Shown: in pieces, positions 1-64,000 of the stretch | How positions within the stretch are numbered: position 1 is the stretch's first letter | Layout of the letters: the number at the start of each line of letters is the position of its first letter | DNA from: a virus | Lineage: Duplodnaviria > Caudoviricetes | Length of the DNA: 64,000 bases | Strand: one strand, 5' to 3' | IMG/VR virus record: IMGVR_UViG_3300028591_000087 | Coordinates: 96,001-160,000 of that record | Notes under the pieces: generated by a model | What the model saw: only the letters and a program-made list of their open reading frames with translations | What the model was told of the DNA's origin: nothing | The model's database searches: none | Position numbers and translations under genes: made by a program

Positions 1-929
1 ACAATGTAATTCACAATGTGACTGGTGGACATGAAAGTCTTACAAGCTAGGGTGAATGGCGTTTGCTTCCAGATTATAAGTTATATACCTATTCTGAAAT
101 GAACGATCAGAATGGTCTAGCTTATTTTGATGCTGGCTATTATGGAAATAGTAATAAGCATATTGTTGAACAAACAGATACTTTAGGTGAAGCTATTCGT
201 AAGATTTCAAATGAATTAGCTGATTTGAATTATCAACCACAAACTGCAAAGCTCTTCGCGCACGCAAGAGTAGAGGGCGAAGCTAATTCAGATTATCTTG
301 CTGTTGAAAATGGAAAAAATATTACCGATATAACTCTTGATTATGAATTAAATAAAGGTCCTCGTTACTCTATTTCAATTCAAGATATTACGGGAACTCC
401 TCGTACAATTTATTCTGCGACTATCAGTGATACATTGGCGCACTTAGCCAGTGGATATGCTGAAACTGCTACTGGCACTCAGCACGATACTGATGGTATT
501 GAAAGTACGATAGGTAATAGAGACCATGATATTACGTATCGTATATCTGTTGTAGATGAACGTTCTAATACTGCAACAGCAAATGCAGTGATTAAATATA
601 TGAACAAATGTTATTGGGGCGTTGGATCTGCATACAGCGCTAGTGCTCTTGATAATATTACTCATTTGGACAATGCTATTACTGGTGGCTCAAAACTTAC
701 GAGAGAAAAGTTCAATCCACCTACAATGATAGCAGGAGAAAATCAATATGTTTATTGGATGCAACCTGCTTCATTTGATGATCCTATTTTCCGCATGAAC
801 TGTGTTGAAGGTGGAATGGATTACTTAGGCATTGTTGAATTTACTAATGCTTCTAATTATGCAACAAATTATAAAGTATGGCGTAGCACTAATACCAAAC
901 TTGGTAAAGTTGATTTAATGGTACTATAA
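1..929 (+). CDS. Phage structural (tail-associated) protein, 5' partial; one in-frame TAG (48-50)
   Basis: Frame open from base 3 through TAG 48-50 into ORF 63..929; ends TAA followed by the GGAGG RBS of the next gene. Confidence 0.7.
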
Positions 930-942
930 GGAGGGAATATAA

Positions 943-3171
943 ATGCAAACAATGGATCATAATAACTTACAATTTCCACAAGGAGAAAATTTATATTCCA
1001 CTCCATATGATTATAATAAGACACTAGGTTTAGATGAAAATTGTGTATTAACTAATGAGCGCACATATGCTGGCACAGTAGTAGTGCCATCAGGTTTGAC
1101 GCAAGTTAATGGAAATGATTTCCCATTAATTCATGCAAAAGACATACAGATTGGTAATTATCCGCAAGATAGATTAACTTATAAGTTAGAAGTTTATGAT
1201 GCTATCTTGCGTGATTTATATGGCACAAGTTCTCCAACGGTTTTGGAAGCATTGCCAGATGGACGTGATCCATTAGATCTTGCTTCTATTGGAGACAATG
1301 ATGGAGCCTCTGGATTAACTGGCATACATTCTTTAACACGTATTGCTCAAATTCTCAACAATAGAACTGAAACGATTGATGATCGTATTATTGATCTTCG
1401 TATTTTTAAGACTGTAAGCATTGGTGCGCAAGGTACATATACTAGTGATTGGGAGACTGGGTCAGAAGCAACTGATTTGATTTCTGATAGTAATCATGAT
1501 ACATTATCAATTGCATCTAAAAATAAATGGATTATTTTAGATGCAGATACCGATCATGACTCATTCACTATTGGTCACTATAAGAAAGACTTTAATCCTA
1601 CTACAAGCACATTAGATTTAAATAGTTCTGGTACTTTTGATATACCTTCTTATGTATATGATGAAGCTGGTCATGTAACTGCAAAAGATACAAAGACATT
1701 AACATTGCCTTATAATTATAAGACAATCGCTTTAAACAATGCTTTGTCAACTGCTGTTACTGATATCACTACGAATAACACATCTGTTGTAGCTGACGAT
1801 CAAGTAGAAACAGTTACATTTATTGCTGGCAATAAATGGATTAGATTTGCTGGCGAAACTACGACAGGTAAATCAATTACCTTCGCGCATTTGCTCTCTG
1901 TATTAACATAGGGTGCTCATGCAAGTGGTTGGTCATTAGATGCGCAAACGCCATTATTTGGTGCGACGTTTAATATGCTTATTCCGGCAGTTTCTTTCAC
2001 TACTGATGAAGCAGGTCATATAACTGCATATGAATATTCAAATAGTACAACGACAGTATAGATCCCTATGCTATCTGTTGTTGATAATGCAACAGGTGAT
2101 ATTGTAACTGGATTAAGTGTACAAACTTCCAATAATACAAGTAATGGTACATTTACAACTACTCGCGCATATGTTGGATCATTTGCATTAACTGGTTATA
2201 TTGCACCAGATTTACCATTTGGATATTATGCATCTACTGATAATAATCCAGAACATATAAAGAAAGTACGTAGTAGTATCGCTGCGACAGATACACTACA
2301 ATCTGCTATTGCTTCTTTACAAACTTATGCTTATAATAACCAGGTGGCTATTGAAACAGAAGTTGTTGATCGTCAACAGGCAATTACTAATTTGATTAAT
2401 GGCGCATCATCAGATTATGATACATTAAAAGAATTAGAAGATGCAATAAAGCAAGAAGTTACTGATCGTGGCATTGCAATTACTAATTTAATAAATGGTG
2501 CTTCTGATGGCTATGATACTTTTAAAGAGTTAGAGGATGCTATTAAACAAGAGACGACAGATCGTGGCACAGCCTTAACGAACTTAGTAAATAATGCGAG
2601 TGCTAACTTCGACACTCTTGGCGAGATTGAAACTTAGGTTACTAACCATACCAGTAACACAAGCAATCCTCATCAAGTAACAGCCACACAGGTTGGTTTA
2701 GGTAATGTTACTAATGACGCGCAGATTAAAGCATTAAGTTCATTAGCTTCTGGCAATGTTGGCAAAGTTGCTATTTGGTCTGCGGCAAATGAATTGGGCG
2801 TAAGTGATTATACTATTGGTAAATCAGTTCCTTCTGATGCAGTGCTTACTGCTACTGCTATTAATGAATTGATTACTACACAATTAGAAAGTTTCTCTAA
2901 GAATTTTGATATGACTGTGAAGATGCCGAACTCTGTTTCTTGGGCATACAATGAAGATACAGGTATATTAAGTGCTTCTCAAGTTGGGGATTTGTCTGGT
3001 GTTACTATTTCGATCGAAAAAAACGAGGGCTCCAGTTGGGTTCCCGTTACCGATCCCGTCCCAGCAGATGGAGACGAGTTCAGAGCTATCGCTTCAAGAA
3101 CTCTCACCGTTGGTGAATCAACATTCTCTGGAACGAAGATATTCAATCAAACTTATACTTATCACGAATAA
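943..3171 (+). CDS. Tail fibre-like protein, 742 aa with TAG=Gln (TAG at 1909, 2059, 2635)
   Basis: Three track ORFs share one frame, separated only by TAG. Readthrough gives the fibre motif NPHQVTATQVGLGNV. Also contains DEAGHVT motifs and three ITNLINGA..YDTLKELEDAI coiled-coil repeats. Confidence 0.8.
2380..2634 (+). repeat. Three imperfect ~87-bp coding repeats (AITNLINGASxxYDTLKELEDAIKQExTDR)
   Basis: Visible in the translation of ORF 2068..2637. Confidence 0.8.
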
Positions 3172-3178
3172 AATATCT

Positions 3179-3214
3179 GGGTCTATGTTGGTTAATCCAC
3201 ATAGACCCTTTTTT
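3179..3214 (+). terminator. Rho-independent terminator
   Basis: GGGTCTATGT-loop-ACATAGACCC followed by TTTTTT. Confidence 0.8.
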
Positions 3215-3259
3215 AATGTATAAAGATGAGAAAACTATTTACCGAAGGAGTTGAATTAT

Positions 3260-4174
3260 ATGGCTGAATCCAATACTAAAGTGTTGTTCAAATTTGGCTC
3301 TAGAGCGGAATATGAATCCTTGTCACCGATACAAATACAAAATAATGCGTTATACTTTTTAACTGATACTAATGAGTTATATCGTGGTTCCGTACCGATG
3401 TGTAAGTCTCATTATTATGAAGGCGAAGTACAGAAAGAAGAAACAGTATTACACGCACAAGCTCGTATTCTCGATGAGGCAATTCCGGTAGCTAATGATA
3501 TTCTCGTTTTATGCTATGAGAATGGTAATAGAATTCCATATATCTATACTGAAGACGCAGGTTGGAAATTATTAATCAACGTTGTTGTTGAAGGTTCCAC
3601 TCCTGTTGAAGCAGGTATGGATTATGACGCACTTGATGAGGATGTTTTCTCTACAATTGAAGAAAATAATGAAACAGTTGGTTTTACACTTAAAGATTTT
3701 GGTGTAAAGTATTATGATTATGTTGATGGTAATTATGTTTTGGTTACTGTTGACGATCAGCATCCTTGGCCAACTGGTCTTACTCCAAGAGTAACCTTGG
3801 AGAATGGTCGCCCAGTATTAGGTTGGTTTATGCCGAATCCGGATACTGGTGCGGGACAAGCTGAAGATCTTACTGCGCTTAAGCAGGATGTTGCTGACTT
3901 AAAGTCAATTGTAGGTCATGCCGGCACAGGTAGTTCCCCAGCTACTGGTTTAGTCCAGAAAGTTGGATCTTTGGTTGAAAAGATTAAGATAGGTAGCACA
4001 ACCCTTACTCCAGTTGATGGTATATTAGAGCTTAATATTTTCGACGGTACAAATAATGGTTTAGTTCCAAAACCTTCCGGAATTAGCGGAATTAAAGTTC
4101 TTGGTTCTAATGGTTATTGGCTTGATCCAAATGATTTCTTTGAACTTGAATGGAAACCTATTTTAGAATCATAA
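3260..4174 (+). CDS. Tail-associated protein with an Mtd_N-like N-terminal module
   Basis: GAAGGAG RBS then ATG 3260; N-terminus KVLFKFGSRAEY...NALYFLTDTNELYRG. Confidence 0.65.
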   Translation: MAESNTKVLFKFGSRAEYESLSPIQIQNNALYFLTDTNELYRGSVPMCKSHYYEGEVQKEETVLHAQARILDEAIPVANDILVLCYENGNRIPYIYTEDAGWKLLINVVVEGSTPVEAGMDYDALDEDVFSTIEENNETVGFTLKDFGVKYYDYVDGNYVLVTVDDQHPWPTGLTPRVTLENGRPVLGWFMPNPDTGAGQAEDLTALKQDVADLKSIVGHAGTGSSPATGLVQKVGSLVEKIKIGSTTLTPVDGILELNIFDGTNNGLVPKPSGISGIKVLGSNGYWLDPNDFFELEWKPILES

Positions 4175-4195
4175 TGACAGCAAGGAGGAAATATA

Positions 4196-5899
4196 ATGGC
4201 TAATTTGTTTTTTAAGCGTGGTTTAAAAGCTAACCTTGCTACTGCAGCCGTTCAAGACGGTGCTATTTATGTAACTACCGATGAACACGCAATGTATGTT
4301 GACGTTGGTGAAACTCGTATTCGTTTAGGCGATTTTAGAGAATACCCAACTTGGGCAAAAATTGCAGCGTTACCAGCAGCTAAATTAGATACCACAGCTC
4401 TTTATTATGCAGCCCAGGAAAATATTCTTTGTAAATATACTGGAGATCCAGCTGGTGCCGATGGTGGTTGGGTACAAATTAATGCTCAGTCTAATTTAGC
4501 AGGCATTTTAACCGCAGTTATTAATTCTACTACTGCTATTGCAGGTACTAACAATGTTGGAGCAGGTACCGCAGTACAGACTGATTATAAAGATAAGAAT
4601 AGTGTAACTGCACGCACTAGCACTGTAAATTATGTTTCTGGTAATGAATATATTAATGTCGCAGGTTCTTCAAATGCGCAGACTGGTGTAGCGACAGTAA
4701 CTATTACTCCAGAGCATATTGTTGAAAGTGCTTCTATTAATGCAGCTGAAGACCAGAATAATGCTGGTGATGTTAAGTTAATTATTACTAACAGCAAGAC
4801 TGGTACTACTGCGTAGGGCACTGCAGTCAACAATTCTACTGAATCTTTCATTACCTTAAGAGGTAACGGCATTGCTTTAGCAGAAAATAATGGCATTTTA
4901 ACCTTCACCAATGAAGGCGGCGTTGTTAGTGTTAACAATGCATTTGACTCTAATGGTAAGTTCGAAACAGTTGTTACATTGACAACTGGTGACACAGTAA
5001 GATCTAATACTGTATCTCCTGCAACAGCTCTTACACCTACTATTCGTTATGGTCAGGTTACTTCTGATGCAGTATTCGCAAATGGCGTAGCTGTTCTTGA
5101 TATTTATACTAAGAGTGAAGTAGATACCAAGATCTCTAATGAACTTAGGGCTGTTAATGCAATGACCTTCAAGGGTGCTATTGGTCAGGGTATGGGCGCG
5201 TCTTCTGATGATTTACCTACATCTAATGTCGCTAATGGTGATACATATATTGTAAATTCTGATGGCGATTATGGTGATGATGGCACTAATTACTTATATC
5301 CAGATTGCCGCAAGGGCGATTTGTTCCTCGCTCAAGGTACTGAAGGGACAGATGGATATATTCCAGCAAATGATCTTACTTGGATTTATATTCCATCTGG
5401 TGATGATATTTCTCAGACCTATTCATTCAAATATGATAATTCCACTGGTAAGGTTCAGTTAGTTGATTCTGCACTTAGTCCTGTAAGTTCTATCGTTGCT
5501 GGAACTGATATTGCGCTTAGCGGTGATAATACTACTAAGGATATGACAATTAGCCATGCTAATGTCACCCGTACTAATACCACCGGTACCGCACAGACTC
5601 AGGTATCTGGTAATGGTCCATTTGCGGTAAGTGTAATTACCGGTGTTACTACATCTGCTACTGGCCATGTAACAGGAGTTGAAACAACTACTCTTACAAT
5701 TGCCGATGAATTCAATCAGCTTCTTTCTCTTGGTGTTACTACTTCTGTTGAACAGAATGGTGATGCTAAGATTAACATTGCTGTTGCAGATGGTAAGACT
5801 TCAGTAAATAATGACTTGTACTTGCGTTCTAATTCTCTCACCTTTGGTTCTGCTTCTGGTGGAGTTACAACAATTGAAATGCAGTGGGGTTCATTCTAA
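4196..5899 (+). CDS. Tail fibre-like protein, 567 aa with TAG=Gln (TAG 4814)
   Basis: AGGAGG RBS; ORFs 4196..4816 and 4979..5899 are in one frame with only TAG between them; N-terminus LFFKRG...DGAIYVTTDE; YTKSEVDTKI and MTFKG motifs. Confidence 0.8.
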
Positions 5900-5912
5900 T
5901 AAAAAAAATAAA

Positions 5913-5938
5913 GGGGCGGTGAAAACCGCCCCTATTAT
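5913..5938 (+). terminator. Intrinsic terminator hairpin
   Basis: GGGGCGGT-GAAA-ACCGCCCC with an A-tract upstream and a weak T tail. Confidence 0.7.
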
Positions 5939-5962
5939 TGTCAGAGAGAAGGGAGTTTTAAA

Positions 5963-8900
5963 ATGGCTTTCAGCACATCTAGCGATCCTTTTAAAGTGTA
6001 TCGTGGTTTAGAAGCAAAGATAAAAGACGAATATCAAACTCCTATTGTCAATGGCCGTGTATATTTTGCTTATGACTCTGATAAAATCTTCTATGACGCT
6101 CAGGGCGTTCGTCATGAAATTTCTGGCGGCGGTGATGTATCATTTATCAAAGCCAAAAGTGCGCCTACATTTGAAGGCGATACTGGTTATTATGTCTTCC
6201 CTATGGCAGATATCGAAGCTAAGAAATTAGCAGTTGATAATATTGTCTTAGCAATAGATGACTGTATCTACCGTGTAGTTATCATTGATGACGAAACAAA
6301 TGTAGTTAAAACAAAGCAGATAGCCGGCGGTGGCGGCGGTGGTGGTGTAACTAATCCACTTACAATTACCACAGTGTCTAATTTCCCTAACCGTACTATT
6401 GATACGGAAGATGTAACTTGTACGATCAAAGTTAATTCTATGATTACAACTGATCAGACTTGTATGTTACAAGTATTTGTCAATAACGTAGAAGTTACTA
6501 ATTTAGGTAATTTGGATTTCCCACTCCGCACAGAGGCTGATTTCACAATCCCTCATCGTTATTATCGTTTAGATGGTGTTAATGAAGTTAAATTTGTTGC
6601 AACAGTTGATGAGAATACAAAAGAAAAGACAATGCGTTTCTATGCGTTCCATTCTGAATTTGCTGTAACTGATTTCAACTATCGCGCACCTTACGGCACA
6701 GATGAGGCAGTAACCAAAGTTTTAAACATTGGTTATAGTTTTACTGGCTTGGATGAAATCTATGGTCATATTCATTTCACTATTGATGGAGAAGAACTCT
6801 GGGATCTTAGTAATGAGATCGATCAACAGGTTCTTGCGGCTGGCGGCGGTCAGATTAGAAGCTCCATTGGTAGTTTAACAATTTCTTGTTTAAGAGAAGA
6901 GTTTGTTACTCTTGAACATGGAAATCACACTTTGACTCTTAATGCTTATGCAGTTGTTAATAATGAAGAGTTCTTTGTTAATTCTGTAAGCTATGATATT
7001 ATTTGGGCAACAGAAGCTGGCGCAGATACACCAATTATTATTAGTGCTTATCCAGACTATGCAGAAGAAGAAAACTATAATATCATTAGTATTCCTTATT
7101 TGATTTATGCAAAGAATACTGAAAAGATTATTACACATTTGTATGTTAATAATCAAGAGTTAGCAACGAGTCCTATTAACTATGAAAATAAAGGTTACAA
7201 TAGCTGGCAGTATTGGACTGTTTCTAAGTATACTCCTAACTTCACTAACACATTCTCTATGTTAGCCAATGTTGGTGGTAAGACTGCAATTCGTGAATTT
7301 ACAGTTAAGATTACCCCAAGTGATTTGAAGTTAGATGGTATTGCTGATGGTTTATTGTTATATTTAAGCGCACAAGATCGTTCTAATGCAGAATCTGCAT
7401 TAAGTCGTCAGACTTGGACTTATACGAATGACGCAAACAATCAGACCACCAATGCTCAATTCAGTGGCTTTAACTGGTATAATAATGGTTGGCAATTGGA
7501 CGATGATGGTGATAATGTACTTCGTTTAAACAACGGGGCGAGAGTAACCATTCCATTCGATCAAGTGTTACAAGTTGATATGCCATCCAGAGGTTTCACT
7601 ATTGAAACTGAATTTCGTTGTCGTAACGCTATTAACTTCGCTAAGTTATTAACTTATTCTTCTAAATCTATTCAGGATACGGATGAATATGGCAACTTAT
7701 TATGGGAAACTGAAGTTGTATATGAAGAAGATGGCGTAACGCCTAAGATGAAGATTCAGATGATGCGTGACGAGCATGGTCAAGAGACAGATATTCCTGT
7801 ACAGGTTGTTGACGCACGTGGTCACTTAGCGTATGAGATCCATACTGGAGATGATCCAGAAACTGGAGAAGAAATTTGGGCAACTTATTATGCTTGGGAA
7901 GATGAGCAAGGTAATGTTACTTATTGGACCAAGAAGAACGTACAATATGCCGATGATCAAGGTAATCCAATTATTCCTGCTCCAGCAAATATTAGACCTA
8001 TTTATGTTTATGAAGAAGTAACAAGAAACGTAAAGAGAGATCCTAATGGCGCAGATGAAGCAAGTAACTGGGTTCCTATTATGGTTGCTGATGGTGCTGT
8101 TACTAAATAGATCAATTATGTTTTAGATGACAATGGCGATCCTACTGATCAAGTAGCTAATGCTGTTGGTACCTTCTTCGGAAATAAACGTGGTTTGTGT
8201 ATTGGTACACAAGAAGCTTTCTTCGCTTCTCGTGACATCACAGTAAACGTTCGTTATGCTGATAATGATAAAGTAAAGATTTCTGTCGTTGCTGACACAG
8301 TATCTAAATTACTTTATATCTATATTAATGCTGTTCTTTCTGGTGTTGAGCGTTTTAGTGATAGAGACGTATTCTCTACTGGCGCGCTTGGAATGATCTT
8401 CAATTCTGATTATTGTGACTTAGACCTTTATACAATTCGTATTTATAATAAGCCACTTAATTTTGCTGAAATTGTTTAGAACTGGGTTGGTGACGCTCCT
8501 AACTTACAGGAAAAGAGAAAACGTTATCAAGAGAATAGTATTACTCATATTGATAGCCGCAATGGCTATGTAACATTAGACTATGATTTAACTAGAAAGT
8601 TAAGTAAGGATATGGCTGATAATTATAAGACTCAGATTGCTCTTGGTAATTCCGATGCGCAAAAGGGTCTTCCAATTGCAGTTATTTCTACTTATCCTTC
8701 TCACCTATCTAACGATACTAAGTCTGACTTGTTACCTTATAATAAGGCAATCAAGCAGTATGTTGATATTCGTTTCTGGGATCCAAATGGTGATGTACCG
8801 AGCTTTAAGGCACAAGACTTTGAATTATCTGTTCAGGGTACATCTTCTCAAGGTTATCCTCGTCGTAATTATAAAGCTAAATTGAAAGCAACTGATGCGG

Positions 8901-11900
8901 CTAAGAACGCATATGCTAACAAGTATCCATTCTATTTCACAACTTGGGATGGTAATGAAGATTTGAAAGATGTATGGCCTACATTTAATTATCCAGATCC
9001 ATTACCTTCTACTGCAACACAAGCTGAAAAGGATGCTTATGATGCGGCTTACTCCGCAGCAGAAGAGGCAGGTTGGGCAGCTTATAAAGAAGCAACCAAA
9101 GTTGCTACTGATGAGGGTATGACCGCTGGTTACAAGAAGTTAAAAAAGATTGATATTGGTAATGGAACACAAGAAACTAATTTCTGTTTCAAGGCAGATT
9201 ATATGGACAGTTCTTCCGCACACAATACTTCTTTAGCAAACTTCGTAACTGAATTGTGTAAATATAATGCTGATTTAACTTATCCTATTAAGAATTAGGT
9301 TGGTAATCCAGGTAACTGGAGATCTACTGTTTATGGCTTCCCAATGTTAGTATTCTGGGATCATAAAGGATAGAGCACTGCTCCTGAATTTGTTGGTCGC
9401 TATAACTTTAATACTGATAAGAGTGCTATTAGTTCTTTCGGTTTCAAAGTTGAAGAACCGCATAATTATTTACATGATGTAGATTATATTGGTTGGACTA
9501 CTGAAATCAATAATAAGGGTAAAAAAGTTGATGTAGTTAAGGTCATCCATGGTGATCCTACCTATGCTGATATTTGCGAATGTTGGGAATTAACTTCTAA
9601 CCAGCACGGTTTCACTGGTTTCCGCAGAAACGACTTTGATGCTGTTGATACAGATGGTAAGTTAGACTTCTATAACTTCTTCGAAAATCGTCAACATATC
9701 GCTGATTTCGATCCAGCAGATATTTATGACGAAGAATCTGATATTACAGTTGCAAATCAGAAATTGAGATTATATGCTAATAATATCATCGATTTGTCTA
9801 AATGGATTTATTCTACTGATATCCATCCTTGGGATGGTGAAGGCTCTGAATCTTATGACGCTTCTGATACAACACATCATAAGTTGACTGCAATATCTGA
9901 CTCTTCTCAGATTCGTTATAGAATTATTAATGAGACAGAGGAAGAAGTTACTGAATTTGCTTTACTTAGAGACTACTATACAGTAGCAGGAACTAAGTGT
10001 ACTTTAGTACAGCCTAAGCAGTTCAAGATTACTAAGTCGACAGTAGATGATGTGACAACATATATCGTAACCATTTATGAACTCGATGCAAATGAAGACG
10101 TAACAGAAACTGCAATTCCTGCAAGCCGTTTGTGGGTTGATGAGATTAACGCTACACTTGATACACCTGCATTCTACCTCACTCGTGACGAAGAACCAGA
10201 TGTTGAATGGCTTGGCGCAAATCACGATCAGCGCAGAGTAAATAAGACTTATTATAGCGCACCGGATGAACAACATCCAATTCCAGAAACTTGGTACAAA
10301 CGTGTTGAAATCACGACTGAAAACAAGGTTTGGGATGATGACGCTAATAATGGTCAGGGTGGTTATGTTGGCACTGGTCAGTTCACTGTTGTTGGTTATA
10401 CAACAAAGATCGAAGATGAGACTGGTAAAGTATATGACATTGATAAGGTTTATGAAGAATATGTAAAAGATACAAAAGCATATCGTCTTGCTAAGTATCG
10501 TGCAGAATTCAGTGAACACTTGAATTTTGCATATTGTGCATTCTACTTCATCTTAACCGAGTTTATGATCCTTTACGATTCTCGTGAAAAGAATATGATG
10601 ATCGCTACCTGGGGTCCTGAGAAGCCAGGTGGTAGTTATATTTGGTACCCTATCTTCTACGATATGGATACTCAGTTAGGTATTAATAACTCTGGTACAG
10701 TATTCTGGGATTATGATGTTAATGCTCAAGACGATGGTTTGTTCTCTGGTGCTGGTTCAGTATTGTGGGACAACTTCTATGCTTGCTTTATTGATGAGAT
10801 TAAAGCTTTCTATCGTAAGATGCGTAGCTCTGGTCACTTCAATCTTGATGAATGTATTAAGTATTATAATACTCAGAGTGCAGATCGTTGGACACCAATT
10901 ATGAAGAACATTGATGCTTTCTATAAGTATGTTGCTCCTTCTATTGATGCTCCTGGTTTACGTTATGTTACTAAACAGGGTGACGAAGCAATTACAGCTT
11001 CTTTCTTCTATTGCGCGCAGGGTGATAGAACATTAAACCGTTCCGCTTTCTTCCGCAATAGATTCAACTATAAAGACTCTGAATGGCTCGGTGGTTCTTA
11101 TCAGACCCAGGGCGGTAAGAATATTGAAATGCGTTATGATGCTAACTCTAATGCCTCTGGTAAGACTTCTGATCCAGATGCAGCCGCAAGAGAAGGTGGC
11201 ATTGGCGCGAGCATTATTCCAAAAGCAGAACATCCAGAGTTAGAATCTAATGCAACATTTGATATTAAGCCTTATTTAACACAGTATATTTCTGTATATT
11301 ATGATGAACTTCCTCGTGAAGGTGGACGTTATGATATTCAGTTTGAGCCTACTGTTGATGTAAGCGGTGTGGCTTCCGCATCTACAAAGTTGCATTATCC
11401 AAAGAACTGGCAAAATGTTAAGAAAGACGGTTTCATTACTGTTGATCCATTACCAGCAATTCAAGAGACTATTGATTCCGGCTTAGAGTTATCTCAACAG
11501 TTGGTTTATATCTATGGTCCTGAATATATCCGCGATCTTGGCGATTTAAGCTTGAAATACTTAGACCGTTTCTTCTGCGGTGATGCTATTCGTTTGAATA
11601 GATTGGTAATTGGTAATGATAATCCATTGTATAAGAACGATGGTATGTCTGGTGCTTTCTCTCTTGATACTTCTTATTATAGCTCATTTGTCGGCGAAGA
11701 TGGTACTAAGAAATTGAATCCAAACGCTAAGGCATTGTTACAGTACATCGATTTAAGTAACTTGGGTGGCTTATCCGGTGGTCTTGACTTGTCTGGTTGC
11801 TTGAAGTTGAATACTTTGAAAGCACGCGGTACCAATTATAGTGGTATTACAGTACCAGAAGGTAACGTTATCGAAACCTTATACTTGCCAGCTTCTACTC

Positions 11901-14320
11901 AGTCTTTTGTACAGATCCAGGCTCAGAAACTTAATAAAGTTATCAGAAATGCTAACTTGGCAAGTGACTATGAGCAAAAGAAAGTTGGATCTACTCAGGC
12001 TGTCGGCTTGTTTATTGAAAAACTTACTGATCGTATGAATGTAAGTAGAGATGCTGATATTTATGATGTTTACACTTCCGCAGGTAGTGAAGAAACTCAT
12101 AAGAGTGCAATTGCTTCTTATATTACCAGCGATCCTAATTATAATTCTACTACTCCTTCTGAGTCCGATTATATGACTCATATTGATACATTCAATATTG
12201 AAGGTGGTAAGTTAGGATTTATTTCATATGAACTTCTTGACTATATCTTAAAGCAAAAGATTAAGGCTCGTTATGATTCTGCTATTAAGAATGATACACC
12301 AAACTTAAAACTTCGTTTATTAGATGTAGCTTGGACTCCATATGAAAAGATTGATAGTGCTTATGAAGATGATCGCGGCTATACCGATAATCAATACTTC
12401 ATTAGAACTGACAAATTAACTTATGAACCATTACCAGCAAGTACAACATTTGAATATGCAAATCAGAACTTGGGTGGCATCTATCGTAAGACTGATAATC
12501 GCTTAAGTATTGATGGTACTGCTAACAATGTTGCTGAAGGTATTCCAAATCTTAAGATGCTTAAGATGTTTGTATCTGATTTTAATAATGCAAATCGTAC
12601 AAATACAAATCCTAATAACTTGTATCTTGTTCGTGATACCTATATTCCAGATAACCTCGCTAAGAGATTACCTCTTATCGGTGGTGAAATATATGTTGAT
12701 AATGATGAAGCTATTAGTGAATATGAGTTGTATAATTTAGCTCTTACATTTACGACAGAAGTTCTTAAGATGGACCCAGACGCAACTCCATTAACAATCT
12801 GCGCAAAAACAGTAACTGAGTGCCCTCGCGCAAAGTTTATTGAAATTGAAGCAGGTGCTGGTGACGCTGATGCTGATGGTATAAAGGCTAATGGTACTCA
12901 AAAAACAATTGCTACTTATCGTAGTAATGATGCAAATGCTGATGTTGAAATTCCTACAGACTTGATTCGTAATGACTATGACTTCCGTGGTTGGGCAACT
13001 TACGAAGCAATTCAAGAGTATCAAGATTCTAACAAACCATTCTTGTCAGTTGATGGCAATGGTGTTGTATTAAGCAATACTGGTGGTGTTGTTGCAACTG
13101 ATAGTCCAATCCTTGAACATTTAGCTGTTACAATTGATATGACAACTCGTGAGCGCACTTACGCTGATGACGCTTCTTCATTGAAGTTTGGCGCAACTCC
13201 TACAACATATTATGCAATCTTTACATTACATAAATATGAAGTAAGATATATCTTAGATAAGGATGCATATGATTTATCAGAAGGTGCAGATCCTAATTCT
13301 TATGAATCAGTATTAGTTCCTTCTAATGCTTATATTGATGCTTATCCACCAGAACATATTCCTTATTTCCATAATGATACATTACCTATTGGACAGATGC
13401 ATAAGTTCCTTGGTTGGGGCATCTCAACTGACTTAAAGCCTCGTTCATTACACTACGCAATTCGTAAGGACGTTGTGTTCTATCCATTCTACTCTGTAGT
13501 TAATGCATATAAAGAACCATTAGACGCTAATTACTTTGATTGGACAGTAGTCAATGGTGGTGTAGTAATTTATGGTATGAAATACCATGTCGGTGGACGT
13601 ATCTGTATCCCTAAGATGATTAATAATCTTCCAGTAACTCAAATCCTTGGTTCTTTCTACAAGATCGCTACAAATAGTTACACTTCTGAAGTAATTCAGG
13701 GTGCATCTCCTGCGGCTAGAACTAAGGTTGAAGGTAATGGTTTACAATCTAACTTGGAGATTGAGCATGTATACTTTGAAGGTGCAAATGATGGAACCTG
13801 TAATTTACAGGCAATTGGTCAGTATGCATTCTTCTATGCATGGTACTTAAAGTATGTTGATCTTCCAGATTCCTTAACTTAGATTGATACTTATGCTTTC
13901 GCAAGATGTGGTTACATTGGATATGCTAACTTAAATAATGTAAGAAACATTGGTCAGTATGCATTCACTTGTACTAATACTGCTAACTATGACCGTGAAA
14001 GTGGATCTTATGTTGGCGACCATGTTGACATCATCTATATTGATGGTGATACTAACATTGGTGCTGGCGCATTTAACGGTGTTGGTTATCGTCAGATTAT
14101 AATCGGTAGTGAAGGTAAGCCTTCTTCTAAATCAAGTTATAACTTGGTTAGTGCAGGCGCTGGTCAATTCTTCCATACTGGCAATCCTTATGGTGATACC
14201 TTACCTTTCCCTGAGTTGGTTAGATTGTACAGTTCTGTATTAGGTCCGTCTAGCACGGGTGTATCTAGAATGGTACAGTCTCCAATCGAACTTTCTGTTA
14301 TTACAGTTGCACAAAGCTAA
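5963..14320 (+). CDS. Giant virion-region protein, 2785 aa with TAG=Gln: Mtd_N-like start, LamG-like region, CotH kinase-like domain, LRR, InlB-B-like repeats, BspA-type LRR C-terminus
   Basis: Four track ORFs (5963, 8195, 8612, 9764) plus the 13883-14320 extension are in one frame, broken only by TAG at 8108, 8477, 9296, 9371 and 13880; ends TAA 14318-14320. Motifs VQGTSSQGYPRRNYK, FKADYMDSS, YDSREKNMM, WYPIFYDMDTQLG, IGQYAF/IDTYAF/IGAGAF. Confidence 0.85.
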
Positions 14321-14331
14321 GGAGAATCAAT

Positions 14332-14544
14332 ATGATTAAGAATACACTTTATCGTTACCTCGGCACAAACGGAGTAATTGAGTCTCCTGTGCATCTTGAG
14401 GATATTTATTATGTCCGTATAGTACAGTTGATTGCGGAAGGCCGCAATCAACTTACTGACGGTGAGAAATACGTTAAGACAATTACAGTGCCTGAAGACG
14501 AAGTCTCTAAATGGCACGAAATTCCTTTGGGCGTAAATAACTAA
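14332..14544 (+). CDS. Small hypothetical protein (70 aa) downstream of the giant protein
   Basis: AAGGAG RBS, ATG, TAA stop. Confidence 0.75.
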   Translation: MIKNTLYRYLGTNGVIESPVHLEDIYYVRIVQLIAEGRNQLTDGEKYVKTITVPEDEVSKWHEIPLGVNN

Positions 14545-14580
14545 ATAATATAGGACGTTTTTTATATTATTTAGAAGCTT

Positions 14581-14608
14581 GGGGCTTCTTCGGAAGCCCC
14601 ATTTTTTG
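14581..14608 (+). terminator. Rho-independent terminator
   Basis: GGGGCTTC-TTCG-GAAGCCCC followed by ATTTTTT. Confidence 0.85.
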
Positions 14609-14628
14609 TGTAAAAGGAGAGAATAATC

Positions 14629-15102
14629 ATGGCAACAGTAATTGTTGATGCGAAACCCACAATGAGGGCAATAGGAATCAATGGTAGTTCTCAAGTCAAC
14701 ATCGAAGAAGTTGAATGGTGCCTTGAGAACTCTCTTACAAAAGATACCGACGTGTATGCTATAATACAAGGTCGGAAATCTCGCTTATATGATATTGTGC
14801 GATTGGTTGGCGGACAACCTTACGATAAACTTCATACTATTTATAAGATTTATCCAGATCAAAATCTTAGAATAAATGACGAACAGGTACTTGTTAAATT
14901 AATGATACTTGATCGTGGGAAGACAGGACAGCGTACTACTAACTCCATTGCGTTTATCCTTGAAACTGATAATTACGCATTAGCACGTTAGACCGCAATC
15001 GCGCACGAACTTGGCCTCACATTAGATCGCTATTATGAGGCACTTACTCTAATGCTTAACGAATTAAAGAAAGGGGATATCGTTGATGATAACGAAAGTT
15101 AA
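14629..15102 (+). CDS. Hypothetical protein, 157 aa with TAG=Gln (TAG 14989)
   Basis: AGGAG RBS; readthrough runs to TAA 15100-15102, overlapping the next start and closing the gap. Confidence 0.7.
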
Positions 15103-16843
15103 TGGCAATAACTATGAAGAGTTATTCCGTGCGGCTGAAGTGCAATTAGGCAAGCCAACTGGTAGTATTGATACTATTCACGCTTATCTTGACGCCATTT
15201 CCGCAATCAATGTACGTAAAGACTCTAACAACTATAATCTTTTAAGATTACCAGTTGAAGCAGATGAACCTCTCTTCGTAATTGATGCTAATACTCGTGA
15301 AATTAAGATTCCAGACGTATTCAAACAGAATGGTTTGACCATCCAGGGCGATATGCTTGCTGAAATCGTTTATTTCAAAATGGCTCGTTTCTTCGATATG
15401 ATGGACTTATATCGTTTCAGAAATGACAACTTCGATGGTACTACTCATATGGGCGCACACGCTTATATTGAATGGTACAATCCTTCCGCGAAAGCAGAAG
15501 AATATCAGAAGGGTGTAGACTTAGCATACGCAATGACCTGCGATGATGACTACATTTATTTCGGATGGCCTCTTGCTGATAAGGTTTCTGGTGAAGCAGG
15601 TAATATTCAGTTTACCGTTCGTTTCCTTGAGATCGAAGGCGACGAGATTATTTATAACTATTCTACTAAGATTGCAAGTTGTGAAATTAAGACAACTTTG
15701 AATTTTGATATTAAAGATGGCGGATTGAAAATTGACTCTTATGAAGATTTGCTTTATAACCGCGCAATTTATTCTTCTGTTATCAACTCTATTGAATCTC
15801 CAGCTGCTATTCTCTTGAAGGGTATTGAAACTGGCATTTATGATATGACTAAGACAATTGAGGAATATGACACCGGAGCAATTGATGAAAATGAAGATCC
15901 AATTATGGGAGAAAGAGAAGTATGGAATCTTGATATTCCTGTTGTAGCTACTGTTTCTTCTGCTATTGGAACTAATCCTAATACTGGTGAGCCTTTGACT
16001 CAGACCTTAACCTTCCAGTGGTATCGTAATGACTTACAGCTTCCTGCTTCTGAAATTCCTGCTCGTGTTACTACTGGTAACGCTCCTGCAGAATATGAAG
16101 ATGAAAAAGCAAAACAGTCTGTATTCCACGCAAATAAAGTTGGTCGTTACACAGTTTATATCGGCAACCAGATCGAAGGTAAAAACAATGTTCGTTATAT
16201 CTACACTGGTACCGTTACTATCCCTGGTCCAGAAGCAGTTGTTATGGACCGTTCTGGTATCTCTGATAAGGGCTATGTTGGTAAGGTAGTATTAACTGCG
16301 GGTGTAGCCAATACAGTTTCTCAGTTAAATCCTGTATATACTTGGTATAAGTATGTTGATGGTGAAGCAGTAGAAATTCCTGGCGTAACTGGTGCTACTT
16401 ACACTCCTACAGACGAGGGTGTATACTTTGCGCACGTAAAAAACTTACGTAATGGCGAAGAGACTGGCGATTCTGACGCTTCCTTCTCTCAAGAGTCTGA
16501 TGTACGTATGGCTCCACAGAGACTTACTAGCTTGACTCTTGATTATAACGCTCAGGGTAAATATTTCGTATGTACTGCAACCCATGCTTATGCAGGACAT
16601 AAGATTCACTACACTTGGTATCGTTTGGATCCTAAGACTCTTGAACAGTCTATCATCAAGGATGAATTGACTGGTACTCAGAGTGAATTTGAGCCAACAC
16701 AGCCTGGTAACTACTATGTATATGCTCGTGAAGTAGTATTTGATGATGATCCAATTCTTCGGACTGAAGCTTCTGCATCTGATCGTTCTACTTCTAATGA
16801 AATTCAGCTTGATGAAAATTTACAGCAGATCGTTGGTGAATAA
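15086..16843 (+). CDS. Baseplate/tail protein with a BppU-like N-terminal region and Ig-like domains
   Basis: FVIDANTREIKIP...QGDMLAEIVYF...AGNIQFTVRF resembles the next gene; TFQWYRND, YTWYK..IPGVTGATYTPTDEGVY and YTWYR Ig-like motifs. Confidence 0.65.
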   Translation: MITKVNGNNYEELFRAAEVQLGKPTGSIDTIHAYLDAISAINVRKDSNNYNLLRLPVEADEPLFVIDANTREIKIPDVFKQNGLTIQGDMLAEIVYFKMARFFDMMDLYRFRNDNFDGTTHMGAHAYIEWYNPSAKAEEYQKGVDLAYAMTCDDDYIYFGWPLADKVSGEAGNIQFTVRFLEIEGDEIIYNYSTKIASCEIKTTLNFDIKDGGLKIDSYEDLLYNRAIYSSVINSIESPAAILLKGIETGIYDMTKTIEEYDTGAIDENEDPIMGEREVWNLDIPVVATVSSAIGTNPNTGEPLTQTLTFQWYRNDLQLPASEIPARVTTGNAPAEYEDEKAKQSVFHANKVGRYTVYIGNQIEGKNNVRYIYTGTVTIPGPEAVVMDRSGISDKGYVGKVVLTAGVANTVSQLNPVYTWYKYVDGEAVEIPGVTGATYTPTDEGVYFAHVKNLRNGEETGDSDASFSQESDVRMAPQRLTSLTLDYNAQGKYFVCTATHAYAGHKIHYTWYRLDPKTLEQSIIKDELTGTQSEFEPTQPGNYYVYAREVVFDDDPILRTEASASDRSTSNEIQLDENLQQIVGE

Positions 16844-16865
16844 TCTTTAAAGGAGGGAGCTACAG

Positions 16866-17522
16866 ATGGCTGATACTGAATTATACGATGAATATTATCA
16901 ACAGCATCCATATTACGCTCTTTTAAGACAGATCCAAGATAAAACAATTGCTGTAAATACTCAGAAAAATCTTTTATCTGTAAATTTGTTCAAGATTGAT
17001 CTGGATACACGTGAAATTATTGCTCCACCTGGTTATACCGAGTTTATCGGTATAACCGGTGAGCACAAATCTGAGACAATCACATTCCAGGTTGACCGGT
17101 ATTATGAAGATATTGATCTTGCGAATATGACGATTGTTGTTGAATACGTCAACGCAGATGGCGAAGGAAGAGTGTCTCCAATAGTATTGAGAGATTATGA
17201 TACTTTCCCAGATCAAATTCTTTTTGACTGGATTATAGACGCGGGAATGACAAAATCCGCAGGTATTGTTTATTTCGATGTACGTTTTTATATGGTTGGC
17301 GACTCAGTAGATGGAAACCCTGAAAACCGTCCATTGGTTTATAGTTTGCGCACAAAACCATTTACTTCAAACGTTATTGATACTTTACCTCTTGATCCAG
17401 ACGAATTTGAAGAACAATATCGTGATGCTTTTGCGGATCAATTAGACGCTTTAATTGGCGCCACCGCAAATTTAGAAACTAAAATTGAAAATAAAGAATT
17501 ATATTGGATAGATATTGTATAA
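16866..17522 (+). CDS. BppU-like baseplate upper protein N-terminal-domain protein
   Basis: GEHKSETITFQVDRYYEDIDL...WIIDAGMTKSAGIVYFDVRF; paralogous to the N-terminus of 15086..16843. Confidence 0.6.
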   Translation: MADTELYDEYYQQHPYYALLRQIQDKTIAVNTQKNLLSVNLFKIDLDTREIIAPPGYTEFIGITGEHKSETITFQVDRYYEDIDLANMTIVVEYVNADGEGRVSPIVLRDYDTFPDQILFDWIIDAGMTKSAGIVYFDVRFYMVGDSVDGNPENRPLVYSLRTKPFTSNVIDTLPLDPDEFEEQYRDAFADQLDALIGATANLETKIENKELYWIDIV

Positions 17523-17534
17523 GGAGGGTAACAT

Positions 17535-19817
17535 ATGCCAAGTAATCCAGTCGTAAAATTAAAACGGGGTTCATATAGTACCTTATCAAGCTATCCTACT
17601 ATTGATGGCACTTTATATTTTGGAGTCGATGCAACTCCAACTTTATAGCAGTCTGAAAAAGGCGATAATGCGGCTTACAATTTATTCGTGTTGGACATGG
17701 ATGATGGTACTGGTAGTATAATTCGTAAAACCCTTGATGGTTATCGCGCATTATATGCAAAAGAAGCTGGAACAGCTGATTCCGCAGCCATTTGGTCTTC
17801 TTCTTCAGTATTTAAAATTCAAGATAATGACGGCACAAATACAGAAGCCAGTGGTGTTTCTGTTAATGGTAGCGCAGCCACTTATACATTAAAATTACCA
17901 GCAACTATTAAGGCTTCTATCACTGGTAATTTGACTGGTACTGCTGATAAAGCTAAACAGTTAGTCAATGGTAGTGGTACAGCATATAGTATTGGTTCTT
18001 CTACAAAACCTGTTTACTTCTCTAATGGTGTTCCTGTTGCAGTAGACAGTGTTGATGCAACCGCTACAGCAGCTGATAAGTGGTCTTCTCCAAAAGTTTT
18101 CCGCATTGAAGACAGTGCAACTACACCTCATAAAGGCGCAGATGTTAGCGTTGATGGTTCTAATGCAACTTATGTTTTAAAGTTACCTGCTACAATTCAG
18201 GCTTCATTAAGTGGTACTGCTACTAATGCTACTAAGTTAGTAAATAGTAGTAATGGGGCTGCTTATACTGTTGGTGATACAACACAACCTATTTACTTTA
18301 ATAATGGTGTTCCTACTGTTATGGGTACCACGCTTGGTTCTAGTGGTACTAATGGTGTATCTTGGACTGTTTATGGTACTTTAATGGGTACTGCTACAAA
18401 AGCAGAATCCTTAGCTTTAACTCAAAAAGTCGGCGACACTAATCGCCCAGTATTCTTTAGTGCTGAAGGTTTACCAGTTGCAGTTACTAGTTTAGATGCT
18501 TCTTTAATTAGTGGTACAATTAGTGCTGATAACTTACCAGCCAGCGTTAAAGAACGTATGATTGTTGTTGCTGATGAAGCAGCAATGAAGGCATTAAGTG
18601 ATGCTAATGCTCAGGAAGGTGACACAGTTCGTCTTTCTGGCACTGGTTCGGATAAATCTTTATATTATATTGTATCCAAGAGTGCAACTTCACTTCCTTC
18701 TGATACAATTACTGGTACAAACTTCAAATTCGTTCCATATAGCGCAGGTAGTGCGGCCCATGCAGATAATGCAACAACTGCAGATACATTATCTTCAGCT
18801 AAGTCCTTCTCCATTACTGGCGGTGTTGCTACATCTAATAGTATTAGTTTCAATGGTAGTGGTAATGTTGCATTAAGTGTAACCACTTTAGCTCTTGGTA
18901 GCTTTACTTCTATTACTGGTCAGTTAGGTTATGCAAATGGTGGTACTGGATTTAGTTCATACACCAAGGGCGATATGATCTATGCTAGTGCTAATAACAC
19001 TTTATCTAAGTTGGCTATTGGCACTACTGGTCAGATTATGACAGCAAACAATGGCATCCCTACTTGGACAGACACAAGTGATATTACTGATGTTGGTTCT
19101 GCTCAACAGTTATCAGTTACTAAGACAATTAACGGCACAGGCTTCAATGGTACTGGCAATATTGTTACTGCTACTTGGGGTACTGCGCGCACAATTACAA
19201 TTTCTGACAAGGATGGAACAAATACTGAATCTACTGCTAACATCAATGGTGGTTCAGACTTCACATTAAAATTACCTGCAACTATTAAAGCTACTTTAGC
19301 TGGTAAAGCTAATACTGCTGGTACTGCAGATAAAGTCGCTAATGCATTAACATTATCTTACACTAATGTTGGTGGTGCTTCTTCTACTGCTGTTACATTC
19401 GATGGTAGTCAAAATAGTGCAGCCTTTACAGTTAGCGCAGATAATTTGTTCTATAAGTTCACTGCAACTAAAACATTTAGCTCAGCCGTTACTGCCGGAA
19501 CCTGGACTGCGATTGGCACTCCAACTGGTATGTCAACAGGCACATATATTGTACAAATTGCTACAAATAATGCAACCTTTAATGTTGAATTGTTTAGTGG
19601 CGTAATGAGTTTCTCTTCTGAAACTTGCGAAAATGTTTCTACCGCAACAGATAGTCATGAAGTTATTCTTCATGCTTGCGGAAAGAATGCTAAGACTCAT
19701 AATATCTTCTTACGTACACGTAGAGTACAGAATAATAAGGTTGTTATTGAGTTCTCTGCTGACGTAGGATTTACTACAAGCGATCAGCTTACATTTACAT
19801 TCAGAAGAATGATTTAA
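17535..19817 (+). CDS. Tail fibre protein, 760 aa with TAG=Gln (TAG 17646)
   Basis: AAGGAGG RBS and ATG 17535 in frame with ORF 17688; N-terminus VKLKRGSY...IDGTLYFG; three LKLPATI repeats and PVYFSNGVP repeats. Confidence 0.8.
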
Positions 19818-19840
19818 TAGATAAAAAGGAGTGATTTCAT

Positions 19841-22800
19841 TTGGCGGAAATTAGACTACCCTTGTCTGGGACAAGTACGCATAAAAGTGTAAATCCTTCT
19901 TCTTTAACGTTAAAAACAGATGCTAGTACTTCCGTTGTTTATGACGGAAGTACTGGTAAAACTGTTAATCTATATAGTTTGTCTGTGGCTTCAGCTGACA
20001 AATGGACTAGCACTTGTAATTTAACAATTGGTAATAAAACAATTGCAGTAGATGGCTCTACGGCACAGACTTGGTCTTTGGCTGCTATTGGTGCTTTACC
20101 GGCGGCTGGAGGAAAAGCTACAGGACGTATTTATAGAGAAGGTGCTTCTACCAACTGGAATAAAGGTAGATCAAATGCTTTAGTCGCAACCTCAACAATT
20201 AGTGGTTACTCTCCTTTTGCGTCTATTAAAACTAAAAATGGTTCTTGGGATATCGGTGCTTATGATAATGCTAATTATCAAGATGATTTAATTTTTTCAT
20301 ATGTAACTGATACATTATTTAATGGTTCTAGTTCTAATACAACTGCGCAAATTAGATTCCTTGAAAATGGTCATATTGTTGCTGATTTAGATGGTAATGC
20401 ATCAACAGCTTCAAGCGCAGCCAAGTGGGCAGCCACAAAATCTTTCACTATTGGTAATACTACAAGATCAGTAGATGGTTCTTCAGATGTTTCTTGGACG
20501 GTTGCTGAAATTGGTGCGGCCGCTTCAAGTCATACTCATGGAAACATTACTAATAGTGGCGCTAAATCTGGTACAACTGTTAAATCAACAGATGTTGTAA
20601 CTACTTCACATAAATTTTTACGTGAAGATGGCACATGGCAAGTTCCTATTTATTTAACTATTGGTAGTACCGCAAGTCAAGCTATGGCTGGTAATACTAA
20701 TGTTAATAATGTTGCTATTAGCGCAAATGTAACTACTAATGCTAATTATCCTGTTGTGTTTGCAGTAACTAATACCAGCACAACTTCTGCGAAGAATGAA
20801 GGATTGCAGAAAGCTAGTACGTTATACTTTAATCCTTCTACTGGTACTCTTACTGCTACTAAGTTCTCTGGTAATGTAACAGGTTCATCTGGATCTTGTA
20901 CTGGTAATGCAGCCACAGCGACTAAATTTGCTTCTAGTTAGTCTGTCGCTTTAACAGGTGTTGTAACTGGTTCTGCAAGTTCTCAAGCAGGTTGGTCTAT
21001 TACCACTACTATTGGATCTGGTAAAGTTACTAACGCTATGTTAGAAGGTTCTATTGCTAATGGCAAGTTGGCTAATTCAAGTATGACATTTGGTAGTCAA
21101 CAAATTAGTCTTGGTGGAGAACTTAGTTTACCTACATTACTTACTGACTTAGGTATTACGAGAGTTTTCCAATATTTAGGTTCGACAAAAAATGTACCAT
21201 CTGGATCGACAGTAAATAATATCAATTGTGTATCAGGTGATATGGTTCTTGTTACTGGTAATGCTACTGCTTCTAATGATGGTATTTATGTATATAATGG
21301 CTCCACTTGGGATAAGATTGACTCTTCCAATGGTGCCTATAAAGTTTTACAGACTGGTACAAGCGGAACAGGTTCCACGCTTAAAACTATCACTTCTTGG
21401 AGCCAAAATGAAAATGGTGAAATTACTATTACATATAGTGATATTCAAAGTGGTACAACCAGTCAAAAAGGTTTAGTTCAATTAGCTAGTTCTCATAGTG
21501 CATCTGATTCGACAATGGCTGCGACAGGTGCTACAGTTGCATCAGCTATATCTGCTGCCATTGGCGCATTAGATGGTTCTATTACTGGTTCTGCTGGTTC
21601 TGGTAAGACTTTAACTGCGTTTAGTGAAACAAATGGCGTTGTCAGTGCTACATTTGGTAATATTAGTATTACTAAATCGCAGATTTCTGACTTCCCATCT
21701 ACAATGACTCCTGCAAGTCATACTCATGGCAATATTTCAAATGCTGGTGCAATTACCGCAAATGCTGTTACTATTGCTAATAATGATTTTATAATTGTTG
21801 GAGATGCAAGCGATAGTAGTAAACTTACAAAAGGTCCTGTATTTGATGGTTCAACTGCTACTCAGTGTTTAACTAAAAAAGGTACTTGGGCTAATTTCAA
21901 TAATTATTCATTACCAACTACTACATATAATACACTGGGTGGCGTAAAACCTTGGTACAGTCATACATCTGCTAGCACTGGTCCTACTGCAGGATCTAAT
22001 GCTACTGCAGTCGCTGTTAATACTATTAGTTCTACTGCTGGTAGATATTATGCTGTTGAATCTGATAGCAATGGTAGATTATTTGTAAACGTTCCTTGGT
22101 CCGGCGGTGATACATCTGGATTGTTGCCTAAATCTGGTGGAACAATGACTGGTACATTAACTCTTCGTGGAGTTAAAGGTACCTCCACAATTGACTATGG
22201 TGATGTTCTTCCTGCTGATGGCGCAGAAGGTAGAATTTTCTTCCAGGTCAGTGATGGTGGATCTGATATGCCTCCAGGTGGTACAACAGGTCAAGCGCTC
22301 GTTAAAGCAAGTAATGCTGATGGCGATGTAACTTGGGGCGCTGCGGGTGGTATTTTAAGACCTACTACTACAACTAAATACTATGTTGGTGGATCTGCAT
22401 CTAAAACTGAAAATACAAATCCAATCTTGTTCGATACAGCGATCTATGTTGAAAATAGTGTTCTTCAAGGCGCAGCTTGGAACGACTATGCTGAATATCG
22501 TGCAACTAAAGAAGTAATTGAAGCCGGACGTTGTGTGGTTGAAGTCGGCGATGATACGCTCGAATTATCGACTTCCCGCAGACAACCAGGAGCTGAAATT
22601 GTTTCCGATACATTTGGTTTTGCTATTGGTCAAACTGAAAAATGTAACACTCCTATTGCAGTTACTGGACGTGTTCTTGCGTTCCCTTATGAAGATTTAA
22701 GTCGATTTACTCCTGGTCGACCTGTATGTTCTGGTCCGCAAGGTACAGTAAGTGTAATGAGTGATGAAGAAGCTCGAAACTATCCTTGGTGTATAATTGG

Positions 22801-22885
22801 TACTGTTTCTGGTATTCCGCAAGAAGAATATTGGGGTGCTAATAAAGTATCAACCAAAGGAAGAGTTTGGATTAGAGTGAAGTAA
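19841..22885 (+). CDS. Tail fibre/spike protein, 1014 aa with TAG=Gln (TAG 20939), C-terminal Peptidase_G2-like intramolecular chaperone/autocleavage domain
   Basis: ORFs 19841 and 21038 are in frame across one TAG; SHTHGNI and LPKSGGTMTG fibre motifs; AAWNDYAEY...PIAVTGRV C-terminal domain. Confidence 0.8.
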
Positions 22886-22886
22886 T

Positions 22887-23432
22887 ATGCCTAGTTATCA
22901 GTCAAGTCATACAGGAGCTTAGCATGATGATTATGTGACAAAGACTGAACTAGTTAATTTGATTTATCCAATTGGCGCTATTTATATAAGTACAAATAGC
23001 GCCGATCCTTCTTTATTATTTGGTGGCTCTTGGACACAAATTGAGGATACATTTTTACTTGGTGCTGGAAGCACATATACGGCTGGTGGGACTGGTGGAA
23101 GTGCGGATCATACACATACGACTAATGCTGGTACTACTGGTGCGCATACTTTAACAGAATCAGAATTGCCTAAAATTAGTGGTAGTTTAAGATGGCATGG
23201 CCAAGAACATGGTACACATATTTATCATATTGATGGACATTGTACTGGTAATCTTATTAATGGTATGTATCAAACTACAGGACAAACTTCAGGTGCATAT
23301 TCATATGGTGACACCGGATTTGCATTTGGTGGCGATGGTTCTCACACACATCCACAAACATCCGTTGGTACATCTTCATCATCAAATCTCCCGCCATATT
23401 TAGTAGTTTATATTTGGAAGAGGGTGGCATAA
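22887..23432 (+). CDS. Short fibre-tip/baseplate gp10-C-like protein with MPSY tag, 181 aa (TAG 22920)
   Basis: ATG 22887 directly after the upstream stop; MPSYQSSHTGA(Q)HDDY continues in frame into YPIGAIYIS...FGGSW...HTH...NLPPYLVVYIWKRVA. Confidence 0.8.
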
Positions 23433-23900
23433 TTGCCTTCATATAATTCACAACATACTGGTTTACAAATTGATAATGGTATTATCGCCGCCAATGCGGC
23501 CTTGTCTAAATCTGAGGCTTCAACTACTTATTTAACATAGGCTAAGGCGGCTTCTACTTATTTAACATAGGCAAATGCTTCTACTACCTATTTAACACAA
23601 ACAAACGCTGCCAGTACATATTTTCCTAAATCAAACGTATTTATCATAACAGATAAAACTGTTGCTATTGCGGACTGGGCATCTGATGCCACCTATACTG
23701 CTTATCCATATAAAGCTATTGTTTCAGATTCTCGTGTCACAGCGAGTACATATTGTGAAGTTGTATTTAATTTGACAGATGCAACTTCTGGTTATTTTGC
23801 CCCAATTTGTAATAGTGTTGCGGGCGGAATTGAGATATGGGCTAGTTCCATCCCTTTGACCGCAATCACTATTCCAACTATTAAGTGTACGATAGGATAA
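23433..23900 (+). CDS. MPSY-tag tail-associated protein, 155 aa (TAG 23538, 23568); absent from the ORF track
   Basis: TTG start immediately after the upstream TAA; (M)PSYNSQHTGLQIDN; ASTTYLT(Q) decapeptide repeats; ends TAA 23898-23900 overlapping the next RBS. Confidence 0.8.
23517..23621 (+). repeat. 30-bp coding tandem repeat (TYLT-Q-xxAxx), about 3.5 copies
   Basis: TATTTAACATAG, TATTTAACATAG and TATTTAACACAA at 30-bp spacing. Confidence 0.9.
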
Positions 23901-23913
23901 GGAGTGAATATCA

Positions 23914-24138
23914 ATGGCATCAGGCGGTGTAGCCGTTTGGCATACAACAGATTTTGATTATTATAAGGTTAAACTATATAAAAATGGTTCCTGGAAGGGA
24001 GCTACTCCTTGGGTATACACTGACGGAGAGTGGAGAAAAGTCGGTGGCGCAAATTGCCTGATGATTGAGTGGTATGACAAGAATGGCAATTTGATGGTTG
24101 ATTCTCAAGGAAGAACAATTTTGGTACGTGATAGATAA
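23914..24138 (+). CDS. Small tail-associated protein (74 aa)
   Basis: AAGGAG RBS; KLYKNGSWKGATPWVYTDGEWRKV beta-hairpin repeat; TAATG overlap with the next gene. Confidence 0.75.
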   Translation: MASGGVAVWHTTDFDYYKVKLYKNGSWKGATPWVYTDGEWRKVGGANCLMIEWYDKNGNLMVDSQGRTILVRDR

Positions 24139-24713
24139 TGCCAAGTTATAATTCTACCCATACTGGTATATAGATTGATAATGCCGTTGACACTTACTAG
24201 ACTCAATCTTAGGTTTAGGCTTTAATTAATAGCGCAATTGAAACAGCTGTCGCGCAAACCAAATTAGCTATGTATCCTATTGGGTCTATATATATGTCAT
24301 TGCAGAATACAAATCCTAGCGCATTCATTGGTGGTACTTGGCAATAGATTAAAGATACATTTATACTCGCAGCGGGAGATACTTATACTGCTGGTGATAT
24401 TAGCGGCAAAGCCACACATACACATACAACGATAGAAACTACTACAGGAAGCCATATATTAACAGTTAATGAAATGCCATCTCATAGACATGCTACTTCT
24501 AACTATAATGGTGGCGGTAATAGCGCTGGACATGCAACTACAAATGCATATCCACATGGTGATAGAAATTATTGGAACTATAATAATCCTGGTTATTCTA
24601 GTTATACAGGTGGAGGATAGGGGCATACACATACACAAGTATCTACAACTACTTCAAGCGAATCAAATATGCCTCCTTATCTTGTAGCATATGTTTGGAA
24701 AAGAATAGCATAA
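24138..24713 (+). CDS. Short fibre-tip/gp10-C-like protein with MPSY tag, 191 aa, six TAGs; absent from the ORF track
   Basis: MPSYNSTHTGI(Q)IDNAV...MYPIGSIYMS..NPSAFIGGTWQ(Q)IKDTF...HTH...NMPPYLVAYVWKRIA; paralogue of 22887..23432. Confidence 0.85.
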
Positions 24714-24726
24714 AGTTGGTGATGAT

Positions 24727-25059
24727 ATGGTCGGCACCACAAATACAAACACTAAAATTGATTTATCACCTTATGCTTTATCATCTTCAGTTCCTATTAT
24801 AAAACGTGGGTACGTTTAGTTTGGTCAGTCTGGTAGCACAAATATAGGTAGTACAACTTATTATGGTAGTGCAACAGTTTATTATGGATATACATTTCCA
24901 AGCGCACCGACAGTCATTTTAACAGGGAATGATTTATCAAGTGGTGTATTTGGTGCAGAAATTGATGGCGCAGTAACTAATACATATTTCCAATGTACAG
25001 GATATGGCGCAAGTAGTGGTACATATGGTGTATATTGGGTAGCGGTTTGGACGGGATAA
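24727..25059 (+). CDS. MVGTT-tag small protein, 110 aa, H-type-lectin/gp53-C-like (one TAG)
   Basis: GGTGA RBS; MVGTTN...KRGYV(Q)FG...YTFPSAPTVIL...YWVAVWTG; ends TAA. Confidence 0.7.
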
Positions 25060-25061
25060 GT

Positions 25062-25451
25062 ATGATTGGTACGACTAATATTGAAGCTCGTTTAGCTTAT
25101 GGATGGAAACGTTGGGGTTCAATTAGTTTATCTGGCGGTAATTCTTCTACTCAAAGTATTACAATTACAACTCATGGTCATCCTGTATATTTGAGTTTAA
25201 TGGGTAATAATAATCCTGATAATAATGCTTGGTGTAGAGGTTATATCTATAGAGGATCTACTGAGTTATGTTATGTAACTTGTCACGATCCAGGAGCATC
25301 TACAAATCGTCCATTTTGTTGTTAGTATTTAGATATTATAGAAGCTGGAACTTATACATATAATTTTAAAATATAGACACATTCTGGGACTATTAGTTAT
25401 TCTGAGAACGGTGCAAATGAAAGTCCTTCTTGTGTTTGTTTTGAGATTTGA
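25062..25451 (+). CDS. MIGTT-tag small beta-rich protein, 129 aa (two TAGs)
   Basis: ATG 2 nt after the upstream stop; readthrough gives LDIIEAGTYTYNFKI(Q); ends TGA. Confidence 0.7.
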
Positions 25452-25460
25452 GGGATGCAT

Positions 25461-26018
25461 ATGGTTGGAATAACGTCAGCAGTAGAAACATATCGTAATT
25501 TTAATATAGGTACTGAACCAATCTATATGCATAAAGATAATAATACTTATGTCCAAGTATATTACCATGATACTGGAGCTGGTTATTGGACAAAAAGTCT
25601 TTCAAGTATATTATATTCTACTGATTCGCGCAAATATTCATTATTTAGTAAATTAGATTAGTTAACTTATCAACCAAGCATATATCAATTTATTTTAGAG
25701 TATCCTGGATATAGTAGCACATCATATAATGAATGGTCTCAAACATCAAATCCTACAATGTATGACAATGCTGTTACTGGTTATACTCCAATTCATATTG
25801 ATTGGAATGGGTCAAGTTCTTCTGTTTATTTTAATGGTTTAAGTTTTATGCCAAGTCATTCATCTTGTTATTGTAAAAGTTATTGTGGCACATCAAGTAA
25901 CTGGTGGTTTGCTTTATTTTCTTATAGTTCTTATGAAGGCGGAGTACCTGGCCCAGAATGGGGCTCAAGCTCATATAAAATAGTTACTAAAATACGTTTA
26001 TGGTTGCGGGTGAAGTAA
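25461..26018 (+). CDS. MVGIT-tag protein, 185 aa, fibrinogen-C/lectin-like (TAG 25659)
   Basis: ORFs 25455 and 25758 join across one TAG: YQFILEYP...YNEWSQTSNP...WWFAL...IRLWLRVK. Confidence 0.7.
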
Positions 26019-26019
26019 T

Positions 26020-26727
26020 ATGATAGGAACAACAAGTAGTATTAATCATATTATTTAGCAAGATGTAAATAATTATGATCATTTGGTTATATGGCTGGAT
26101 GGCACCGATTTTATGAATCATGGAAATGATTAGAGTTATACAATTTCTAATGGTAATAATTTTAATCAATTGGTTATGTAGACTATTAAAAATAAATCTG
26201 TTTCTACATATTATAAAAGAAGTGCTGCTGCTCGTGCAAATAGTATAATAATTACTCCAACCGCATTACATAATTATAGTTCAATTACAATGATGGCTTG
26301 GTGCGCTCGTTGCGATAATACTGACCATAATAATTTATTTACTTGTGGAGATGCAAGTAGTGGTTTTTTTGAAGCACGTTTTAGATTGACTGGAACTAAT
26401 GCAGTTGGTTATTTATGGGCATCTGGTTCATCTTATGACTATCATAGTGTAGCTGTAGGACAACAAATAAATGAATGGGGTCATATGGCTTTTATTAGAA
26501 ATGGATCATCAATAAAATGTTATTATAATGGAATTGTTGTTGACCAAGTAACTGCTTCAACAACTAGAAATTCTATTTCGATTTTTCATTTATTAGGTGA
26601 TACCTGTTGGACATCTGACACTGGTGGAGCAAGTTATTGTACAGATTATAGATATTATGATATAGCATTAAGCGATGCGGATATTTTAGAAATATACAAT
26701 GCTGGTCCGCAATAGCATAGAAGTTAA
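26020..26727 (+). CDS. MIGTT-tag LamG/concanavalin-A-like lectin protein, 235 aa (four TAGs)
   Basis: MIGTTSS...LVIWLDG...ITMMAW...EWGHMAFIRNGSSIKCYYNG...DYRYYDIALSDADILEIY; TAA at 26725-26727. Confidence 0.75.
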
Positions 26728-26741
26728 ATTGTGGTGATATA

Positions 26742-27119
26742 ATGATTGGGACTACATCAATTACACCAAATATGTATCCTTTTTTCCAATTTTCTACTGA
26801 TGAATAGAAAACACCATTTAAATGGATTGATGGGAAAGATTTATATTGTAAAATATTAAAAATGACTACTGGATATTCAGAAGGAACTGCTTATACTGTT
26901 GCTACAAATGTAGATTAGCCTGTTTTAATTTAGTTTATTGTTAGTACCACTTCTGAAAGTCCATATGTATGGACAATTGGTAATTATTATTGCTCTGGAG
27001 GAGATAGAAATTATTCTTACTGTCGTTTAAATAATGGAACATTAACATTTATGCATCGTAGCGGTAGTAGCTATGCTTATGGCAGGACATGGGTAATCTG
27101 TTTTTATACTAAAAAATAA
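26742..27119 (+). CDS. MIGTT-tag fibre-tip-like protein, 125 aa (three TAGs); absent from the ORF track
   Basis: GGTGA RBS; MIGTTS...FSTDE(Q)KTPFKWIDGKDLYCK...FYTKK, matching the STxEQ..WIDGK.Y..YTK pattern of phage fibre C-termini. Confidence 0.75.
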
Positions 27120-27131
27120 GTAGGTGATAAA

Positions 27132-28532
27132 ATGAAAGTCACCGTTAAATTAAGTCTACAATCAAATATAGATCATTATGGTACATCAATTGTAGAACTT
27201 GATATAGAAGAATATGTTAAAGGCGTAGTGCCTGCGGAAATAGGTAATGCGCGTATAGAAGCCTGTAAAGCTCAGGCAGTGGCTTCCCGCACTTTTGCTT
27301 TTATAAAAGCTAGCAAGGGAAAGCAATTGACCGATCAAAGTAGTAAAGACCAAGCCTTTAAAGCAGTTCGTATTTCCTCTTCATATCCTAATGCAATGCA
27401 AGCTGTGGAAGAAACAGCGGGGCAAGTCTTATATTACAACGGTCAATTAATAACAACAAGTTCATATTCAAACGCGAATGGTGGACGCGTTAAATCCGCC
27501 AAAGAAGTCTGGGGTAGTGATCGTCCTTGGTTGATCTCTAAACCAGACCCATATAATGGAACTAAAACCGGTGGGCATGGCGTTGGTATGTCACAGACTG
27601 GCGCAAAAAACATGGCTGCGCAAGGTTTTTCATATAAAGATATTCTCGCTTTCTATTATGTAGGAACTGAGATACGCAATAACTATGGAGAGGAGAGAGT
27701 TATGACAAAAGCAGAAAAAGTTGCTAGTTGGGCTCGTTCAAAAGTAGGTTGCGGTTATGTTTATGGTGCTACTGGTCAAAAGGCTACTGAATCAAGCGTT
27801 CAAGCATTAATCAAATCATATGGTACATCAAATATAGATTATTCAATTGTGAAGAAATGGATTGACAAGGGTGTACAAGTATATGACTGTGCGGGGCTCG
27901 TCTCAGAAGCTATAAGTGCCGGCGGTCTACCAGGTATGTCCACTGGCGCCACGTCTCAGTGGAATAAAACTACTTGGCTCAAACGTGGTACTATTGATAC
28001 TTTACCTAAGGATAAAGTGTGCTGCCTTTATCGTTAGGTTTAGGCTAATCCGGTAAAAATGCAACATACCGGCATATATCTTGGTGATGGAACATTTATC
28101 GATTCAAGAGATAGCACCAGAGGCGTCATTGGTCCTAACAAGTTATCTTCGTATAAATGGACTCACTGGGGCATTCCGAAGGGGTTATATTCGGAAAGTG
28201 ATATTGATATTCCTGAGGTGATTAAAGTGGCTTATCAAGCTAAGGTAACAGCTTCTTCTGGTTCTACTGTTAATATGCGCAAGACTCCTTCTTCTAATGG
28301 TGCATTGATCTCTAAGATTGGTATAGGACAAATTATTGATGTGACAAGTGTTAGCGGTGATTGGTCCGCGATCACTTGGAATGGCAAGTCTGGTTATATG
28401 ATGTCTAAGTTCTTGCAAAAGGTTGAGGGTTCGGAAAATAATAAGGTATGGTATGTCCGCCTCGAGTGCGACAGCGAAGAGCAAGCAAAGGCAATCGCGC
28501 AAATCCTCGCGAAAGCGAAAGCAACCACTTGA
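27132..28532 (+). CDS. Endolysin, 466 aa with TAG=Gln: SpoIID/LytB domain, NlpC/P60-like peptidase, SH3b
   Basis: EEYVKGVVPAE..KAQAVASRT..GHGVGMSQTGA (SpoIID); GYVYGA..YDCAG..MQHTGIYLG (NlpC/P60); VNMRKTPS..WSAITWNGKSGYM (SH3b); TAG at 28035 and 28041. Confidence 0.85.
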
Positions 28533-28809
28533 GTTTAGCAAGAAGTTAACAATTGCAGACATCCTTGTCTATGTATTGTTAACTCTTGGTGTACTTATAT
28601 TATTATTTCTAGAACCTGAAACTCTTGGTGCTTTTGCACAAACTATTTTTGCTTATTTAACCACTGCTTATGTATCATTGCGACTTGGTTATACAGCAAA
28701 AGCTGGTGTGGAAAATTATAAGAAAATTGCCACAAATTATAAATCAATCGCAGAACTCGCGGATAATGAAGACTGTGAGTCTGACGATGAAGAAGAAAGT
28801 CAAGGCTGA
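28453..28809 (+). CDS. Putative holin / two-TM membrane protein (start uncertain)
   Basis: Basic N-terminus, two hydrophobic segments, acidic tail; overlaps the 3' end of the lysin. Confidence 0.55.
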   Translation: MSASSATAKSKQRQSRKSSRKRKQPLEFSKKLTIADILVYVLLTLGVLILLFLEPETLGAFAQTIFAYLTTAYVSLRLGYTAKAGVENYKKIATNYKSIAELADNEDCESDDEEESQG

Positions 28810-28833
28810 CAGTTCGAGAAAGGGTGAGTTAAA

Positions 28834-29424
28834 ATGGTTAGTTGGGCATTGGTCTTAGAAACGGCTATTAAATGGCTCATTCCAGCGCTTTGTGTTGCTA
28901 TTGTTGGTTTAGTGGCTTCTCGTTTTGTAAAGCCATGGAAAACCGGAACAAAAGCAAATCAGCAACAGCAATGGGATGAATGCATGAAGAATTCTGAACT
29001 ACCTAAGACCTATTGCGACCAGACATATAATAAACTCAAAGCTGAATCTGATGCTAAGGATTCAGAGATTTTAAAGAGTATTAAAAATTTAAGCGATAAG
29101 ATAGAAGAGAATCATAAAGAGGCTTGTAAATATCACGAAAGAGTAGACGAGCAAATGGATGGATTGCGCTTAGGCGTTTTAGATGCACATCTACAAAACC
29201 TCATACAAACTTGCAAGCAATATATACGACGTGGTTATATTACATTAGATGAATATGATGTATATAAAGAACGTTATGAAACATATAAGAAACTTGGCGG
29301 AAATGGGCATATGGATCACTGGAATAAATTAATTGAGGAATTACCTCATAAAGATCCTAATGGGAATATTCAACAGGTACCTCCTGCTATAAAACCTGCT
29401 AATCCGCCAAAAACACATATATAA
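28834..29424 (+). CDS. Lysis-module membrane protein (N-terminal TM, coiled coil, YKKLGGNG motif)
   Basis: Hydrophobic N-terminus; the RGYIT..YKKLGGNG motif is typical of holin-like proteins in Firmicutes phages. Confidence 0.55.
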   Translation: MVSWALVLETAIKWLIPALCVAIVGLVASRFVKPWKTGTKANQQQQWDECMKNSELPKTYCDQTYNKLKAESDAKDSEILKSIKNLSDKIEENHKEACKYHERVDEQMDGLRLGVLDAHLQNLIQTCKQYIRRGYITLDEYDVYKERYETYKKLGGNGHMDHWNKLIEELPHKDPNGNIQQVPPAIKPANPPKTHI

Positions 29425-29469
29425 AAAAAAATAAGGGCGACTCTTAATTGAGTCGCCCTTATTTTTTTT
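29424..29469. terminator. Bidirectional terminator at the convergence of the two arms
   Basis: A-tract, ATAAGGGCGACTC-TTAATT-GAGTCGCCCTTAT, T-tract. Confidence 0.9.
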
Positions 29470-29869
29470 ATCCTTGTGTAGGTTTACTAATGTTAACAGT
29501 TGCTTCGATCGCATTCTTAATGTAATCGTTCAAATCTCCAACTGCTTCGCTCAAATAGGTCTGAGCCTCGGAGCCGAGCTGTTTGAGAATTGCATTATAA
29601 GTCATTTCAAATGCTTTCTTTTGCGCTTCTGCATCAAATTTACCTTGCGCTTTTAAAGCTTCAACATAAGTCTGATTGGTTGCGACAACTGTCTGTTGGA
29701 TTGTGCGGTTAAGCATATCAATGTACTTTTTGTAAGTATCATTCTTTGCTTTTTCCTTGAACTCTTGTGCCTTGATATTCACAAAATGGCAAAAATACTT
29801 GACCAAGAGTGCGAGAAGAGGAATAAGAACCACACGGAATACTTCTTCAATAATTATTGTCCATTCCAT
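29468..29869 (-). CDS. LL-H family-like holin
   Basis: N-terminal TM, TVVATNQTYVEALK, C-terminal YIKNAIEATV. Confidence 0.65.
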   Translation of the reverse strand: MEWTIIIEEVFRVVLIPLLALLVKYFCHFVNIKAQEFKEKAKNDTYKKYIDMLNRTIQQTVVATNQTYVEALKAQGKFDAEAQKKAFEMTYNAILKQLGSEAQTYLSEAVGDLNDYIKNAIEATVNISKPTQG

Positions 29870-29873
29870 AATT

Positions 29874-30365
29874 TTACTCCCAATTTAATTCATTATTTAA
29901 TGCATGATCGGCTGCATATCCTATACAAATCGCGTCGGCTTCGTCCTATGTACAGATCTTGCCAAACTTCTCTCTAACCCACTCTTGAGCAATTTTTTTC
30001 TGAGCATTACGTTTTTTATCATTATCTTTTAAGAAATGACATTCCGCACGCCATTGATTTGGTGCCCAAATCTCGAATGGAGTATATTTAGATAGAAGTG
30101 TTTCAATAATTGCTCCTTGTAATTGAGCCAATGCTTTAAAAGTTTGTACATTATTAGTTTGTCCCTGCAAAGAAATATCTTCTATAATAACCTTATCTGG
30201 TTTGAACTTAATGAGCATAACCTATAAATATATACAAACTTTATGGATTCTTTTTAATATATCTTCATCGTCAAATGTTACTTTGCCGAAGTCGGTCAAC
30301 TAACCATCTTCAAAGATTGCCCACCCGCTAGTGCGGGTAGCCTAATCAAGGGCTAGGATTTTCAT
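29874..30365 (-). CDS. ruvC: RuvC-like Holliday junction resolvase, 163 aa with four TAG=Gln
   Basis: MKILALD(Q)ATRTSGWAIF...VIIEDI...LAQLQGAI...(Q)DEADAICIG; the acidic catalytic motifs are joined only by readthrough. Confidence 0.85.
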
Positions 30366-30948
30366 CCGTAGAACCGAATCCACCCTCGCGTTCGCCATTT
30401 GTCACATCGTCAATTGTTGTTCCATATTGGAGGAAGACACCTTGACCGATACAGTCGCCTTTTTTCAATATAATATCAAAGGGTAGTAGATTAATAATTT
30501 GGAAATAGATGTGTCCTTCATTGGATGGATTATTATAATAATCTGCATCAATAATTCCAACACCATTTCCTAATATCAGCCAATGCTTTAATGAAAGGCT
30601 GGACCGCACACTTAATTGTAAATACCAATCTTCTGGCATTTTAGCCTTAATTCCTGTTGGAACAAGTGTAACTTTCTTTTTGTATTTCTTTACAAAAGTG
30701 GCAGTTGTGTCAAGATTATATGGAAGACTCTTGATAAACTCCTCAAATGATCCATAGTATGTAGATAGATCCTTTGCTAACTCATTTGCAAAGTCAGCTT
30801 CAATAGCACTTAGATAACTCGGTATGACCGTATCTTCTGCAACGTAGAAGTCATAACCAGCAGATGCTTTTGTTTTCCGAACTGGAATTTTAATATCTGG
30901 ATCATCTTTATACTGTTCAATTTTTTCAAACTTTGCGTCAATAGTCAT
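30346..30948 (-). CDS. dut: Trimeric dUTPase
   Basis: SAGYDF, RSS, GIIDADYY, GQGVF and REGGFGST motifs. Confidence 0.93.
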   Translation of the reverse strand: MTIDAKFEKIEQYKDDPDIKIPVRKTKASAGYDFYVAEDTVIPSYLSAIEADFANELAKDLSTYYGSFEEFIKSLPYNLDTTATFVKKYKKKVTLVPTGIKAKMPEDWYLQLSVRSSLSLKHWLILGNGVGIIDADYYNNPSNEGHIYFQIINLLPFDIILKKGDCIGQGVFLQYGTTIDDVTNGEREGGFGSTDENPSP

Positions 30949-31171
30949 AGCTTACTTTTACACCAGATACAGGATCTTTTTCGTTATTAATAACTTTCTT
31001 AACCTGTACAACCTGGTACTCCTCTTCAGTTTTCTTGTTAAATTTAGTGGTGTATTTAAATGACTGCAAGTCATATTCTGGCGCAGTATTAAATTCATCA
31101 CGTAGTTCCAATGCTTCATTTACAGTATCCACACGATAGGTTTCAGTTACGTTTAAAAGATAACGAGCCAT
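30938..31171 (-). CDS. Hypothetical protein
   Basis: AGGGAG RBS; overlaps the dut start. Confidence 0.7.
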   Translation of the reverse strand: MARYLLNVTETYRVDTVNEALELRDEFNTAPEYDLQSFKYTTKFNKKTEEEYQVVQVKKVINNEKDPVSGVKVSYDY

Positions 31172-31181
31172 ATTTTTCTCC

Positions 31182-31445
31182 TTATTTTGAATTTAGTTCA
31201 AATGTAATTTCGCCATAGTTAAATTGATGCATTAAATATTCCTGAATCGAATCACTTAAACCCAATCCAGCATAATTACATAATACATGGTCGATATGAC
31301 CAGAATTAATACAAGCACTTATTGCTTCGATTAATTTATCCATTTCTGCTATATGAAACTAAGTTTCTCTCGGTTGACCATTATCATCTAAATAAAAGAA
31401 GATAGATGGTCCAACCGGATCATAATTAAAATATCCGTATTTCAA
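31182..31445 (-). CDS. Hypothetical protein, 87 aa with one TAG (31359); absent from the ORF track
   Basis: TTG start overlapping the upstream TGA; fills the intergenic gap exactly; ends TAA before the next RBS. Confidence 0.6.
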
Positions 31446-32038
31446 TAATATACAACTCCTTGTTCGTATGGGAACAAATAAGCCACGGTAGGCTCTCCAT
31501 CCCACATTGCCCAAATTTCAACTGCGCCAGATGGCTTACCATCGATCATTTCTACTTCAATAGAACGAAGATCATGATCACCATAATGGTTCGTTAAAAC
31601 ATCTTTTAATTCTGCTCGGAAGCTCTGCCAAGGAGTCATACGAACAGGACGTTTAAGCGCATTACAAGCGAAGATAGTAAAGTAATGCTTTTCGTGATTA
31701 AGCAAAGCAAAATGAAGCATATATTTATCTTTTGTATGTTCATCGAACCAATCTACAATTTTATCAAGAGCATTATTGACTTCCATATTGGTCATAGATT
31801 TTAGACCATTAATTAAGTCTTTATTCATCTGATACATAGTAACTTGCGCGATAGGTTCTTCACGTTGCTCTTCGGGCAAGTTTTTAACCTGATTTTTAAG
31901 ATATTCCGCGTATTCATCAGGTTCCATAAAGATAGGTTCTGGCTCTTCCGCAGGAATAGTTTTCTCCAATGTGGTTTCTTCTTCCACTATTGGCTCAATA
32001 TCAGTATTTTCTTCTACCTTAATTTTTCGTCTGGACAT
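31442..32038 (-). CDS. Hypothetical phage protein
   Basis: AGGAGG RBS, with a promoter upstream. Confidence 0.75.
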   Translation of the reverse strand: MSRRKIKVEENTDIEPIVEEETTLEKTIPAEEPEPIFMEPDEYAEYLKNQVKNLPEEQREEPIAQVTMYQMNKDLINGLKSMTNMEVNNALDKIVDWFDEHTKDKYMLHFALLNHEKHYFTIFACNALKRPVRMTPWQSFRAELKDVLTNHYGDHDLRSIEVEMIDGKPSGAVEIWAMWDGEPTVAYLFPYEQGVVYY

Positions 32039-32561
32039 TTTCAATCCTCCTATCATCTATTTTATTATACCAAATATTTTTTTCGTGGTCAAGAGTCCAA
32101 ACCTCTTGATTGGAACTGCCACGATAAGGTAATGTAATATCGCGTAGTTCTTGAACAAAAGGTCCAGTTACTAACGTATCTATATTTTGAAGGATTAATT
32201 TAAGATGTGAATTACTTTTATTTGACATAATTTCATTCATTGTATATCCAGACCAAAGCCAAATTTTAATATTTGGATAAACATTGCGCACTTCCTGTAT
32301 AATCATTGCTGTCAAGAATAAATTAGGACGTGCAAGAGGTTCTCCACCTAATACTGCAAAATTGCGAGTTATATTATTTTTTTTAATGCCACTAATGATA
32401 TGTTCTAATGTTTCTGCGGTAAACTCATGTCCGCCGTCAAAATCCCAGGTACAAGGATTGTGACATCCAGGACAATGAATGTCACAACCCTGAGTGTAAA
32501 ATGAAAGGCATAAACCTGGTGCGGCCGCAGTATCATCATATATGATTCCAGCGTAACGCAT
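32019..32561 (-). CDS. nrdG: Anaerobic ribonucleotide reductase activase (radical SAM)
   Basis: GCDIHCPGCHN, LGGEP and RGSSNQ motifs; adjacent to nrdD. Confidence 0.93.
   Translation of the reverse strand: MRYAGIIYDDTAAAPGLCLSFYTQGCDIHCPGCHNPCTWDFDGGHEFTAETLEHIISGIKKNNITRNFAVLGGEPLARPNLFLTAMIIQEVRNVYPNIKIWLWSGYTMNEIMSNKSNSHLKLILQNIDTLVTGPFVQELRDITLPYRGSSNQEVWTLDHEKNIWYNKIDDRRIENVQTKN
32062..32092 (-). promoter_or_regulatory. SigmaA-type promoter with extended -10
   Basis: TTGACC...TGGTATAAT, inside the 3' end of nrdG. Confidence 0.7.
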
Positions 32562-34810
32562 TAATTTTCTATCCTTCCTGTGTGTTTTACTCGTTCTTCA
32601 ACTTCCTTTTGTTTTCCCCAATTAAAGGCTGTTGTGTAATTCCCAGTAAGGTATCCAGTAACTCTACGCAACTGCTGAATATGAGAACTGGAACAAATAG
32701 GACAAATATCATTAAACTCACCAGTATAACCGCAATCCAAACAGGTATCATTAGGCACATTGATAGCAAAGTAAGGAATATCATGATCCATAGCATAGTT
32801 TACAATCTGTTCCATTGCATCAAGATTGTTTTCTATACCTGTCTCCAATTCTACGTAGGTGATGCATCCTGCGCTACTATACCCGGTTAATTGTGATTCA
32901 ATATCAATCTTATCAAGAACTCCAACTTTCTCCCAAACCGGAACGTGGATACTATTGGTAAAGTATTCATGATCAGATACATTCTTAATAGTTCCGTACT
33001 TCTTGCGGAACTTTTTCATCGCTGTGTAGCAAAGGTTTTCCGCAGGTGTGTAATAAACACCAAAGTTAAGTTTATATTTTTGTTTAAATTCAGCACACCG
33101 ATCTTTAAACAATTGTTCTATCCTCTTGGCATATTTCATGCCTTCTTCATGACATTGATTAGTATTGAAAAGAATTTCAAGTGTTTCAGCTAAACCGAGC
33201 TGACCAATTACTACTGTTCCATGTTTAAGTGCGGAACGGATACCCTCTTCCGGCACGTAACCAGCCATAGTATGGTTCTCATACATGAACTGTGCGGAAC
33301 GAGGATCTTGTTTGCATATATACTCGAAGCGTTCAATTAGCATGTCTTTTGCTTGATCGATCTTTGAATCAAGAATTGCCATAAAAATTTCGAAGAGTGC
33401 TTCCGGATCACCGTCAGCGTGTCCGTTCAGATCAGACTCAACGGCATTTTTAGCCATCATCGCAAGTGTAGGAAGAATAATGGTTACTGGACAGATGTTG
33501 CCTCGACCATCTTTAAGTTGTCCAAATCCATTGATATCGAATCCATTTGCGGTTCTGCATCCCATTGTGCTGAAATAGGTTTTTGGGTCTTTCGGATCAT
33601 AACCAGCGTTGCCGGACCAATCGCAATTCGCGTAGTTGGGGTAGAGTCTTTTGGCAGTTGATTTAAGGGCGAGTTTATAAAGGTCGTAGTTTGGATCTCC
33701 TGGTTCACGATTGACTCCTTTCATCATTTGGAAAATTCCGCATGGGAAAATTGGTGTGCGGTGAAGTTTACCAACACCTTTAATAGATCCTTCAAGCAAA
33801 GCCTTGATTACCATTCTACCTTCTGGTAGAGTGCAAGTTCCATAATTGATAGAAGTAAATGGAAGTTGATTTCCGCTTCTTGATTGAAGAGTATTTAAAT
33901 TATGATACATACCTTCTACTGCTTGTTGAAGTTCGCGTTCAGTCATATCCATTGCATAATTATAGCACTTTTCACCATATGATTTAGCATCTGGCGAATC
34001 AATTCCTGGAACCTCATATTTAGGATCATATAATTTTACATCATAGTTATCTTTTCCAATAGCACCTTCTATATACATTAAGCCATCACGCATATGCTTC
34101 CAGAAACTTTTTCTTACATAAGGTACCATAGTCCAGTCTAAATGACTGGCGCTCACACCGCCGAATTGTTGCAAACTTTGAAGCTGAAAAATTACAGCGA
34201 TAAGTTGAAATGCAGTGTTAATACTGCGTGCAGGTCTAACGTCAGTTTGACGAGTGTTGAATCCTTTTGCAAGTAAATCATCAAAAGGAATAGTTAAACA
34301 GTTATGCATACCTACCGCATAAGCGTCAAGATCGTGAATATAAATCATATTATTTTCGTGATTTTCTTTCGCCATATCACTCATACAATAGTTAAGTGCA
34401 TATTCTTTCATAACCGCAGAATCAGTTTCACCTTTACGTCCACCAAATGAATACTCGTCAACGTTCGCATTCTGATTCTGTACATTGGTTGCTTCAATTT
34501 TATCTTTTAGTTTAAGGAAGAAATCATCACGTTGTTCACGAATAACCTCTTTCTTGTAACGATACCGCACATATTTGCGGGCAGTCTTAGGATCATATTT
34601 CATCAAGAACTCTTCAACTTTATCTTGGATTTCTTCAACTGAAATATCATAAGCCTCATTCTCTTCTTCCATATAAGTAACAATATCTTCTACGTAAGGA
34701 GGGTATGGTTTATCTGGGGTATACTCTGGATCCCAGTATGCTTTTGCAATAGCTACGCGGATTTTGTTACCATCGAACTCGACTTTTCGTCCATCACGTT
34801 TTGTAATCAA
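32561..34810 (-). CDS. nrdD: Class III anaerobic ribonucleotide reductase with ATP cone
   Basis: ITKRDG ATP cone, YIHDLD, MGCR, TPAENL, CxxC..CxxC, RRVTGYL glycyl-radical motif. Confidence 0.96.
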   Translation of the reverse strand: MITKRDGRKVEFDGNKIRVAIAKAYWDPEYTPDKPYPPYVEDIVTYMEEENEAYDISVEEIQDKVEEFLMKYDPKTARKYVRYRYKKEVIREQRDDFFLKLKDKIEATNVQNQNANVDEYSFGGRKGETDSAVMKEYALNYCMSDMAKENHENNMIYIHDLDAYAVGMHNCLTIPFDDLLAKGFNTRQTDVRPARSINTAFQLIAVIFQLQSLQQFGGVSASHLDWTMVPYVRKSFWKHMRDGLMYIEGAIGKDNYDVKLYDPKYEVPGIDSPDAKSYGEKCYNYAMDMTERELQQAVEGMYHNLNTLQSRSGNQLPFTSINYGTCTLPEGRMVIKALLEGSIKGVGKLHRTPIFPCGIFQMMKGVNREPGDPNYDLYKLALKSTAKRLYPNYANCDWSGNAGYDPKDPKTYFSTMGCRTANGFDINGFGQLKDGRGNICPVTIILPTLAMMAKNAVESDLNGHADGDPEALFEIFMAILDSKIDQAKDMLIERFEYICKQDPRSAQFMYENHTMAGYVPEEGIRSALKHGTVVIGQLGLAETLEILFNTNQCHEEGMKYAKRIEQLFKDRCAEFKQKYKLNFGVYYTPAENLCYTAMKKFRKKYGTIKNVSDHEYFTNSIHVPVWEKVGVLDKIDIESQLTGYSSAGCITYVELETGIENNLDAMEQIVNYAMDHDIPYFAINVPNDTCLDCGYTGEFNDICPICSSSHIQQLRRVTGYLTGNYTTAFNWGKQKEVEERVKHTGRIEN

Positions 34811-34864
34811 AATATAACCTCCTCTATGGGTTGTATAATATATTTGAAAATTAAACTATATATA

Positions 34865-35440
34865 TTATTCACCCATGACCTTGGATACATCATTTAGTAT
34901 ATACTTAAAGCATCGCACCATATCTTGGTCTGATTCATTCCAAAGACTGGTTAGATCTTTATCTTCATCTAACAATTCAAAATCTTCTTCATCAGCTTGA
35001 AAGCGACGTACAATTTCATGTACATCAGGATCTTCTTCTCTATTAAGACTTCTTAATAAGCGAGTCTTATCTCTACATCGAATCCAATAGGGCATCAATA
35101 TAATATCTGAATCATACTTAACTGTTTCCTTCAAACAGTCATAACCTTCTGGATTCCATACACCTACATTAATTCCATCAACTAATGAAGATTTCATTGT
35201 GCCGTAATGCCAATCATTAAAATATGTAGCTTCAAGCATTTCGCCATTTATAACCTTTTCCGCAAACTGTTCCGGAGTCAAGAAGTAATAACTCTCTCCT
35301 TCTCTTTCTTTCTCTCTCTTAGGACGAGTTGTGCAGGAAACCACATTATGCCAGCCTGGTTGTTTGGACAGTAGGAGAGCTATACTGTCCTTGCCGGCTG
35401 CGCTTTTTCCAATTAAACAAACTATTATTTTACGCGACAT
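34865..35440 (-). CDS. gmk: Guanylate kinase-like protein
   Basis: GKSAAGKD, VSCTTRPKR..E..Y.F and WHYGT motifs. Confidence 0.85.
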   Translation of the reverse strand: MSRKIIVCLIGKSAAGKDSIALLLSKQPGWHNVVSCTTRPKREKEREGESYYFLTPEQFAEKVINGEMLEATYFNDWHYGTMKSSLVDGINVGVWNPEGYDCLKETVKYDSDIILMPYWIRCRDKTRLLRSLNREEDPDVHEIVRRFQADEEDFELLDEDKDLTSLWNESDQDMVRCFKYILNDVSKVMGE

Positions 35441-38400
35441 CTTCTTCGCTCTCTCCTTGTGCTCTTTCACTTCTCAGAACTATGCTACCGTTAGCAAATA
35501 TCTCATCAATTTTATATAATTGATGTCCAGGAGTTCCACTATACTTTTTGCTCACAAATTCAGTACCACGGCGTAATCCTGTTACTACGAGCATACTTCC
35601 TCTCTTAAACCAAGATCTTTCAACTATTTGTTTCGTTCCATCCGCTCTGCGCTGACTAATTTGTCGATCAAACATTGCGAAAAACTCTTTTGTGAACTTA
35701 ACTGTGATAACGCTATTATCTGATGCCAATAGGGTAACAGTTGACTTCATTTTATTCTTCGCTATAACTGTCCCGCAAATGCGCGCCAGCTTATAGATCG
35801 GAATGTGACCGCGCCACAAACTCTCAACCAGAGGCTCTTCCGGCAACTGACTGTAATCAATCAATCCATATTTCCTCTTGTTTACATTTGCAAGTTCATG
35901 TTCATGGTCGTAGAAACACATAACTTCCATTTCCCAACTTGAATAATTACCCTTTGCGTATTTATCCCAATCAGCCACAAAGATTTCTTTATTCAATCTA
36001 TAAAGAACTTCATCCTGATTATTCTTCATCCATTCGCGCACTTTATCCATTTCAACCTGGTATACTTTATCCCACGTCTTGCAATTCAACAACAGATTTC
36101 CATCTATTGGGATATCATATCTACCATTTATGAAGTTCAATGCTCTATCATCTAATACGAAGAAATCTCCTCGTTTACATTTATCTTTCAGATATCTATT
36201 AAATTCAAATACCTTTCTTTGTTCATTCAATTCATCTGGCAACATATTTCTTTGAATCAAACCATTCATATTCTGTAACGTGATTCTCTTTTTACGATCA
36301 CACGTTGCATATATATATTTCGCCATTATATGTTTTCTTTCATCAAACTTATCAAATGCGCCAGACTTAATCAAAGATATCATTGGCTGTTTGCCTAACC
36401 GCACTTTTCCGCAGAACTGTTCAAATGATATATAAGGACGATTATCAATTATCTGAGCGATAACATCCTCACCCACATTTAACAATCCTTTCATACCAAA
36501 CATAATTGCATTTTCCTTTACATTCGGTGTGAATCCATATTCTGAGACATTTATGTCAATCGGCAGAACCTTAATTCCACGACCTTTAATATCATTTACT
36601 GCCTTTGCGATCTTTCCATAGTTTGTTTGTCCTTTTTCTTCCGGATCGACAGCTCCACTATTGACAATCAAACAAGCTGAGTTCCAATATACTGGGCTAA
36701 ATTGTGTTGCCAATATAATTGTCTGAATACCTACGAAGCTATAAGGCAAACTATGATTCAAACTAAATGCATATCCTAACTGTGGGCGAACCGCAATTTC
36801 CCAGATATAATCCGCATTTGCGCCAACCGCATCATATACCTTTTGCTTCAACTCTGGGATTCTCTTTTGTTGCTTTTTCGCCACAATCTTTCTTGCATCA
36901 TTCGCATCTTTCAATGAGAACTTTGCTATATCTGGATCCATCAGAATCTGCATCATTTGCTCTTGGATTGCACAACATCCATAATACGTGTCACAATACT
37001 TATGCATTGCTTCACGCATCTTGTCGGGCAATCCACTTCTCTGCATTTCAATATCAAATAATCTAATTCCGCCATCTCTGATCCGCACATATCTATCTTG
37101 CTGGCTCTCCACACCAGGTTCAGACATCAAACGAATCATTGCATTGGCTGCTGTCATTTCAAGAGGATTCGTTGCTTTAATCATCTTAGCCATTGCCAAT
37201 CCAACACCACTGTTAAACTGGAACACATCCAATACGTCACCTTTTGCAAGATGATCCCAAATCTTTTGATCTGTTGTGTCAATATGTTCCGGATGAAGAT
37301 ATTCATCATAAAATGATCTTAAATCCATATCTGGGATTTCTTTATTTGATTTCAAAAGTTTATAACACTCAATGATTTTATCACAAACTTCTGTTACCAA
37401 GAAGTCATATTTTGTGTCGCCGGCTGCCTCAGCCATGTGAAGATCATAACACGTTGTTAAATCTCCATCTTTACCTCTCATAATCGCAGCCGTATCATAC
37501 AAAGTTGCGGGATCATATAAAATTGTGCCAGATGCGTGGATACCTCTTGACTTAACTATTCCTTCAATGTTTATTATAATATCTGCTAATCCAGGATATT
37601 TCGCCAATTCTGTTATCATTGCCGGAACTGGACGTTTACCTAAAACTTCATTTCCCTTCATACAATCCTCAAAAGAATAGATAATTCCACGAGGTTGCGG
37701 AATTAATGTTGTAATATAGTTTGCAATATCAACATCAATTCCATCCGGGAACTCTTCACTTCTATATCCACGACAAGCTGTTTGAATCGCACTTCTTGTC
37801 GCTTCTGTGCCGAATGTAACAACCTGCACCAAACCCAACTCGCCACGTTCTTCTCTGATCTTCTCAAAGATCAACGGACGAATACTTGATGCCAAGTCAA
37901 TATCAATATCTGGCAATTCCGCACGTTCCATATTCAAAAATCTCCAATATGGAAGTCCCCATTTTATTGGATCTAATTGCGTAATACCAAGAAGATAATT
38001 ACTAAGAAAGCCAGTAGCACTTCCGCGTCCAGGACCAACAATAGACCCGCATTCCCAGAAAAGGTCAATATAGTGTTTAAAAGTATTAAAATAAGCAAAA
38101 AGACACGTACCAAGTCGGTCACCAATATGTCTAATAACTCTTGCTTCTTGCTCTATTCTATCTACATAATCTTCATGTTCGTTCCACACCCCAATCTTCT
38201 CCTGAAGAGCGTCCCAAACATCATTAATCCATTGACGCTCTTGAGGTTCGTTGGATACGAACAGACTGCCGATTGTACTATAACATCCATCCTTAAAATC
38301 ATCTGCATACTGGGTATTATTTCCCCACCATGCAAATGGCTTTGGAGGATTAATTTCTACGGTCGGTATTCTCTGATTCTTCAACAGAGAATAATCCTGT

Positions 38401-39278
38401 ATACTATTTTTCATATCAATGGAAAACTCGAACATTCTGTCAATCCATTCATCTTCAAAAGAAGCCCTTAAATGTTCACGACATTCGTCCTCGCTCATAA
38501 GATATGCATAACGATAGAATGCATCAGTCTCTCTGTCTCCATCCTTGGATTTCAGATAAGCCTCATGCGCGAACCGCAAATCTTTACTTAGATAATGACT
38601 ATCTGTGCCGGGAATCATTTTCAATCCCCATTGCTCTGCACATTCTTTTAACATTTTATTGGCAATAATCTGATCATCATATTCAGCTGGGGCGCACTCG
38701 ATATAAAAATCATCCTTGCCAAATGTATCAATACAAAATTGTAAGAACTCATCAATTGATTTTTCATTCAATGAATCCTTAATTCCTGCGGTCATGCTCA
38801 AATGCTTTTGCAATAATCTCGACGACAATTCACCACCAAGACATGCAGTTGTTCCAATTACATGACCTTTATATTCTTTCATCACTTCCGCAAGTTCGCT
38901 CTTTAATGTTGGAACTCTCTCTTGAAACCAATCATATTTATTATACCATGCTTTAGAACTTAGAATGCGGAGTGCCTTATGTCCTAATTCATCTTTTGCA
39001 ATCAAGATAAAATGATAATATACTTGACGCTGTTCTCTTGTGTCTGTTAGATAAATCTCATTACCTAATGCCACTTTGAAGTCGGGATATTTTTCTTTTA
39101 TCTCTTGTGCATATTTATTCACTTCAATGTGACAACATAACGCTTCATGATCTGTGATTGCAATACCAGAAAGACCTAATTGAATAGCTCTGTCAATTAG
39201 GTCTTTGGGTTTGTTAATAGAATCAATCAAACGGATGTTGCTATACATGGTGTGATTATGATCATTGAAAAACGCCAT
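35430..39278 (-). CDS. dnaE: DNA polymerase III alpha subunit (family C)
   Basis: PHP domain HNHT..AITDH, GPGRGSA, PDIDID, GIHASG; no internal TAG. Confidence 0.95.
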   Translation of the reverse strand: MAFFNDHNHTMYSNIRLIDSINKPKDLIDRAIQLGLSGIAITDHEALCCHIEVNKYAQEIKEKYPDFKVALGNEIYLTDTREQRQVYYHFILIAKDELGHKALRILSSKAWYNKYDWFQERVPTLKSELAEVMKEYKGHVIGTTACLGGELSSRLLQKHLSMTAGIKDSLNEKSIDEFLQFCIDTFGKDDFYIECAPAEYDDQIIANKMLKECAEQWGLKMIPGTDSHYLSKDLRFAHEAYLKSKDGDRETDAFYRYAYLMSEDECREHLRASFEDEWIDRMFEFSIDMKNSIQDYSLLKNQRIPTVEINPPKPFAWWGNNTQYADDFKDGCYSTIGSLFVSNEPQERQWINDVWDALQEKIGVWNEHEDYVDRIEQEARVIRHIGDRLGTCLFAYFNTFKHYIDLFWECGSIVGPGRGSATGFLSNYLLGITQLDPIKWGLPYWRFLNMERAELPDIDIDLASSIRPLIFEKIREERGELGLVQVVTFGTEATRSAIQTACRGYRSEEFPDGIDVDIANYITTLIPQPRGIIYSFEDCMKGNEVLGKRPVPAMITELAKYPGLADIIINIEGIVKSRGIHASGTILYDPATLYDTAAIMRGKDGDLTTCYDLHMAEAAGDTKYDFLVTEVCDKIIECYKLLKSNKEIPDMDLRSFYDEYLHPEHIDTTDQKIWDHLAKGDVLDVFQFNSGVGLAMAKMIKATNPLEMTAANAMIRLMSEPGVESQQDRYVRIRDGGIRLFDIEMQRSGLPDKMREAMHKYCDTYYGCCAIQEQMMQILMDPDIAKFSLKDANDARKIVAKKQQKRIPELKQKVYDAVGANADYIWEIAVRPQLGYAFSLNHSLPYSFVGIQTIILATQFSPVYWNSACLIVNSGAVDPEEKGQTNYGKIAKAVNDIKGRGIKVLPIDINVSEYGFTPNVKENAIMFGMKGLLNVGEDVIAQIIDNRPYISFEQFCGKVRLGKQPMISLIKSGAFDKFDERKHIMAKYIYATCDRKKRITLQNMNGLIQRNMLPDELNEQRKVFEFNRYLKDKCKRGDFFVLDDRALNFINGRYDIPIDGNLLLNCKTWDKVYQVEMDKVREWMKNNQDEVLYRLNKEIFVADWDKYAKGNYSSWEMEVMCFYDHEHELANVNKRKYGLIDYSQLPEEPLVESLWRGHIPIYKLARICGTVIAKNKMKSTVTLLASDNSVITVKFTKEFFAMFDRQISQRRADGTKQIVERSWFKRGSMLVVTGLRRGTEFVSKKYSGTPGHQLYKIDEIFANGSIVLRSERAQGESEEDVA

Positions 39279-39299
39279 GATAAACAATTCCTTTCTTTC

Positions 39300-39339
39300 A
39301 TTCTATATATATTATATCATTTTTTTATATAAAAATCAA
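39300..39339 (-). promoter_or_regulatory. SigmaA-type promoter for dnaE
   Basis: TTGATT...TGATATAAT-ATATATAGAA. Confidence 0.75.
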
Positions 39340-40523
39340 ACGTGAAAATTCTTAACAATGATCAACTTTTGCGCAGCCCGTGTAGTCGCTGTATAGAGCC
39401 ATCGCGCATGATCCTCTCTGGTTTCACCTTTTAAAAACTCTTCCAACACAATCACTTTATTAAATTCACTACCTTGTGATTTATGACAAGTAATTGCATA
39501 TCCGTAATCAAACTCATGCGGATGAAAGATTTTTGGAATCTTTTTCCAATTACTATTGTATCCTCTTGTTACAGTTGTTTCACCTTCGGTTAATAGCTTA
39601 TAGTCAACCTCAATTCCGCAGAATGTATCGGCATCATCATAGTCCGGCATAAAGTCAATTATAGGAGTACGTTTCATCCATGGATTTTCTTTTGGACCTT
39701 CTCCATATTCAATACCGATTAATTTTCCAGTTAATCCATTAACAAGAGCGTCACCATTCATATTGGTAATTTCCCAATCATTGCGCAAACATATAAGCCT
39801 GTCGCCTACAATAGGTTCTGGCGAATATTCATCAAGCCAGATTGTGCGACGCATTTTATCGTTAATCAATCGGCGTGTATCGTTCTTCCCGCATATTATC
39901 TGATCCGCCCAAAAGAAGAAACCCTGTTTTAAAATTTCATTTCGATCTACTATTCGTACCTCTTGACCCATCTGATACTTTAACGGATTACCGGCACGAA
40001 TATCCATTGTAAGCTGAATGATTTCACTTTCCGCAGCCTGGCGCATAACTTCATCGAGAAATACGTGCGGGTGCACAAGTGCATCATTCATTTCAGCGGC
40101 GACCGGAGGCAACTGACCTGGATCGCCAAGAGCAATAACATGGACTCCATAGAACAACAATTGATCCCACATTTTCTTAGGAAGCATAGAAATCTCATCA
40201 ACAACAATAAGACGATATGGAGCAAGTGTTTCAACAGGAACATGAATGAAAGTGCCATCATTACGAGGATGTGATTTATACAATAATTTATGTGCAGTCA
40301 TTGCATTCTGACAACCTTTTGATCTAAGTACCTGCGCGGCTTTGCCTGTGTATGCAATATATGCCACTAACGCTGGATCTATATCTAATGCTGCAATGAT
40401 AAAACGAATAAGGGTAGATTTTCCTACCCCTGCATAACCGGCAATTACTGTATAAGGTTCGTGGTTGTTATATCGTTCGATCGCTATCTTCAATCCTTGC
40501 TCTTGCTTTGCTGTAAGTATCAT
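39336..40523 (-). CDS. SF1 RecD/Dda-like helicase
   Basis: GYAGVGKST, VVDEISM, LGDPGQLPPV, YAITCHKSQGSEF, YTATTRA. Confidence 0.9.
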   Translation of the reverse strand: MILTAKQEQGLKIAIERYNNHEPYTVIAGYAGVGKSTLIRFIIAALDIDPALVAYIAYTGKAAQVLRSKGCQNAMTAHKLLYKSHPRNDGTFIHVPVETLAPYRLIVVDEISMLPKKMWDQLLFYGVHVIALGDPGQLPPVAAEMNDALVHPHVFLDEVMRQAAESEIIQLTMDIRAGNPLKYQMGQEVRIVDRNEILKQGFFFWADQIICGKNDTRRLINDKMRRTIWLDEYSPEPIVGDRLICLRNDWEITNMNGDALVNGLTGKLIGIEYGEGPKENPWMKRTPIIDFMPDYDDADTFCGIEVDYKLLTEGETTVTRGYNSNWKKIPKIFHPHEFDYGYAITCHKSQGSEFNKVIVLEEFLKGETREDHARWLYTATTRAAQKLIIVKNFHV

Positions 40524-40737
40524 TCTCTTTGTTCTCCAATACCCAATCTAAAATACTTCTTATTTGTTTTAATTCATCTATTGACAATTCTAACCACTGA
40601 AAGCTTTCTGGAATAGCGATGATTTTTATACCCATATCATGAGTCATTTCATCAACCTGTTGAACGATATCTCGTATTTGATTTATATCAAACTTCCACA
40701 GTGGATACTGTAATAAAATGTATTTTTTATCTTCCAT
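40468..40737 (-). CDS. Hypothetical protein
   Basis: Track ORF in operon context. Confidence 0.55.
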   Translation of the reverse strand: MEDKKYILLQYPLWKFDINQIRDIVQQVDEMTHDMGIKIIAIPESFQWLELSIDELKQIRSILDWVLENKENDTYSKARARIEDSDRTI

Positions 40738-40767
40738 AATAATACCATAACTTTCTTATGTTGTCAA
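40738..40767 (-). promoter_or_regulatory. SigmaA-type promoter
   Basis: TTGACA...TGGTATTAT. Confidence 0.6.
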
Positions 40768-42500
40768 AAATCCCAAGATGATACTGTTTCGAAGAAATAA
40801 TCAATAATCTTTATTTGCGGATATTCACCATTCCAGTCATTAATTTCGCAAGTACCAATAACTGTAATAGTTTTATCCAAAAGATTTTCATATTCTTCAA
40901 TATTACTACCAAACTTAATAATTGAAGTTTGTTTTGGTTTAAGATCTATTCTTAATGTGCCTTTTTGCAATAAATTAACCGCAATAGGATCACTTAGTTT
41001 TATATGTTCAATTGCAACAATTGGTTCTGGAACGCCTTGACCCCACACATCTTTATAACGCGCAATATCAATAATTGTGGAATCAAAATCATCAGCCATT
41101 GTCCAAATAAAATCTACTTCGTATACTTTTTCAAAAATTGTTGTGCCGAAATCTTCTCTTACCTTATTTTTAAACCGCTCCAACCCATCAGGAGTAAAAC
41201 TGACGCCAAATGCCATAGCATGACCTTGAGCAAAAATGGCGCAGCCAGATTGAACAATATAATCACGCCAATTTCCAACCCCAGCAGTATTAAACCCTCT
41301 TCCGCTACCCAACCATCTAATTTCCCCAGTATCGCAATCCACGCATTGGTTAAGAATGAGGGTTGGCTTACTGTACGTAGCCATAATGCTGTTAGCAACA
41401 AGCCCAGTAATACCTCTAATAGGATCATCATCAGAAACTCCCTTGTTTTGAATAATAATTAATGGTTCATCAGCAAGTTTATATTTCTCAATTTTATCAT
41501 ACATTTCTTCAAGCAATTTCTTCTTTTCATCATCTTGATGACGTTTTACATTAGAAGCGTGTCGAACTGCTTGAACTACTCTAAGTTCTTCATCGTCTTT
41601 TTTAGCACCACGCTTATCACTTGGAATGAGTTGACCAGCTTTCCAAGAGAGCATAGATTCAAATACTAATAATTTATCTTCGTCACTACCAATACGGGTC
41701 ACCGCATTAATAAATGGAACAATATACCAGGCAACTGAATGCGGATTAAACTTACTTTTCATTGAAAATTCATTCTTATCCGCAAGATATACAAAGAATG
41801 GATTGTTTACTTGCTTAAATCCTTCTGTTATATAATAATTAGTTTCTGGTGACCGCATATCCATCATATCACCGGTTAAACCGAGGGCAACGAGATCGAG
41901 GTAATATGATACGGCTCCTTCTTTTCGTTGTAGCCTATCCATACATTGTAAGGTCTTATATACCACACCAACTCCGGAGAGGGTTTTATTGGCATACCCA
42001 GAAAGCTGATTGTTGACAATAATCGCAGGATCGCCGGTAATATCTCTATCGGTTTCATGGTGGTCCAAAACGATGACATCCACTCCTCTCTCGGCAAGAT
42101 TTTCATGTATCTCTCTTTCATTGCTGGAAGAATCTGGAGCGATAACCAATGTGCATCCTTCGGGAATATCATCAACGTTAATACCGTGAAGCTTCGCTTT
42201 GTGCAATCCATAATGCCAGTTTCGTTCCACTGTTGCTGGGGCGATGTCGTGCATATAGTTGAGCAACAGGGCTGAAGATGTGTATCCATCACAATCACTA
42301 TCCACCTGTATATAAACTGTCTCTTGGCGCACGAGTGCTTTTAACATACGTCTCGCAGCCTGTTCTGTGTTATCTAAATCATAACAATCTAATTGATCAT
42401 TTTCTGATGGATTCAAAAAATGCCAATCAGTATCTCTTAAATATAAAACACGGGATATAGGATCTAATCCTTCGCCGCCTTTTCTTAATTTAATCTCCAT
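40764..42500 (-). CDS. recJ: RecJ-like ssDNA exonuclease (DHH family)
   Basis: DSDCDG, LDHH, LSGVGV, GSGR and GHAMAFG motifs. Confidence 0.9.
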   Translation of the reverse strand: MEIKLRKGGEGLDPISRVLYLRDTDWHFLNPSENDQLDCYDLDNTEQAARRMLKALVRQETVYIQVDSDCDGYTSSALLLNYMHDIAPATVERNWHYGLHKAKLHGINVDDIPEGCTLVIAPDSSSNEREIHENLAERGVDVIVLDHHETDRDITGDPAIIVNNQLSGYANKTLSGVGVVYKTLQCMDRLQRKEGAVSYYLDLVALGLTGDMMDMRSPETNYYITEGFKQVNNPFFVYLADKNEFSMKSKFNPHSVAWYIVPFINAVTRIGSDEDKLLVFESMLSWKAGQLIPSDKRGAKKDDEELRVVQAVRHASNVKRHQDDEKKKLLEEMYDKIEKYKLADEPLIIIQNKGVSDDDPIRGITGLVANSIMATYSKPTLILNQCVDCDTGEIRWLGSGRGFNTAGVGNWRDYIVQSGCAIFAQGHAMAFGVSFTPDGLERFKNKVREDFGTTIFEKVYEVDFIWTMADDFDSTIIDIARYKDVWGQGVPEPIVAIEHIKLSDPIAVNLLQKGTLRIDLKPKQTSIIKFGSNIEEYENLLDKTITVIGTCEINDWNGEYPQIKIIDYFFETVSSWDF

Positions 42501-43603
42501 TAAACATTCACTCTATTCTTATACAATTCTTTAAATACATCTGGTCCTTTATCAATCGGACTATCTTTATATCCCAATTTGTTCTTCGTATCAAGTATAA
42601 AACTTATATTGACAAATCCAGAGTATTTGAGATTGATCGCACGAAGGTTCTTAGTCCAATGCTCATATTCTGCATCACCTAACTTTTGATACTGTCTATC
42701 AAAAGCAATTATAATTTCCTTGGCTCCGCACTCAATCAATTTAGTTATTTGCCAGTAGCTAACTGCGCTACCACAACAAGCAACAGATATATCGCTATCT
42801 TTTCCGAAATAACTTCTATAAAGCAAACAGGATTTTTCTCCTTCAAATACGATTGCTTTATGAAATTTTCCTATATTTTGCTTACTATTGTTTAAGTTAT
42901 AAAGATTTAATCCAAGAGGATGGTTATACATTTGTCCATTTAATATCATTGGACGATATTTACCATATAGTTCTGCTTCTTCTTTTCCAAGAGTACGACC
43001 ACGTAAACCAATAAATCCACCATTTTCATCGAAGTGCGGAATAGTTATCTGATCTGTTGATGGACAGAAACCAATCCACGCATCTTTGAGGATTTCATTG
43101 GTCATTCCCTCGTCCAACCAATCACCAATCCGAGGATAGCAAAGACGATCAAGAATATGATAATCATATGTTTTTAACTCAATTCTCTTTTGATCTTCTG
43201 GCAGGACTTTTATGCGTGCGTACTTATCGAAGACACCCATGTCTGGAAGTCCTCCAAAGTCATCTTCTGTGTCAATATATTCTCCAGAGATTCCGAATTT
43301 TTGGGCCACATATCTAACTCCGTTGTACAATGCCCATTCGGATCCTGGATTTGTAAGGTTATGGACTTTACATACCAATTCGAATATATCGAAGGTAGCA
43401 TCGCAGCCAGTATAGCATCGAAACAGTCTTGTGTTTTCATAATAGTATAACTTATGGCTCCCTTCTCCTGGATGATTATGACAAATGGTGCCCGCAATAA
43501 AACCAAATGATGTTTCTTGCGGGTCACCGCCGAAATCACGGACTAAATCTTCAACCATATCAGTAGTTAATTGTTCCTTGATTTCATCTTTGTCAAATTT
43601 CAT
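42500..43603 (-). CDS. dnaG: DNA primase (zinc finger plus TOPRIM)
   Basis: ICHNH..CYTGC zinc finger, VFEGEKS, IAFDR. Confidence 0.8.
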   Translation of the reverse strand: MKFDKDEIKEQLTTDMVEDLVRDFGGDPQETSFGFIAGTICHNHPGEGSHKLYYYENTRLFRCYTGCDATFDIFELVCKVHNLTNPGSEWALYNGVRYVAQKFGISGEYIDTEDDFGGLPDMGVFDKYARIKVLPEDQKRIELKTYDYHILDRLCYPRIGDWLDEGMTNEILKDAWIGFCPSTDQITIPHFDENGGFIGLRGRTLGKEEAELYGKYRPMILNGQMYNHPLGLNLYNLNNSKQNIGKFHKAIVFEGEKSCLLYRSYFGKDSDISVACCGSAVSYWQITKLIECGAKEIIIAFDRQYQKLGDAEYEHWTKNLRAINLKYSGFVNISFILDTKNKLGYKDSPIDKGPDVFKELYKNRVNV

Positions 43604-43613
43604 TTTAAACTCC

Positions 43614-43871
43614 TTATGCGGTCATTACATCTTCAAGCATTGCCGGAGTGCGTGGACCTGTTATAGCCTCGTCTTCCAGCACAAGGGAGGTTACATAACC
43701 CAACAGACCATAAGTCTGATTAATGTAGTCCATAGCAAACTGGAACTTATCACCCTTCACGTCCTTAGTCAGATCCTCAAACGTGCGACGGGGCATAATA
43801 TATTCCAGTTCACGACCCCAAAACATCTTCTTACCTCTGTTTACACCCTTGTTCTTTTTCTGCTTTGCCAT
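43614..43871 (-). CDS. Hypothetical protein
   Basis: Track ORF, tightly packed with neighbours. Confidence 0.65.
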   Translation of the reverse strand: MAKQKKNKGVNRGKKMFWGRELEYIMPRRTFEDLTKDVKGDKFQFAMDYINQTYGLLGYVTSLVLEDEAITGPRTPAMLEDVMTA

Positions 43872-44031
43872 TTTCTTGTTCTACTCCCATCATATTTTTT
43901 ATTAATCTTTTTGAATATTTTAAACCAGCAGTCCAACGTGGGTCAACTGGCAATTCTTCCGCAGCCACTGCATCAATTAATTTTAATGCATCTTCACCAC
44001 ATATGTAATGTTTTCCTTCGTAATAAATCAT
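43831..44031 (-). CDS. Hypothetical protein
   Basis: ATGA overlap with the dnaB stop. Confidence 0.6.
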   Translation of the reverse strand: MIYYEGKHYICGEDALKLIDAVAAEELPVDPRWTAGLKYSKRLIKNMMGVEQENGKAEKEQGCKQR

Positions 44032-45578
44032 TCTTCGTCTTCCTCAAATGCACTGAAATCATTGATTATAACTTTTAGATCATCAATTCCAATCCATTCA
44101 TACATAAAGTCTGTCATATACATCGGTTTAATTCTGCATGTACCCAAATCTGCATCACACCATAAGATAACGCTCTTATATCTTCCTCGTCTATTCTTAT
44201 AGATTGAAAGTTTAATCTTTGGAGTTGGGAACTGTGGATTACGTTGAATAATTGATTCCAAACTGCCAAGATCTTGTTCTTTTACAGGAAGAAGAATACT
44301 ACCATAGTCAATTTTATCCGCTATTGCTTTTGCACCACGAAGTAGGTTCTGGTCTGGTGTTTTACTATCTTGATAATCACCATTAAGCTGAGTTGCGCTC
44401 ATAATAAATACATTATTCTTTACGCATATATCTTTAATACGTGCGCTCAATAGGAACAGAATATTATCTTCACGAAGTGCAACTTTACCTGCGCGACGGC
44501 TAATTTCTTCCAAAATCTTCAAAGATGTATGAATATAATCGTGGAACACATACTGAATATCCTTTTCGCGCAAATTGCGCTTAATTGTATTTTCTACATC
44601 TTGCAAATTGAAATCTGGAAGAACTTCAATGTACAAAGGACTATTCTTGATAACCTGAGCTGCCCGCATTACCCTATCTCGTTCATCATTTTCATAACGA
44701 CCAGTTAAAATATGTTCTTCATTAACATTAGACAAGAAAGCTAACATCATTGTCTGGATCTCAGCTTTATCTTGCTCTGTTCCAATAAACAATGTCGGGA
44801 AAGTTCTACCATTCTTGCGCCAACCAAATTGCTCATCATAAAACCAATCACAAGCTATGTAACAGGCATCCGCAATCATACTTCTCGTTTTGCCAACTCC
44901 AGTAGGGGCAGAACGCAAATAAAACTTTCCAAGCCGGGCTCCTCTAGTAATAGTATTGATGTAATTTCCATAGAGTTGTACACCAACATCAGGAGTTGTT
45001 TCAAATGAAGTAATAAGTTCTTCAATACCATCACCCGCAGAGAAACTTCCAGCACCATCATCATTGTCAACAAATTTTGCTTTAATTGCATCAATTTTTT
45101 CATCTATTTTATTGACAATTTCAGATGGAGTAACATGATCTAACCATTCTTCTTGTGCTTCTTTCTTACGACTATCCAAAATATTATCTGGATCATACAA
45201 CCAAGAAAGATCCATTCCAAGATTATTATACATACGTAGAATTGTCATTTTCCGCATGCGCTTATAATAATAATCAAATGTAGAACGTATTGCTACTTCA
45301 CTAATTTTTTGTAGCCATTCATTTCCATGATTTATATCATATATTGCCTTTACTTTTGGATGATTTTCCAAGAAATCATTTATTGCTTCAATAGTAAACC
45401 GAGTTGCTCCATCTTCATGTAGTTTAAACATAGTTCCAATAATTATTTTATGAAACTCGTTTGGAAAATCTTCTTCGTTTATATTATATGTATCACCTGC
45501 ATCCAAAATACTTGGATCATTATAAATGCACCCTATTACTTGCACTATTGATGTGCTATCTACATATTTAGACGCCAT
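44028..45578 (-). CDS. dnaB: Replicative DnaB-like helicase
   Basis: SAPTGVGKT, FHDYIH, SATQLN, IADKID and KNRRG motifs. Confidence 0.88.
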   Translation of the reverse strand: MASKYVDSTSIVQVIGCIYNDPSILDAGDTYNINEEDFPNEFHKIIIGTMFKLHEDGATRFTIEAINDFLENHPKVKAIYDINHGNEWLQKISEVAIRSTFDYYYKRMRKMTILRMYNNLGMDLSWLYDPDNILDSRKKEAQEEWLDHVTPSEIVNKIDEKIDAIKAKFVDNDDGAGSFSAGDGIEELITSFETTPDVGVQLYGNYINTITRGARLGKFYLRSAPTGVGKTRSMIADACYIACDWFYDEQFGWRKNGRTFPTLFIGTEQDKAEIQTMMLAFLSNVNEEHILTGRYENDERDRVMRAAQVIKNSPLYIEVLPDFNLQDVENTIKRNLREKDIQYVFHDYIHTSLKILEEISRRAGKVALREDNILFLLSARIKDICVKNNVFIMSATQLNGDYQDSKTPDQNLLRGAKAIADKIDYGSILLPVKEQDLGSLESIIQRNPQFPTPKIKLSIYKNRRGRYKSVILWCDADLGTCRIKPMYMTDFMYEWIGIDDLKVIINDFSAFEEDEE

Positions 45579-46107
45579 TTACTTTTTCATCCTCTTTTTC
45601 TATAAATGAGAATTTATTACTTTTCATAGGTTTGCGTTTTGGCGGTGGAATATGAATTTCAATCACATTAGGCTTCCATTGCTCAATAGGTTTAGATTTA
45701 TTTTGCTGAGAAGCCATCCACATAGCTGTGTAATAGTTTCGTGCATCTTCATATACGTAAGGGATAATACCAATTCCGCCACGAGCCTTTTCTATTGAAT
45801 TTCCTTTTACTCCATAAAAATACAAAAGAGTTTTATACATACCACTATATGTATACCCTTTTTCATTGTGATAATCGTCCATTTGTTTCTTTATCTTTGC
45901 GGAAATTGCTTCAATTTTGAATAATTGCTTAATATAATTCTCAAGAATCTGTTTATCTCTTTCTTCTTGAGAAAGTTCAGCATTATGACGATCATAGCAT
46001 GCCTTATGCGCATATCGTGTTTTGTTTATTTGAACATATTCTTCCGCTTCTCTGTGAAAATATTTACTACAATATGGACATTTTACAGGTGCTAACTTTT
46101 TCGCCAT
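45568..46107 (-). CDS. Hypothetical zinc-finger protein upstream of the helicase (possible loader/initiator)
   Basis: CPYC..HKAC; its position suggests a replication role (inference). Confidence 0.6.
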   Translation of the reverse strand: MAKKLAPVKCPYCSKYFHREAEEYVQINKTRYAHKACYDRHNAELSQEERDKQILENYIKQLFKIEAISAKIKKQMDDYHNEKGYTYSGMYKTLLYFYGVKGNSIEKARGGIGIIPYVYEDARNYYTAMWMASQQNKSKPIEQWKPNVIEIHIPPPKRKPMKSNKFSFIEKEDEKVNGV

Positions 46108-46244
46108 TCACGTATCCTTTCCAGACGTTCAATTGCTATATCAAACTCATCTTTTGTTAATATATTGGTCATATATAAAAACATTAAATACCAATGTGCT
46201 TTTTCAAGTCTATACGGAAACTTCGGATTTAATTCTTTATTCAT
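46083..46244 (-). CDS. Small hypothetical protein (TAG 46092 read through to TAA 46083)
   Basis: Directly after a promoter; overlaps the next gene. Confidence 0.45.
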
Positions 46245-46245
46245 A

Positions 46246-46277
46246 TTTATTATATCATAATAAAAGATAAAAGTCAA
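46246..46277 (-). promoter_or_regulatory. SigmaA-type promoter
   Basis: TTGACT...TGATATAAT. Confidence 0.75.
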
Positions 46278-46301
46278 GCGAGCCGTTTTTAGGCTCGCTT
46301 G
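46275..46301 (-). terminator. Intrinsic terminator overlapping the -35 of the downstream promoter
   Basis: CAAGCGAGCC-loop-GGCTCGCTTG followed by ACTTTT on the minus strand. Confidence 0.75.
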
Positions 46302-46305
46302 AATC

Positions 46306-47292
46306 TTACTTGTTTAGAACTCGCAGTTCTTGTATAATCAGCCAAACCTTTTCTGCATCAGCTTCAGTTGTGTCTTTGAACTGCTTACCAACTCCAAGAT
46401 ATTCAGAAACAATCTTGGAAATTTTTAATCTATTTCCTGGATCTTTTGCCATCAATTCTCCGAATAATACTTCGGCTTCTGACTTCATGTCAGCGAATTT
46501 CGGCATATCCAGCTCATGTTCTTTATATTCATTCTGTCGTTCATTAGTAACGAACTTGTTATCGTGTTCTTTTGCTTCCTGGTCAATAGCATCGCCAATT
46601 GCATTTACAAGGTTATCATATGTAAACACAATACTGGATGGAATGTACTTGAAACGTGAGCCCGCGACAAACCTAGGGGTGCCACGCAAGAATAGTCTTG
46701 TTTCAAGTTCACCAGTTTCTTTGCTAACAACAGGTTGCGCAAGACCGATAATGTCACAAGTACGTTCGCAAATCTTACGACCACGCTTATCGAGAGTTGG
46801 CTCGATGCGACTATACTCTTCGCCCTGCTCGTTCTTTTCAGTACGTTCAGTGCTATGAGAAATCAATACAAGACCATAATCCAGCTGAATGATTTTACGA
46901 AGGCAGGTATCAAATTCTTTCTCGACAAGACCATAGCCTTTACCATAGCCAATATCGCTGATATTATCAACACCTTCGTCATTGCAAATATAATCAGTGC
47001 AATAATCATATGCAATATCCGCAGTATCAATAATTACTGTCTGGAACACCTGCTTTGTTTCTTCTTCTTTTAACTCAACCAATAATCTGCGAAATTCATT
47101 CCAACTATTGATTGGCTGAGCCATAACACCAGGGAGAGCGCTGTATCCTTTTTCAAAAGCGAAGAGCACAGCGCCAGGAAATTTTGATGCAATCGTAGTC
47201 TTACCGGATTTAGGCGTGCCGTAGAACAGCACGCTATATCCACGAAGGTCACGACTTACAACATGAGGTTTGAGACTAGTCAATACACCCAT
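46306..47292 (-). CDS. AAA_24 / Sak4-like ATPase (single-strand annealing protein)
   Basis: YGTPKSGKTT, VIIDT, GYGKGY and LISH motifs; adjacent to the SSB-like gene. Confidence 0.75.
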   Translation of the reverse strand: MGVLTSLKPHVVSRDLRGYSVLFYGTPKSGKTTIASKFPGAVLFAFEKGYSALPGVMAQPINSWNEFRRLLVELKEEETKQVFQTVIIDTADIAYDYCTDYICNDEGVDNISDIGYGKGYGLVEKEFDTCLRKIIQLDYGLVLISHSTERTEKNEQGEEYSRIEPTLDKRGRKICERTCDIIGLAQPVVSKETGELETRLFLRGTPRFVAGSRFKYIPSSIVFTYDNLVNAIGDAIDQEAKEHDNKFVTNERQNEYKEHELDMPKFADMKSEAEVLFGELMAKDPGNRLKISKIVSEYLGVGKQFKDTTEADAEKVWLIIQELRVLNK

Positions 47293-47308
47293 TTATCGTG
47301 TCCTCCTA

Positions 47309-48253
47309 TTAAAAGTCGTAGGTATCGCCTTTGCTGGCAGTTACTGCGGCTGCACTTGATCCACCTTTGCTGTTTTCATAATCAACACGACGCTGTTTGA
47401 GATCAGCAAGATAGATTTCACGATCAGCCATCATCTTAGAGAGTTCAGCCTTCGTAAGAGTGCTTTCATCATCAAATTCGTAAGGCTCTTTAGAACAACC
47501 AGTGATAACGAACTCACGAGTCGTATTCTGACGCTCGCGCACTTCATCTTCACCAAATGCAGATTCTGTTACAGTCTTAACAACAACAGTTCTGCTCAAC
47601 TGACGACCCCAAACAGTCGTGAAAATAGGATCCTTGGGAGAAGCTTCCAGACTCTGGAAATACTTCATACCGCCGGCACCGCGCACAACAAATTCAACCG
47701 GCATAACCTGCTTGCGGAAATCCTGGAAAATTGCACCTTTCACCTTAACGTGAGCTTCAATATTCTTGTCAGGATCAGCTTCAACATCTTTTACGTTGGT
47801 GATAACCATATCGGTCTTGAAAGTATTGCGCTGTTTCTCATCTTCATTGAGAGTAGTCACAATATGAATAAATCCACCTTCATTACGAGTTACAGAAGTA
47901 GGCTTCTCGTCAGTGATCTGCGGGAACCACTCATTTAACTCAAGAGCAGAATCACAACGAAGTTTCATTGCCTTATCCTGCCCAACATTCAATACAGTGG
48001 GATTTTCATCAATAATCTTACTGAGGATCGGGAAACGACTATTCGCACCGCCAGACTTTGCGAATACTGCAGTTTCATATGTATAATGGATCTTTACTAC
48101 ATTCTCCATCTTTTCATCAGTGGCGATCATAATCTCGCCAGCAATGTACTCAGTGCCCGGCGTCTTGGAGTTTGCGCCAGTCAACTTCTTTTCCAACTTG
48201 TGGTCGTAAAGATAGCCCTCAATGTGTGATTCATTAATAAACTTTTTCTTCAT
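47309..48253 (-). CDS. Putative single-stranded DNA-binding protein
   Basis: OB-like beta pattern, acidic-aromatic C-terminus DTYDF, next to the Sak4-like gene. Confidence 0.55.
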   Translation of the reverse strand: MKKKFINESHIEGYLYDHKLEKKLTGANSKTPGTEYIAGEIMIATDEKMENVVKIHYTYETAVFAKSGGANSRFPILSKIIDENPTVLNVGQDKAMKLRCDSALELNEWFPQITDEKPTSVTRNEGGFIHIVTTLNEDEKQRNTFKTDMVITNVKDVEADPDKNIEAHVKVKGAIFQDFRKQVMPVEFVVRGAGGMKYFQSLEASPKDPIFTTVWGRQLSRTVVVKTVTESAFGEDEVRERQNTTREFVITGCSKEPYEFDDESTLTKAELSKMMADREIYLADLKQRRVDYENSKGGSSAAAVTASKGDTYDF

Positions 48254-48603
48254 TACTCTTGTTCTCCTTCAAAATTTACACTTTTTCCTTTTTCGGTAAT
48301 CATATAAACTACTGGGTCTTTACCAACCTTTTCTACATAGCCATCTGTTACCAATTTACGCATTGCACCAGAAACACCTTTTGAAGTTAATCCCATATTC
48401 TCCGCAATATCTCTGGCTTTATACATTGCAACCGGAGCTGTTTGAAGATAACTCAAAATTTTTCCGCCGTTTTCTGTGAAAAGAGGTTTCTCAATACTTT
48501 CTGTGTTTCGCAATGCGTCAACATACATTTTTACATTTGACGGGATCTCTTGATTTGCCGTCAATTTGTCCCAATATTCTAGGAACTCTTCTTGTTTTGT
48601 CAT
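48253..48603 (-). CDS. Winged-helix DNA-binding protein
   Basis: KARDIAENMGLTSKGVSGAMRKLVTDGYVEKVG..YMITEKG. Confidence 0.75.
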   Translation of the reverse strand: MTKQEEFLEYWDKLTANQEIPSNVKMYVDALRNTESIEKPLFTENGGKILSYLQTAPVAMYKARDIAENMGLTSKGVSGAMRKLVTDGYVEKVGKDPVVYMITEKGKSVNFEGEQE

Positions 48604-48624
48604 GTAGTAATGATCCTTTCCTCA

Positions 48625-48665
48625 TTTTCTACATATATAATATCAAATTTTTTCTTTTTCGTCAA
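48625..48665 (-). promoter_or_regulatory. SigmaA-type promoter
   Basis: TTGACG...TGATATTAT-ATATGTAGAAAATGAG. Confidence 0.7.
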
Positions 48666-49437
48666 TTTCATCTATAAAGATCAATTCTTGAGCATATGGC
48701 AATGTGCGTGCCCAAGAGATAAAATTTGGATTAGCATCGTTATCTTGTCCGGACCATTCATTTAGTTTATGAAATCTACGTTGACTTTTACTGCATATAG
48801 CAAGTAAGTTTTCATAATTCATAGTGACTGTACGTTTCTGCAACCAAGATTCAGGCAACATACGGACCAGTTCTTTCCAAAATGCCTTCTTTAGTTCCGG
48901 ATTTTCAGTTTTAAGAACCATTTGCCGCAAATCTTCCAGCTTAGTAACCAATAGTTCCCAAAAAGAATCCATATGCCAATGCGCAACAAATCCACTTTCT
49001 TTGCCGGCTTCGGTAAGCTCAGATTGATCTACATTATCAACTGAAAGGTCGGGATTAAAATCGTCAATATCAAAACAATCCATAGTAATTGGTGCAGATG
49101 TTAGCTTATGCATTGTGCTCGTACTATTGGCAACTGTTCCAACTTTATAAGTATCAAATTCTTTCCACCAATATAGTGGAGCAGTAATATCAACAGATAC
49201 AAAGATTTGTCTCATAAATTTACGATGTTCTGGTCCACTTTTGATAAGAGTCTGCATAAGTTTCATATCTTTTGGACCAATAATAAATTCTTTAGAATAA
49301 GCATACATAATACCTTCAGGAGTATGATGGGATTTACCTTCCCAATGACTATCACTTAAAGCCCAGCTATTTTTGGGGTTACGCATACCACGAATTGCAT
49401 GTTCAAAACCCCATACATCAGTATTTTCAAATTTCAT
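48643..49437 (-). CDS. Phage protein, possibly ThyX-like fold
   Basis: HRKFMRQI.VSVDITAPLYWWKEFDTYKVG..STSTMH..LPES; the canonical ThyX RHR motif is absent. Confidence 0.45.
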   Translation of the reverse strand: MKFENTDVWGFEHAIRGMRNPKNSWALSDSHWEGKSHHTPEGIMYAYSKEFIIGPKDMKLMQTLIKSGPEHRKFMRQIFVSVDITAPLYWWKEFDTYKVGTVANSTSTMHKLTSAPITMDCFDIDDFNPDLSVDNVDQSELTEAGKESGFVAHWHMDSFWELLVTKLEDLRQMVLKTENPELKKAFWKELVRMLPESWLQKRTVTMNYENLLAICSKSQRRFHKLNEWSGQDNDANPNFISWARTLPYAQELIFIDEIDEKEKI

Positions 49438-50429
49438 TTTATACTATACCCATATTCTTTGGCTTTATAAAAATCTTGCCAAAAGTCCTCTCGTTCATTT
49501 AATTTGCTTTGATCACATTCTTCAATAATTTCAAATGTGAAATTTTCTATACCTTCTTTATACATTGCTGGATATAATTTATTTTGTGTGCGGGGTTCCG
49601 CATTTAATGCTCGTTTAATGTGCTATTTCCATCGTTCAGCAATGTCAACAGCCTATCCTACATAGCACATTTGCGTGTTGGTATTTGTAATTTTATATAT
49701 ACCGGTCCTTCTTTTGCTGCCAACAACACGACCGCATAAGTCTGATACAAGCTTTTCGTAATATACCTTCCAGATAACTTTTGCAATAGCAGATCCGGCC
49801 TCATCTGAAATAAATCCAAGAACATCTTCAATTCTGCGTATGTCGGCTTTTGCGGAATCTCCAAGTTCAATAGAGTGGTATCTGTCAAAATCATCTTCTT
49901 CAGCATGTTTTTTCGCTACCTATGTCGCCGCTGCGACCTTAGCTCTTAAATCTGTAATTCTCTCAGTTAGCTCTTGCGCAACGTCTAATTTTTTCTTATT
50001 TTCTTCACGGAATTGATCTACAAAATCTTCTTGCATACTGATATATTCAGCTTGACGTTCATTAAGCCATTCTTTGCGCTCAGCCATGTATTTTTTCTTA
50101 TATTCATCTTCAACTGTTTGATATAAAGATTTTAATTTTTCAACATTTTCAGTCCGAGTCGCTATATCATTATTCAATTCTTTTTTCTGATTATTTAATC
50201 CGTCAATAATCGCTTGATCTTCGGCTATTGTAGTTTCTAAATCTGAAACACGATTCTACATAGACTATAATGTTGATTCAAATGCTTCAATTTTAGTCTA
50301 TGTATGTTCAGCCTAGATTTCTAATTCTTGTAATACTCGGCGTTTTTTTGCTACCTTGTTATCTATCCAGAAAAACAACCCAGCAAGTAGACAACCAATA
50401 ACTATGCTAATTATTATAAGTATTGGCAT
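49434..50429 (-). CDS. Membrane-anchored coiled-coil GIY-YIG endonuclease, 331 aa with seven TAG=Gln
   Basis: AGGTGA RBS; MPILIIISIVIGCLLAGLFFW TM; long coiled coil; GIYKITN..CYVG(Q)AVDIAERWK(Q)H..FTFEIIEE..LNERE; ATGA overlap with the next gene. Confidence 0.85.
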
Positions 50430-50446
50430 ATTATCACCTATTTTAG

Positions 50447-50477
50447 GAAAGGGGGTTGATTTTACTCAACCCCCTTA
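50447..50477 (-). terminator. Intrinsic terminator
   Basis: AAGGGGGTTGA-loop-TCAACCCCCTT. Confidence 0.75.
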
Positions 50478-50499
50478 TATTTACCTGTCTGGGACTTAA

Positions 50500-50778
50500 T
50501 TACTCAGCATCCGGATCAGCATTCACATCAACGGCGTAGCCAGCATCAGTGAGCTTGAGGAACTTAACCTTCTTATGGGTGCCATCGGCGAGTTCGATTT
50601 CGGCTTCTTCACGAACGCCAAATTTCTTGCGCTGAATTGCAGAAGTGAAGATACCATCAACACTGCGCTTTTCAAGACCGAGAGCATCTGCCACATCCTG
50701 TGCGGTTACGTTGTCAGTTGCATTCAAACCCTGCAGATAAGTAATTACCTTTTTTGTGTTTTCTTTCATTGCTGCCAT
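50500..50778 (-). CDS. Small winged-helix DNA-binding protein
   Basis: VTAQDVADALGLEKRSVDG..LKLTDAG; own promoter, AAGGAG RBS and terminator. Confidence 0.7.
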   Translation of the reverse strand: MAAMKENTKKVITYLQGLNATDNVTAQDVADALGLEKRSVDGIFTSAIQRKKFGVREEAEIELADGTHKKVKFLKLTDAGYAVDVNADPDAE

Positions 50779-50865
50779 AATACTTTTTCTCCTTTGCGCT
50801 TATAGCGTCTTACTAAAATAATTTTTTGTATATAATAATCTGAAGGATTTGCCTATCAGTTATTA

Positions 50866-50903
50866 TCTATACAGATTATACCATAAATTTTTTTCAAGAT
50901 CAA
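50866..50903 (-). promoter_or_regulatory. SigmaA-type promoter
   Basis: TTGATC...TGGTATAAT. Confidence 0.65.
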
Positions 50904-51100
50904 ATATTTTTTTCTTTTAGATAATCTTGAATCAATTCATCAAGTGCTATCATCTCTTGGAAGTCTAATTCTTGTGCTTGCTGTGTTTGCATCATGCGAT
51001 TCTTCGCTTCGTTTACTTCATTATGATCAGTACTTGTCTGGATGGTATATTCCAGATCAGCAATTTTTTTAGCTAATTGCTTAAGCTGTTTCTTAGTCAT
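50900..51100 (-). CDS. Hypothetical protein
   Basis: Own promoter and AAGGA RBS. Confidence 0.7.
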   Translation of the reverse strand: MTKKQLKQLAKKIADLEYTIQTSTDHNEVNEAKNRMMQTQQAQELDFQEMIALDELIQDYLKEKNI

Positions 51101-51121
51101 AAGATATTTTTCCTTTTCTTT

Positions 51122-51163
51122 ATCTTACATACATATTATATAAAAAATTTTTATGAAAATCAA
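51122..51163 (-). promoter_or_regulatory. SigmaA-type promoter
   Basis: TTGATT...TATAAT-ATGTATGTAAG. Confidence 0.65.
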
Positions 51164-51175
51164 CTAGGCTGTGCA

Positions 51176-52387
51176 TCAACCGAATATAGAAGTTAGCGTG
51201 CATTCCTTAGGATCTTTATCATCTCGAACACGCTTGAAGTAGAAGTGTCTGAGTGTATGATCTTCTTTGTGCTTCTCCATTCCCGCAAGTTCAACCACTT
51301 TATAAATATACTTGAATGGCTCTTCTTTAAGTTCCTCTTGCATTTTTTCGGTTAAGCCAGAAGATATAGTACCAATTTCAACTACCATATTATTTTCGTC
51401 ATATGCGCCAATGCGGATTGCTGTTGGCCACCCATAATAATAGGCTTTTGTTACTGGCATTACTTCATGTTCTAAATCTTTATAAACTGCACGTTTGTCA
51501 ATAGGAACTCGACGTTCGCTTATCAACTCTCTTGGCGCACCATTATCAGAGAATGGAGAATATTCTTCAATAACCCAATAAGGCCAAGACAACGCTGGAT
51601 TACTCATAGATTCAGTCAATGCTTCATCTATACGTCCATTCTCATCAAGAGCAGTATAGTTTGGTCCAATATTTAATTTACCAGAATAATACTTGGTAGG
51701 TTCACAGGTACCAATACAAATTGCATCACAAGAATCAGTTTTCTTTACTTTGATCGTGTCCCAAACTGGACGCTTACCAGGTGCATAATGCGCAGTTCTT
51801 TTCTTTAGAACCATGCCTTCTTCACCATTCTCAAGAGCAGAGATACAGGCATCTTGAATGTTTTCTTCTACACAACCTGCAAGTTCCATAAACGGATATG
51901 CGCATAAGTTATATTTCTTTACTATTGCTTCAAGAATCTTGTATCTATTATACGCACCAACTTCAATCAAAGACATTCCATTAAAGTAGATACAATCATG
52001 CATATAATAGTGCAATAGTCCATAGCCTTGCTGTTGACGCTCTATTGCTTTATCAGGAAGTGATCCCATAATAGGAGTTACATCTTTTGATTCTTTGCCC
52101 GGATAATAAATTTCACCGATAATGATGGTACCCGCGGGCAAAACATTCAAAACGTTCATAATATGTGGAACATTTGCGCCCTTTTCCGCAAGTATACCAG
52201 TTTTCTTAGAAACAGTTCTACTCCATAAATATGAAGCATCATCTGTTTTTTCAAATTGATACCAATAACCATCCTTTTTTAATTGTGCAAAGTAATCACC
52301 AGATGCACAAATAGAGGGAAAGAGATCTTCTTTTCCCTCGGGAATCTTATTGATTTTCATAGGTTCTATACAAAATGGCTTACTCAT
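51176..52387 (-). CDS. ATP-dependent DNA ligase
   Basis: QLKKDG (motif I), IIGEI, YMHD, EGMVLK, KVKK, GTISSGL, LRH..F.RVRDDK. Confidence 0.88.
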   Translation of the reverse strand: MSKPFCIEPMKINKIPEGKEDLFPSICASGDYFAQLKKDGYWYQFEKTDDASYLWSRTVSKKTGILAEKGANVPHIMNVLNVLPAGTIIIGEIYYPGKESKDVTPIMGSLPDKAIERQQQGYGLLHYYMHDCIYFNGMSLIEVGAYNRYKILEAIVKKYNLCAYPFMELAGCVEENIQDACISALENGEEGMVLKKRTAHYAPGKRPVWDTIKVKKTDSCDAICIGTCEPTKYYSGKLNIGPNYTALDENGRIDEALTESMSNPALSWPYWVIEEYSPFSDNGAPRELISERRVPIDKRAVYKDLEHEVMPVTKAYYYGWPTAIRIGAYDENNMVVEIGTISSGLTEKMQEELKEEPFKYIYKVVELAGMEKHKEDHTLRHFYFKRVRDDKDPKECTLTSIFG

Positions 52388-52388
52388 C

Positions 52389-54794
52389 TTATACCCTCAC
52401 TGCACTCACTAAGCTATTATCTTTAATCAACTTAATCGTTGAACTTGTTCTTGATCCAAGAGAAATGTCAGACACATTTACACATATAGATCCAGTGTTT
52501 CCGCACAGAAGAAGGCTTCCAGTGCTTTCAAGCCCACCGACGCCCGTGACGATCTTGCCTGAGTGATTAACTTTAAGGCCCTTACCAGATCTATTCTGCT
52601 TAGTGAATTCATTAACCATAACTCTCTTCCCTGTTCCGTCGCTACAGCCAATGAAAACCTGCCCGATGGCATCCTTGCTATTACTGTTCCCATCTTGTCC
52701 GAGACTGATACCCACGGTTGCTTCATCGTTATCCGCAAGTCTGATTCCTTGAACTCCAACAGAACATCTTCCAGTTGCTCCAACTGTCGCTCCATCAAAT
52801 CGAATCCCCATACCTTCCTTAGTTAAAATCAAAATGTCTGTGTTTGATCCGACCCATACTCCAATAATAGAGTCATCTTCTCTAAGCTTGATCGCTTGAA
52901 CTCCACCTTTACGTTTTGTACCCACGTATTCGGATACCAGCGTCTTCTTGACCAAACCTCGCTTAGTAACGAACCACACATACTGTCCAGCATTTTCTGT
53001 CCTCTCGGCTGAGGTAATTGCTACCACTTGTTCCGCAGGTGCCATCTCCACTAACGTAGAAATCGCTGTTCCACGGGAAGTTTGTGTTCCTTCCGGAATT
53101 GTGTCGACACCAACTCGGTAAACTTTACCTTGTGTAGTGAAGGCGAGTAATACATCTACCGTATTAGTCTCAATTGTAGCTAAGGTGATATCATCCTGTG
53201 TCTTTACTCCCTTACCATTACGTTTCTGAACTTTGAACTGTTTTTTCGGTATGCGCTTAATATTACCAGCTTCTGTTGCTACAATCACAACATCTTCCGG
53301 CACTATTTGCGCAACCTCTTTTTCTTCTTTTGTGACTTCAATATTAGTTACAGTAGTTCTACGTTCGTCACCAAACTTATTCTTAAATGCTTCAAGTTCT
53401 GCAATAAGATCTTTTTTAAAGACTTCTTCATCACTCAAACGAGTAACTATTAAAGCCTTTTCCGCATTTTTATCTTTTCTCTCTTGTTCAATAGCCAATT
53501 TCTCCATATTGGCTAATCTACTTAAAGTCATCGCAAGAATTGCTTCTGCTTGTTCATCAGTGAAATAATATCTCTTTTTTAACTGAACGTGCGCTTCTGC
53601 TTTATTCTTAGATCCTTTAATTAATTTAATGACATTATCAATATCATCAAGTGCCATACATAGACCATCAAGAATATGAATACGTTGTTCCAATTTCTTT
53701 AGATCATATTCATTTTTTCTGCGGAATACATCTTCTTGATGCTCTACATAGTATTTTATGATATCAACCAATGTTAATTGTTTCGGCACTTTATTCACAA
53801 GTGCTACCATATTAACACTAAATGTAGTTTCCAGATCAGTTAATGCATATAATTTATTAGCAATTACATCTGCATTAACACCCTTTTCCAGTTCCACAAC
53901 GAACCGTAATCCTTCTCTATTTGATTCGTCAAGTATTTCTCTAATGCCATCCAATTGCTTGGTTTCACAGAGTTCATCAATTGTTGTAACCAACTGTTCT
54001 TTAGACACCTTATAGGGAATTGAATCGAATACCAGTCTATCACGTTTGTCTGGAGTGACATCGACATGATAAAGTCCTCGTACTCGCACACGACCTTTAC
54101 CGCTTGTATAGATATTTCTAAGTTCCTTTTCATTGATAATACAACCACCGGTGGGGAAATCTGGTGCCTGAAGTATCTCTGCAAGCGATACATTGTCCGT
54201 CGCAGTTCCCCTAATGTATGCGATAATTCCATCCATGACTTGTCGAAGATTATGAGGGGCAAAATTGCATGCCATTGCGACAGCAATCCCAGTTGTTCCA
54301 TTGCAGAGGAGATTTGGGAAAAGTCCTGGAAGATATACCGGTTCAGATCCAGTTTCGTCGAAGTTAGGGATCCAGTCAACAGTGTCTTTTTTGATGCCAT
54401 CAAGTGTTGCCTCACTTATTTTGCTTAATCTACATTCAGTATATCTCATCGCTGCGGGAGGATCTCCATCACGACTGCCGTTATTTCCATGGAACTCAAT
54501 GAGAGGGTACCGCATATTCCACGGTTGGCTTGACCCTACCAATGCGCCATATATTGAACTATCACCATGCGGATGATACTTACCCATTGTATCGCCAACA
54601 GGTCTCGCGCACTTAACATATTGTTTATCAGACTTATATCCACTTTCCTGCATACACCAGAGAATGCGTCGCATAACTGGCTTTAAACCATCTTCTACTG
54701 CGGGAATCGCACGATCTGTGATAACAGAAAGTGAATAATCAAGAAATGATTGTTCAACCTCTTGGACTATTGGGGCTTGAATAATATTATCCAC
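52389..54794 (-). CDS. gyrA: DNA gyrase/topoisomerase IV subunit A
   Basis: DGLKPV, YHPHGDSS, AAMRYTE and GyrA-box-like QKRNGKG; C-terminal beta-pinwheel repeats. Confidence 0.93.
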   Translation of the reverse strand: MDNIIQAPIVQEVEQSFLDYSLSVITDRAIPAVEDGLKPVMRRILWCMQESGYKSDKQYVKCARPVGDTMGKYHPHGDSSIYGALVGSSQPWNMRYPLIEFHGNNGSRDGDPPAAMRYTECRLSKISEATLDGIKKDTVDWIPNFDETGSEPVYLPGLFPNLLCNGTTGIAVAMACNFAPHNLRQVMDGIIAYIRGTATDNVSLAEILQAPDFPTGGCIINEKELRNIYTSGKGRVRVRGLYHVDVTPDKRDRLVFDSIPYKVSKEQLVTTIDELCETKQLDGIREILDESNREGLRFVVELEKGVNADVIANKLYALTDLETTFSVNMVALVNKVPKQLTLVDIIKYYVEHQEDVFRRKNEYDLKKLEQRIHILDGLCMALDDIDNVIKLIKGSKNKAEAHVQLKKRYYFTDEQAEAILAMTLSRLANMEKLAIEQERKDKNAEKALIVTRLSDEEVFKKDLIAELEAFKNKFGDERRTTVTNIEVTKEEKEVAQIVPEDVVIVATEAGNIKRIPKKQFKVQKRNGKGVKTQDDITLATIETNTVDVLLAFTTQGKVYRVGVDTIPEGTQTSRGTAISTLVEMAPAEQVVAITSAERTENAGQYVWFVTKRGLVKKTLVSEYVGTKRKGGVQAIKLREDDSIIGVWVGSNTDILILTKEGMGIRFDGATVGATGRCSVGVQGIRLADNDEATVGISLGQDGNSNSKDAIGQVFIGCSDGTGKRVMVNEFTKQNRSGKGLKVNHSGKIVTGVGGLESTGSLLLCGNTGSICVNVSDISLGSRTSSTIKLIKDNSLVSAVRV

Positions 54795-55353
54795 AGTTAC
54801 ACGCCTTTCTAATCCTTTTGATTGTTTCATCTACTGGATACTTTTTCATAGAGTAATCCAAAAGGATTTCACTTAATTCTATATTTATTTTATCATTTTT
54901 TTCATCTATTTTCAAATGAGTATCATTTGTAATGGCACCTGTTGCTAGCTTATCAGCAAGCTCATTATATGTATGCCCGCTATGACCCTTTACTTTATTG
55001 ATATAGACATAATTGTTTCTGAAATATGGAATTAAAAGTTCCCATATATCTTTATTTGCGACAGGTTCCTTTTTACTATTAATCCAACCACTATTTTCCC
55101 AATTTATATACCATTTATCAAAATAGCAATTACAAAAGTAAGCACTATCACTGTGTACAGTACAAACTTCTGATGGTTCATAGTCAGACCAAAATTTTAA
55201 TGCTTCTAAGGCTGCACGTAATTCCATACGCTGATTTGTTGCATTTGGCTCCGTACCATGGAGACGAGCAACTTCTTCACCATTATGTAGAACTATTACA
55301 CCCCATCCACTTCTGTTTTTAGTAGCAGAGCCATCTGTATATAAATCAATCAT
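54787..55353 (-). CDS. rnhA: Ribonuclease HI
   Basis: YTDGS, TNQRMEL, SDSAY, VKGHSG..NELADKLA. Confidence 0.93.
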   Translation of the reverse strand: MIDLYTDGSATKNRSGWGVIVLHNGEEVARLHGTEPNATNQRMELRAALEALKFWSDYEPSEVCTVHSDSAYFCNCYFDKWYINWENSGWINSKKEPVANKDIWELLIPYFRNNYVYINKVKGHSGHTYNELADKLATGAITNDTHLKIDEKNDKINIELSEILLDYSMKKYPVDETIKRIRKACNCG

Positions 55354-55915
55354 TTTCTACATCCTTATTTGCTTGATATATTTTTTGTATATATTTAGAT
55401 TTTAAAACTTGCTCTGGATCTTCGCCATGCTGAACTGCATTGTCTAAATCTGCGAAAATAATATCTAACATTATTTTATTCTGTGCGTGCATTGCGCATT
55501 TCTGACGTTTATTTGCCCACCATTTGCGTTCAGCTTGATAAGAAAATTTATCACCTAAATAAGCCCGAGCCGCACTAAGATAATCACAAATCATTTCTGT
55601 AAAATCTTTTTCTGGCATCAAACGAGGAATACCACCATCATCAAAATTATCCATCCAATATTCATAATGATGGGAATTTCTACCCTTATGATGCATCCAA
55701 GCATAAGAGATACCATTCTCTTTTTTCGCTTCATTGATAGGCGATCCAGTGCCAATCCAATAGCGTGCTGATTCAAAAAATTCGACAGGACTATACTTAC
55801 TAAGGTCATGAGTCAAACCACGCCATGGAATTCCCGCTAAAAAACAATAGTGTCTAACCCATTTGCGATGTGTCTGTATTGTTCGCAAATGATTCCACAT
55901 TTTTTTAAACGTCAA
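55346..55915 (-). CDS. HD-like / DUF5662-type protein
   Basis: HRKWV..HDLSK..HHKGRNSHHYEYW..EMICD. Confidence 0.6.
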   Translation of the reverse strand: MTFKKMWNHLRTIQTHRKWVRHYCFLAGIPWRGLTHDLSKYSPVEFFESARYWIGTGSPINEAKKENGISYAWMHHKGRNSHHYEYWMDNFDDGGIPRLMPEKDFTEMICDYLSAARAYLGDKFSYQAERKWWANKRQKCAMHAQNKIMLDIIFADLDNAVQHGEDPEQVLKSKYIQKIYQANKDVEND

Positions 55916-57830
55916 TGTTCGCACGGAATGCATTCTCCTCAATAAATTTCTTTCTTAATGTCGCACTTTCACCCATAAGCGCGTTGAAGGTATTACTTGC
56001 TTCTGTGACGTCGTCCATTGTGATAAGTTTAAGAGTGCGCGTAGCGGGAGCCATCGTAGACTCAGCAAGCTCATCGACTGACTGTTCTCCCAAACCTTTA
56101 AAACGGCGTAGTTCGTAGTTGCCAGAGTGCTTGGAACGATAATCGGCAAGAGCAACGTCATCTTTAATATAGATTGATTCTTTACCTTTGATAATTCTAT
56201 AAAGGGGAGGTACAGCCGCATACACATATCCTTTCTCAATCAACTCTGGACAAAACTTCCAGATGAATGTCAGGAACAAACAACGAATATGGTCACCATC
56301 GACATCAGCATCAGCCATAATAATGATTTTTCCATACCGAAGTTTATTCTCATCAAGAATAATCTTATTGTTTTGAACTTGAAGTCCAAAAGCAATAATC
56401 ATACTCTTAATTTCCTCATTCCCCATAGCTTTTGATAAATCCGCTTTAAGGACATTAAGAATCTTACCTCTGATAGGAAGGATTGCTTGGGTGTCTCTAT
56501 TACGAGCTTCTTTTGCAGAGCCTGCTGCACTATCTCCCTCGACGATAAAGACTTCGCAACTATTCCTGTCCCTATTGGAGCAATCAGCCAATTTCCCAGG
56601 TAGTGTAGTGCGACTAGCCTTAGCTGTCGTGTTTCTAACCACTTCTTTGGCTTTTCTTGCCTTCTCACGAGCAGTCCTTGCGAGGACAGCCTTTCCAATA
56701 ATAGCTTTTGCGTCTTTCTCATGCGCATTAAGCCAATCAGAGATGGATTGCGAGCAAAGTCGTTGAACGATTGTTCTACCTTCTGCACTTGTCAATACTC
56801 CTTTTGTTTGTCCACTAAATACCGGATCTGGCATCGTAAGACTAAGTACAAGTGTAAGACCTTCTTTAAGATCCTCACCACTGAAATTTTCATCCTTTTC
56901 TTTCAAAAGACCCTTTGCACGCGCATATACATTAATTGCTTGCGTAAATGCTGTGCGGAAACCAGTTAAGTGAGTACCTCCTGTATTCGGTATACTGTTA
57001 GTAAAGATACGGTATACATCACTAAATTGATCAGTATATTGAAGTGCAACCCGCACTCTCATTCTATTTTCAACATTCTCCGCATAAAATGGAGAAGTTA
57101 ATTTATTCTTATTTTTTGTAAGAACATCCAAATAATCTAATAGACCATTTGAACTTTCAATTTCAACTTTATCTAAAACTCCTTTGTCATCATGCTTAGA
57201 TAAAGTAAAATGAAGTCCAGGAGACAGATATGCAAGTTCCCAAAGTTGCTTCTTTAATCTGTCATAATCAGGATTTATATTATCTTCAAAGATTTGTTCG
57301 TCTGGAATAAACTGAACAACAGTGCCATGCGGCATATCAGTTTTATTCTGCTTTCGCACGCTAAATTGTAACAGTGCGCCGCGAGCGAACGCAGCCGTAG
57401 CTACTTTACCATCGCGGTAACTATCAACTCTGAATACGCTGGATAGTGCATTGGTCGCCTTTGCACCAACACCATTCATACCACCAGAAGTATTATACCC
57501 ACTGTTACCATCGCTATCGAACTTAGCGCCAGTATGAAGTTTAGTATAGATATTAATGAGGACCTCTTCGCCATCATCATTTTTACCAAAGGGGACTCCT
57601 CTGCCATTGTCAGCCACAATAACGCGAGGCCCATCACACACAACAGATATTTTATCACAAGCTCCTACCAAATACTCGTCAATAGCGTTAGATATTATTT
57701 CCAGCGTTATCTGCCATACACCTTCCGCATCAACTGCGCCGATGTACATACCGGGACGAGTACGGATGGCTTCCATACCTTCAAGTGTTTTAATATTTTT
57801 TACACCATATTCACTATTTGGAGTAGCCAT
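55905..57830 (-). CDS. gyrB: DNA gyrase/topoisomerase IV subunit B
   Basis: RPGMYIG, DNGRGVP, GGMNGVG, VEGDSA, PIRGKILN, DADVDG and RFKGLGE motifs. Confidence 0.95.
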   Translation of the reverse strand: MATPNSEYGVKNIKTLEGMEAIRTRPGMYIGAVDAEGVWQITLEIISNAIDEYLVGACDKISVVCDGPRVIVADNGRGVPFGKNDDGEEVLINIYTKLHTGAKFDSDGNSGYNTSGGMNGVGAKATNALSSVFRVDSYRDGKVATAAFARGALLQFSVRKQNKTDMPHGTVVQFIPDEQIFEDNINPDYDRLKKQLWELAYLSPGLHFTLSKHDDKGVLDKVEIESSNGLLDYLDVLTKNKNKLTSPFYAENVENRMRVRVALQYTDQFSDVYRIFTNSIPNTGGTHLTGFRTAFTQAINVYARAKGLLKEKDENFSGEDLKEGLTLVLSLTMPDPVFSGQTKGVLTSAEGRTIVQRLCSQSISDWLNAHEKDAKAIIGKAVLARTAREKARKAKEVVRNTTAKASRTTLPGKLADCSNRDRNSCEVFIVEGDSAAGSAKEARNRDTQAILPIRGKILNVLKADLSKAMGNEEIKSMIIAFGLQVQNNKIILDENKLRYGKIIIMADADVDGDHIRCLFLTFIWKFCPELIEKGYVYAAVPPLYRIIKGKESIYIKDDVALADYRSKHSGNYELRRFKGLGEQSVDELAESTMAPATRTLKLITMDDVTEASNTFNALMGESATLRKKFIEENAFRANIDV

Positions 57831-57849
57831 CTTTTCATCCTTTCTCTAT

Positions 57850-57890
57850 TTTTCTATGTATATTATATCATAATTTTTTTTACTTTGCAA
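57850..57890 (-). promoter_or_regulatory. SigmaA-type promoter for gyrB
   Basis: TTGCAA...TGATATAAT-ATACATAGAAA. Confidence 0.7.
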
Positions 57891-57927
57891 GGTTCTTGTT
57901 AGCAACAGTAAAGGAAAAGGGAGAGTT

Positions 57928-59196
57928 TTAACTCTCCCCATGAATTTTGGCTGCCAATTGAGCAACCTCGCTTCGTTCTGATTTTTGAAGTTCAATCGTC
58001 CCGAATAATTTATCGCCTTTAAGGCTATTCAATAGTGATGCAATACCACTGTTCTTGCGGAATATATCAGAATCTGTTTGAGATTCATCGCCAAGGAACC
58101 ATACTTCACTACCTTGTTCCGCACGACCAATTATTAATTTAACATTATCAGTTGTAAGATTCTCGGCTTCATCTACAAATATAATGCTATTTTTAATATT
58201 GCGCCCACGTATATATCCTAAATGAAGCGGTTCAATTTCACCGTTATCTATTGCTTGATACAATGCTTCCTGACCTCCCAAGTGGTCAGCAAGTGGCATA
58301 AGCCAAGGCATCAATTTTTCTTCTTGTTCACCAGGTAATGCGCCCAGTTTCTAAGAGCCTGCAACTTCAACATTGTTCCGCACATATACGATTCTATCAA
58401 AATGATGATATTTGACATAATTGATTGCATGTACCAGAGCTAAGAATGTTTTACCAGAACCAAATTGACCTCTAATCATTTTAACAGGAATATTTCTATT
58501 CTGTAATAGATCAAACATCATTCTCTATTGATCATTTCGTGGTTTTACCTTGCCAAAATAATCACTATTTTGGTCCTTATATTTTATAACATCATTTTTA
58601 GTTCCATCCCATTTAACTAGATCTACAATTTCATTATTTAATTTTAAAATTGCATATTCATTCGTCTCCAAGCCAAGGAAATTGGTCTCGGGATGTTCAT
58701 AATAGTTTGCCAAGGCTTGTTCATCTGATTTAAAATCAAATACTACAAAACCTTTCCAAAGTCCTTCTTTATGAGTTGTATCTTTATAATATTGAGGATT
58801 TAATTCCTCTATAAATTTGCAAGCAAGAAGAAACTAAGAAGAATCTGATGTAATAAATTCAATTTTCTATTTATTCTTGCGGGCAATTAATACAGCTTCA
58901 CAAATTAATTTACTATCGTTTTTATCTTGTAACTCTTCGGTTCTATCAAGTAATCTATTTATTTTTCTCCATTTACTATGAGGATCTTTCCATAGCTCTT
59001 GATGATCCATTAAGTAACGAATTAAAACTCGTGCTTTATATTTAATTGTTTCATCTTTTGAGTAAGAGGTTTTAATATCTTCTAATTCTGAAAAAACTAT
59101 TGTGCTAATGTAATTTACATCTTCTGAATCTAATTTATATCCTGCTAATAAAGCACTTGTATCAAAAAACTTAACTGTTTTCTCCAATGCTTTCAT
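57928..59196 (-). CDS. phoH: PIN-PhoH (PhoH2-type) fusion, 422 aa with four TAG=Gln (58867, 58834, 58525, 58351)
   Basis: PIN FFDTSAL..ELEDIK..ND..FITSD; PRNDQ(Q)R; Walker A GQFGSGKT; LGALPG; YIRGR; VDEAENL; GDESQTD. Three track ORFs join by readthrough. Confidence 0.88.
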
Positions 59197-59800
59197 CACC
59201 CTTACTATTGTTTTCACCGATGATTTCATCAACGAAGCCATATTTCAGCATATCGTCTGCATCAAAGAACCATTGCTTGCGCTCATGTTCTTTGTATTCT
59301 TCTGGTGTTACCTTAGTATGGGATGTAATAAAGTCACGCACTTTGTCATCAATCTTCTTGTTGAAAGTCATTGTGTCTTCAACAGAGAAAGCTTCACCAC
59401 TAAATGCAGTGCTTCCAGCATGGAGCAAAGCATATGAATATGGATAACATTTTCTTGTAACATTAGGATTATTGGATCCTGCGGCGAGAATAATGGTTCC
59501 CATACTTGCCGCATAACCAAGAACTATTACATTCAATGGTTTCTTATATTGATCTATAATATTACATAAAATGAATCCATCACTTAATGATCCACCAACA
59601 GTTGCTAAGATAAGTGTTACAGGATCATTACTATTGTCCTTTTCAAAATCCATTAAAGGAATTACAACTCTTTCAAAAATTCTTTCATCTACTTCTTGAT
59701 TAAAGATAATAGTGCGATTATTGAAAAGTTGAGTGAAATATTGGTAAGTTGCCGGGTCAATAGAAGTGGTATCCAATAATGCAGTTAAATCTTCTAACAT
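59171..59800 (-). CDS. clpP: ClpP-like serine protease
   Basis: GGAGGA RBS; TVGGS, YAASMG (catalytic Ser), LLH, YGFVDEI. Confidence 0.8.
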   Translation of the reverse strand: MLEDLTALLDTTSIDPATYQYFTQLFNNRTIIFNQEVDERIFERVVIPLMDFEKDNSNDPVTLILATVGGSLSDGFILCNIIDQYKKPLNVIVLGYAASMGTIILAAGSNNPNVTRKCYPYSYALLHAGSTAFSGEAFSVEDTMTFNKKIDDKVRDFITSHTKVTPEEYKEHERKQWFFDADDMLKYGFVDEIIGENNSKGDESIGENS

Positions 59801-59810
59801 AAACTCCTCC

Positions 59811-60230
59811 TTATAGTGCGAGCTAATCAATAGAGAAGTGCTCGCGTAATTGTAGCCATTCATCTACTGTCCCGCATACAATAGGTGGTGCGGGATTAAT
59901 CGCCAACTTATAATTGATAATCGCTGGGAGTTCAGGATCTTTATCAAGTTCTGATGGTAAAGCGCGAATCTTGTCAAGCTCCCAAGCTGTAATAAACTCA
60001 CGAGCCATCCAATATTCTTCGCCTCTGAATGGCATATCTTTTATCCAAGCATAAACTGTGGGCCAATGAATATAGACACAATCATTTTTTACAACATTGT
60101 TAAAAAATACTTCCCATCTATCTTCATGGCATAATCCATTGCGGATAAAATTACTTGTTAGTATTAGACCGCTTTTCTCTGAGTTTGGAATAGAGCCTGT
60201 CTTTTTCTGCAATAGTTGTTCGTAGGTCAT
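59811..60230 (-). CDS. Hypothetical protein (TAG 59823 read through to TAA 59811)
   Basis: Readthrough places the stop immediately before the clpP RBS. Confidence 0.6.
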
Positions 60231-60588
60231 TACGTGTCTCCTTAATCAAGTATTTCATTTCTTCGATATCTCTTTGAACATACTTCATCTGTTGCCGAAG
60301 ATAGTAACATTCACTAGAAGAGCAATCTCCACAATTCTGCTCAAAAATATTATATAGATGTTTTAGAGTTTTGAGCTGAATTTTATACTCATCACGACGA
60401 TCGCACATTTCTTTAAGCATAGACCGGGTATAAGCATAATGTTCGCCAGTTAATTTGTTTTCAAAATCGTAATCGTGTGGATGGCATTGAGCCGTTCCAA
60501 TATAGATCTTGTTATGCACCATTCTCTTACAAGTCGTTCGGTGCAGTTCAGGATCATAATCAAATGTAATTTTGGGGTCAGTAATCAT
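60151..60588 (-). CDS. Hypothetical phage protein
   Basis: Promoter and AGGAG RBS before MITDPK; G.A.CHPHD motif followed by a coiled coil. Confidence 0.7.
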   Translation of the reverse strand: MITDPKITFDYDPELHRTTCKRMVHNKIYIGTAQCHPHDYDFENKLTGEHYAYTRSMLKEMCDRRDEYKIQLKTLKHLYNIFEQNCGDCSSSECYYLRQQMKYVQRDIEEMKYLIKETRNDLRTTIAEKDRLYSKLREKRSNTNK

Positions 60589-60607
60589 AATTCTTCTCCT
60601 TTGATTT

Positions 60608-60647
60608 ACTATATGTATATTATAAAATAATTTTTCACATATGTCAA
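60608..60647 (-). promoter_or_regulatory. SigmaA-type promoter
   Basis: TTGACA...TATAAT-ATACATATAG. Confidence 0.75.
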
Positions 60648-60722
60648 GCATTTCGGTCAAAAAATTTGCTGACCCGATCGCATAGGGAGTTACGGTCGTA
60701 AATGGTGGCAAAATTTGTAGCA

Positions 60723-60755
60723 CAAAAAGACCTTACGAAAAAATTCGCAAGGTTT
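60723..60755 (-). terminator. Intrinsic terminator
   Basis: Minus strand ACCTTGCGAA-TTTT-TTCGTAAGGT-CTTTTT. Confidence 0.7.
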
Positions 60756-60773
60756 GACATATGGTGTATTCAA

Positions 60774-61388
60774 TTAGGTAGGGAAAGAAGGATATGTATG
60801 ATAAATACCAGATGGATTAATGGGTATTTGACCTAATTGATTCCACCTATTACGAATATCAGTAATAATTTCTTCAATACTGACAGGCGTGTTATTATGA
60901 GAATCTAATCCAACATGGTAGACAAAAGGATTATCAGCGAACAACCAGTTACCAGTTTGATGGGTATGTCCATGCAGGTTGATCACGTGTTTACCGAAGT
61001 GCTTATCATCAAAATTAGCAGTCAAGACAGGATAATGGCAAGCAAATAGCGAAAGTTTGCCGAACTTTATAAGTTCGCTAGTATGTATAAATATAGAGTT
61101 TGCCAACTTACCTGTCGCAGCGATGGCGCTCAATTTATTATCTGTGTCGTGGTTCCCTCGGATAAGAAAGATCGTCCCATTCAAACGATTGATGATATTG
61201 ACATCATAATCATTCATCAGCACGTCACCAAGATGATAAACAAAATCTCCAGGTTTCACAACGCTATTCCAGCGTTCAACAATTACCTCGTTCATTTCTT
61301 CAAAAGACTTACATCCACGAGGCGCATAAAGGAAGTCCTGATTATGGTAAAAATGTGTATCCGATGTGAAAAAGATATTAGCACCCAC
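60774..61388 (-). CDS. Calcineurin-like metallophosphoesterase
   Basis: SDTHF, LGD, RGNHD, CHYP and HGHTH motifs. Confidence 0.88.
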   Translation of the reverse strand: MGANIFFTSDTHFYHNQDFLYAPRGCKSFEEMNEVIVERWNSVVKPGDFVYHLGDVLMNDYDVNIINRLNGTIFLIRGNHDTDNKLSAIAATGKLANSIFIHTSELIKFGKLSLFACHYPVLTANFDDKHFGKHVINLHGHTHQTGNWLFADNPFVYHVGLDSHNNTPVSIEEIITDIRNRWNQLGQIPINPSGIYHTYPSFPT

Positions 61389-61854
61389 GAATTACCCAGA
61401 CCTCCTTTACATTCTCAAATTCTCCAATATAAGGAGTAGTGAGAGACTTATTCATATTTTTGATGACAGGCTCCGTAACGTGCGCACGACCTTCGCGCGT
61501 TGCATCCCTGCGAATGCACTCTGCCAACGGAGTATCCATCACCACGAAAGTGATATCATATTTATCAGCGGTCAATCCCGCTTTCGAAAGAGCCCGAACC
61601 AGCTTATGCCGAGCACCGTGAGAAAGATGAGTAGCATCAGCAACCATATTCCGCCCGTTACCCAAACCATCAGCCAGAATCCCAATGAATTTGTCATATA
61701 CTTCATCCTCATGTGAAAAAAGATCTTCGTTGTCTTTGACAATAGACATACGAACCACGTCGCGAGAAATATAATCCGCATTGTGCAGATTAGCCTTTGC
61801 CCACGTAGACTTACCAGATCCGGGGATGCCTACCATCACATACAACGTTGCCAT
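61378..61854 (-). CDS. AAA_33 / polynucleotide-kinase-like P-loop protein
   Basis: GIPGSGKSTW, ISRDVVR, VADAT, CIRRDATR. Confidence 0.8.
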   Translation of the reverse strand: MATLYVMVGIPGSGKSTWAKANLHNADYISRDVVRMSIVKDNEDLFSHEDEVYDKFIGILADGLGNGRNMVADATHLSHGARHKLVRALSKAGLTADKYDITFVVMDTPLAECIRRDATREGRAHVTEPVIKNMNKSLTTPYIGEFENVKEVWVIRGC

Positions 61855-61855
61855 C

Positions 61856-62152
61856 TTATTTCAGTCCTTTCAGATAATTTTGATATTTTGGATGTTGAGC
61901 TTCATATTCAAGCTCTGCTTTTGCTTCTTCTGCGTATTTCCCTTCTGCAAAGTCGATAAGGAATTGTTCTTTTTCAATGTCATTTCGGCACTCAATATGG
62001 TTTACTGTGTGTTTACAATGCCAGCAATACATCAGTTTCCGATGAAAAGCTCCGCGCTGATGTGACTGCTGACGAGTTAATGGAATACCTTTCTGACCAC
62101 AATTGATGCAATAAAAATCATGCATCGAAAATGTGTTCGTTCTGCGTCCCAT
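61856..62152 (-). CDS. Zinc-ribbon protein (CxxC...CxxC)
   Basis: FYCINCG...MYCWHCKHTVNHIE. Confidence 0.65.
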   Translation of the reverse strand: MGRRTNTFSMHDFYCINCGQKGIPLTRQQSHQRGAFHRKLMYCWHCKHTVNHIECRNDIEKEQFLIDFAEGKYAEEAKAELEYEAQHPKYQNYLKGLK

Positions 62153-62153
62153 A

Positions 62154-62270
62154 TTAGAAACCCAACTTACTCTTGATGTGACGCCAGGCCAGTTTCCACT
62201 GCATCGGATACAGTACATAAGACTGACCAAAAATGAGAACCGTTAGTGTTACGAATGTTACCCAACCCAT
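62154..62270 (-). CDS. 38-aa membrane peptide (below the track cutoff)
   Basis: AGGGGAG RBS after a promoter; MGWVTFVTLTVLIFGQSYVLYPMQWKLAWRHIKSKLGF. Confidence 0.55.
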   Translation of the reverse strand: MGWVTFVTLTVLIFGQSYVLYPMQWKLAWRHIKSKLGF

Positions 62271-62284
62271 AATAATCTCCCCTT

Positions 62285-62328
62285 TCATTTTCTATATATA
62301 TTATATCATATAATTTTAAAATTTTCAA
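62285..62328 (-). promoter_or_regulatory. SigmaA-type promoter
   Basis: TTGAAA...TGATATAAT-ATATATAGAAAATGAAAGG. Confidence 0.75.
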
Positions 62329-63190
62329 ATCCGATTTCTACGGCGCGCTTTCTGTCCTTGAACTTAAAATCATGATCCCAGAATCCAGTTACATTCATAG
62401 TCAGACAGTTAAGGACAAAACCTTGACCATAGAAAGTCATTCCAGTGTCCATTCCAATATGCCAGCCCAATCCATCTTCGTGGTCAGTAGGCTGGTATGC
62501 ATATGGTTTCATATGATATTCATCAATTTCGTCATCTTTGAAAACATACTCAGGAATATAACATACCGGAGTATGTCCAAAAACAATTACTTTATCCTTC
62601 GGCCACCAAGCATTAAGATAGCTACGATCCCAAATCATTTGCTGTGCGTTCCAAGGATTAGGATTTACACCATCATGTTCGTCATTGTATACATCTTTCC
62701 AGGCTTCGTAAGTTCCACCAGCATGGCTGAAACATACTCCATTATCAAGAGCGAAAGTCAAACAGGTGTTATTTTCAAGCCGTTCAAGAAATGCAGTTTT
62801 TGCTCCATCAATAAGCCAGGCTCTCATTGTAGGACGTCCGCCATTATACATATGAAGTTCAAAGTTATGCAACCACCTGCACTCTCCAATGATTTCATCA
62901 GCTTCTGCAATAGTGTGTGGAGTATTGATAACTTCTGGATGTTGGTCTATAACATCGCGTGCCGCTTTGAGGAAAAGATCCTCGTGATTTCCGCGAATAT
63001 ATACAATCTGCGGATCGTCCAAAATAGCCTGCATAATATCATATCCGAATTCGCCACGGTCACAGGCATCTCCACCGAATACAATCATACATTCTGGATC
63101 CTGTTTGAAACACCAATCGCGCATAGTCTGAAACAAATCAAGTTGACCATGCACATCAGTAAAGTAGAAAACATCATGCATTTTGATCAC
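62306..63190 (-). CDS. Ser/Thr protein phosphatase-like metallophosphoesterase
   Basis: TDVHG, GDACDRG, RGNHE, SHAG, FGHTP and MDTG motifs. Confidence 0.88.
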   Translation of the reverse strand: MIKMHDVFYFTDVHGQLDLFQTMRDWCFKQDPECMIVFGGDACDRGEFGYDIMQAILDDPQIVYIRGNHEDLFLKAARDVIDQHPEVINTPHTIAEADEIIGECRWLHNFELHMYNGGRPTMRAWLIDGAKTAFLERLENNTCLTFALDNGVCFSHAGGTYEAWKDVYNDEHDGVNPNPWNAQQMIWDRSYLNAWWPKDKVIVFGHTPVCYIPEYVFKDDEIDEYHMKPYAYQPTDHEDGLGWHIGMDTGMTFYGQGFVLNCLTMNVTGFWDHDFKFKDRKRAVEIGFENFKII

Positions 63191-63193
63191 TCC

Positions 63194-63343
63194 TTATCTG
63201 TGTTTTTGTCTTTCTTTCCACTCTTCTATTGCGGCTATTTGCTCTTCCATTTCTTCATCTCTACTGTGATTACCACTTGCATATATTGCAGAAAAAATTA
63301 TCAACGCGCAAAAACAAAAAACCAAAATAATAAAAACAACCAT
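63194..63343 (-). CDS. Small single-TM protein
   Basis: AGGAG RBS; hydrophobic N-terminus. Confidence 0.55.
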   Translation of the reverse strand: MVVFIILVFCFCALIIFSAIYASGNHSRDEEMEEQIAAIEEWKERQKHR

Positions 63344-63344
63344 T

Positions 63345-63548
63345 TTATTCATCTCCTGAATAATATAATGGACTCGGTTCAATTCCTTCCTGTTTACAAA
63401 GATAAAGGTAAAACTCCTCAGTCCATTTTTCCATCAAAGGATAGTCATAATCAATATTAACATCTCCTTCTTCGTTAGCTCGCTGAACAGCCATTTCATA
63501 AGCTGAATCCGCCAAGATTTGATGGATATCCTGTCCTTTCATAGTCAT
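63345..63548 (-). CDS. Hypothetical acidic protein
   Basis: Promoter and GAGGG RBS. Confidence 0.65.
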   Translation of the reverse strand: MTMKGQDIHQILADSAYEMAVQRANEEGDVNIDYDYPLMEKWTEEFYLYLCKQEGIEPSPLYYSGDE

Positions 63549-63552
63549 CCCT

Positions 63553-63595
63553 CACTTTCTATATATATAATATCATATAATTTATAAATTTTCAA
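63553..63595 (-). promoter_or_regulatory. SigmaA-type promoter
   Basis: TTGAAA...TGATATTAT-ATATATAGAAAGTGAG; near-copy of the 62285 promoter. Confidence 0.7.
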
Positions 63596-63600
63596 ATAAA

Positions 63601-63625
63601 AAGGAAAGGGTTTAATCCTTTCCTT
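63601..63625 (-). terminator. Intrinsic terminator
   Basis: AAGGAAAGG-loop-CCTTTCCTT with a T-tract on the minus strand. Confidence 0.65.
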
Positions 63626-63740
63626 CGAGTTTTCTAATCTGTCTCTTGATCTTGTTTACAATGTTTACATTATGCGGTCCACGCTCTTCAAGTAACTTCG
63701 CCCTCGCCTGTAACTGGTTGATCCTTGTCTGTTTCGTCAT
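63612..63740 (-). CDS. 42-aa basic protein (below the track cutoff)
   Basis: GGAGG RBS; MTKQTRINQLQARAKLLEERGPHNVNIVNKIKRQIRKLEGKD. Confidence 0.55.
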   Translation of the reverse strand: MTKQTRINQLQARAKLLEERGPHNVNIVNKIKRQIRKLEGKD

Positions 63741-64000
63741 TGTCATCCTCCAATCTGGATGCTTCTTCAAGCAACCAGGCATCTAATACATGTAATGGTG
63801 CGGGAAGATAAAGTCCAGGAGGTATTAACTTGGTTAATTCTTCACCTTCCCGCACAATCGCGCCACAGCGCTCACAGTATAGAACAGTATCTTTTTCTCC
63901 TCTTGCAGAGGTATAAAAACGTGATTTGTTATGACATTCTGGGCAAATACTCGCCATCTTGTCATTCTTTACTTCTTTATCATACTTACGTCTCTGTTCT
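63688..64000 (-). CDS. Zinc-ribbon protein, possibly 5' partial
   Basis: CPEC...CERC; the frame stays open from ATG 63957 to the window edge. Confidence 0.6.
   Translation of the reverse strand, partial: EQRRKYDKEVKNDKMASICPECHNKSRFYTSARGEKDTVLYCERCGAIVREGEELTKLIPPGLYLPAPLHVLDAWLLEEASRLEDDNDETDKDQPVTGEGEVT

What the first reader, a model, noticed from the sequence alone, without database searches (positions are those of the whole stretch)
1..59825. Phage uses TAG as a glutamine codon (genetic code 15)
Seen: about 50 in-frame TAGs interrupt otherwise continuous, tightly packed genes. Genes end in TAA or TGA, and the three apparent TAG ends (26713, 46092, 59823) have a TAA within 3-4 codons. 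TAG sits where Gln is expected: GIY-YIG YVG*A and RWK*H, RuvC LALD*A, PhoH PRNDQ*R, fibre STDE*K. Established: TAG-to-Gln recoding occurs in Lak, some crAss-like and other gut phages whose hosts use code 11. The phenomenon is therefore known, but it hides or splits about 20 genes in this window.
Basis: partly seen in the sequence, partly recalled or inferred. Interest (0 to 1): 0.8.

Follow-up and report, generated by a model that had tools for sequence, protein, structure and literature searches.

The report
Rumen phage reads TAG as glutamine
This large sheep-gut phage reads the stop codon TAG as glutamine in its tail, lysis and a few other genes, a coding trick already known from other gut phages, so the finding is correct but ordinary; its own TAG-reading tRNAs carry an odd extra arm.

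Summary
Observation and interpretation both hold. My curated gene set for the window has 52 in-frame TAGs in 21 genes. All 59 genes end in TAA or TGA, and coding density is 97% when TAG is read as sense.

Homologues point to glutamine. Gln is invariant or dominant at the TAG columns of the portal, PIN-PhoH, RuvC-like and GIY-YIG proteins. In related phage DNA, TAG alternates with CAA and CAG. Over 75 TAG sites, Gln beats every other amino acid by more than 500 log-likelihood units.

Replication genes (PolIII alpha, gyrase, NrdD, DnaB, ligase) carry no TAG. Structural and lysis genes carry most of them. This is the published pattern for code-15 gut phages (Borges et al.; Peters et al.; the phAss-1 group).

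The window holds no tRNA. Two tRNA(CUA) genes lie elsewhere on the 193-kb contig. No release factor or GlnRS/GluRS gene was found.

One twist: both suppressor tRNAs have a Gln-type acceptor end plus a long variable arm that displays a glutamine-anticodon-like loop (CUCUGAA). All 21 distinct long-arm relatives share it. This scan had already noted that design on other DNA, and I found no paper on it.

Verdict: a new member of a known kind, of modest interest.

The parts
3..29424 (+). Distal part of the late block (tail, baseplate, fibre, receptor-binding and lysis genes). The block begins about 43 kb upstream of the window, at genome 52683. It has 22 tightly packed genes here, 16 of them with in-frame TAG (35 TAGs).
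   Evidence: for ORFs and counts. Pfam hits: LRR_5, Phage_fiber_2, Gp10_C twice, Laminin_G_3. Genome-wide, the late block has 198 TAGs in 33 of 44 genes, and TAG makes up 19.5% of its Gln codons.
5963..14320 (+). 2785-aa fibre-like gene that code 11 splits into five or more pieces. In-frame TAGs at 8108, 8477, 9296, 9371 and 13880.
   Evidence: One frame runs 8.4 kb without TAA or TGA. The orthologue in relative G004 reads through all five places with sense codons. LRR_5 domain at residues 2614-2677.
24138..24713 (+). Gp10_C-domain receptor-binding-type protein, among the most heavily recoded genes of the window (6 TAG against 5 CAA/CAG).
   Evidence: Pfam PF21939, E 1.1e-17. TAGs at 24171, 24198, 24210, 24216, 24345 and 24618. 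An RNA-library contig of another sample is identical over 23405-25410.
27132..28532 (+). Endolysin (SpoIID, NlpC/P60-like and SH3 domains) with two TAGs (28035, 28041) in an inter-domain linker.
   Evidence: Pfam. Relatives have K, D or Q at these places.
29874..30398 (-). RuvC-like Holliday-junction resolvase with 4 in-frame TAGs (30342, 30300, 30222, 29946).
   Evidence: Homologues carry PF02075. Q stands at X19 in 84 of 93 and at X151 in 60 of 93.
30346..57830 (-). Replication and nucleotide-metabolism block written in standard-compatible code: dUTPase, NrdD, guanylate kinase, PolIII alpha, SF1 helicase, RecJ, DnaB, AAA_24, ligase, GyrA, RNase H, GyrB. It has no in-frame TAG apart from the GIY-YIG gene and one TAG at 46092, three codons from the end of 46083-46277.
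   Evidence: Pfam and counts.
49434..50429 (-). 331-aa protein with a C-terminal GIY-YIG nuclease domain and 7 in-frame TAGs, lying among TAG-free replication genes.
   Evidence: I-TevI match, E 1.7e-07. Q at X259 in 146 of 150 and at X269 in 111 of 150 representatives.
57928..59241 (-). PIN-PhoH ATPase with 4 in-frame TAGs (58867, 58834, 58525, 58351).
   Evidence: Homologues carry PF13638 and PF02562. X239 is Q in 120 of 120. X136 is Q in 47 and M in 56. X297 is K in 67 and Q in 31.
26713..26727 (+). TAG three sense codons before the TAA of gene 26020-26727. The same arrangement occurs at 46083-46094 (-) and 59811-59825 (-). Whether TAG ends these proteins or adds 2-3 residues cannot be told.

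Best explanation
The window is the middle third of a 193-kb tailed phage from a sheep gut or rumen metagenome. The phage translates TAG as glutamine (NCBI table 15). TAA and TGA remain the only terminators.

Decoding is done by the phage's own amber-suppressor tRNAs. Two tRNA(CUA) genes lie in the tRNA arrays at the contig ends, at genome c[4496-4588] and c[182267-182355], both outside the window. They have a Gln-type acceptor end: a weak or mismatched 1:72 pair, G2-C71 and G73. Host enzymes presumably charge them, since the contig encodes no GlnRS/GluRS and no release factor.

TAG-free genes (replication, nucleotide metabolism) can be translated as soon as the DNA enters a standard-code cell. 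Genes with in-frame TAG (virion, receptor-binding, endolysin, RuvC-like resolvase, PhoH, GIY-YIG nuclease) give full-length protein only once the suppressor tRNA is abundant. Recoding would thus act as a translational gate on late functions.

Shown: TAG is sense, it means Gln, the tRNA(CUA) genes exist, and the genes fall into two classes. Inferred: charging by host enzymes, competition with host RF1, and the timing role.
For: TAG is sense:
- Open frames of 8-11 kb, and coding density rising from 0.76 to 0.90 genome-wide, with 0.97 in the window.
- Relatives read through the same places.

TAG means Gln:
- Portal protein, 9 TAGs against 120 homologues: Q invariant at 3 and in the majority at 3 more.
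- DNA of 17 IMG/VR relatives: the commonest partners of TAG are CAA (136) and CAG (59). CAA needs two changes from TAG, so this is not mere mutational nearness.
- 75 sites with 370 aligned residues: Q makes up 50%, against 54% for the phage's own CAA/CAG. Log-likelihood is -734 for Q, -1254 for E and -1425 for S.
- Window genes: PhoH, RuvC-like and GIY-YIG.

Stops: TAA 45, TGA 14, and TAG never the only stop.

Suppressor tRNAs: ARAGORN finds two with anticodon CUA. The first scores 52.4 bits on Rfam tRNA. The 5' half of the first resembles the phage's tRNA-Gln(UUG).

Gene classes: Pfam names for the TAG-free block. TAG share of Gln codons is 19.5% in the late block and 4.5% in the replication block, where it is confined to a few genes.

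Published parallels: the same pattern in Borges et al. (bioRxiv 10.1101/2021.08.26.457843), including a recoded endonuclease inside an early region. NCBI files the distant relative phAss-1 under 'Caudoviricetes code 15 clade' (PMC10607447).

The TAGs are real: identical contigs occur in another sample's RNA libraries.
Against: - There is no peptide evidence.
- The host and its genetic code are unknown.
- In the window's + strand fibre genes, the few aligned relatives show no Gln at TAG columns (V, T, I, G, S, W, K, A, D). These alignments are only 21-31% identical.
- The suppressor tRNAs look like class II tRNAs, with a long variable arm and G73. That is also the look of tRNA-Ser, so some mischarging with Ser cannot be excluded from sequence.
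- The second tRNA(CUA) does not reach Rfam's tRNA gathering score.
- The timing role is inference only: no time course exists, and the RNA libraries may contain DNA.
Confidence: 0.92

Rival explanations
1. TAG is read as another amino acid. Serine is the main candidate, because the phage tRNA(CUA) has the long variable arm and G73 that seryl-tRNA synthetase uses. Leu or Tyr are lesser candidates.
For: ARAGORN folds both tRNA(CUA) genes as 89- and 93-nt class II-like tRNAs with G73. I-TevI has Ser at the first GIY-YIG TAG. An earlier scan note reports a Leu-type amber suppressor in another rumen phage (untested here).
Against: Ser makes up only 9 of 370 residues opposite TAG. Log-likelihood is -1425 for Ser against -734 for Gln. 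Q is invariant at several TAG columns. The variable arm is a 2-3 bp stem with a 7-nt loop, not the 4-7 bp arm of tRNA-Ser. The acceptor end and D arm resemble tRNA-Gln.
Confidence: 0.03
2. The TAGs are real stops: broken genes, assembly errors, or genuinely separate short genes that happen to lie in one frame.
For: Under code 11 most pieces still begin with a possible start codon.
Against: Pieces are always in the same frame with no TAA or TGA between them, for up to 11 kb. Homologues are continuous across the TAGs. Pfam domains span TAGs. An independent sample gives identical sequence. A tRNA(CUA) is present.
Confidence: 0.01
3. TAG does mean Gln, but the uneven use of TAG has no regulatory role. 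It would be drift after the suppressor was acquired, stronger in fast-evolving or horizontally exchanged virion and accessory genes, with purifying selection keeping TAG out of highly expressed early genes.
For: In the window most + strand TAGs sit at variable positions of fast-evolving fibre proteins. TAG positions turn over quickly between relatives: portal genes carry 0 to 11 TAGs. No +4 context bias was seen. The endolysin has only 2 TAGs among 22 Gln codons, both in a linker.
Against: The split follows function sharply: about 30 replication genes carry none, while RuvC, PhoH and GIY-YIG beside them carry 4-7 each. The same split has evolved in unrelated recoded phage clades.
Confidence: 0.3

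Closest known systems
TAG-to-Gln ('code 15') recoded gut phages described by Borges et al. (bioRxiv 10.1101/2021.08.26.457843; clades Garnet, Amethyst, Topaz, Lak and crAss-like), with proteomic proof in crAss-like phages by Peters et al. (PMC9523058)
   Same: In-frame TAG concentrated in structural and lysis genes. Replication genes are in standard-compatible code. The phage carries its own tRNA(CUA). It lives in an animal gut. An endonuclease gene inside the early region is recoded. Charging is presumed to be by host enzymes.
   Different: This is a different lineage: its portal matches none of the deposited phages above 50% identity. No RF2 or aaRS gene is present, whereas some Lak and Agate phages have RF2. 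No peptide evidence exists for this phage. I did not place it in any of the named clades.
phAss-1 / proposed Phassvirus group (OQ749652; Babkin et al. 2023, PMC10607447), filed by NCBI under 'Caudoviricetes code 15 clade'
   Same: It has the second-closest portal among deposited phages and the closest that is annotated: 36% identity over 89% of the protein. TAG means Gln in virion genes. It has several tRNA-Sup(CTA) genes, many tRNAs and no dedicated aaRS. Its wider kin include phages of Bacillota.
   Different: phAss-1 is 136 kb, from human gut, with 36 tRNAs. This contig is 193 kb, from sheep gut, with 71 tRNAs in two paralogous arrays. At 36% portal identity it is not the same genus. The paper does not mention a long variable arm.
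E. coli supE (tRNA-Gln with anticodon CUA) and the known tendency of GlnRS to charge amber suppressors (established knowledge; cited)
   Same: A CUA anticodon on a body with a weak 1:72 pair and G73 is accepted by GlnRS and inserts Gln at UAG.
   Different: supE is a point mutant of an ordinary 75-nt tRNA. The phage tRNAs carry an extra 19-25-nt arm with a Gln-anticodon-like loop. The host's route to Gln-tRNA (GlnRS, or GluRS plus GatCAB) is unknown.

Membership tests
Stop-codon-recoded phage, TAG to Gln (NCBI table 15) | In-frame TAG inside otherwise intact, conserved genes | tested here: met
   52 TAGs in 21 window genes. Pfam domains and homologues span them.
Stop-codon-recoded phage, TAG to Gln (NCBI table 15) | TAG columns correspond to Gln in homologues | tested here: met
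   Q is the maximum-likelihood residue by 520 log units over 75 sites. TAG alternates with CAA and CAG in related DNA. Q is invariant at several columns.
Stop-codon-recoded phage, TAG to Gln (NCBI table 15) | TAA and TGA still terminate; TAG is not used as a terminator | tested here: met
   Stops are TAA 45 and TGA 14. Three genes have a TAG 2-3 sense codons before a TAA.
Stop-codon-recoded phage, TAG to Gln (NCBI table 15) | Phage-encoded suppressor tRNA with anticodon CUA (common, not universal) | tested here: met
   Two genes on the contig, none in the window.
Stop-codon-recoded phage, TAG to Gln (NCBI table 15) | Recoding biased to structural and lysis genes, early and replication genes standard-compatible | tested here: met
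Stop-codon-recoded phage, TAG to Gln (NCBI table 15) | Gln found at TAG in peptides | not testable with these tools
   No proteome data were available.
Stop-codon-recoded phage, TAG to Gln (NCBI table 15) | Host uses the standard code | not tested
   The host was not identified. Distant portal relatives infect Bacillota.
Phassvirus (phAss-1 genus) | Genus-level nucleotide similarity and synteny with phAss-1 | tested here: not met
   The portal is only 36% identical. This is a distant relative, not a member.
Class II tRNA of Ser identity (considered for the suppressor) | Long variable arm with a 4-7 bp stem, Ser-type acceptor stem, and Ser at the decoded codon | tested here: not met
   The arm is a 2-3 bp stem plus a 7-nt loop. 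The acceptor and D arm are Gln-like. Ser is not enriched at TAG columns.

The most novel reading that the evidence does not exclude
The phage's amber-suppressor tRNAs may be 'two-headed'. Besides the working CUA anticodon arm, the variable region forms a small hairpin whose 7-nt loop copies a glutamine anticodon loop (Y-U-[C/U]UG-A/C-A/G, i.e. anticodon CUG or UUG).

This spare arm could be what lets host enzymes accept and correctly charge a stop-codon reader. Candidates are GlnRS, GluRS with GatCAB, or anticodon-loop modification enzymes. It could also serve as bait for anticodon nucleases.

I reproduced the design here for both tRNAs of this genome and for 19 other distinct phage sequences. 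The closing pairs covary.

Earlier notes of this scan saw the same design on other DNA. None of the papers I searched or opened describes it.
Probability: 0.35. Interest if true: 0.75.

Novelty: new member of a known kind. Interest (0 to 1): 0.3.

Why it matters
Practical value: under table 11 about 20 genes of this window, and much of the 73-kb late block, are split or lost. Any annotation of this phage and its many rumen and gut relatives needs table 15. More than 5,000 portal homologues were found, many on 160-195 kb contigs.

Biological value: it is one more independent lineage with the same split between TAG-free replication genes and TAG-bearing late genes. That adds weight to the idea that recoding gates late translation.

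The open question it touches is how a standard-code cell charges a phage tRNA(CUA) with glutamine. The conserved spare Gln-anticodon-like arm on these suppressors gives a concrete, testable handle on that.

Tried and rejected
I therefore could not check from DNA how the database's full-length homologues were translated. I replaced this with codon-level comparison in IMG/VR loci.
- From ARAGORN's fold (89-93 nt, long variable arm, G73) I first suspected a Ser-type suppressor and TAG meaning Ser. Homologue columns and likelihood rejected this.
- I-TevI shows S and R at the two GIY-YIG TAGs. That looked contrary until 150 family representatives showed Q.
- A search of solved structures with the RuvC-like protein gave nothing useful.
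- The search for related loci with the 586-aa protein at 15083-16843 found no relative.
- Relatives found through the endolysin and through whole-record searches align with the fibre genes at only 21-31% identity. These alignments say nothing about the amino acid at the + strand TAGs of the window.
- Pfam found nothing for most virion proteins. PHROGs named the portal, the terminase and a sigma factor.
- No release-factor domain (PF00472) and no GlnRS/GluRS catalytic domain (PF00749) is on the contig.
- Rfam at gathering scores found no RNA family in the window, and no ribozyme beside the tRNAs in the parts of the contig scanned.
- The +4 base after TAG shows no clear bias.
- Four other hairpin registers for the variable arm (the loop shifted by one, 5-nt loops, a 6-nt loop) fail to pair.
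- Runs X4-X24 hold only small shares of the sampled words. I draw no conclusion about habitat from them beyond the sheep-gut samples that hold most of the stretch.

Full report
WHERE THE WINDOW LIES. The window is bases 96001-160000 of a single 193,102-bp virus contig. IMG/VR classes it as linear, and CheckV rates it 100% complete. The best-holding sequencing runs are sheep gut metagenomes, and Rfam finds a 'cow-rumen-3' RNA on the contig. G+C content is about 37%. GC skew changes sign near 29.5 kb, where the genes switch from the + strand to the - strand.

THE OBSERVATION. Under table 11 the + strand half of the window breaks into many short ORFs. With TAG read as sense they fuse into long, tightly packed genes. 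I curated 59 genes.

- The set holds 52 in-frame TAGs in 21 genes. Thirty-five lie in 16 + strand genes, and 17 lie in five - strand genes.
- Every gene ends in TAA (45) or TGA (14).
- Coding density over 1-59825 is 0.971.

Genome-wide, a greedy ORF tiling covers 0.763 under code 11 and 0.897 with TAG as sense. Making TGA or TAA sense instead gives only 0.81 and 0.83. Between genome 70 and 100 kb the gain is from 0.45-0.75 to 0.99-1.00. Upstream of the window one frame runs 11.3 kb with 70 TAGs and no TAA or TGA. None of this can arise by chance in AT-rich DNA.

The TAGs are not assembly errors. Contigs from RNA libraries of a different sheep-gut sample and study match 23405-25410, 25565-26105, 26181-27092 and 29498-30445 without a single difference. 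Those libraries may contain DNA, so this shows the sequence is real, not that it is transcribed.

WHICH AMINO ACID. ARAGORN finds no tRNA in the window but 71 on the contig, two of them with anticodon CUA. It drew both as 89-93-nt tRNAs with a long variable arm and discriminator G73. That is the look of a serine tRNA, so I tested the amino acid with no prior assumption.

(a) The portal protein (genome 57065-58699, PHROG 2739) has nine TAGs. Against 120 homologues, Q is invariant at three of these columns and is the majority residue at three more. The other three columns show E/D, K/R or E/Q/K.

I therefore compared codons in the DNA of 17 IMG/VR relatives. At columns that hold a TAG in any sequence, the commonest partners are CAA (136) and CAG (59). 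All Ser codons together come to 17. CAA lies two mutations from TAG, so this is synonymy and not mutational nearness.

(c) I compared all genes against 23 related loci. This gave 75 of this phage's TAG sites and 370 aligned residues. Q makes up 50% of them, against 54% opposite the phage's own CAA/CAG codons. Using substitution profiles taken from the same alignments, the log-likelihood is -734 for Gln, -1254 for Glu (the next best) and -1425 for Ser.

(d) Inside the window:
- PIN-PhoH: X239 is Q in 120 of 120 homologues. X136 is Q in 47 and M in 56.
- RuvC-like: X19 (LALD*A) is Q in 84 of 93, and X151 is Q in 60 of 93.
- GIY-YIG: X259 (YVG*A) is Q in 146 of 150 representatives, and X269 (RWK*H) is Q in 111 of 150. 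The solved enzyme I-TevI has S and R at these two places.

The + strand TAGs of the window sit at variable positions of fibre proteins. Their few relatives align at 21-31% identity, so those alignments are uninformative. They do show that the relatives read through with sense codons. TAG is therefore glutamine.

WHICH GENES. The + strand block holds tail, baseplate, fibre and receptor-binding genes (LRR_5, Phage_fiber_2, two Gp10_C, Laminin_G_3) and an endolysin with SpoIID, NlpC/P60-like and SH3 domains. It continues a late block that starts at genome 52683 with a sigma factor, terminase and portal. In that block 33 of 44 genes carry TAG. There are 198 TAGs, which is 19.5% of all Gln codons there.

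The - strand block encodes dUTPase, NrdD, guanylate kinase, DNA polymerase III alpha, an SF1 helicase, RecJ, DnaB, AAA_24, DNA ligase, GyrA, RNase H, GyrB and ClpP. None of these has a TAG. Three genes in this half do: RuvC-like (4), GIY-YIG (7) and PIN-PhoH (4). Two further genes have a single TAG near their end.

This is the pattern that Borges et al. describe for several unrelated recoded clades, down to a recoded endonuclease inside an early region.

HOW IT WORKS. Shown: two tRNA(CUA) genes lie at genome c[4496-4588] and c[182267-182355], inside two paralogous tRNA arrays. The first scores 52.4 bits on Rfam's tRNA model. The second is called only by ARAGORN.

Their acceptor ends have A1 opposite C72 or U72, G2-C71 and G73. 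The D arm and anticodon stem of the first resemble the phage's own tRNA-Gln(UUG). A weak 1:72 pair with G73 is the classical GlnRS signature. That is established knowledge, not something I tested.

The contig has no GlnRS/GluRS catalytic domain and no release-factor domain. Charging, and competition with RF1, must therefore rely on host factors. This is inferred. The proposal that TAG holds back late proteins until the suppressor accumulates is also inferred. It rests on the gene split and on the literature, not on a time course.

THE EXTRA ARM. A pattern built from the anticodon arm and T arm of these tRNAs found 52 IMG/VR contigs of 2-434 kb. Forty-four of the tRNAs have a 19-25-nt variable region. 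All 21 distinct long regions contain Y-U-[C/U]-U-G-[A/C]-[A/G], most often CUCUGAA.

Taking that heptamer as a loop, the first two closing pairs are formed in 21 of 21 sequences. The second pair covaries (C-G 12, G-C 8, U-A 1). Four other registers pair poorly.

The loop matches the anticodon loop of the phage's tRNA-Gln(CUG), CUCUGAC, at six of seven positions, and its central triplet is always CUG or UUG. So the 'long variable arm' is a small second hairpin that displays a glutamine anticodon.

Earlier notes of this scan describe the same design on other genomes. I reuse their reading, and I have tested it here for this genome. Neither my literature searches nor the three papers I opened turned up a description of it. 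Its function is unknown. It might help host enzymes recognise the tRNA, or it might bait anticodon nucleases. Geometry argues against simple use by the anticodon-binding domain of a synthetase that is bound to the same molecule.

COMPARISON AND NOVELTY. TAG-to-Gln recoding in gut phages is established (Borges et al.; Peters et al., PMC9523058; the phAss-1 group, PMC10607447). The closest annotated phage, phAss-1, has a portal only 36% identical. An unannotated human faecal phage scaffold, MT836163.1, reaches 50%. NCBI already files phAss-1 under 'Caudoviricetes code 15 clade'.

This phage belongs to a large, unnamed set of ruminant and gut phages. More than 5,000 portal homologues were found, many on 160-195 kb contigs. 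It meets every sequence-level criterion of the known kind. Peptide evidence and host identity could not be tested. The finding is therefore correct and useful for annotation, but it is a new member of a known kind. Only the suppressor tRNA's spare arm, which lies outside the window and which this scan has already seen elsewhere, goes beyond what I found described.

Noticed in passing
L001:4496-4588 (-) and L008:7267-7355 (-), i.e. genome c[4496-4588] and c[182267-182355], outside the window: Both tRNA(CUA) genes carry a 20-24-nt variable region. It forms a 2-3 bp stem and a 7-nt loop, CUCUGAA, which looks like a glutamine (CUG) anticodon loop. All 21 distinct long-arm relatives in IMG/VR have CUG or UUG there, and the closing pairs covary.
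   Followed up: yes
L001:19504-19836 (-): Rfam tmRNA hit (102.5 bits, E 1.2e-38, full model) at the inner edge of the first tRNA array. This is a phage-borne tmRNA in a phage that rewrites a stop codon. ARAGORN's tmRNA search did not report it.
   Followed up: no
genome 1-19611 versus 172958-193102 (L001, L007, L008): The two contig ends are collinear copies at 65-96% identity, holding tRNA arrays and radical-SAM cassettes. The last 185 nt match 19427-19611 at 94.6%. This is either an old duplication or an assembly longer than one genome unit that runs through two strains.
   Followed up: partly
L008:11772-11912 (-): Full-length match to Rfam 'cow-rumen-3' RNA (RF03083, 108 bits) among the tRNA genes.
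   Followed up: no
window 49434-50429 (-): The GIY-YIG protein has an N-terminal hydrophobic segment and a long coiled-coil-like region before the nuclease domain. This 330-aa layout is widespread: 313 representatives at E<=1e-30. It is the most TAG-rich gene of the replication block.
   Followed up: partly
window 24727-27119 (+): Five consecutive small genes start with near-identical M-[IV]-G-[TI]-T-[NS] peptides and then diverge. They are among the most heavily recoded genes of the window (TAG is 1-3 of their 3-10 Gln codons). I only confirmed the ATG starts and the open frames.
   Followed up: partly
window 23898-27115 (+), run X4: A bovine-gut strain 90-95% alike skips or replaces several of the small receptor-binding genes. 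Its contigs join 23898 to 24137, 25065 to 25465 and 26749 to 27115, the last with 395 other letters between. This suggests cassette swapping in that region.
   Followed up: no

Follow-up and report, generated by a model that had tools for sequence, protein, structure and literature searches.

The window analyzed here is a 64,000-nucleotide stretch of a phage genome, and all coordinates below refer to it. When TAG is read as Gln, five consecutive open reading frames on the plus strand, referred to as T1 to T5, are open at 24727-27119, separated by gaps of 1-14 nt and preceded in most cases by ribosome-binding sites (RBS) of the GGTGAT/GAGGG type. With table 11, all five genes are broken up. The original prediction of five closely coupled genes that appear only with TAG=Gln was confirmed by the table 15 reading. 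The same holds for their predicted starts (MVGTTN, MIGTTN, MVGITS, MIGTTS and MIGTTS) followed by unrelated sequence, as no pairwise similarity among the five proteins was found outside this six-residue tag. When the start codons in the six reading frames of the 193,102-bp genome were searched with a relaxed form of the tag pattern, only these five genes matched; the chance expectation is approximately 1e-5 per start.

Use of code 15 is indicated by in-frame TAG codons in late genes, two genomic tRNAs with anticodon CTA, and TAG codons at sites where other cassettes have a Gln codon; Gln at tag position 4 is encoded by CAA in three cassettes and by TAG in two. T3 has a second in-frame ATG at 25455, two codons upstream of 25461, and the start at 25461 is favored because of RBS spacing (0 nt vs 6 nt) and the tag. 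The array belongs to an operon of late genes, directly after the fiber genes and before the lysin, as would suit genes for virion proteins, and no excess of promoters or terminators was found. The five array genes are genuine late genes of a phage with TAG=Gln. The features of the locus are as follows.

19841..22885, plus strand: main tail fiber, 1014 aa, weak Pfam match to Phage_fiber_2; constant between strains
22887..23432, plus strand: MPSY1, 181 aa, head-only, with a second N-terminal tag MPSYQSSHTGAQHDD; Pfam Gp10_C 7.8e-18
23433..23900, plus strand: MPSY2, 155 aa, TTG start; MPSY tag, four 10-residue repeats and a beta-rich domain
23914..24138, plus strand: s74, 74 aa; protein identical in all strains
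24138..24713, plus strand: MPSY3, 191 aa, MPSY tag; Pfam Gp10_C 3.8e-18
24727..25059, plus strand: T1, 110 aa, MVGTTN; possibly a gp53-C/H-lectin-like head, weak similarity only
25062..25451, plus strand: T2, 129 aa, MIGTTN; beta-rich head; missing from L016
25461..26018, plus strand: T3, 185 aa, MVGITS; alternative ATG 25455
26020..26727, plus strand: T4, 235 aa, MIGTTS; LamG-type lectin head, Pfam Laminin_G_3 (LamG_3) 4.6e-11
26742..27119, plus strand: T5, 125 aa, MIGTTS, 8-residue spacer, WIDGK beta-sandwich head
27132..28532, plus strand: endolysin with SpoIID, NlpC/P60 and SH3 domains (Pfam); constant right flank of the array

The main fiber gene (19841..22885) has 95% nucleotide identity to L010, and its C-terminal ~145 aa are 42-54% identical to the fibers of the more distant relatives L007-L009; the last 25 residues of T3 resemble the end of this fiber. 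On the other side, the endolysin gene shows 96-98% nucleotide identity among strains, its protein is 51-56% identical in L007-L009, and it points to a Gram-positive host.

Between the main fiber and the array lie genes of mixed constancy. MPSY1, with its phage T4 Gp10_C-type head, varies between strains, and MPSY3 is exchanged for MPSY proteins of 210 aa and 329 aa in other strains. MPSY2 shows 21-23 synonymous vs 2-3 non-synonymous codon differences between strains; it stays constant within a variable region and is a candidate adaptor. The s74 gene shows 4-7 synonymous and 0 non-synonymous differences, and a 74% identical homologue occupies the same position in L020. Since s74 and this homologue always lie between two genes with Gp10_C heads, s74 was ruled out as the leading candidate for a socket receiving the tags; it probably goes with the MPSY heads.

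Conservation of the tag peptide and exchange of cassettes

The motif M-x-G-x-(T/V)-(N/S/T) is present at 24/24 cassette starts from 8 loci. All of the codons GGA, GGT, GGC and GGG are used for Gly3, TCA or AGT for Ser6 and CAA or TAG for Gln4, and the tags have only about 8-11 of 18 nt in common. Because these three positions vary synonymously, it is the tag peptide that is under selection. This comparison bears out the earlier claims that synonymous codons differ between the five tags and that the tag is kept as a peptide, not as DNA. A role of the tag in translation initiation on the mRNA was ruled out, as the amino acids are kept across synonymous, even non-adjacent, codon families, and common descent as the sole origin of the five genes was ruled out by their different domain families.

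Homologues retain the motif as well: orthologues of T4 with 54-58% identity start with MIGITN, MIGTTN or MLGWTN, and a T3 homologue with 73% identity starts with MIGITS. The suggestion that the tag acts after Met removal was wrong or overstated: with Ile, Leu, Gln or Lys at position 2, Met1 would be expected to escape methionine aminopeptidase.

At least five different cassette line-ups occur among strain-level relatives whose fiber and lysin flanks are 92-98% identical, and the array sits between the fiber genes and the lysin in all five strain variants. T1 is missing from L010 and reads MIGTTN in L016, T5 starts with MTGTTS in L021, and up to seven tagged genes are found at one locus. The proposal of a modular, swappable set is upheld by these different line-ups in near-identical strains. 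At three independent junctions, homology between strains changes over within the tag codons; because the crossovers lie there, every exchange stays in frame and retains the tag. Comparison of near-identical strains shows that cassettes have been gained, lost and recombined between them. The original prediction went too far in excluding the tag DNA as a recombination site, as the tag codons serve in practice as the crossover point of the cassettes.

Two Logan contigs from different samples both end 22 nt upstream of a tag. The genes all share one strand, and no repeat family was detected at cassette borders or tags. Because the borders are without DNA repeats, a model based on a shufflon or on tail-fiber segments inverted by an invertase (R64, Mu Gin, P1 Cin) was ruled out. 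Crossovers at the tag would appear whatever the reason for its conservation.

Head domains and distant relatives

Of the domain labels given in the original prediction, the LamG assignment of T4 (LamG_3, 4.6e-11) and the fiber-tip-like character of T5 stood, the gp53-C/H-lectin label of T1 was not significant, and the fibrinogen-C label of T3 came down to a language-model (ESM) lead to Fibrinogen_C only. The T5 domain forms the C-terminal end of long fiber-like proteins in other phages. Its AlphaFold2 model is a beta-sandwich (pLDDT 82.6) in which residues 1-21 are without secondary structure and the first ten residues have a pLDDT of 57; in the model, the tag is separate from the head fold. 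Linkers of Gly/Ser type follow the tag in other cassettes (AATGGGN in L004, SGSAGKS in L010 and L021). Compared with the R2 pyocin fiber foot, the T5 model gave a middling match (VIA Z 6.4, rmsd 4.3 over 103 residues), and Foldseek of the model against the PDB returned nothing at E <= 1e-3. Sequence searches of T1 and T5 against the PDB gave no meaningful match, and the AlphaFold2 model of T4, for which the alignment had 7 sequences, was of too low quality to be used (pLDDT 51).

The heads that could be assigned belong to families of binding type. Those in other cassettes include LamG plus F5/8-type-C, Gp53-like_C (2.6e-8) and weak matches to H_lectin and F5/8-C, and several heads have no detectable family. 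We counted a pool of about 16 distinct heads, comprising LamG, discoidin-like, gp53-C-like, WIDGK beta-sandwich and several unassigned types. No enzymatic domain was found in the heads, and neither a signal peptide nor a hydrophobic N-terminus was seen in the sequences of the tagged proteins. The Gp10 C-terminal head domain had a Pfam match in MPSY proteins only, and Pfam and PHROGs searches of the fibers and baseplate proteins gave no match to a branching domain of gp10 D2/D3 type.

Beyond the strain-level relatives, the tag occurs on two different proteins of L004, a contig of a more distant TAG=Gln phage. There, radical-SAM genes flank the two tagged genes on one side and unrelated minus-strand genes on the other, and the visible 16 kb include no tail gene. 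The tag is absent altogether from L007-L009, which have the same fiber/lysin synteny. No relative was obtained by tblastn of T4 against isolated phages or by a GTDB genome scan with the T4 alignment. The IMG/VR scan with this alignment gave only a weak LamG relative, and that with a 760-aa protein gave no match. An unrelated gut lineage with the standard code shows a comparable layout, with tandem genes in which the start M[WF]Q[KEQ]xxQ and a Gly linker precede a WIDGK head. Lineage-specific tags seem to recur in unrelated phages, MxGxT[NS] here and the M[WF]Q motif in that lineage.

Possible roles of the tag

The five genes are the local part of a pool comprising at least 16 small head-only cassettes, with domains of lectin or fiber-tip type, that occupy a hypervariable slot between constant tail-fiber genes and lysis genes. 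From these comparisons we lean slightly towards the interpretation that interchangeable lectin-like heads dock through the tag as a minimal N-terminal strand. Residues 1, 3 and 5 of the tag would present one conserved face, residues 2 and 4 would be free to vary, and a flexible Gly/Ser linker would often tether the tag to the head. A putative conserved socket on the tail fiber or baseplate apparatus would take whichever heads a strain encodes, and the outcome would be a strain-specific mix of glycan-binding heads. More tentatively, and with somewhat less than even confidence, we propose that a hexapeptide beta-strand may suffice to mount any small glycan-binding head on the virion, and that a pool of such heads, shared within phage populations, may be reshuffled by recombination from tag to tag.

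Four other explanations were weighed against docking. It is unlikely that the tag is read by an assembly chaperone, an enzyme that processes or modifies the protein, or a particle-packing system comparable to the T4 capsid-targeting sequence, instead of a structural socket. The tag is indeed short, N-terminal and unstructured in the T5 model, the phage carries radical-SAM cassettes, the tagged genes of L004 adjoin three radical-SAM-type genes, and the perfectly conserved small protein s74 lies within the locus; however, s74 is always between Gp10_C genes and not beside tagged genes, and radical-SAM maturases usually have leader peptides of far greater length. As for packing into the capsid, lectin-type heads make little sense there, and the Glu-containing protease site is absent from the tags. 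A somewhat less likely explanation is that the tag is mainly an in-frame recombination joint, the peptide having no binding role. With a joint, selection would fall on the DNA, but here the amino acids are kept while the DNA is not conserved (four Gly codons, two Ser codon families, CAA and TAG), and no repeat family is found at the tags; the three junctions inside tag codons and the Logan contigs that break just upstream of a tag speak for such a joint.

Less likely again, and in our view doubtful, is that the cassettes are soluble or cell-surface lectin-like late effectors outside the virion, with a tag for release or stability; example roles would be binding debris, blocking superinfection or binding host glycans. 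The position of the array between the fiber genes and the lysin in every strain variant argues against this, as do the T5 and gp53-C-type domains, which elsewhere are C-terminal tips of fiber proteins, and the lack of a signal peptide or hydrophobic N-terminus, whereas the L004 tagged genes, which are not beside tail genes, and the several heads without a detectable family would agree with it. We consider it least probable that the tag is a self-association strand by which the heads join one another in homo- or hetero-oligomers instead of docking on a different protein. Unrelated folds would need the same acceptor, and LamG and discoidin domains are usually monomeric, although fiber-tip domains are usually trimeric and the alternating conservation of the tag fits a beta-strand.

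If the hexapeptide does dock, no smaller address that loads receptor-binding modules onto a phage would be known, and it would be the first one for lectin domains of head-only type and for a phage that uses code 15 and probably has a Gram-positive host. The strain comparison shows the natural evolution of such a system: whole heads are swapped at the tag without loss of frame, and many line-ups result that share one constant tail. A simple rule follows by which hidden adhesin genes could be sought in uncultured phages: genes after the fiber genes, read with the right code, that have their first six residues in common. The tag could also become a compact tool for work on host range with phage-host pairs in the laboratory. 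Were the more tentative proposal of reshuffled heads true, the locus would be a natural plug-and-play platform for host range, and 'tag plus linker plus head' would be a general, so far unnamed, class of phage adhesins.

Comparison with known systems

The T4 capsid-targeting sequence is an N-terminal address of ~10 residues that sends proteins into the prohead core, with cleavage at a Glu-containing site. Like the tag described here, it is common to unrelated proteins of one phage, whereas our tags contain no Glu, carry lectin-like domains and lie in a tail-module locus. Work by Tetart et al. 1998 is said to describe recombination of the T-even distal fiber locus, with its gp38 adhesin, at conserved glycine-rich motifs. 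The likeness to gp38 would lie in a small separate adhesin at the fiber tip and in short conserved motifs acting as crossover points for swapping specificity; in gp38, the attachment domain reportedly has ~60 residues and the motifs are inside one gene, whereas here whole genes swap at a 6-codon start tag.

The closest parallels come from branched systems of receptor-binding proteins (RBPs). N-terminal peptides of 7 and 11 residues were proposed to dock the secondary RBPs in K1E/K1-5/SP6 tailspikes, and other groups with conserved peptides include the KP34 group (MALxxLV), KP32 gp38, Menlow and PhiK64-1 (PMC6872550). The interaction of such a peptide with the branching domain was validated experimentally in KP32, K11 and KP34, and in engineered phages of these three, peptide loss abolishes RBP2 assembly (PMC13352976). 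The original prediction knew of no description of this arrangement; short attaching N-terminal peptides of secondary RBPs have already been described in these two studies (PMC6872550, PMC13352976).

In common with branched RBP systems, otherwise unrelated putative host-recognition proteins start with a short peptide specific to the lineage, and the clustered genes interrupt conserved synteny and differ in number from one related phage to another; attachment to a primary fiber or adaptor is likewise the role proposed. Unlike in those systems, the tag has only six residues, fewer than every docking peptide that we found described in the literature, and there are up to seven tagged genes per array. 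The cargo consists of head-only lectin-type domains of 100-390 aa instead of large trimeric beta-helix depolymerases, no T4gp10 D2/D3 branching domain was detected with Pfam or PHROGs, code 15 is used, and a Gram-positive host is probable. On this analysis, the array appears to be best read as a variation on the known 'conserved N-terminal peptide' of secondary RBPs, as in K1-5/SP6 and KP32/KP34.

The tagged gene array and its heads

The window spans bases 96001-160000 of one phage contig, 193,102 bp long. Its plus-strand late genes are open only with TAG as a sense codon, and the genome carries 71 tRNA genes, including two with anticodon CTA. Outside the window, bases 1-20100 and 172000-193102 of this contig (G000 C1) are diverged copies of each other, each with a tRNA array and one CTA-anticodon tRNA, and the final 100 nt are found again at 19511; either a terminal duplication that has diverged or an assembly joining two strains could explain the copies.

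With TAG read as Gln, the five consecutive tagged genes originally predicted at 24727-27119 were confirmed, and the case for them was strengthened. All five frames are open, a relaxed form of the tag motif was found at the start codons of these genes only (all six frames, whole genome), and the strict motif at a random start has p ~1e-5 under the genome's own amino-acid frequencies.

Tagged genes of the window (TAG=Gln reading)
24727-25059, plus strand: T1, starts MVGTTN
25062-25451, plus strand: T2, starts MIGTTN
25461-26018, plus strand: T3, starts MVGITS
26020-26727, plus strand: T4, starts MIGTTS
26742-27119, plus strand: T5, starts MIGTTS

Intergenic gaps are 1-14 nt, and a purine-rich RBS precedes most of the genes by 5-8 nt. 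T3 has an additional ATG two codons upstream, which is directly abutted by the RBS, so that the tagged start is likelier. As predicted, the five proteins share the tag only: when the proteins of the region were compared with one another by BLASTP, T1-T5 showed no similarity past the first residues. These are real genes, and their heads (the domains after the tag) are unrelated binding-type domains.

The domain labels originally proposed stood in part. T4 has a LamG-type lectin domain (Pfam 4.6e-11), and Pfam and profile searches gave no significant family for T1, T2 or T3. T1 aligns plausibly, below significance, with a Gp53-like_C cassette (a single tagged head gene) of a sister strain, and for T3 there is no more than a language-model lead, to Fibrinogen_C. 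The final ~25 residues of T3 (25941-26018) also show similarity to the C-terminal end of the 1014-aa fibre (22811-22885; ..RLWLRVK vs ..RVWIRVK, 50% identity), and both genes have the same TAATATG junction into the next gene. The T5 domain begins at about residue 15 (FQFSTDEQKT..WIDGK) and recurs in 80 representative proteins, either stand-alone (~120 aa), as the C-terminal domain of 500-600-aa proteins, or in tandem copies. An AlphaFold2 model of T5 (31-sequence alignment) is a confident beta-sandwich (pLDDT 82.6), in which no secondary structure is assigned to residues 1-21 and pLDDT over the first ten is 57; the tag is thus predicted to lie outside the fold. Foldseek gave no significant match for this model. 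Structurally it comes closest to the foot domains of R2 and R1 pyocin fibres (Z 6.4 and 5.9), a similarity that may reflect a common arrangement and no more.

Conservation of the tag and exchange of cassettes

Tag statistics were obtained from 24 cassette starts. Position 1 is ATG in all 24, Gly3 is invariant with all four Gly codons used, position 5 holds Thr in 22 starts and Val in 2, and position 6 holds Asn, Ser or Thr; positions 2 (I/V/L/Q/K/T) and 4 (T/I/Q/W) vary. Both TCA and AGT occur as Ser codons, Gln4 is written CAA in three cassettes and TAG in two, and in one cassette the second codon of the tag is TAG. Because residues are kept across differing synonymous codons, including two Ser codon families, selection acts on the peptide, in agreement with the original prediction. 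The odd-position periodicity is the pattern that a beta-strand with one buried face would be expected to give, and in several members the tag leads into a flexible linker. TAG lies inside the tag at L011:7544-7549, L011:8312-8329 and L010:7829-7846 (ATG TAG GGA, read MQG; ATG ATA GGA TAG, read MIGQ). Since other cassettes have CAA there, these codons provide an internal check of TAG=Gln, and such cassettes depend strictly on the suppressor tRNA.

Homologues also keep the tag. All T4 orthologues (47-58% identity) with an intact N-terminus start with MIGITN, MIGTTN or MLGWTN, and a T3 homologue (73%) starts with MS-MIGITS. In L004, a more distant 25-kb TAG=Gln phage contig, a T4 orthologue is followed by a 386-aa LamG and discoidin protein (MVGTTN, AATGGGN linker); the neighbours of this pair are radical-SAM genes and, on the minus strand, unrelated genes, with no tail genes visible. 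Three divergently oriented radical-SAM-type genes (L004:1232-5197) adjoin the pair and have homologues at ~5-6 kb and 177-180 kb of the genome that holds the window.

Strain variants were found via an invariant 74-aa protein (s74, 23914-24138) and protein-cluster members. In several contigs from other samples, a mosaic middle sits between fibre and lysin flanks that match the window at 92-98% identity, and five line-ups have been seen so far, which supports the modular, swappable set proposed originally.

Line-ups at the locus
Window, identical contig L013, and L014 over its extent: T1-T2-T3-T4-T5
L016: T1-T3-T4, without T2
L010: T2-T3, frameshifted gp53-C cassette, MIGITS (166 aa, discoidin-like), MKGQTN (164 aa), MIGITS (170 aa, SGSAGKS linker), truncated MIGQTN gene
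L011 and L012: MIGQTN (102 aa, weak H_lectin match), MQGTTT (137 aa), MQGITS (110 aa), MIGQVN (108 aa, Gp53-like_C 2.6e-8), MIGTTS (233 aa)
L021: three L010-type cassettes, then T5 starting MTGTTS

Two further contigs match the window's line-up, as compared by gene size alone. The two frameshifted cassettes of L010 (7829-8188 and 9704-9993) are either pseudogenes or assembly errors.

At three independent junctions, the sequence matches one parent as far as the start codon and switches to the other within the tag.

Junctions
L016: T2-upstream/T3-body
L010: T1-upstream/T2
L010: end of T3/gp53-C cassette

A shufflon-type system was ruled out, because cassette borders in the window have neither a DNA repeat family nor inverted repeats; the only sequence common to cassettes is the tag with the RBS. 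The array is combinatorially variable, with crossovers in the tag, so that each product retains its reading frame and its tag. Two Logan contigs, each from a different sample, start 22 nt before a tag, which fits variable sequence immediately upstream of it. Codon differences between strains (synonymous/non-synonymous) were 23/18 for T3, 89/29 for the fibre, 23/3 for MPSY2 (see below) and 5/0 for s74; evolution is fast in the heads, and MPSY2 and s74 stay constant.

Distant relatives found via the lysin (51-56% identity; L007, the 116-kb contig L008, and L009) keep the baseplate-fibre-lysin synteny and have only one or two small untagged genes in the slot, with no tag-like start, s74 or MPSY protein. 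This makes the slot a long-standing variable site, with the tag system confined to one sub-lineage. These slot genes (L007:1803-2450, L008:9373-10011, L009:9651-9998) are unrelated small genes, and one starts MTGQTGS.

Neighbouring genes and candidate sockets

On its upstream side the array is preceded by genes for the baseplate and fibres; two of the encoded proteins, 17535 (760 aa; N-terminus MPSNP) and 19841 (1014 aa), are long and fibre-like. Downstream are an endolysin with SpoIID, NlpC/P60 and SH3 domains, which suggest a Gram-positive host, and then membrane proteins. The region shows no enrichment of promoter-like or terminator-like sites and so reads as one late operon.

Between the fibres and T1, three small genes (22887-24713) share a longer second N-terminus, MPSY(N/Q)SxHTGxQ(I/H)D, and two of the three proteins have a T4 Gp10 C-terminal-type (Gp10_C) head (Pfam 8e-18 and 4e-18). 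Across the window, L010, L011, L016 and L021, each strain has 3-6 such genes (MPSY(N/Q/S)SxHTGxQ(I/H)D), differing in number and type; most of the proteins have a Gp10_C-type head and end in (Y/V)(I/V)WKR(V/I/T)A. MPSY2 (23433-23900, TTG start) is the sole member constant across all strains. Its 30-nt tandem repeat encodes a ten-residue unit (ASTTYLTQAxA-like), present in roughly four copies ahead of a beta-rich domain.

The tag would act as a docking strand that loads heads onto some conserved component of the tail. This docking role is plausible, and the original interpretation is partly supported. Candidate sockets are MPSY2, itself a candidate adaptor, the fibres and 17535. Seven sequenced contigs encode an identical s74 protein even though its gene carries 4-7 synonymous differences. 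s74 always lies between two Gp10_C-head genes, even in a 74% identical homologue; it was set aside as the leading socket candidate since it goes with these heads, for which it may be a chaperone or adaptor.

Comparison with known systems

The arrangement was originally thought to be undescribed, which does not hold: conserved N-terminal peptides of secondary receptor-binding proteins have been reported (PMC6872550, PMC13352976), and the concept of an N-terminal docking peptide is already known. This 'conserved peptide', the nearest precedent, differs by phage group and can be as short as seven residues, as in MALxxLV of KP34-like phages and the 7 and 11 residues in K1E/K1-5/SP6; it was modelled as binding a T4gp10-like branching domain (PMC6872550). 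Without the peptide, or without the branching domain, engineered KP32, K11 and KP34 phages no longer assembled RBP2 (PMC13352976).

A parallel design was observed in standard-code gut contigs, where stand-alone T5-type heads, which can be in tandem, start with M[WF]Q[KEQ]xxQ and a GGGS-type linker, and follow a conserved 91-103-aa protein that has a PEPEPTPEPEP tail and ends PEPEPTPEPEPTTDTTDEVVA. In this phage lineage (L005, L006, L017-L019), the order is fibre C-terminus, the 91-103-aa protein, and one or two WIDGK heads. 'Short tag, linker, head' may thus be a recurrent design with lineage-specific tags. Compared to the secondary receptor-binding protein peptides, the tag here has six residues, the cargo consists of small head-only lectin domains, a second tag class (MPSY) is present within the same locus, and the phage uses code 15, with lysin domains suggesting a Gram-positive host; array size and population-level shuffling further set this locus apart.

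Follow-up and report, generated by a model that had tools for sequence, protein, structure and literature searches.

In-frame TAG codons cluster in three enzyme genes of the replication arm of a recoded rumen phage

In gut phages, stop-codon recoding has been described as gating the translation of late and lytic genes, and a recoded intron endonuclease within an early gene was proposed to be held until late (Borges et al., bioRxiv 10.1101/2021.08.26.457843). The rumen phage considered here resembles those phages in reading TAG as glutamine, in encoding its own suppressor tRNA, in keeping its replication genes in the standard code, and in using TAG in structural and lysis genes. Its 193-kb genome contains our window, the whole 64,000-nt stretch that was analysed; w coordinates are positions in this window, and "genome" coordinates refer to the whole phage.

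The junction resolvases T4 gp49 endonuclease VII and T7 gp3 endonuclease I are expressed late. Packaging requires such a debranching nuclease, which harms branched replication intermediates if made too early; RuvC is a classic late-acting enzyme. In the present phage, a RuvC-type resolvase, a GIY-YIG nuclease and a PIN-PhoH protein use the late TAG "dialect" amid TAG-free replication genes, and on balance we favor the view that they are gated by tRNA-CUA.

TAG as glutamine and its distribution

With TAG taken as sense, open reading frames extend up to 3763 aa. In 74 orthologue alignments, the residue opposite TAG is Q in 44% of cases (13-fold enriched) and E in 10% (1.3-fold), which rules out glutamate as the meaning of TAG in this genome. 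The two tRNA-CUA genes (genome 4496-4588 and genome 182267-182355) each have their own promoter. Both promoters are strong and sigma70-type, like those of the late arm and of the replication units, and we therefore stopped using promoter class to recognize early transcription. A search of the genome for an RF or GlnRS gene (a "code change module") found neither, and beside the suppressor tRNAs no Theta or HDV ribozyme reached the Rfam gathering score. The late arm contains 198 TAG and 816 CAR codons (TAG share 0.195); its suppression must be efficient, since one late protein of 3763 aa has 70 TAGs. An SH3 lysis-like cluster has 3+3+4 TAGs, and a probable lysis cassette on the replication-arm strand is rich in them.

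The replication arm comprises 38 genes and 10,779 codons on the minus strand, and 15 of its 18 in-frame TAGs sit in RuvC (4), the GIY-YIG protein (7) and PIN-PhoH (4). This recount agrees with an earlier, sequence-only reading of the window. The three genes have 15 TAG to 35 CAR codons, versus 3 to 323 in the other 35 arm genes (Fisher OR 46, p=5.6e-12); the curated starts and the Fisher test (p=6e-12, rounded) rule out chance or an ORF-calling artefact. The TAG share of the three, 0.30, does not differ significantly from the 0.195 of the late arm, and across four genomes it approximately equals that of the late orthologues. The genes around and between them (w30346-57830, minus strand) are TAG-free: dUTPase, NrdD, guanylate kinase, DnaE, RecD-like helicase, RecJ, primase, DnaB, AAA_24, ligase, GyrA, RNase H, DUF5662 and GyrB. 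Pfam and PHROGs confirm the identities of NrdD, DnaE, the RecD-like helicase, RecJ, DnaB, AAA_24, ligase, GyrA and GyrB, and also RNase H, dUTPase and ClpP; the Toprim primase match is weak. The absence of internal TAGs from the long replication genes, noted earlier, holds after start curation: where the long ORFs of gyrB, ClpP, RNase H and hyp238 seemed to include TAGs, every one of these precedes the true ATG, so these genes have none internally.

An 87-aa gene had been named as the only other case. Its single TAG (codon 28) stands, but small64 (codon 51 of 53) and orf139 (codon 136 of 139) have one each as well. In these latter two the TAG is among the final 4 codons (P=6e-4), which fits termination at TAG during translation of those genes. 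A Gln-free codon-usage classifier of early and late genes, which is confounded by strand, places the three enzymes between the two sets, together with several TAG-free genes. No member of further nuclease families (HNH, HNH_3, PD-(D/E)XK, a second GIY-YIG) was found in the genome.

The three enzymes and their transcription units

RuvC (163 aa; w29874-30365, minus strand; Pfam RuvC 5e-08, PHROG resolvase 6e-18) is the last gene but one in the arm, and its start overlaps the 3′ end of the dUTPase gene. The fold is supported by PF02075 at 33 bits, over the cut-off, and the catalytic residues D7, E62, D141 and D144 (the LALD Asp, the IED Glu and the C-terminal DEAD) are invariant in alignment A2. 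Its TAGs are codons 8, 22, 48 and 140 (w30342-44, 30300-02, 30222-24 and 29946-48), the first of which directly follows the catalytic Asp, as had been claimed: codon 8 comes just past the invariant Asp of LALD. Orthologues have 5, 5 and 6 TAGs. The next gene, 4 nt 3′ of RuvC (w29468-29869, minus strand), encodes a single-TM protein matching PHROG 'holin' and is TAG-free; its Shine-Dalgarno sequence, GGGAG, is made by the conserved C-terminal codons of RuvC (NWE).

The GIY-YIG protein (331 aa; w49434-50429, minus strand; Pfam GIY-YIG 3.5e-09, PHROGs) is a membrane-anchored coiled-coil nuclease with in-frame TAGs at codons 39, 44, 55, 58, 170, 259 and 269. The nuclease domain is C-terminal (residues 243-325, PF01541, 37 bits), with LapA/coiled-coil matches at the N-terminus, and GIY, CYVGQA, R266 and NEREDxW are invariant in alignment A3. 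We considered a homing endonuclease and rejected it, given that this is a syntenic core gene, present as such in all relatives, with the nuclease placed C-terminally after a TM helix and a coiled coil. The gap from the hyp92 stop codon to the ATG of GIY-YIG contains a terminator-like, GC-rich hairpin followed by TTTCCT (w50451-50474, minus strand). Hairpins with other sequences occupy the same place in four relatives (L010, L012, L013 and L015), and the gene starts 15-25 nt downstream of a conserved GC hairpin and T-run.

PIN-PhoH (422 aa; w57928-59196, minus strand; Pfam PhoH 3.5e-42 and PIN_4; phrog_2765 3e-81) is a PhoH2-type RNase/ATPase with TAGs at codons 110, 121, 224 and 282. The PhoH domain scores 145 bits and PIN_4 21.4, just below its 21.9 cut-off; the PIN acidic residues D12, E39, D94 and D118 and the Walker A/B motifs GSGKT and DEAEN are invariant in alignment A1. 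The gene is the last of the hyp166-orf139-ClpP-PhoH operon, whose promoter is a perfect consensus, TTGACA-17-TATAAT (w60619-60647, minus strand), with a terminator ahead of it (w60730-60753) and the hyp166 ATG at w60587. An intrinsic terminator over the PhoH stop codon (w57918-57939, minus strand) closes the operon, its structure kept in L008, L010, L012 and L013 despite changed stem sequence, and the gyrB unit then has its own sigma70-type, extended -10 promoter (w57862-57890, minus strand). PhoH is thus followed directly by a conserved terminator, and for GIY-YIG the preceding hairpin makes co-transcription with early genes, as supposed in the sequence-only reading, doubtful.

Upstream of PhoH, the gene for a ClpP-like protease (w59171-59863, minus strand; Pfam CLP_protease 1.4e-30; PHROG head maturation protease) is TAG-free here. 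In most relatives (L010, G003/L012, L015 and others) it has a TAG at a conserved ATYqYF site; in many, ClpP is likewise written in the late dialect. "Nuclease" is thus not alone in fitting the recoded set; late action suits RuvC as well.

Conservation and competing explanations

A single-protein PhoH scan of IMG/VR gave no match, and relatives were then gathered there via gyrA and alignments; the clade comparison uses these genomes after dereplication. We found no close relatives among GenBank phages, where the best PhoH matches, annotated as PhoH2 or ribonuclease, reach only 29-36% identity. The highest TAG shares in the clade are those of RuvC (0.241), PhoH (0.188) and GIY-YIG (0.173); those of GyrA (0.001), GyrB, ligase and DnaE (0 each), NrdD and dUTPase are about 0-0.01, and some 30 further arm families have 0 TAG in four of four full genomes. 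Orthologues without enrichment are the exception for RuvC and GIY-YIG, 19 of 21 and 39 of 42 informative lineage clusters being enriched, with 5 of 8 for PhoH, and the comparison thus did not refute the earlier proposal. The three families have CMH odds ratios of 21.8, 6.9 and 17, with p-values inflated because the lineages are not phylogenetically independent. Heavily recoded relatives have many TAGs in replication genes as well.

The pattern could have arisen passively. If the phage has no need of the three genes until late, selection would not purge their TAGs, and CAG>TAG mutations would drift to the late-gene equilibrium with no selected lock; translation would still be suppressor-dependent, and nuclease toxicity would be irrelevant. 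We regard this account as somewhat unlikely. Yet with the TAG share no different from that of late genes and TAG positions mostly turning over among orthologues, it accounts for the data no less well than a selected lock would, and it also accommodates the TAG in ClpP, a non-nuclease, the loss of all TAGs from some PhoH orthologues, and the lack of significant 5′ bias in the first RuvC TAG (P=0.24). Against it, RuvC has a higher TAG share than the late genes next to it (OR 2.2, p=0.009), and at a single RuvC column 14 of 15 Gln-coding lineages use TAG. The position of the first TAG is also earlier than chance would place it in GIY-YIG (P=0.001, n=11) and, marginally, in PhoH (P=0.06). The RuvC excess, the early first TAGs and the recurrent column may all stem from shared ancestry or from weak constraint.

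Two other explanations appear considerably weaker. Incomplete readthrough at several TAGs might hold potent nucleases at very low copy throughout infection, as the 4-7 TAGs per gene and suppressor tRNAs that may be transcribed from the start would allow; late proteins with 27-70 TAGs must nevertheless be made whole, implying efficient suppression once it is on, and the number of TAGs per orthologue ranges from 0 to 8, which together make such attenuation improbable. Least credible of all is that mobile or recently acquired elements, for example homing endonucleases, brought their own codon usage. The GIY-YIG domain does match homing-endonuclease PHROGs, and in L049 a second GIY-YIG ORF, with 2 TAGs, interrupts gyrB. 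However, all three keep their place as syntenic core genes over 50-85% identity and in dozens of lineages, on which ground we rejected a mobile origin for them, and the GIY-YIG protein combines a TM helix with a coiled coil and lacks a homing-type DNA-binding domain.

Probable gating by suppression and its precedents

Under the gating that we favor, a ribosome lacking charged tRNA-CUA would stop after 7 codons of RuvC, 38 of GIY-YIG and 109 of PIN-PhoH. The resulting stubs would be inactive, and full-length enzyme would therefore need enough suppression by the two tRNA-CUA genes, the identical condition that structural and lysis genes would face. With TAG used at the late-gene level, full-length synthesis must depend on these two genes. 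TAG would thus terminate early in infection and delay three proteins that are most likely either late-acting or harmful early; the RuvC resolvase, for example, would debranch DNA ahead of packaging. The suppressor promoters are of the same sigma70 type as those of the replication units, so suppression may be under way early, leaving perhaps a short delay. The TAG-free holin-like gene after RuvC, the TAG-free PhoH of three loci (L046, L047 and L050) and the many TAGs in replication genes of heavily recoded relatives count against gating.

The nuclease lock proposed in the sequence-only reading survives in part: three intact, conserved enzymes do carry late-level TAG in a TAG-free arm, but the pattern is not strictly nuclease-specific. 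A bolder version, in which the code switch is the main timer, gene by gene, and positive selection maintains TAGs as a safety lock for enzymes that cut DNA and RNA, strikes us as doubtful. It would single out the resolvase, the membrane GIY-YIG nuclease, the PIN-PhoH RNase and ClpP within replication operons, and, with TAG genes at operon ends or behind terminators, downstream TAG-free genes would not be starved.

If gating is real, codon choice alone would time single enzymes within otherwise early operons, at a finer grain than the block-wise division into early and late genes described to date. For annotation of recoded phages, this suggests the rule that a gene rich in TAG within a module otherwise free of it probably acts late; by this rule PIN-PhoH and the membrane GIY-YIG nuclease would be late-phase functions.

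The gating idea itself is already published (Borges et al.), and the present pattern refines it and adds no new mechanism. Unlike the intron-borne selfish gene of that work, the recoded genes here encode core enzymes that are resident in the replication module; the pattern is scored per family in a separate clade of rumen phages, and the suppressors occur alone, without the RF or aaRS of a "code change module". PIN-PhoH resembles PhoH2 in its domain order, PIN then PhoH, and in its intact acidic residues and Walker motifs, but differs from any GenBank phage PhoH-like protein in sharing only 29-36% identity. The resolvase has a RuvC fold, unlike endonuclease VII or endonuclease I, and whereas the timing of the T4 and T7 resolvases is transcriptional, the visible device here is codon choice.

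In-frame TAG codons on the replication arm

The window covers bases 96001-160000 of one 193,102-bp virus contig. Once TAG is treated as sense, ORFs of up to 3763 aa open. The meaning of TAG was checked separately against three relatives: over 74 orthologue alignments, 44% of the residues facing a TAG are Gln, a 13-fold enrichment, and only 10% are Glu (1.3-fold). The structural arm occupies window (w) 1-29424 on the plus strand; from w29468 upwards the replication arm runs on the minus strand, with GC skew reversing where the two meet.

Pfam and PHROGs confirmed the gene names of the sequence-only reading, and start codons were curated before TAGs were counted: the long ORFs of gyrB, ClpP, RNase H and hyp238 seemed to contain TAGs, but every one of these precedes the true ATG. 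That reading's counts of internal TAGs held for three minus-strand genes: four in RuvC (w29874-30365; codons 8, 22, 48 and 140, the first directly after the invariant LALD catalytic Asp), seven in the GIY-YIG protein (w49434-50429) and four in PIN-PhoH (w57928-59196). RecJ and RNase H have none, as it had said. It had named an 87-aa hypothetical gene (w31182-31442, minus strand; codon 28) as the only other case; that TAG is present, but small64 (w46083-46244, minus strand; codon 51 of 53) and orf139 (w59811-60230, minus strand; codon 136 of 139) also have one each. Two of these three stray TAGs are among the final four codons of the gene concerned (P about 6e-4), as expected if TAG still terminates while those genes are translated. 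TAG and CAA/CAG codons number 15 vs 35 in the three nuclease genes and 3 vs 323 in the other 35 genes of the arm (OR 46, p=5.6e-12).

RuvC is a Holliday junction resolvase, and the domain architecture of PIN-PhoH is that of PhoH2. The GIY-YIG protein starts with an N-terminal TM helix and a basic stretch, continues as a long coiled coil and ends in a nuclease domain at its C-terminus. Given catalytic residues that are invariant across relatives and reading frames that, with TAG as Gln, remain open in dozens of lineages, we take all three to be working genes and reject the idea that they are pseudogenes. We likewise reject a homing endonuclease for the GIY-YIG protein, because of its TM/coiled-coil architecture and because its gene is syntenic and part of the core set across a large clade. 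No further GIY-YIG, HNH or PD-(D/E)XK genes were detectable in the phage genome.

TAG share among the relatives

No close relatives were found among GenBank phages, and those in IMG/VR form a family of 115-195-kb contigs from mostly the same kinds of sample. Three large relatives were taken whole, making four full genomes with this phage. About 30 orthologous arm families have no TAG in any of the four; RuvC has 4, 5, 5 and 6, GIY-YIG 7, 4, 1 and 4, and PhoH 4, 3, 4 and 1. We also scored 62 RuvC and 80 GIY-YIG loci plus PhoH loci, with TAA as the sole stop, TAG counted inside aligned regions only, and loci dereplicated before pooling. RuvC then had the highest pooled share of TAG among Gln codons, 0.241 (TAG in 25 of 42 clusters), ahead of PhoH at 0.188 (5 of 9), GIY-YIG at 0.173 (44 of 61) and ClpP at 0.118 (4 of 7). 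DnaB, AAA_24 and primase form a second tier (0.04-0.07), chiefly in heavily recoded lineages, followed by NrdD (0.011; 5 of 23), dUTPase (0.008; 1 of 34) and GyrA (0.001; 1 of 32), with GyrB, ligase and DnaE at 0 in every cluster. With stratification by locus, RuvC stood above the rest of the arm in 19 of 21 informative clusters (CMH OR 21.8), GIY-YIG in 39 of 42 (OR 6.9) and PhoH in 5 of 8 (OR 17), so the enrichment seen in this phage recurs among its relatives; the CMH p-values are inflated because the lineages are related, though the trend is consistent.

The clade spans the standard code to general recoding, since it includes both heavily recoded members, whose replication genes have 22-30 TAGs (L145, L157, L161, L188), and apparently standard-code ones in which every aligned gene, RuvC and GIY-YIG included, lacks TAG (L077-L080, L086, L089, L090). 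The ClpP-like protease directly upstream of PhoH has a TAG at a conserved ATYqYF site in several lineages (CAA/CAG in G000, the genome of this phage), and in L046, L047 and L050, where PhoH has none, the neighbouring ClpP gene has one. Thus, of the proposed nuclease lock, the TAG pattern stands as real and conserved, and "late-acting or harmful-early enzymes" is a better label for the TAG-bearing set than "nucleases".

Operon position and suppressor tRNAs

About nine short units make up the arm, and a sigma70-type extended -10 promoter opens each of them. Several units share an ATAT(A/G)TAGAA element downstream of the promoter, which accounts for the in-frame TAGs shortly before several true starts, as well as a GAAAGGA ribosome-binding site. 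Promoter-like sites lie on the minus strand at window 39311-39339, 40739-40767, 46249-46277, 48637-48665, 50875-50903, 51135-51163, 57862-57890 and 60619-60647. PhoH closes the unit hyp166-orf139-ClpP-PhoH, which has a perfect TTGACA-17-TATAAT promoter (w60647-60619) and a hairpin-plus-T terminator (w57939-57918) that overlaps the PhoH stop, precedes the gyrB promoter and keeps its structure in four relatives despite sequence change. Co-transcription with early genes, as the sequence-only reading had it, is doubtful for GIY-YIG, because a strong GC hairpin plus TTT (w50474-50451) lies ~20 nt before its start and no promoter was found between this hairpin and the ATG; hairpins of differing sequence occupy the same position in four more lineages (L010, L012, L013, L015). 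RuvC overlaps dUTPase and is the penultimate gene of the arm's last unit. All three genes are therefore operon-distal, a placement in which early termination at TAG would least harm the genes that follow; three cases make this no more than suggestive.

Four nucleotides after RuvC comes a TAG-free single-TM protein (window 29468-29869, minus strand) with a PHROG "holin" match (1e-28), which directly follows RuvC in 4 of 4 genomes and whose Shine-Dalgarno GGGAG is formed by the conserved NWE codons at the end of RuvC. Were it a holin, its lack of TAGs would be odd, as other lysis-like genes of this phage are TAG-rich: three neighbouring genes at genome 167404-169133 (minus strand), probably a lysis cassette, have 3, 3 and 4 TAGs, one has a C-terminal SH3_3 domain, and the cassette is rich in TAG in relatives also.

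Two tRNA-CUA genes, at genome 4496-4588 (93 nt; first acceptor pair, A1 C72, unpaired according to ARAGORN) and 182267-182355 (89 nt), have long extra arms, are 81% alike and do not closely resemble any other tRNA of this phage. Each has its own TTGAC(A/G)-17-TGATAT(A/T)AT promoter ~30 nt upstream. The same sigma70-type promoters serve the replication units, both suppressors and the late arm (e.g. upstream of genome 52683 and 80206), and early and late genes are not set apart by promoter class. No release factor or GlnRS gene was found in the phage genome, so the timing of a switch, if any exists, would have to be set by accumulation of tRNA-CUA against host RF1.

Two look-alike minus-strand arrays outside the window (genome 3793-20105 and 172076-192991; L003, L001, L002) contain the 71 tRNA genes of the phage, both tRNA-CUA genes included, with most anticodons occurring twice across the two. 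The array regions also hold a tmRNA (genome 19504-19836) and a cow-rumen-3 RNA (RF03083; genome 186772-186912). A TAG-free trio of calcineurin-like phosphoesterase, AAA_33 kinase-like protein and RNA ligase (window 60774-61854 and genome 160456-161844, minus strand) looks like a tRNA/RNA repair set of the Pnkp-plus-ligase kind.

Selection, tolerance and the published model

The concentration of TAG in the three genes is real, conserved and statistically strong. Their density and position bear on whether the codons were selected as a lock or are tolerated. TAG makes up 0.30 of Gln codons in the three genes vs 0.195 in the late arm, a non-significant difference, and across four genomes the ranges are 0.16-0.30 vs 0.12-0.30 for late orthologues; RuvC alone is modestly above adjacent late genes (OR 2.2, p=0.009, 9 strata). 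TAG positions mostly turn over between orthologues; the few shared sites are LALDq (3 of 4 RuvC genes), NDQq (4 of 6 PhoH genes) and a RuvC column with TAG in 14 of 15 Gln-coding lineages. Compared with random placement among Gln sites, the first TAG is early in GIY-YIG (P=0.001, n=11), which could be due to the fast-evolving coiled coil, and marginally so in PhoH (P=0.06), with no significant bias in RuvC (P=0.24). These data place all three in the suppressor-dependent class; that selection chose the TAGs as a lock is unproven and goes beyond them.

Borges et al. (bioRxiv 10.1101/2021.08.26.457843) described phages whose replication genes are standard-code and whose structural and lysis genes are recoded, and proposed that translation is delayed by recoding. 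Gating of the three enzymes would be a reasonable, if unproven, refinement of that model; our non-exhaustive literature search found no paper naming RuvC or PhoH in such a role. In one relative (L049:3087-6015), gyrB is interrupted by an extra GIY-YIG ORF (94 aa aligned) with 2 TAGs, probably a homing endonuclease carried by an intron or intein, which we liken to the published case. The same principle is seen in our phage, but here recoding affects resident core enzymes of another phage clade, namely the resolvase, PIN-PhoH and the membrane GIY-YIG protein.
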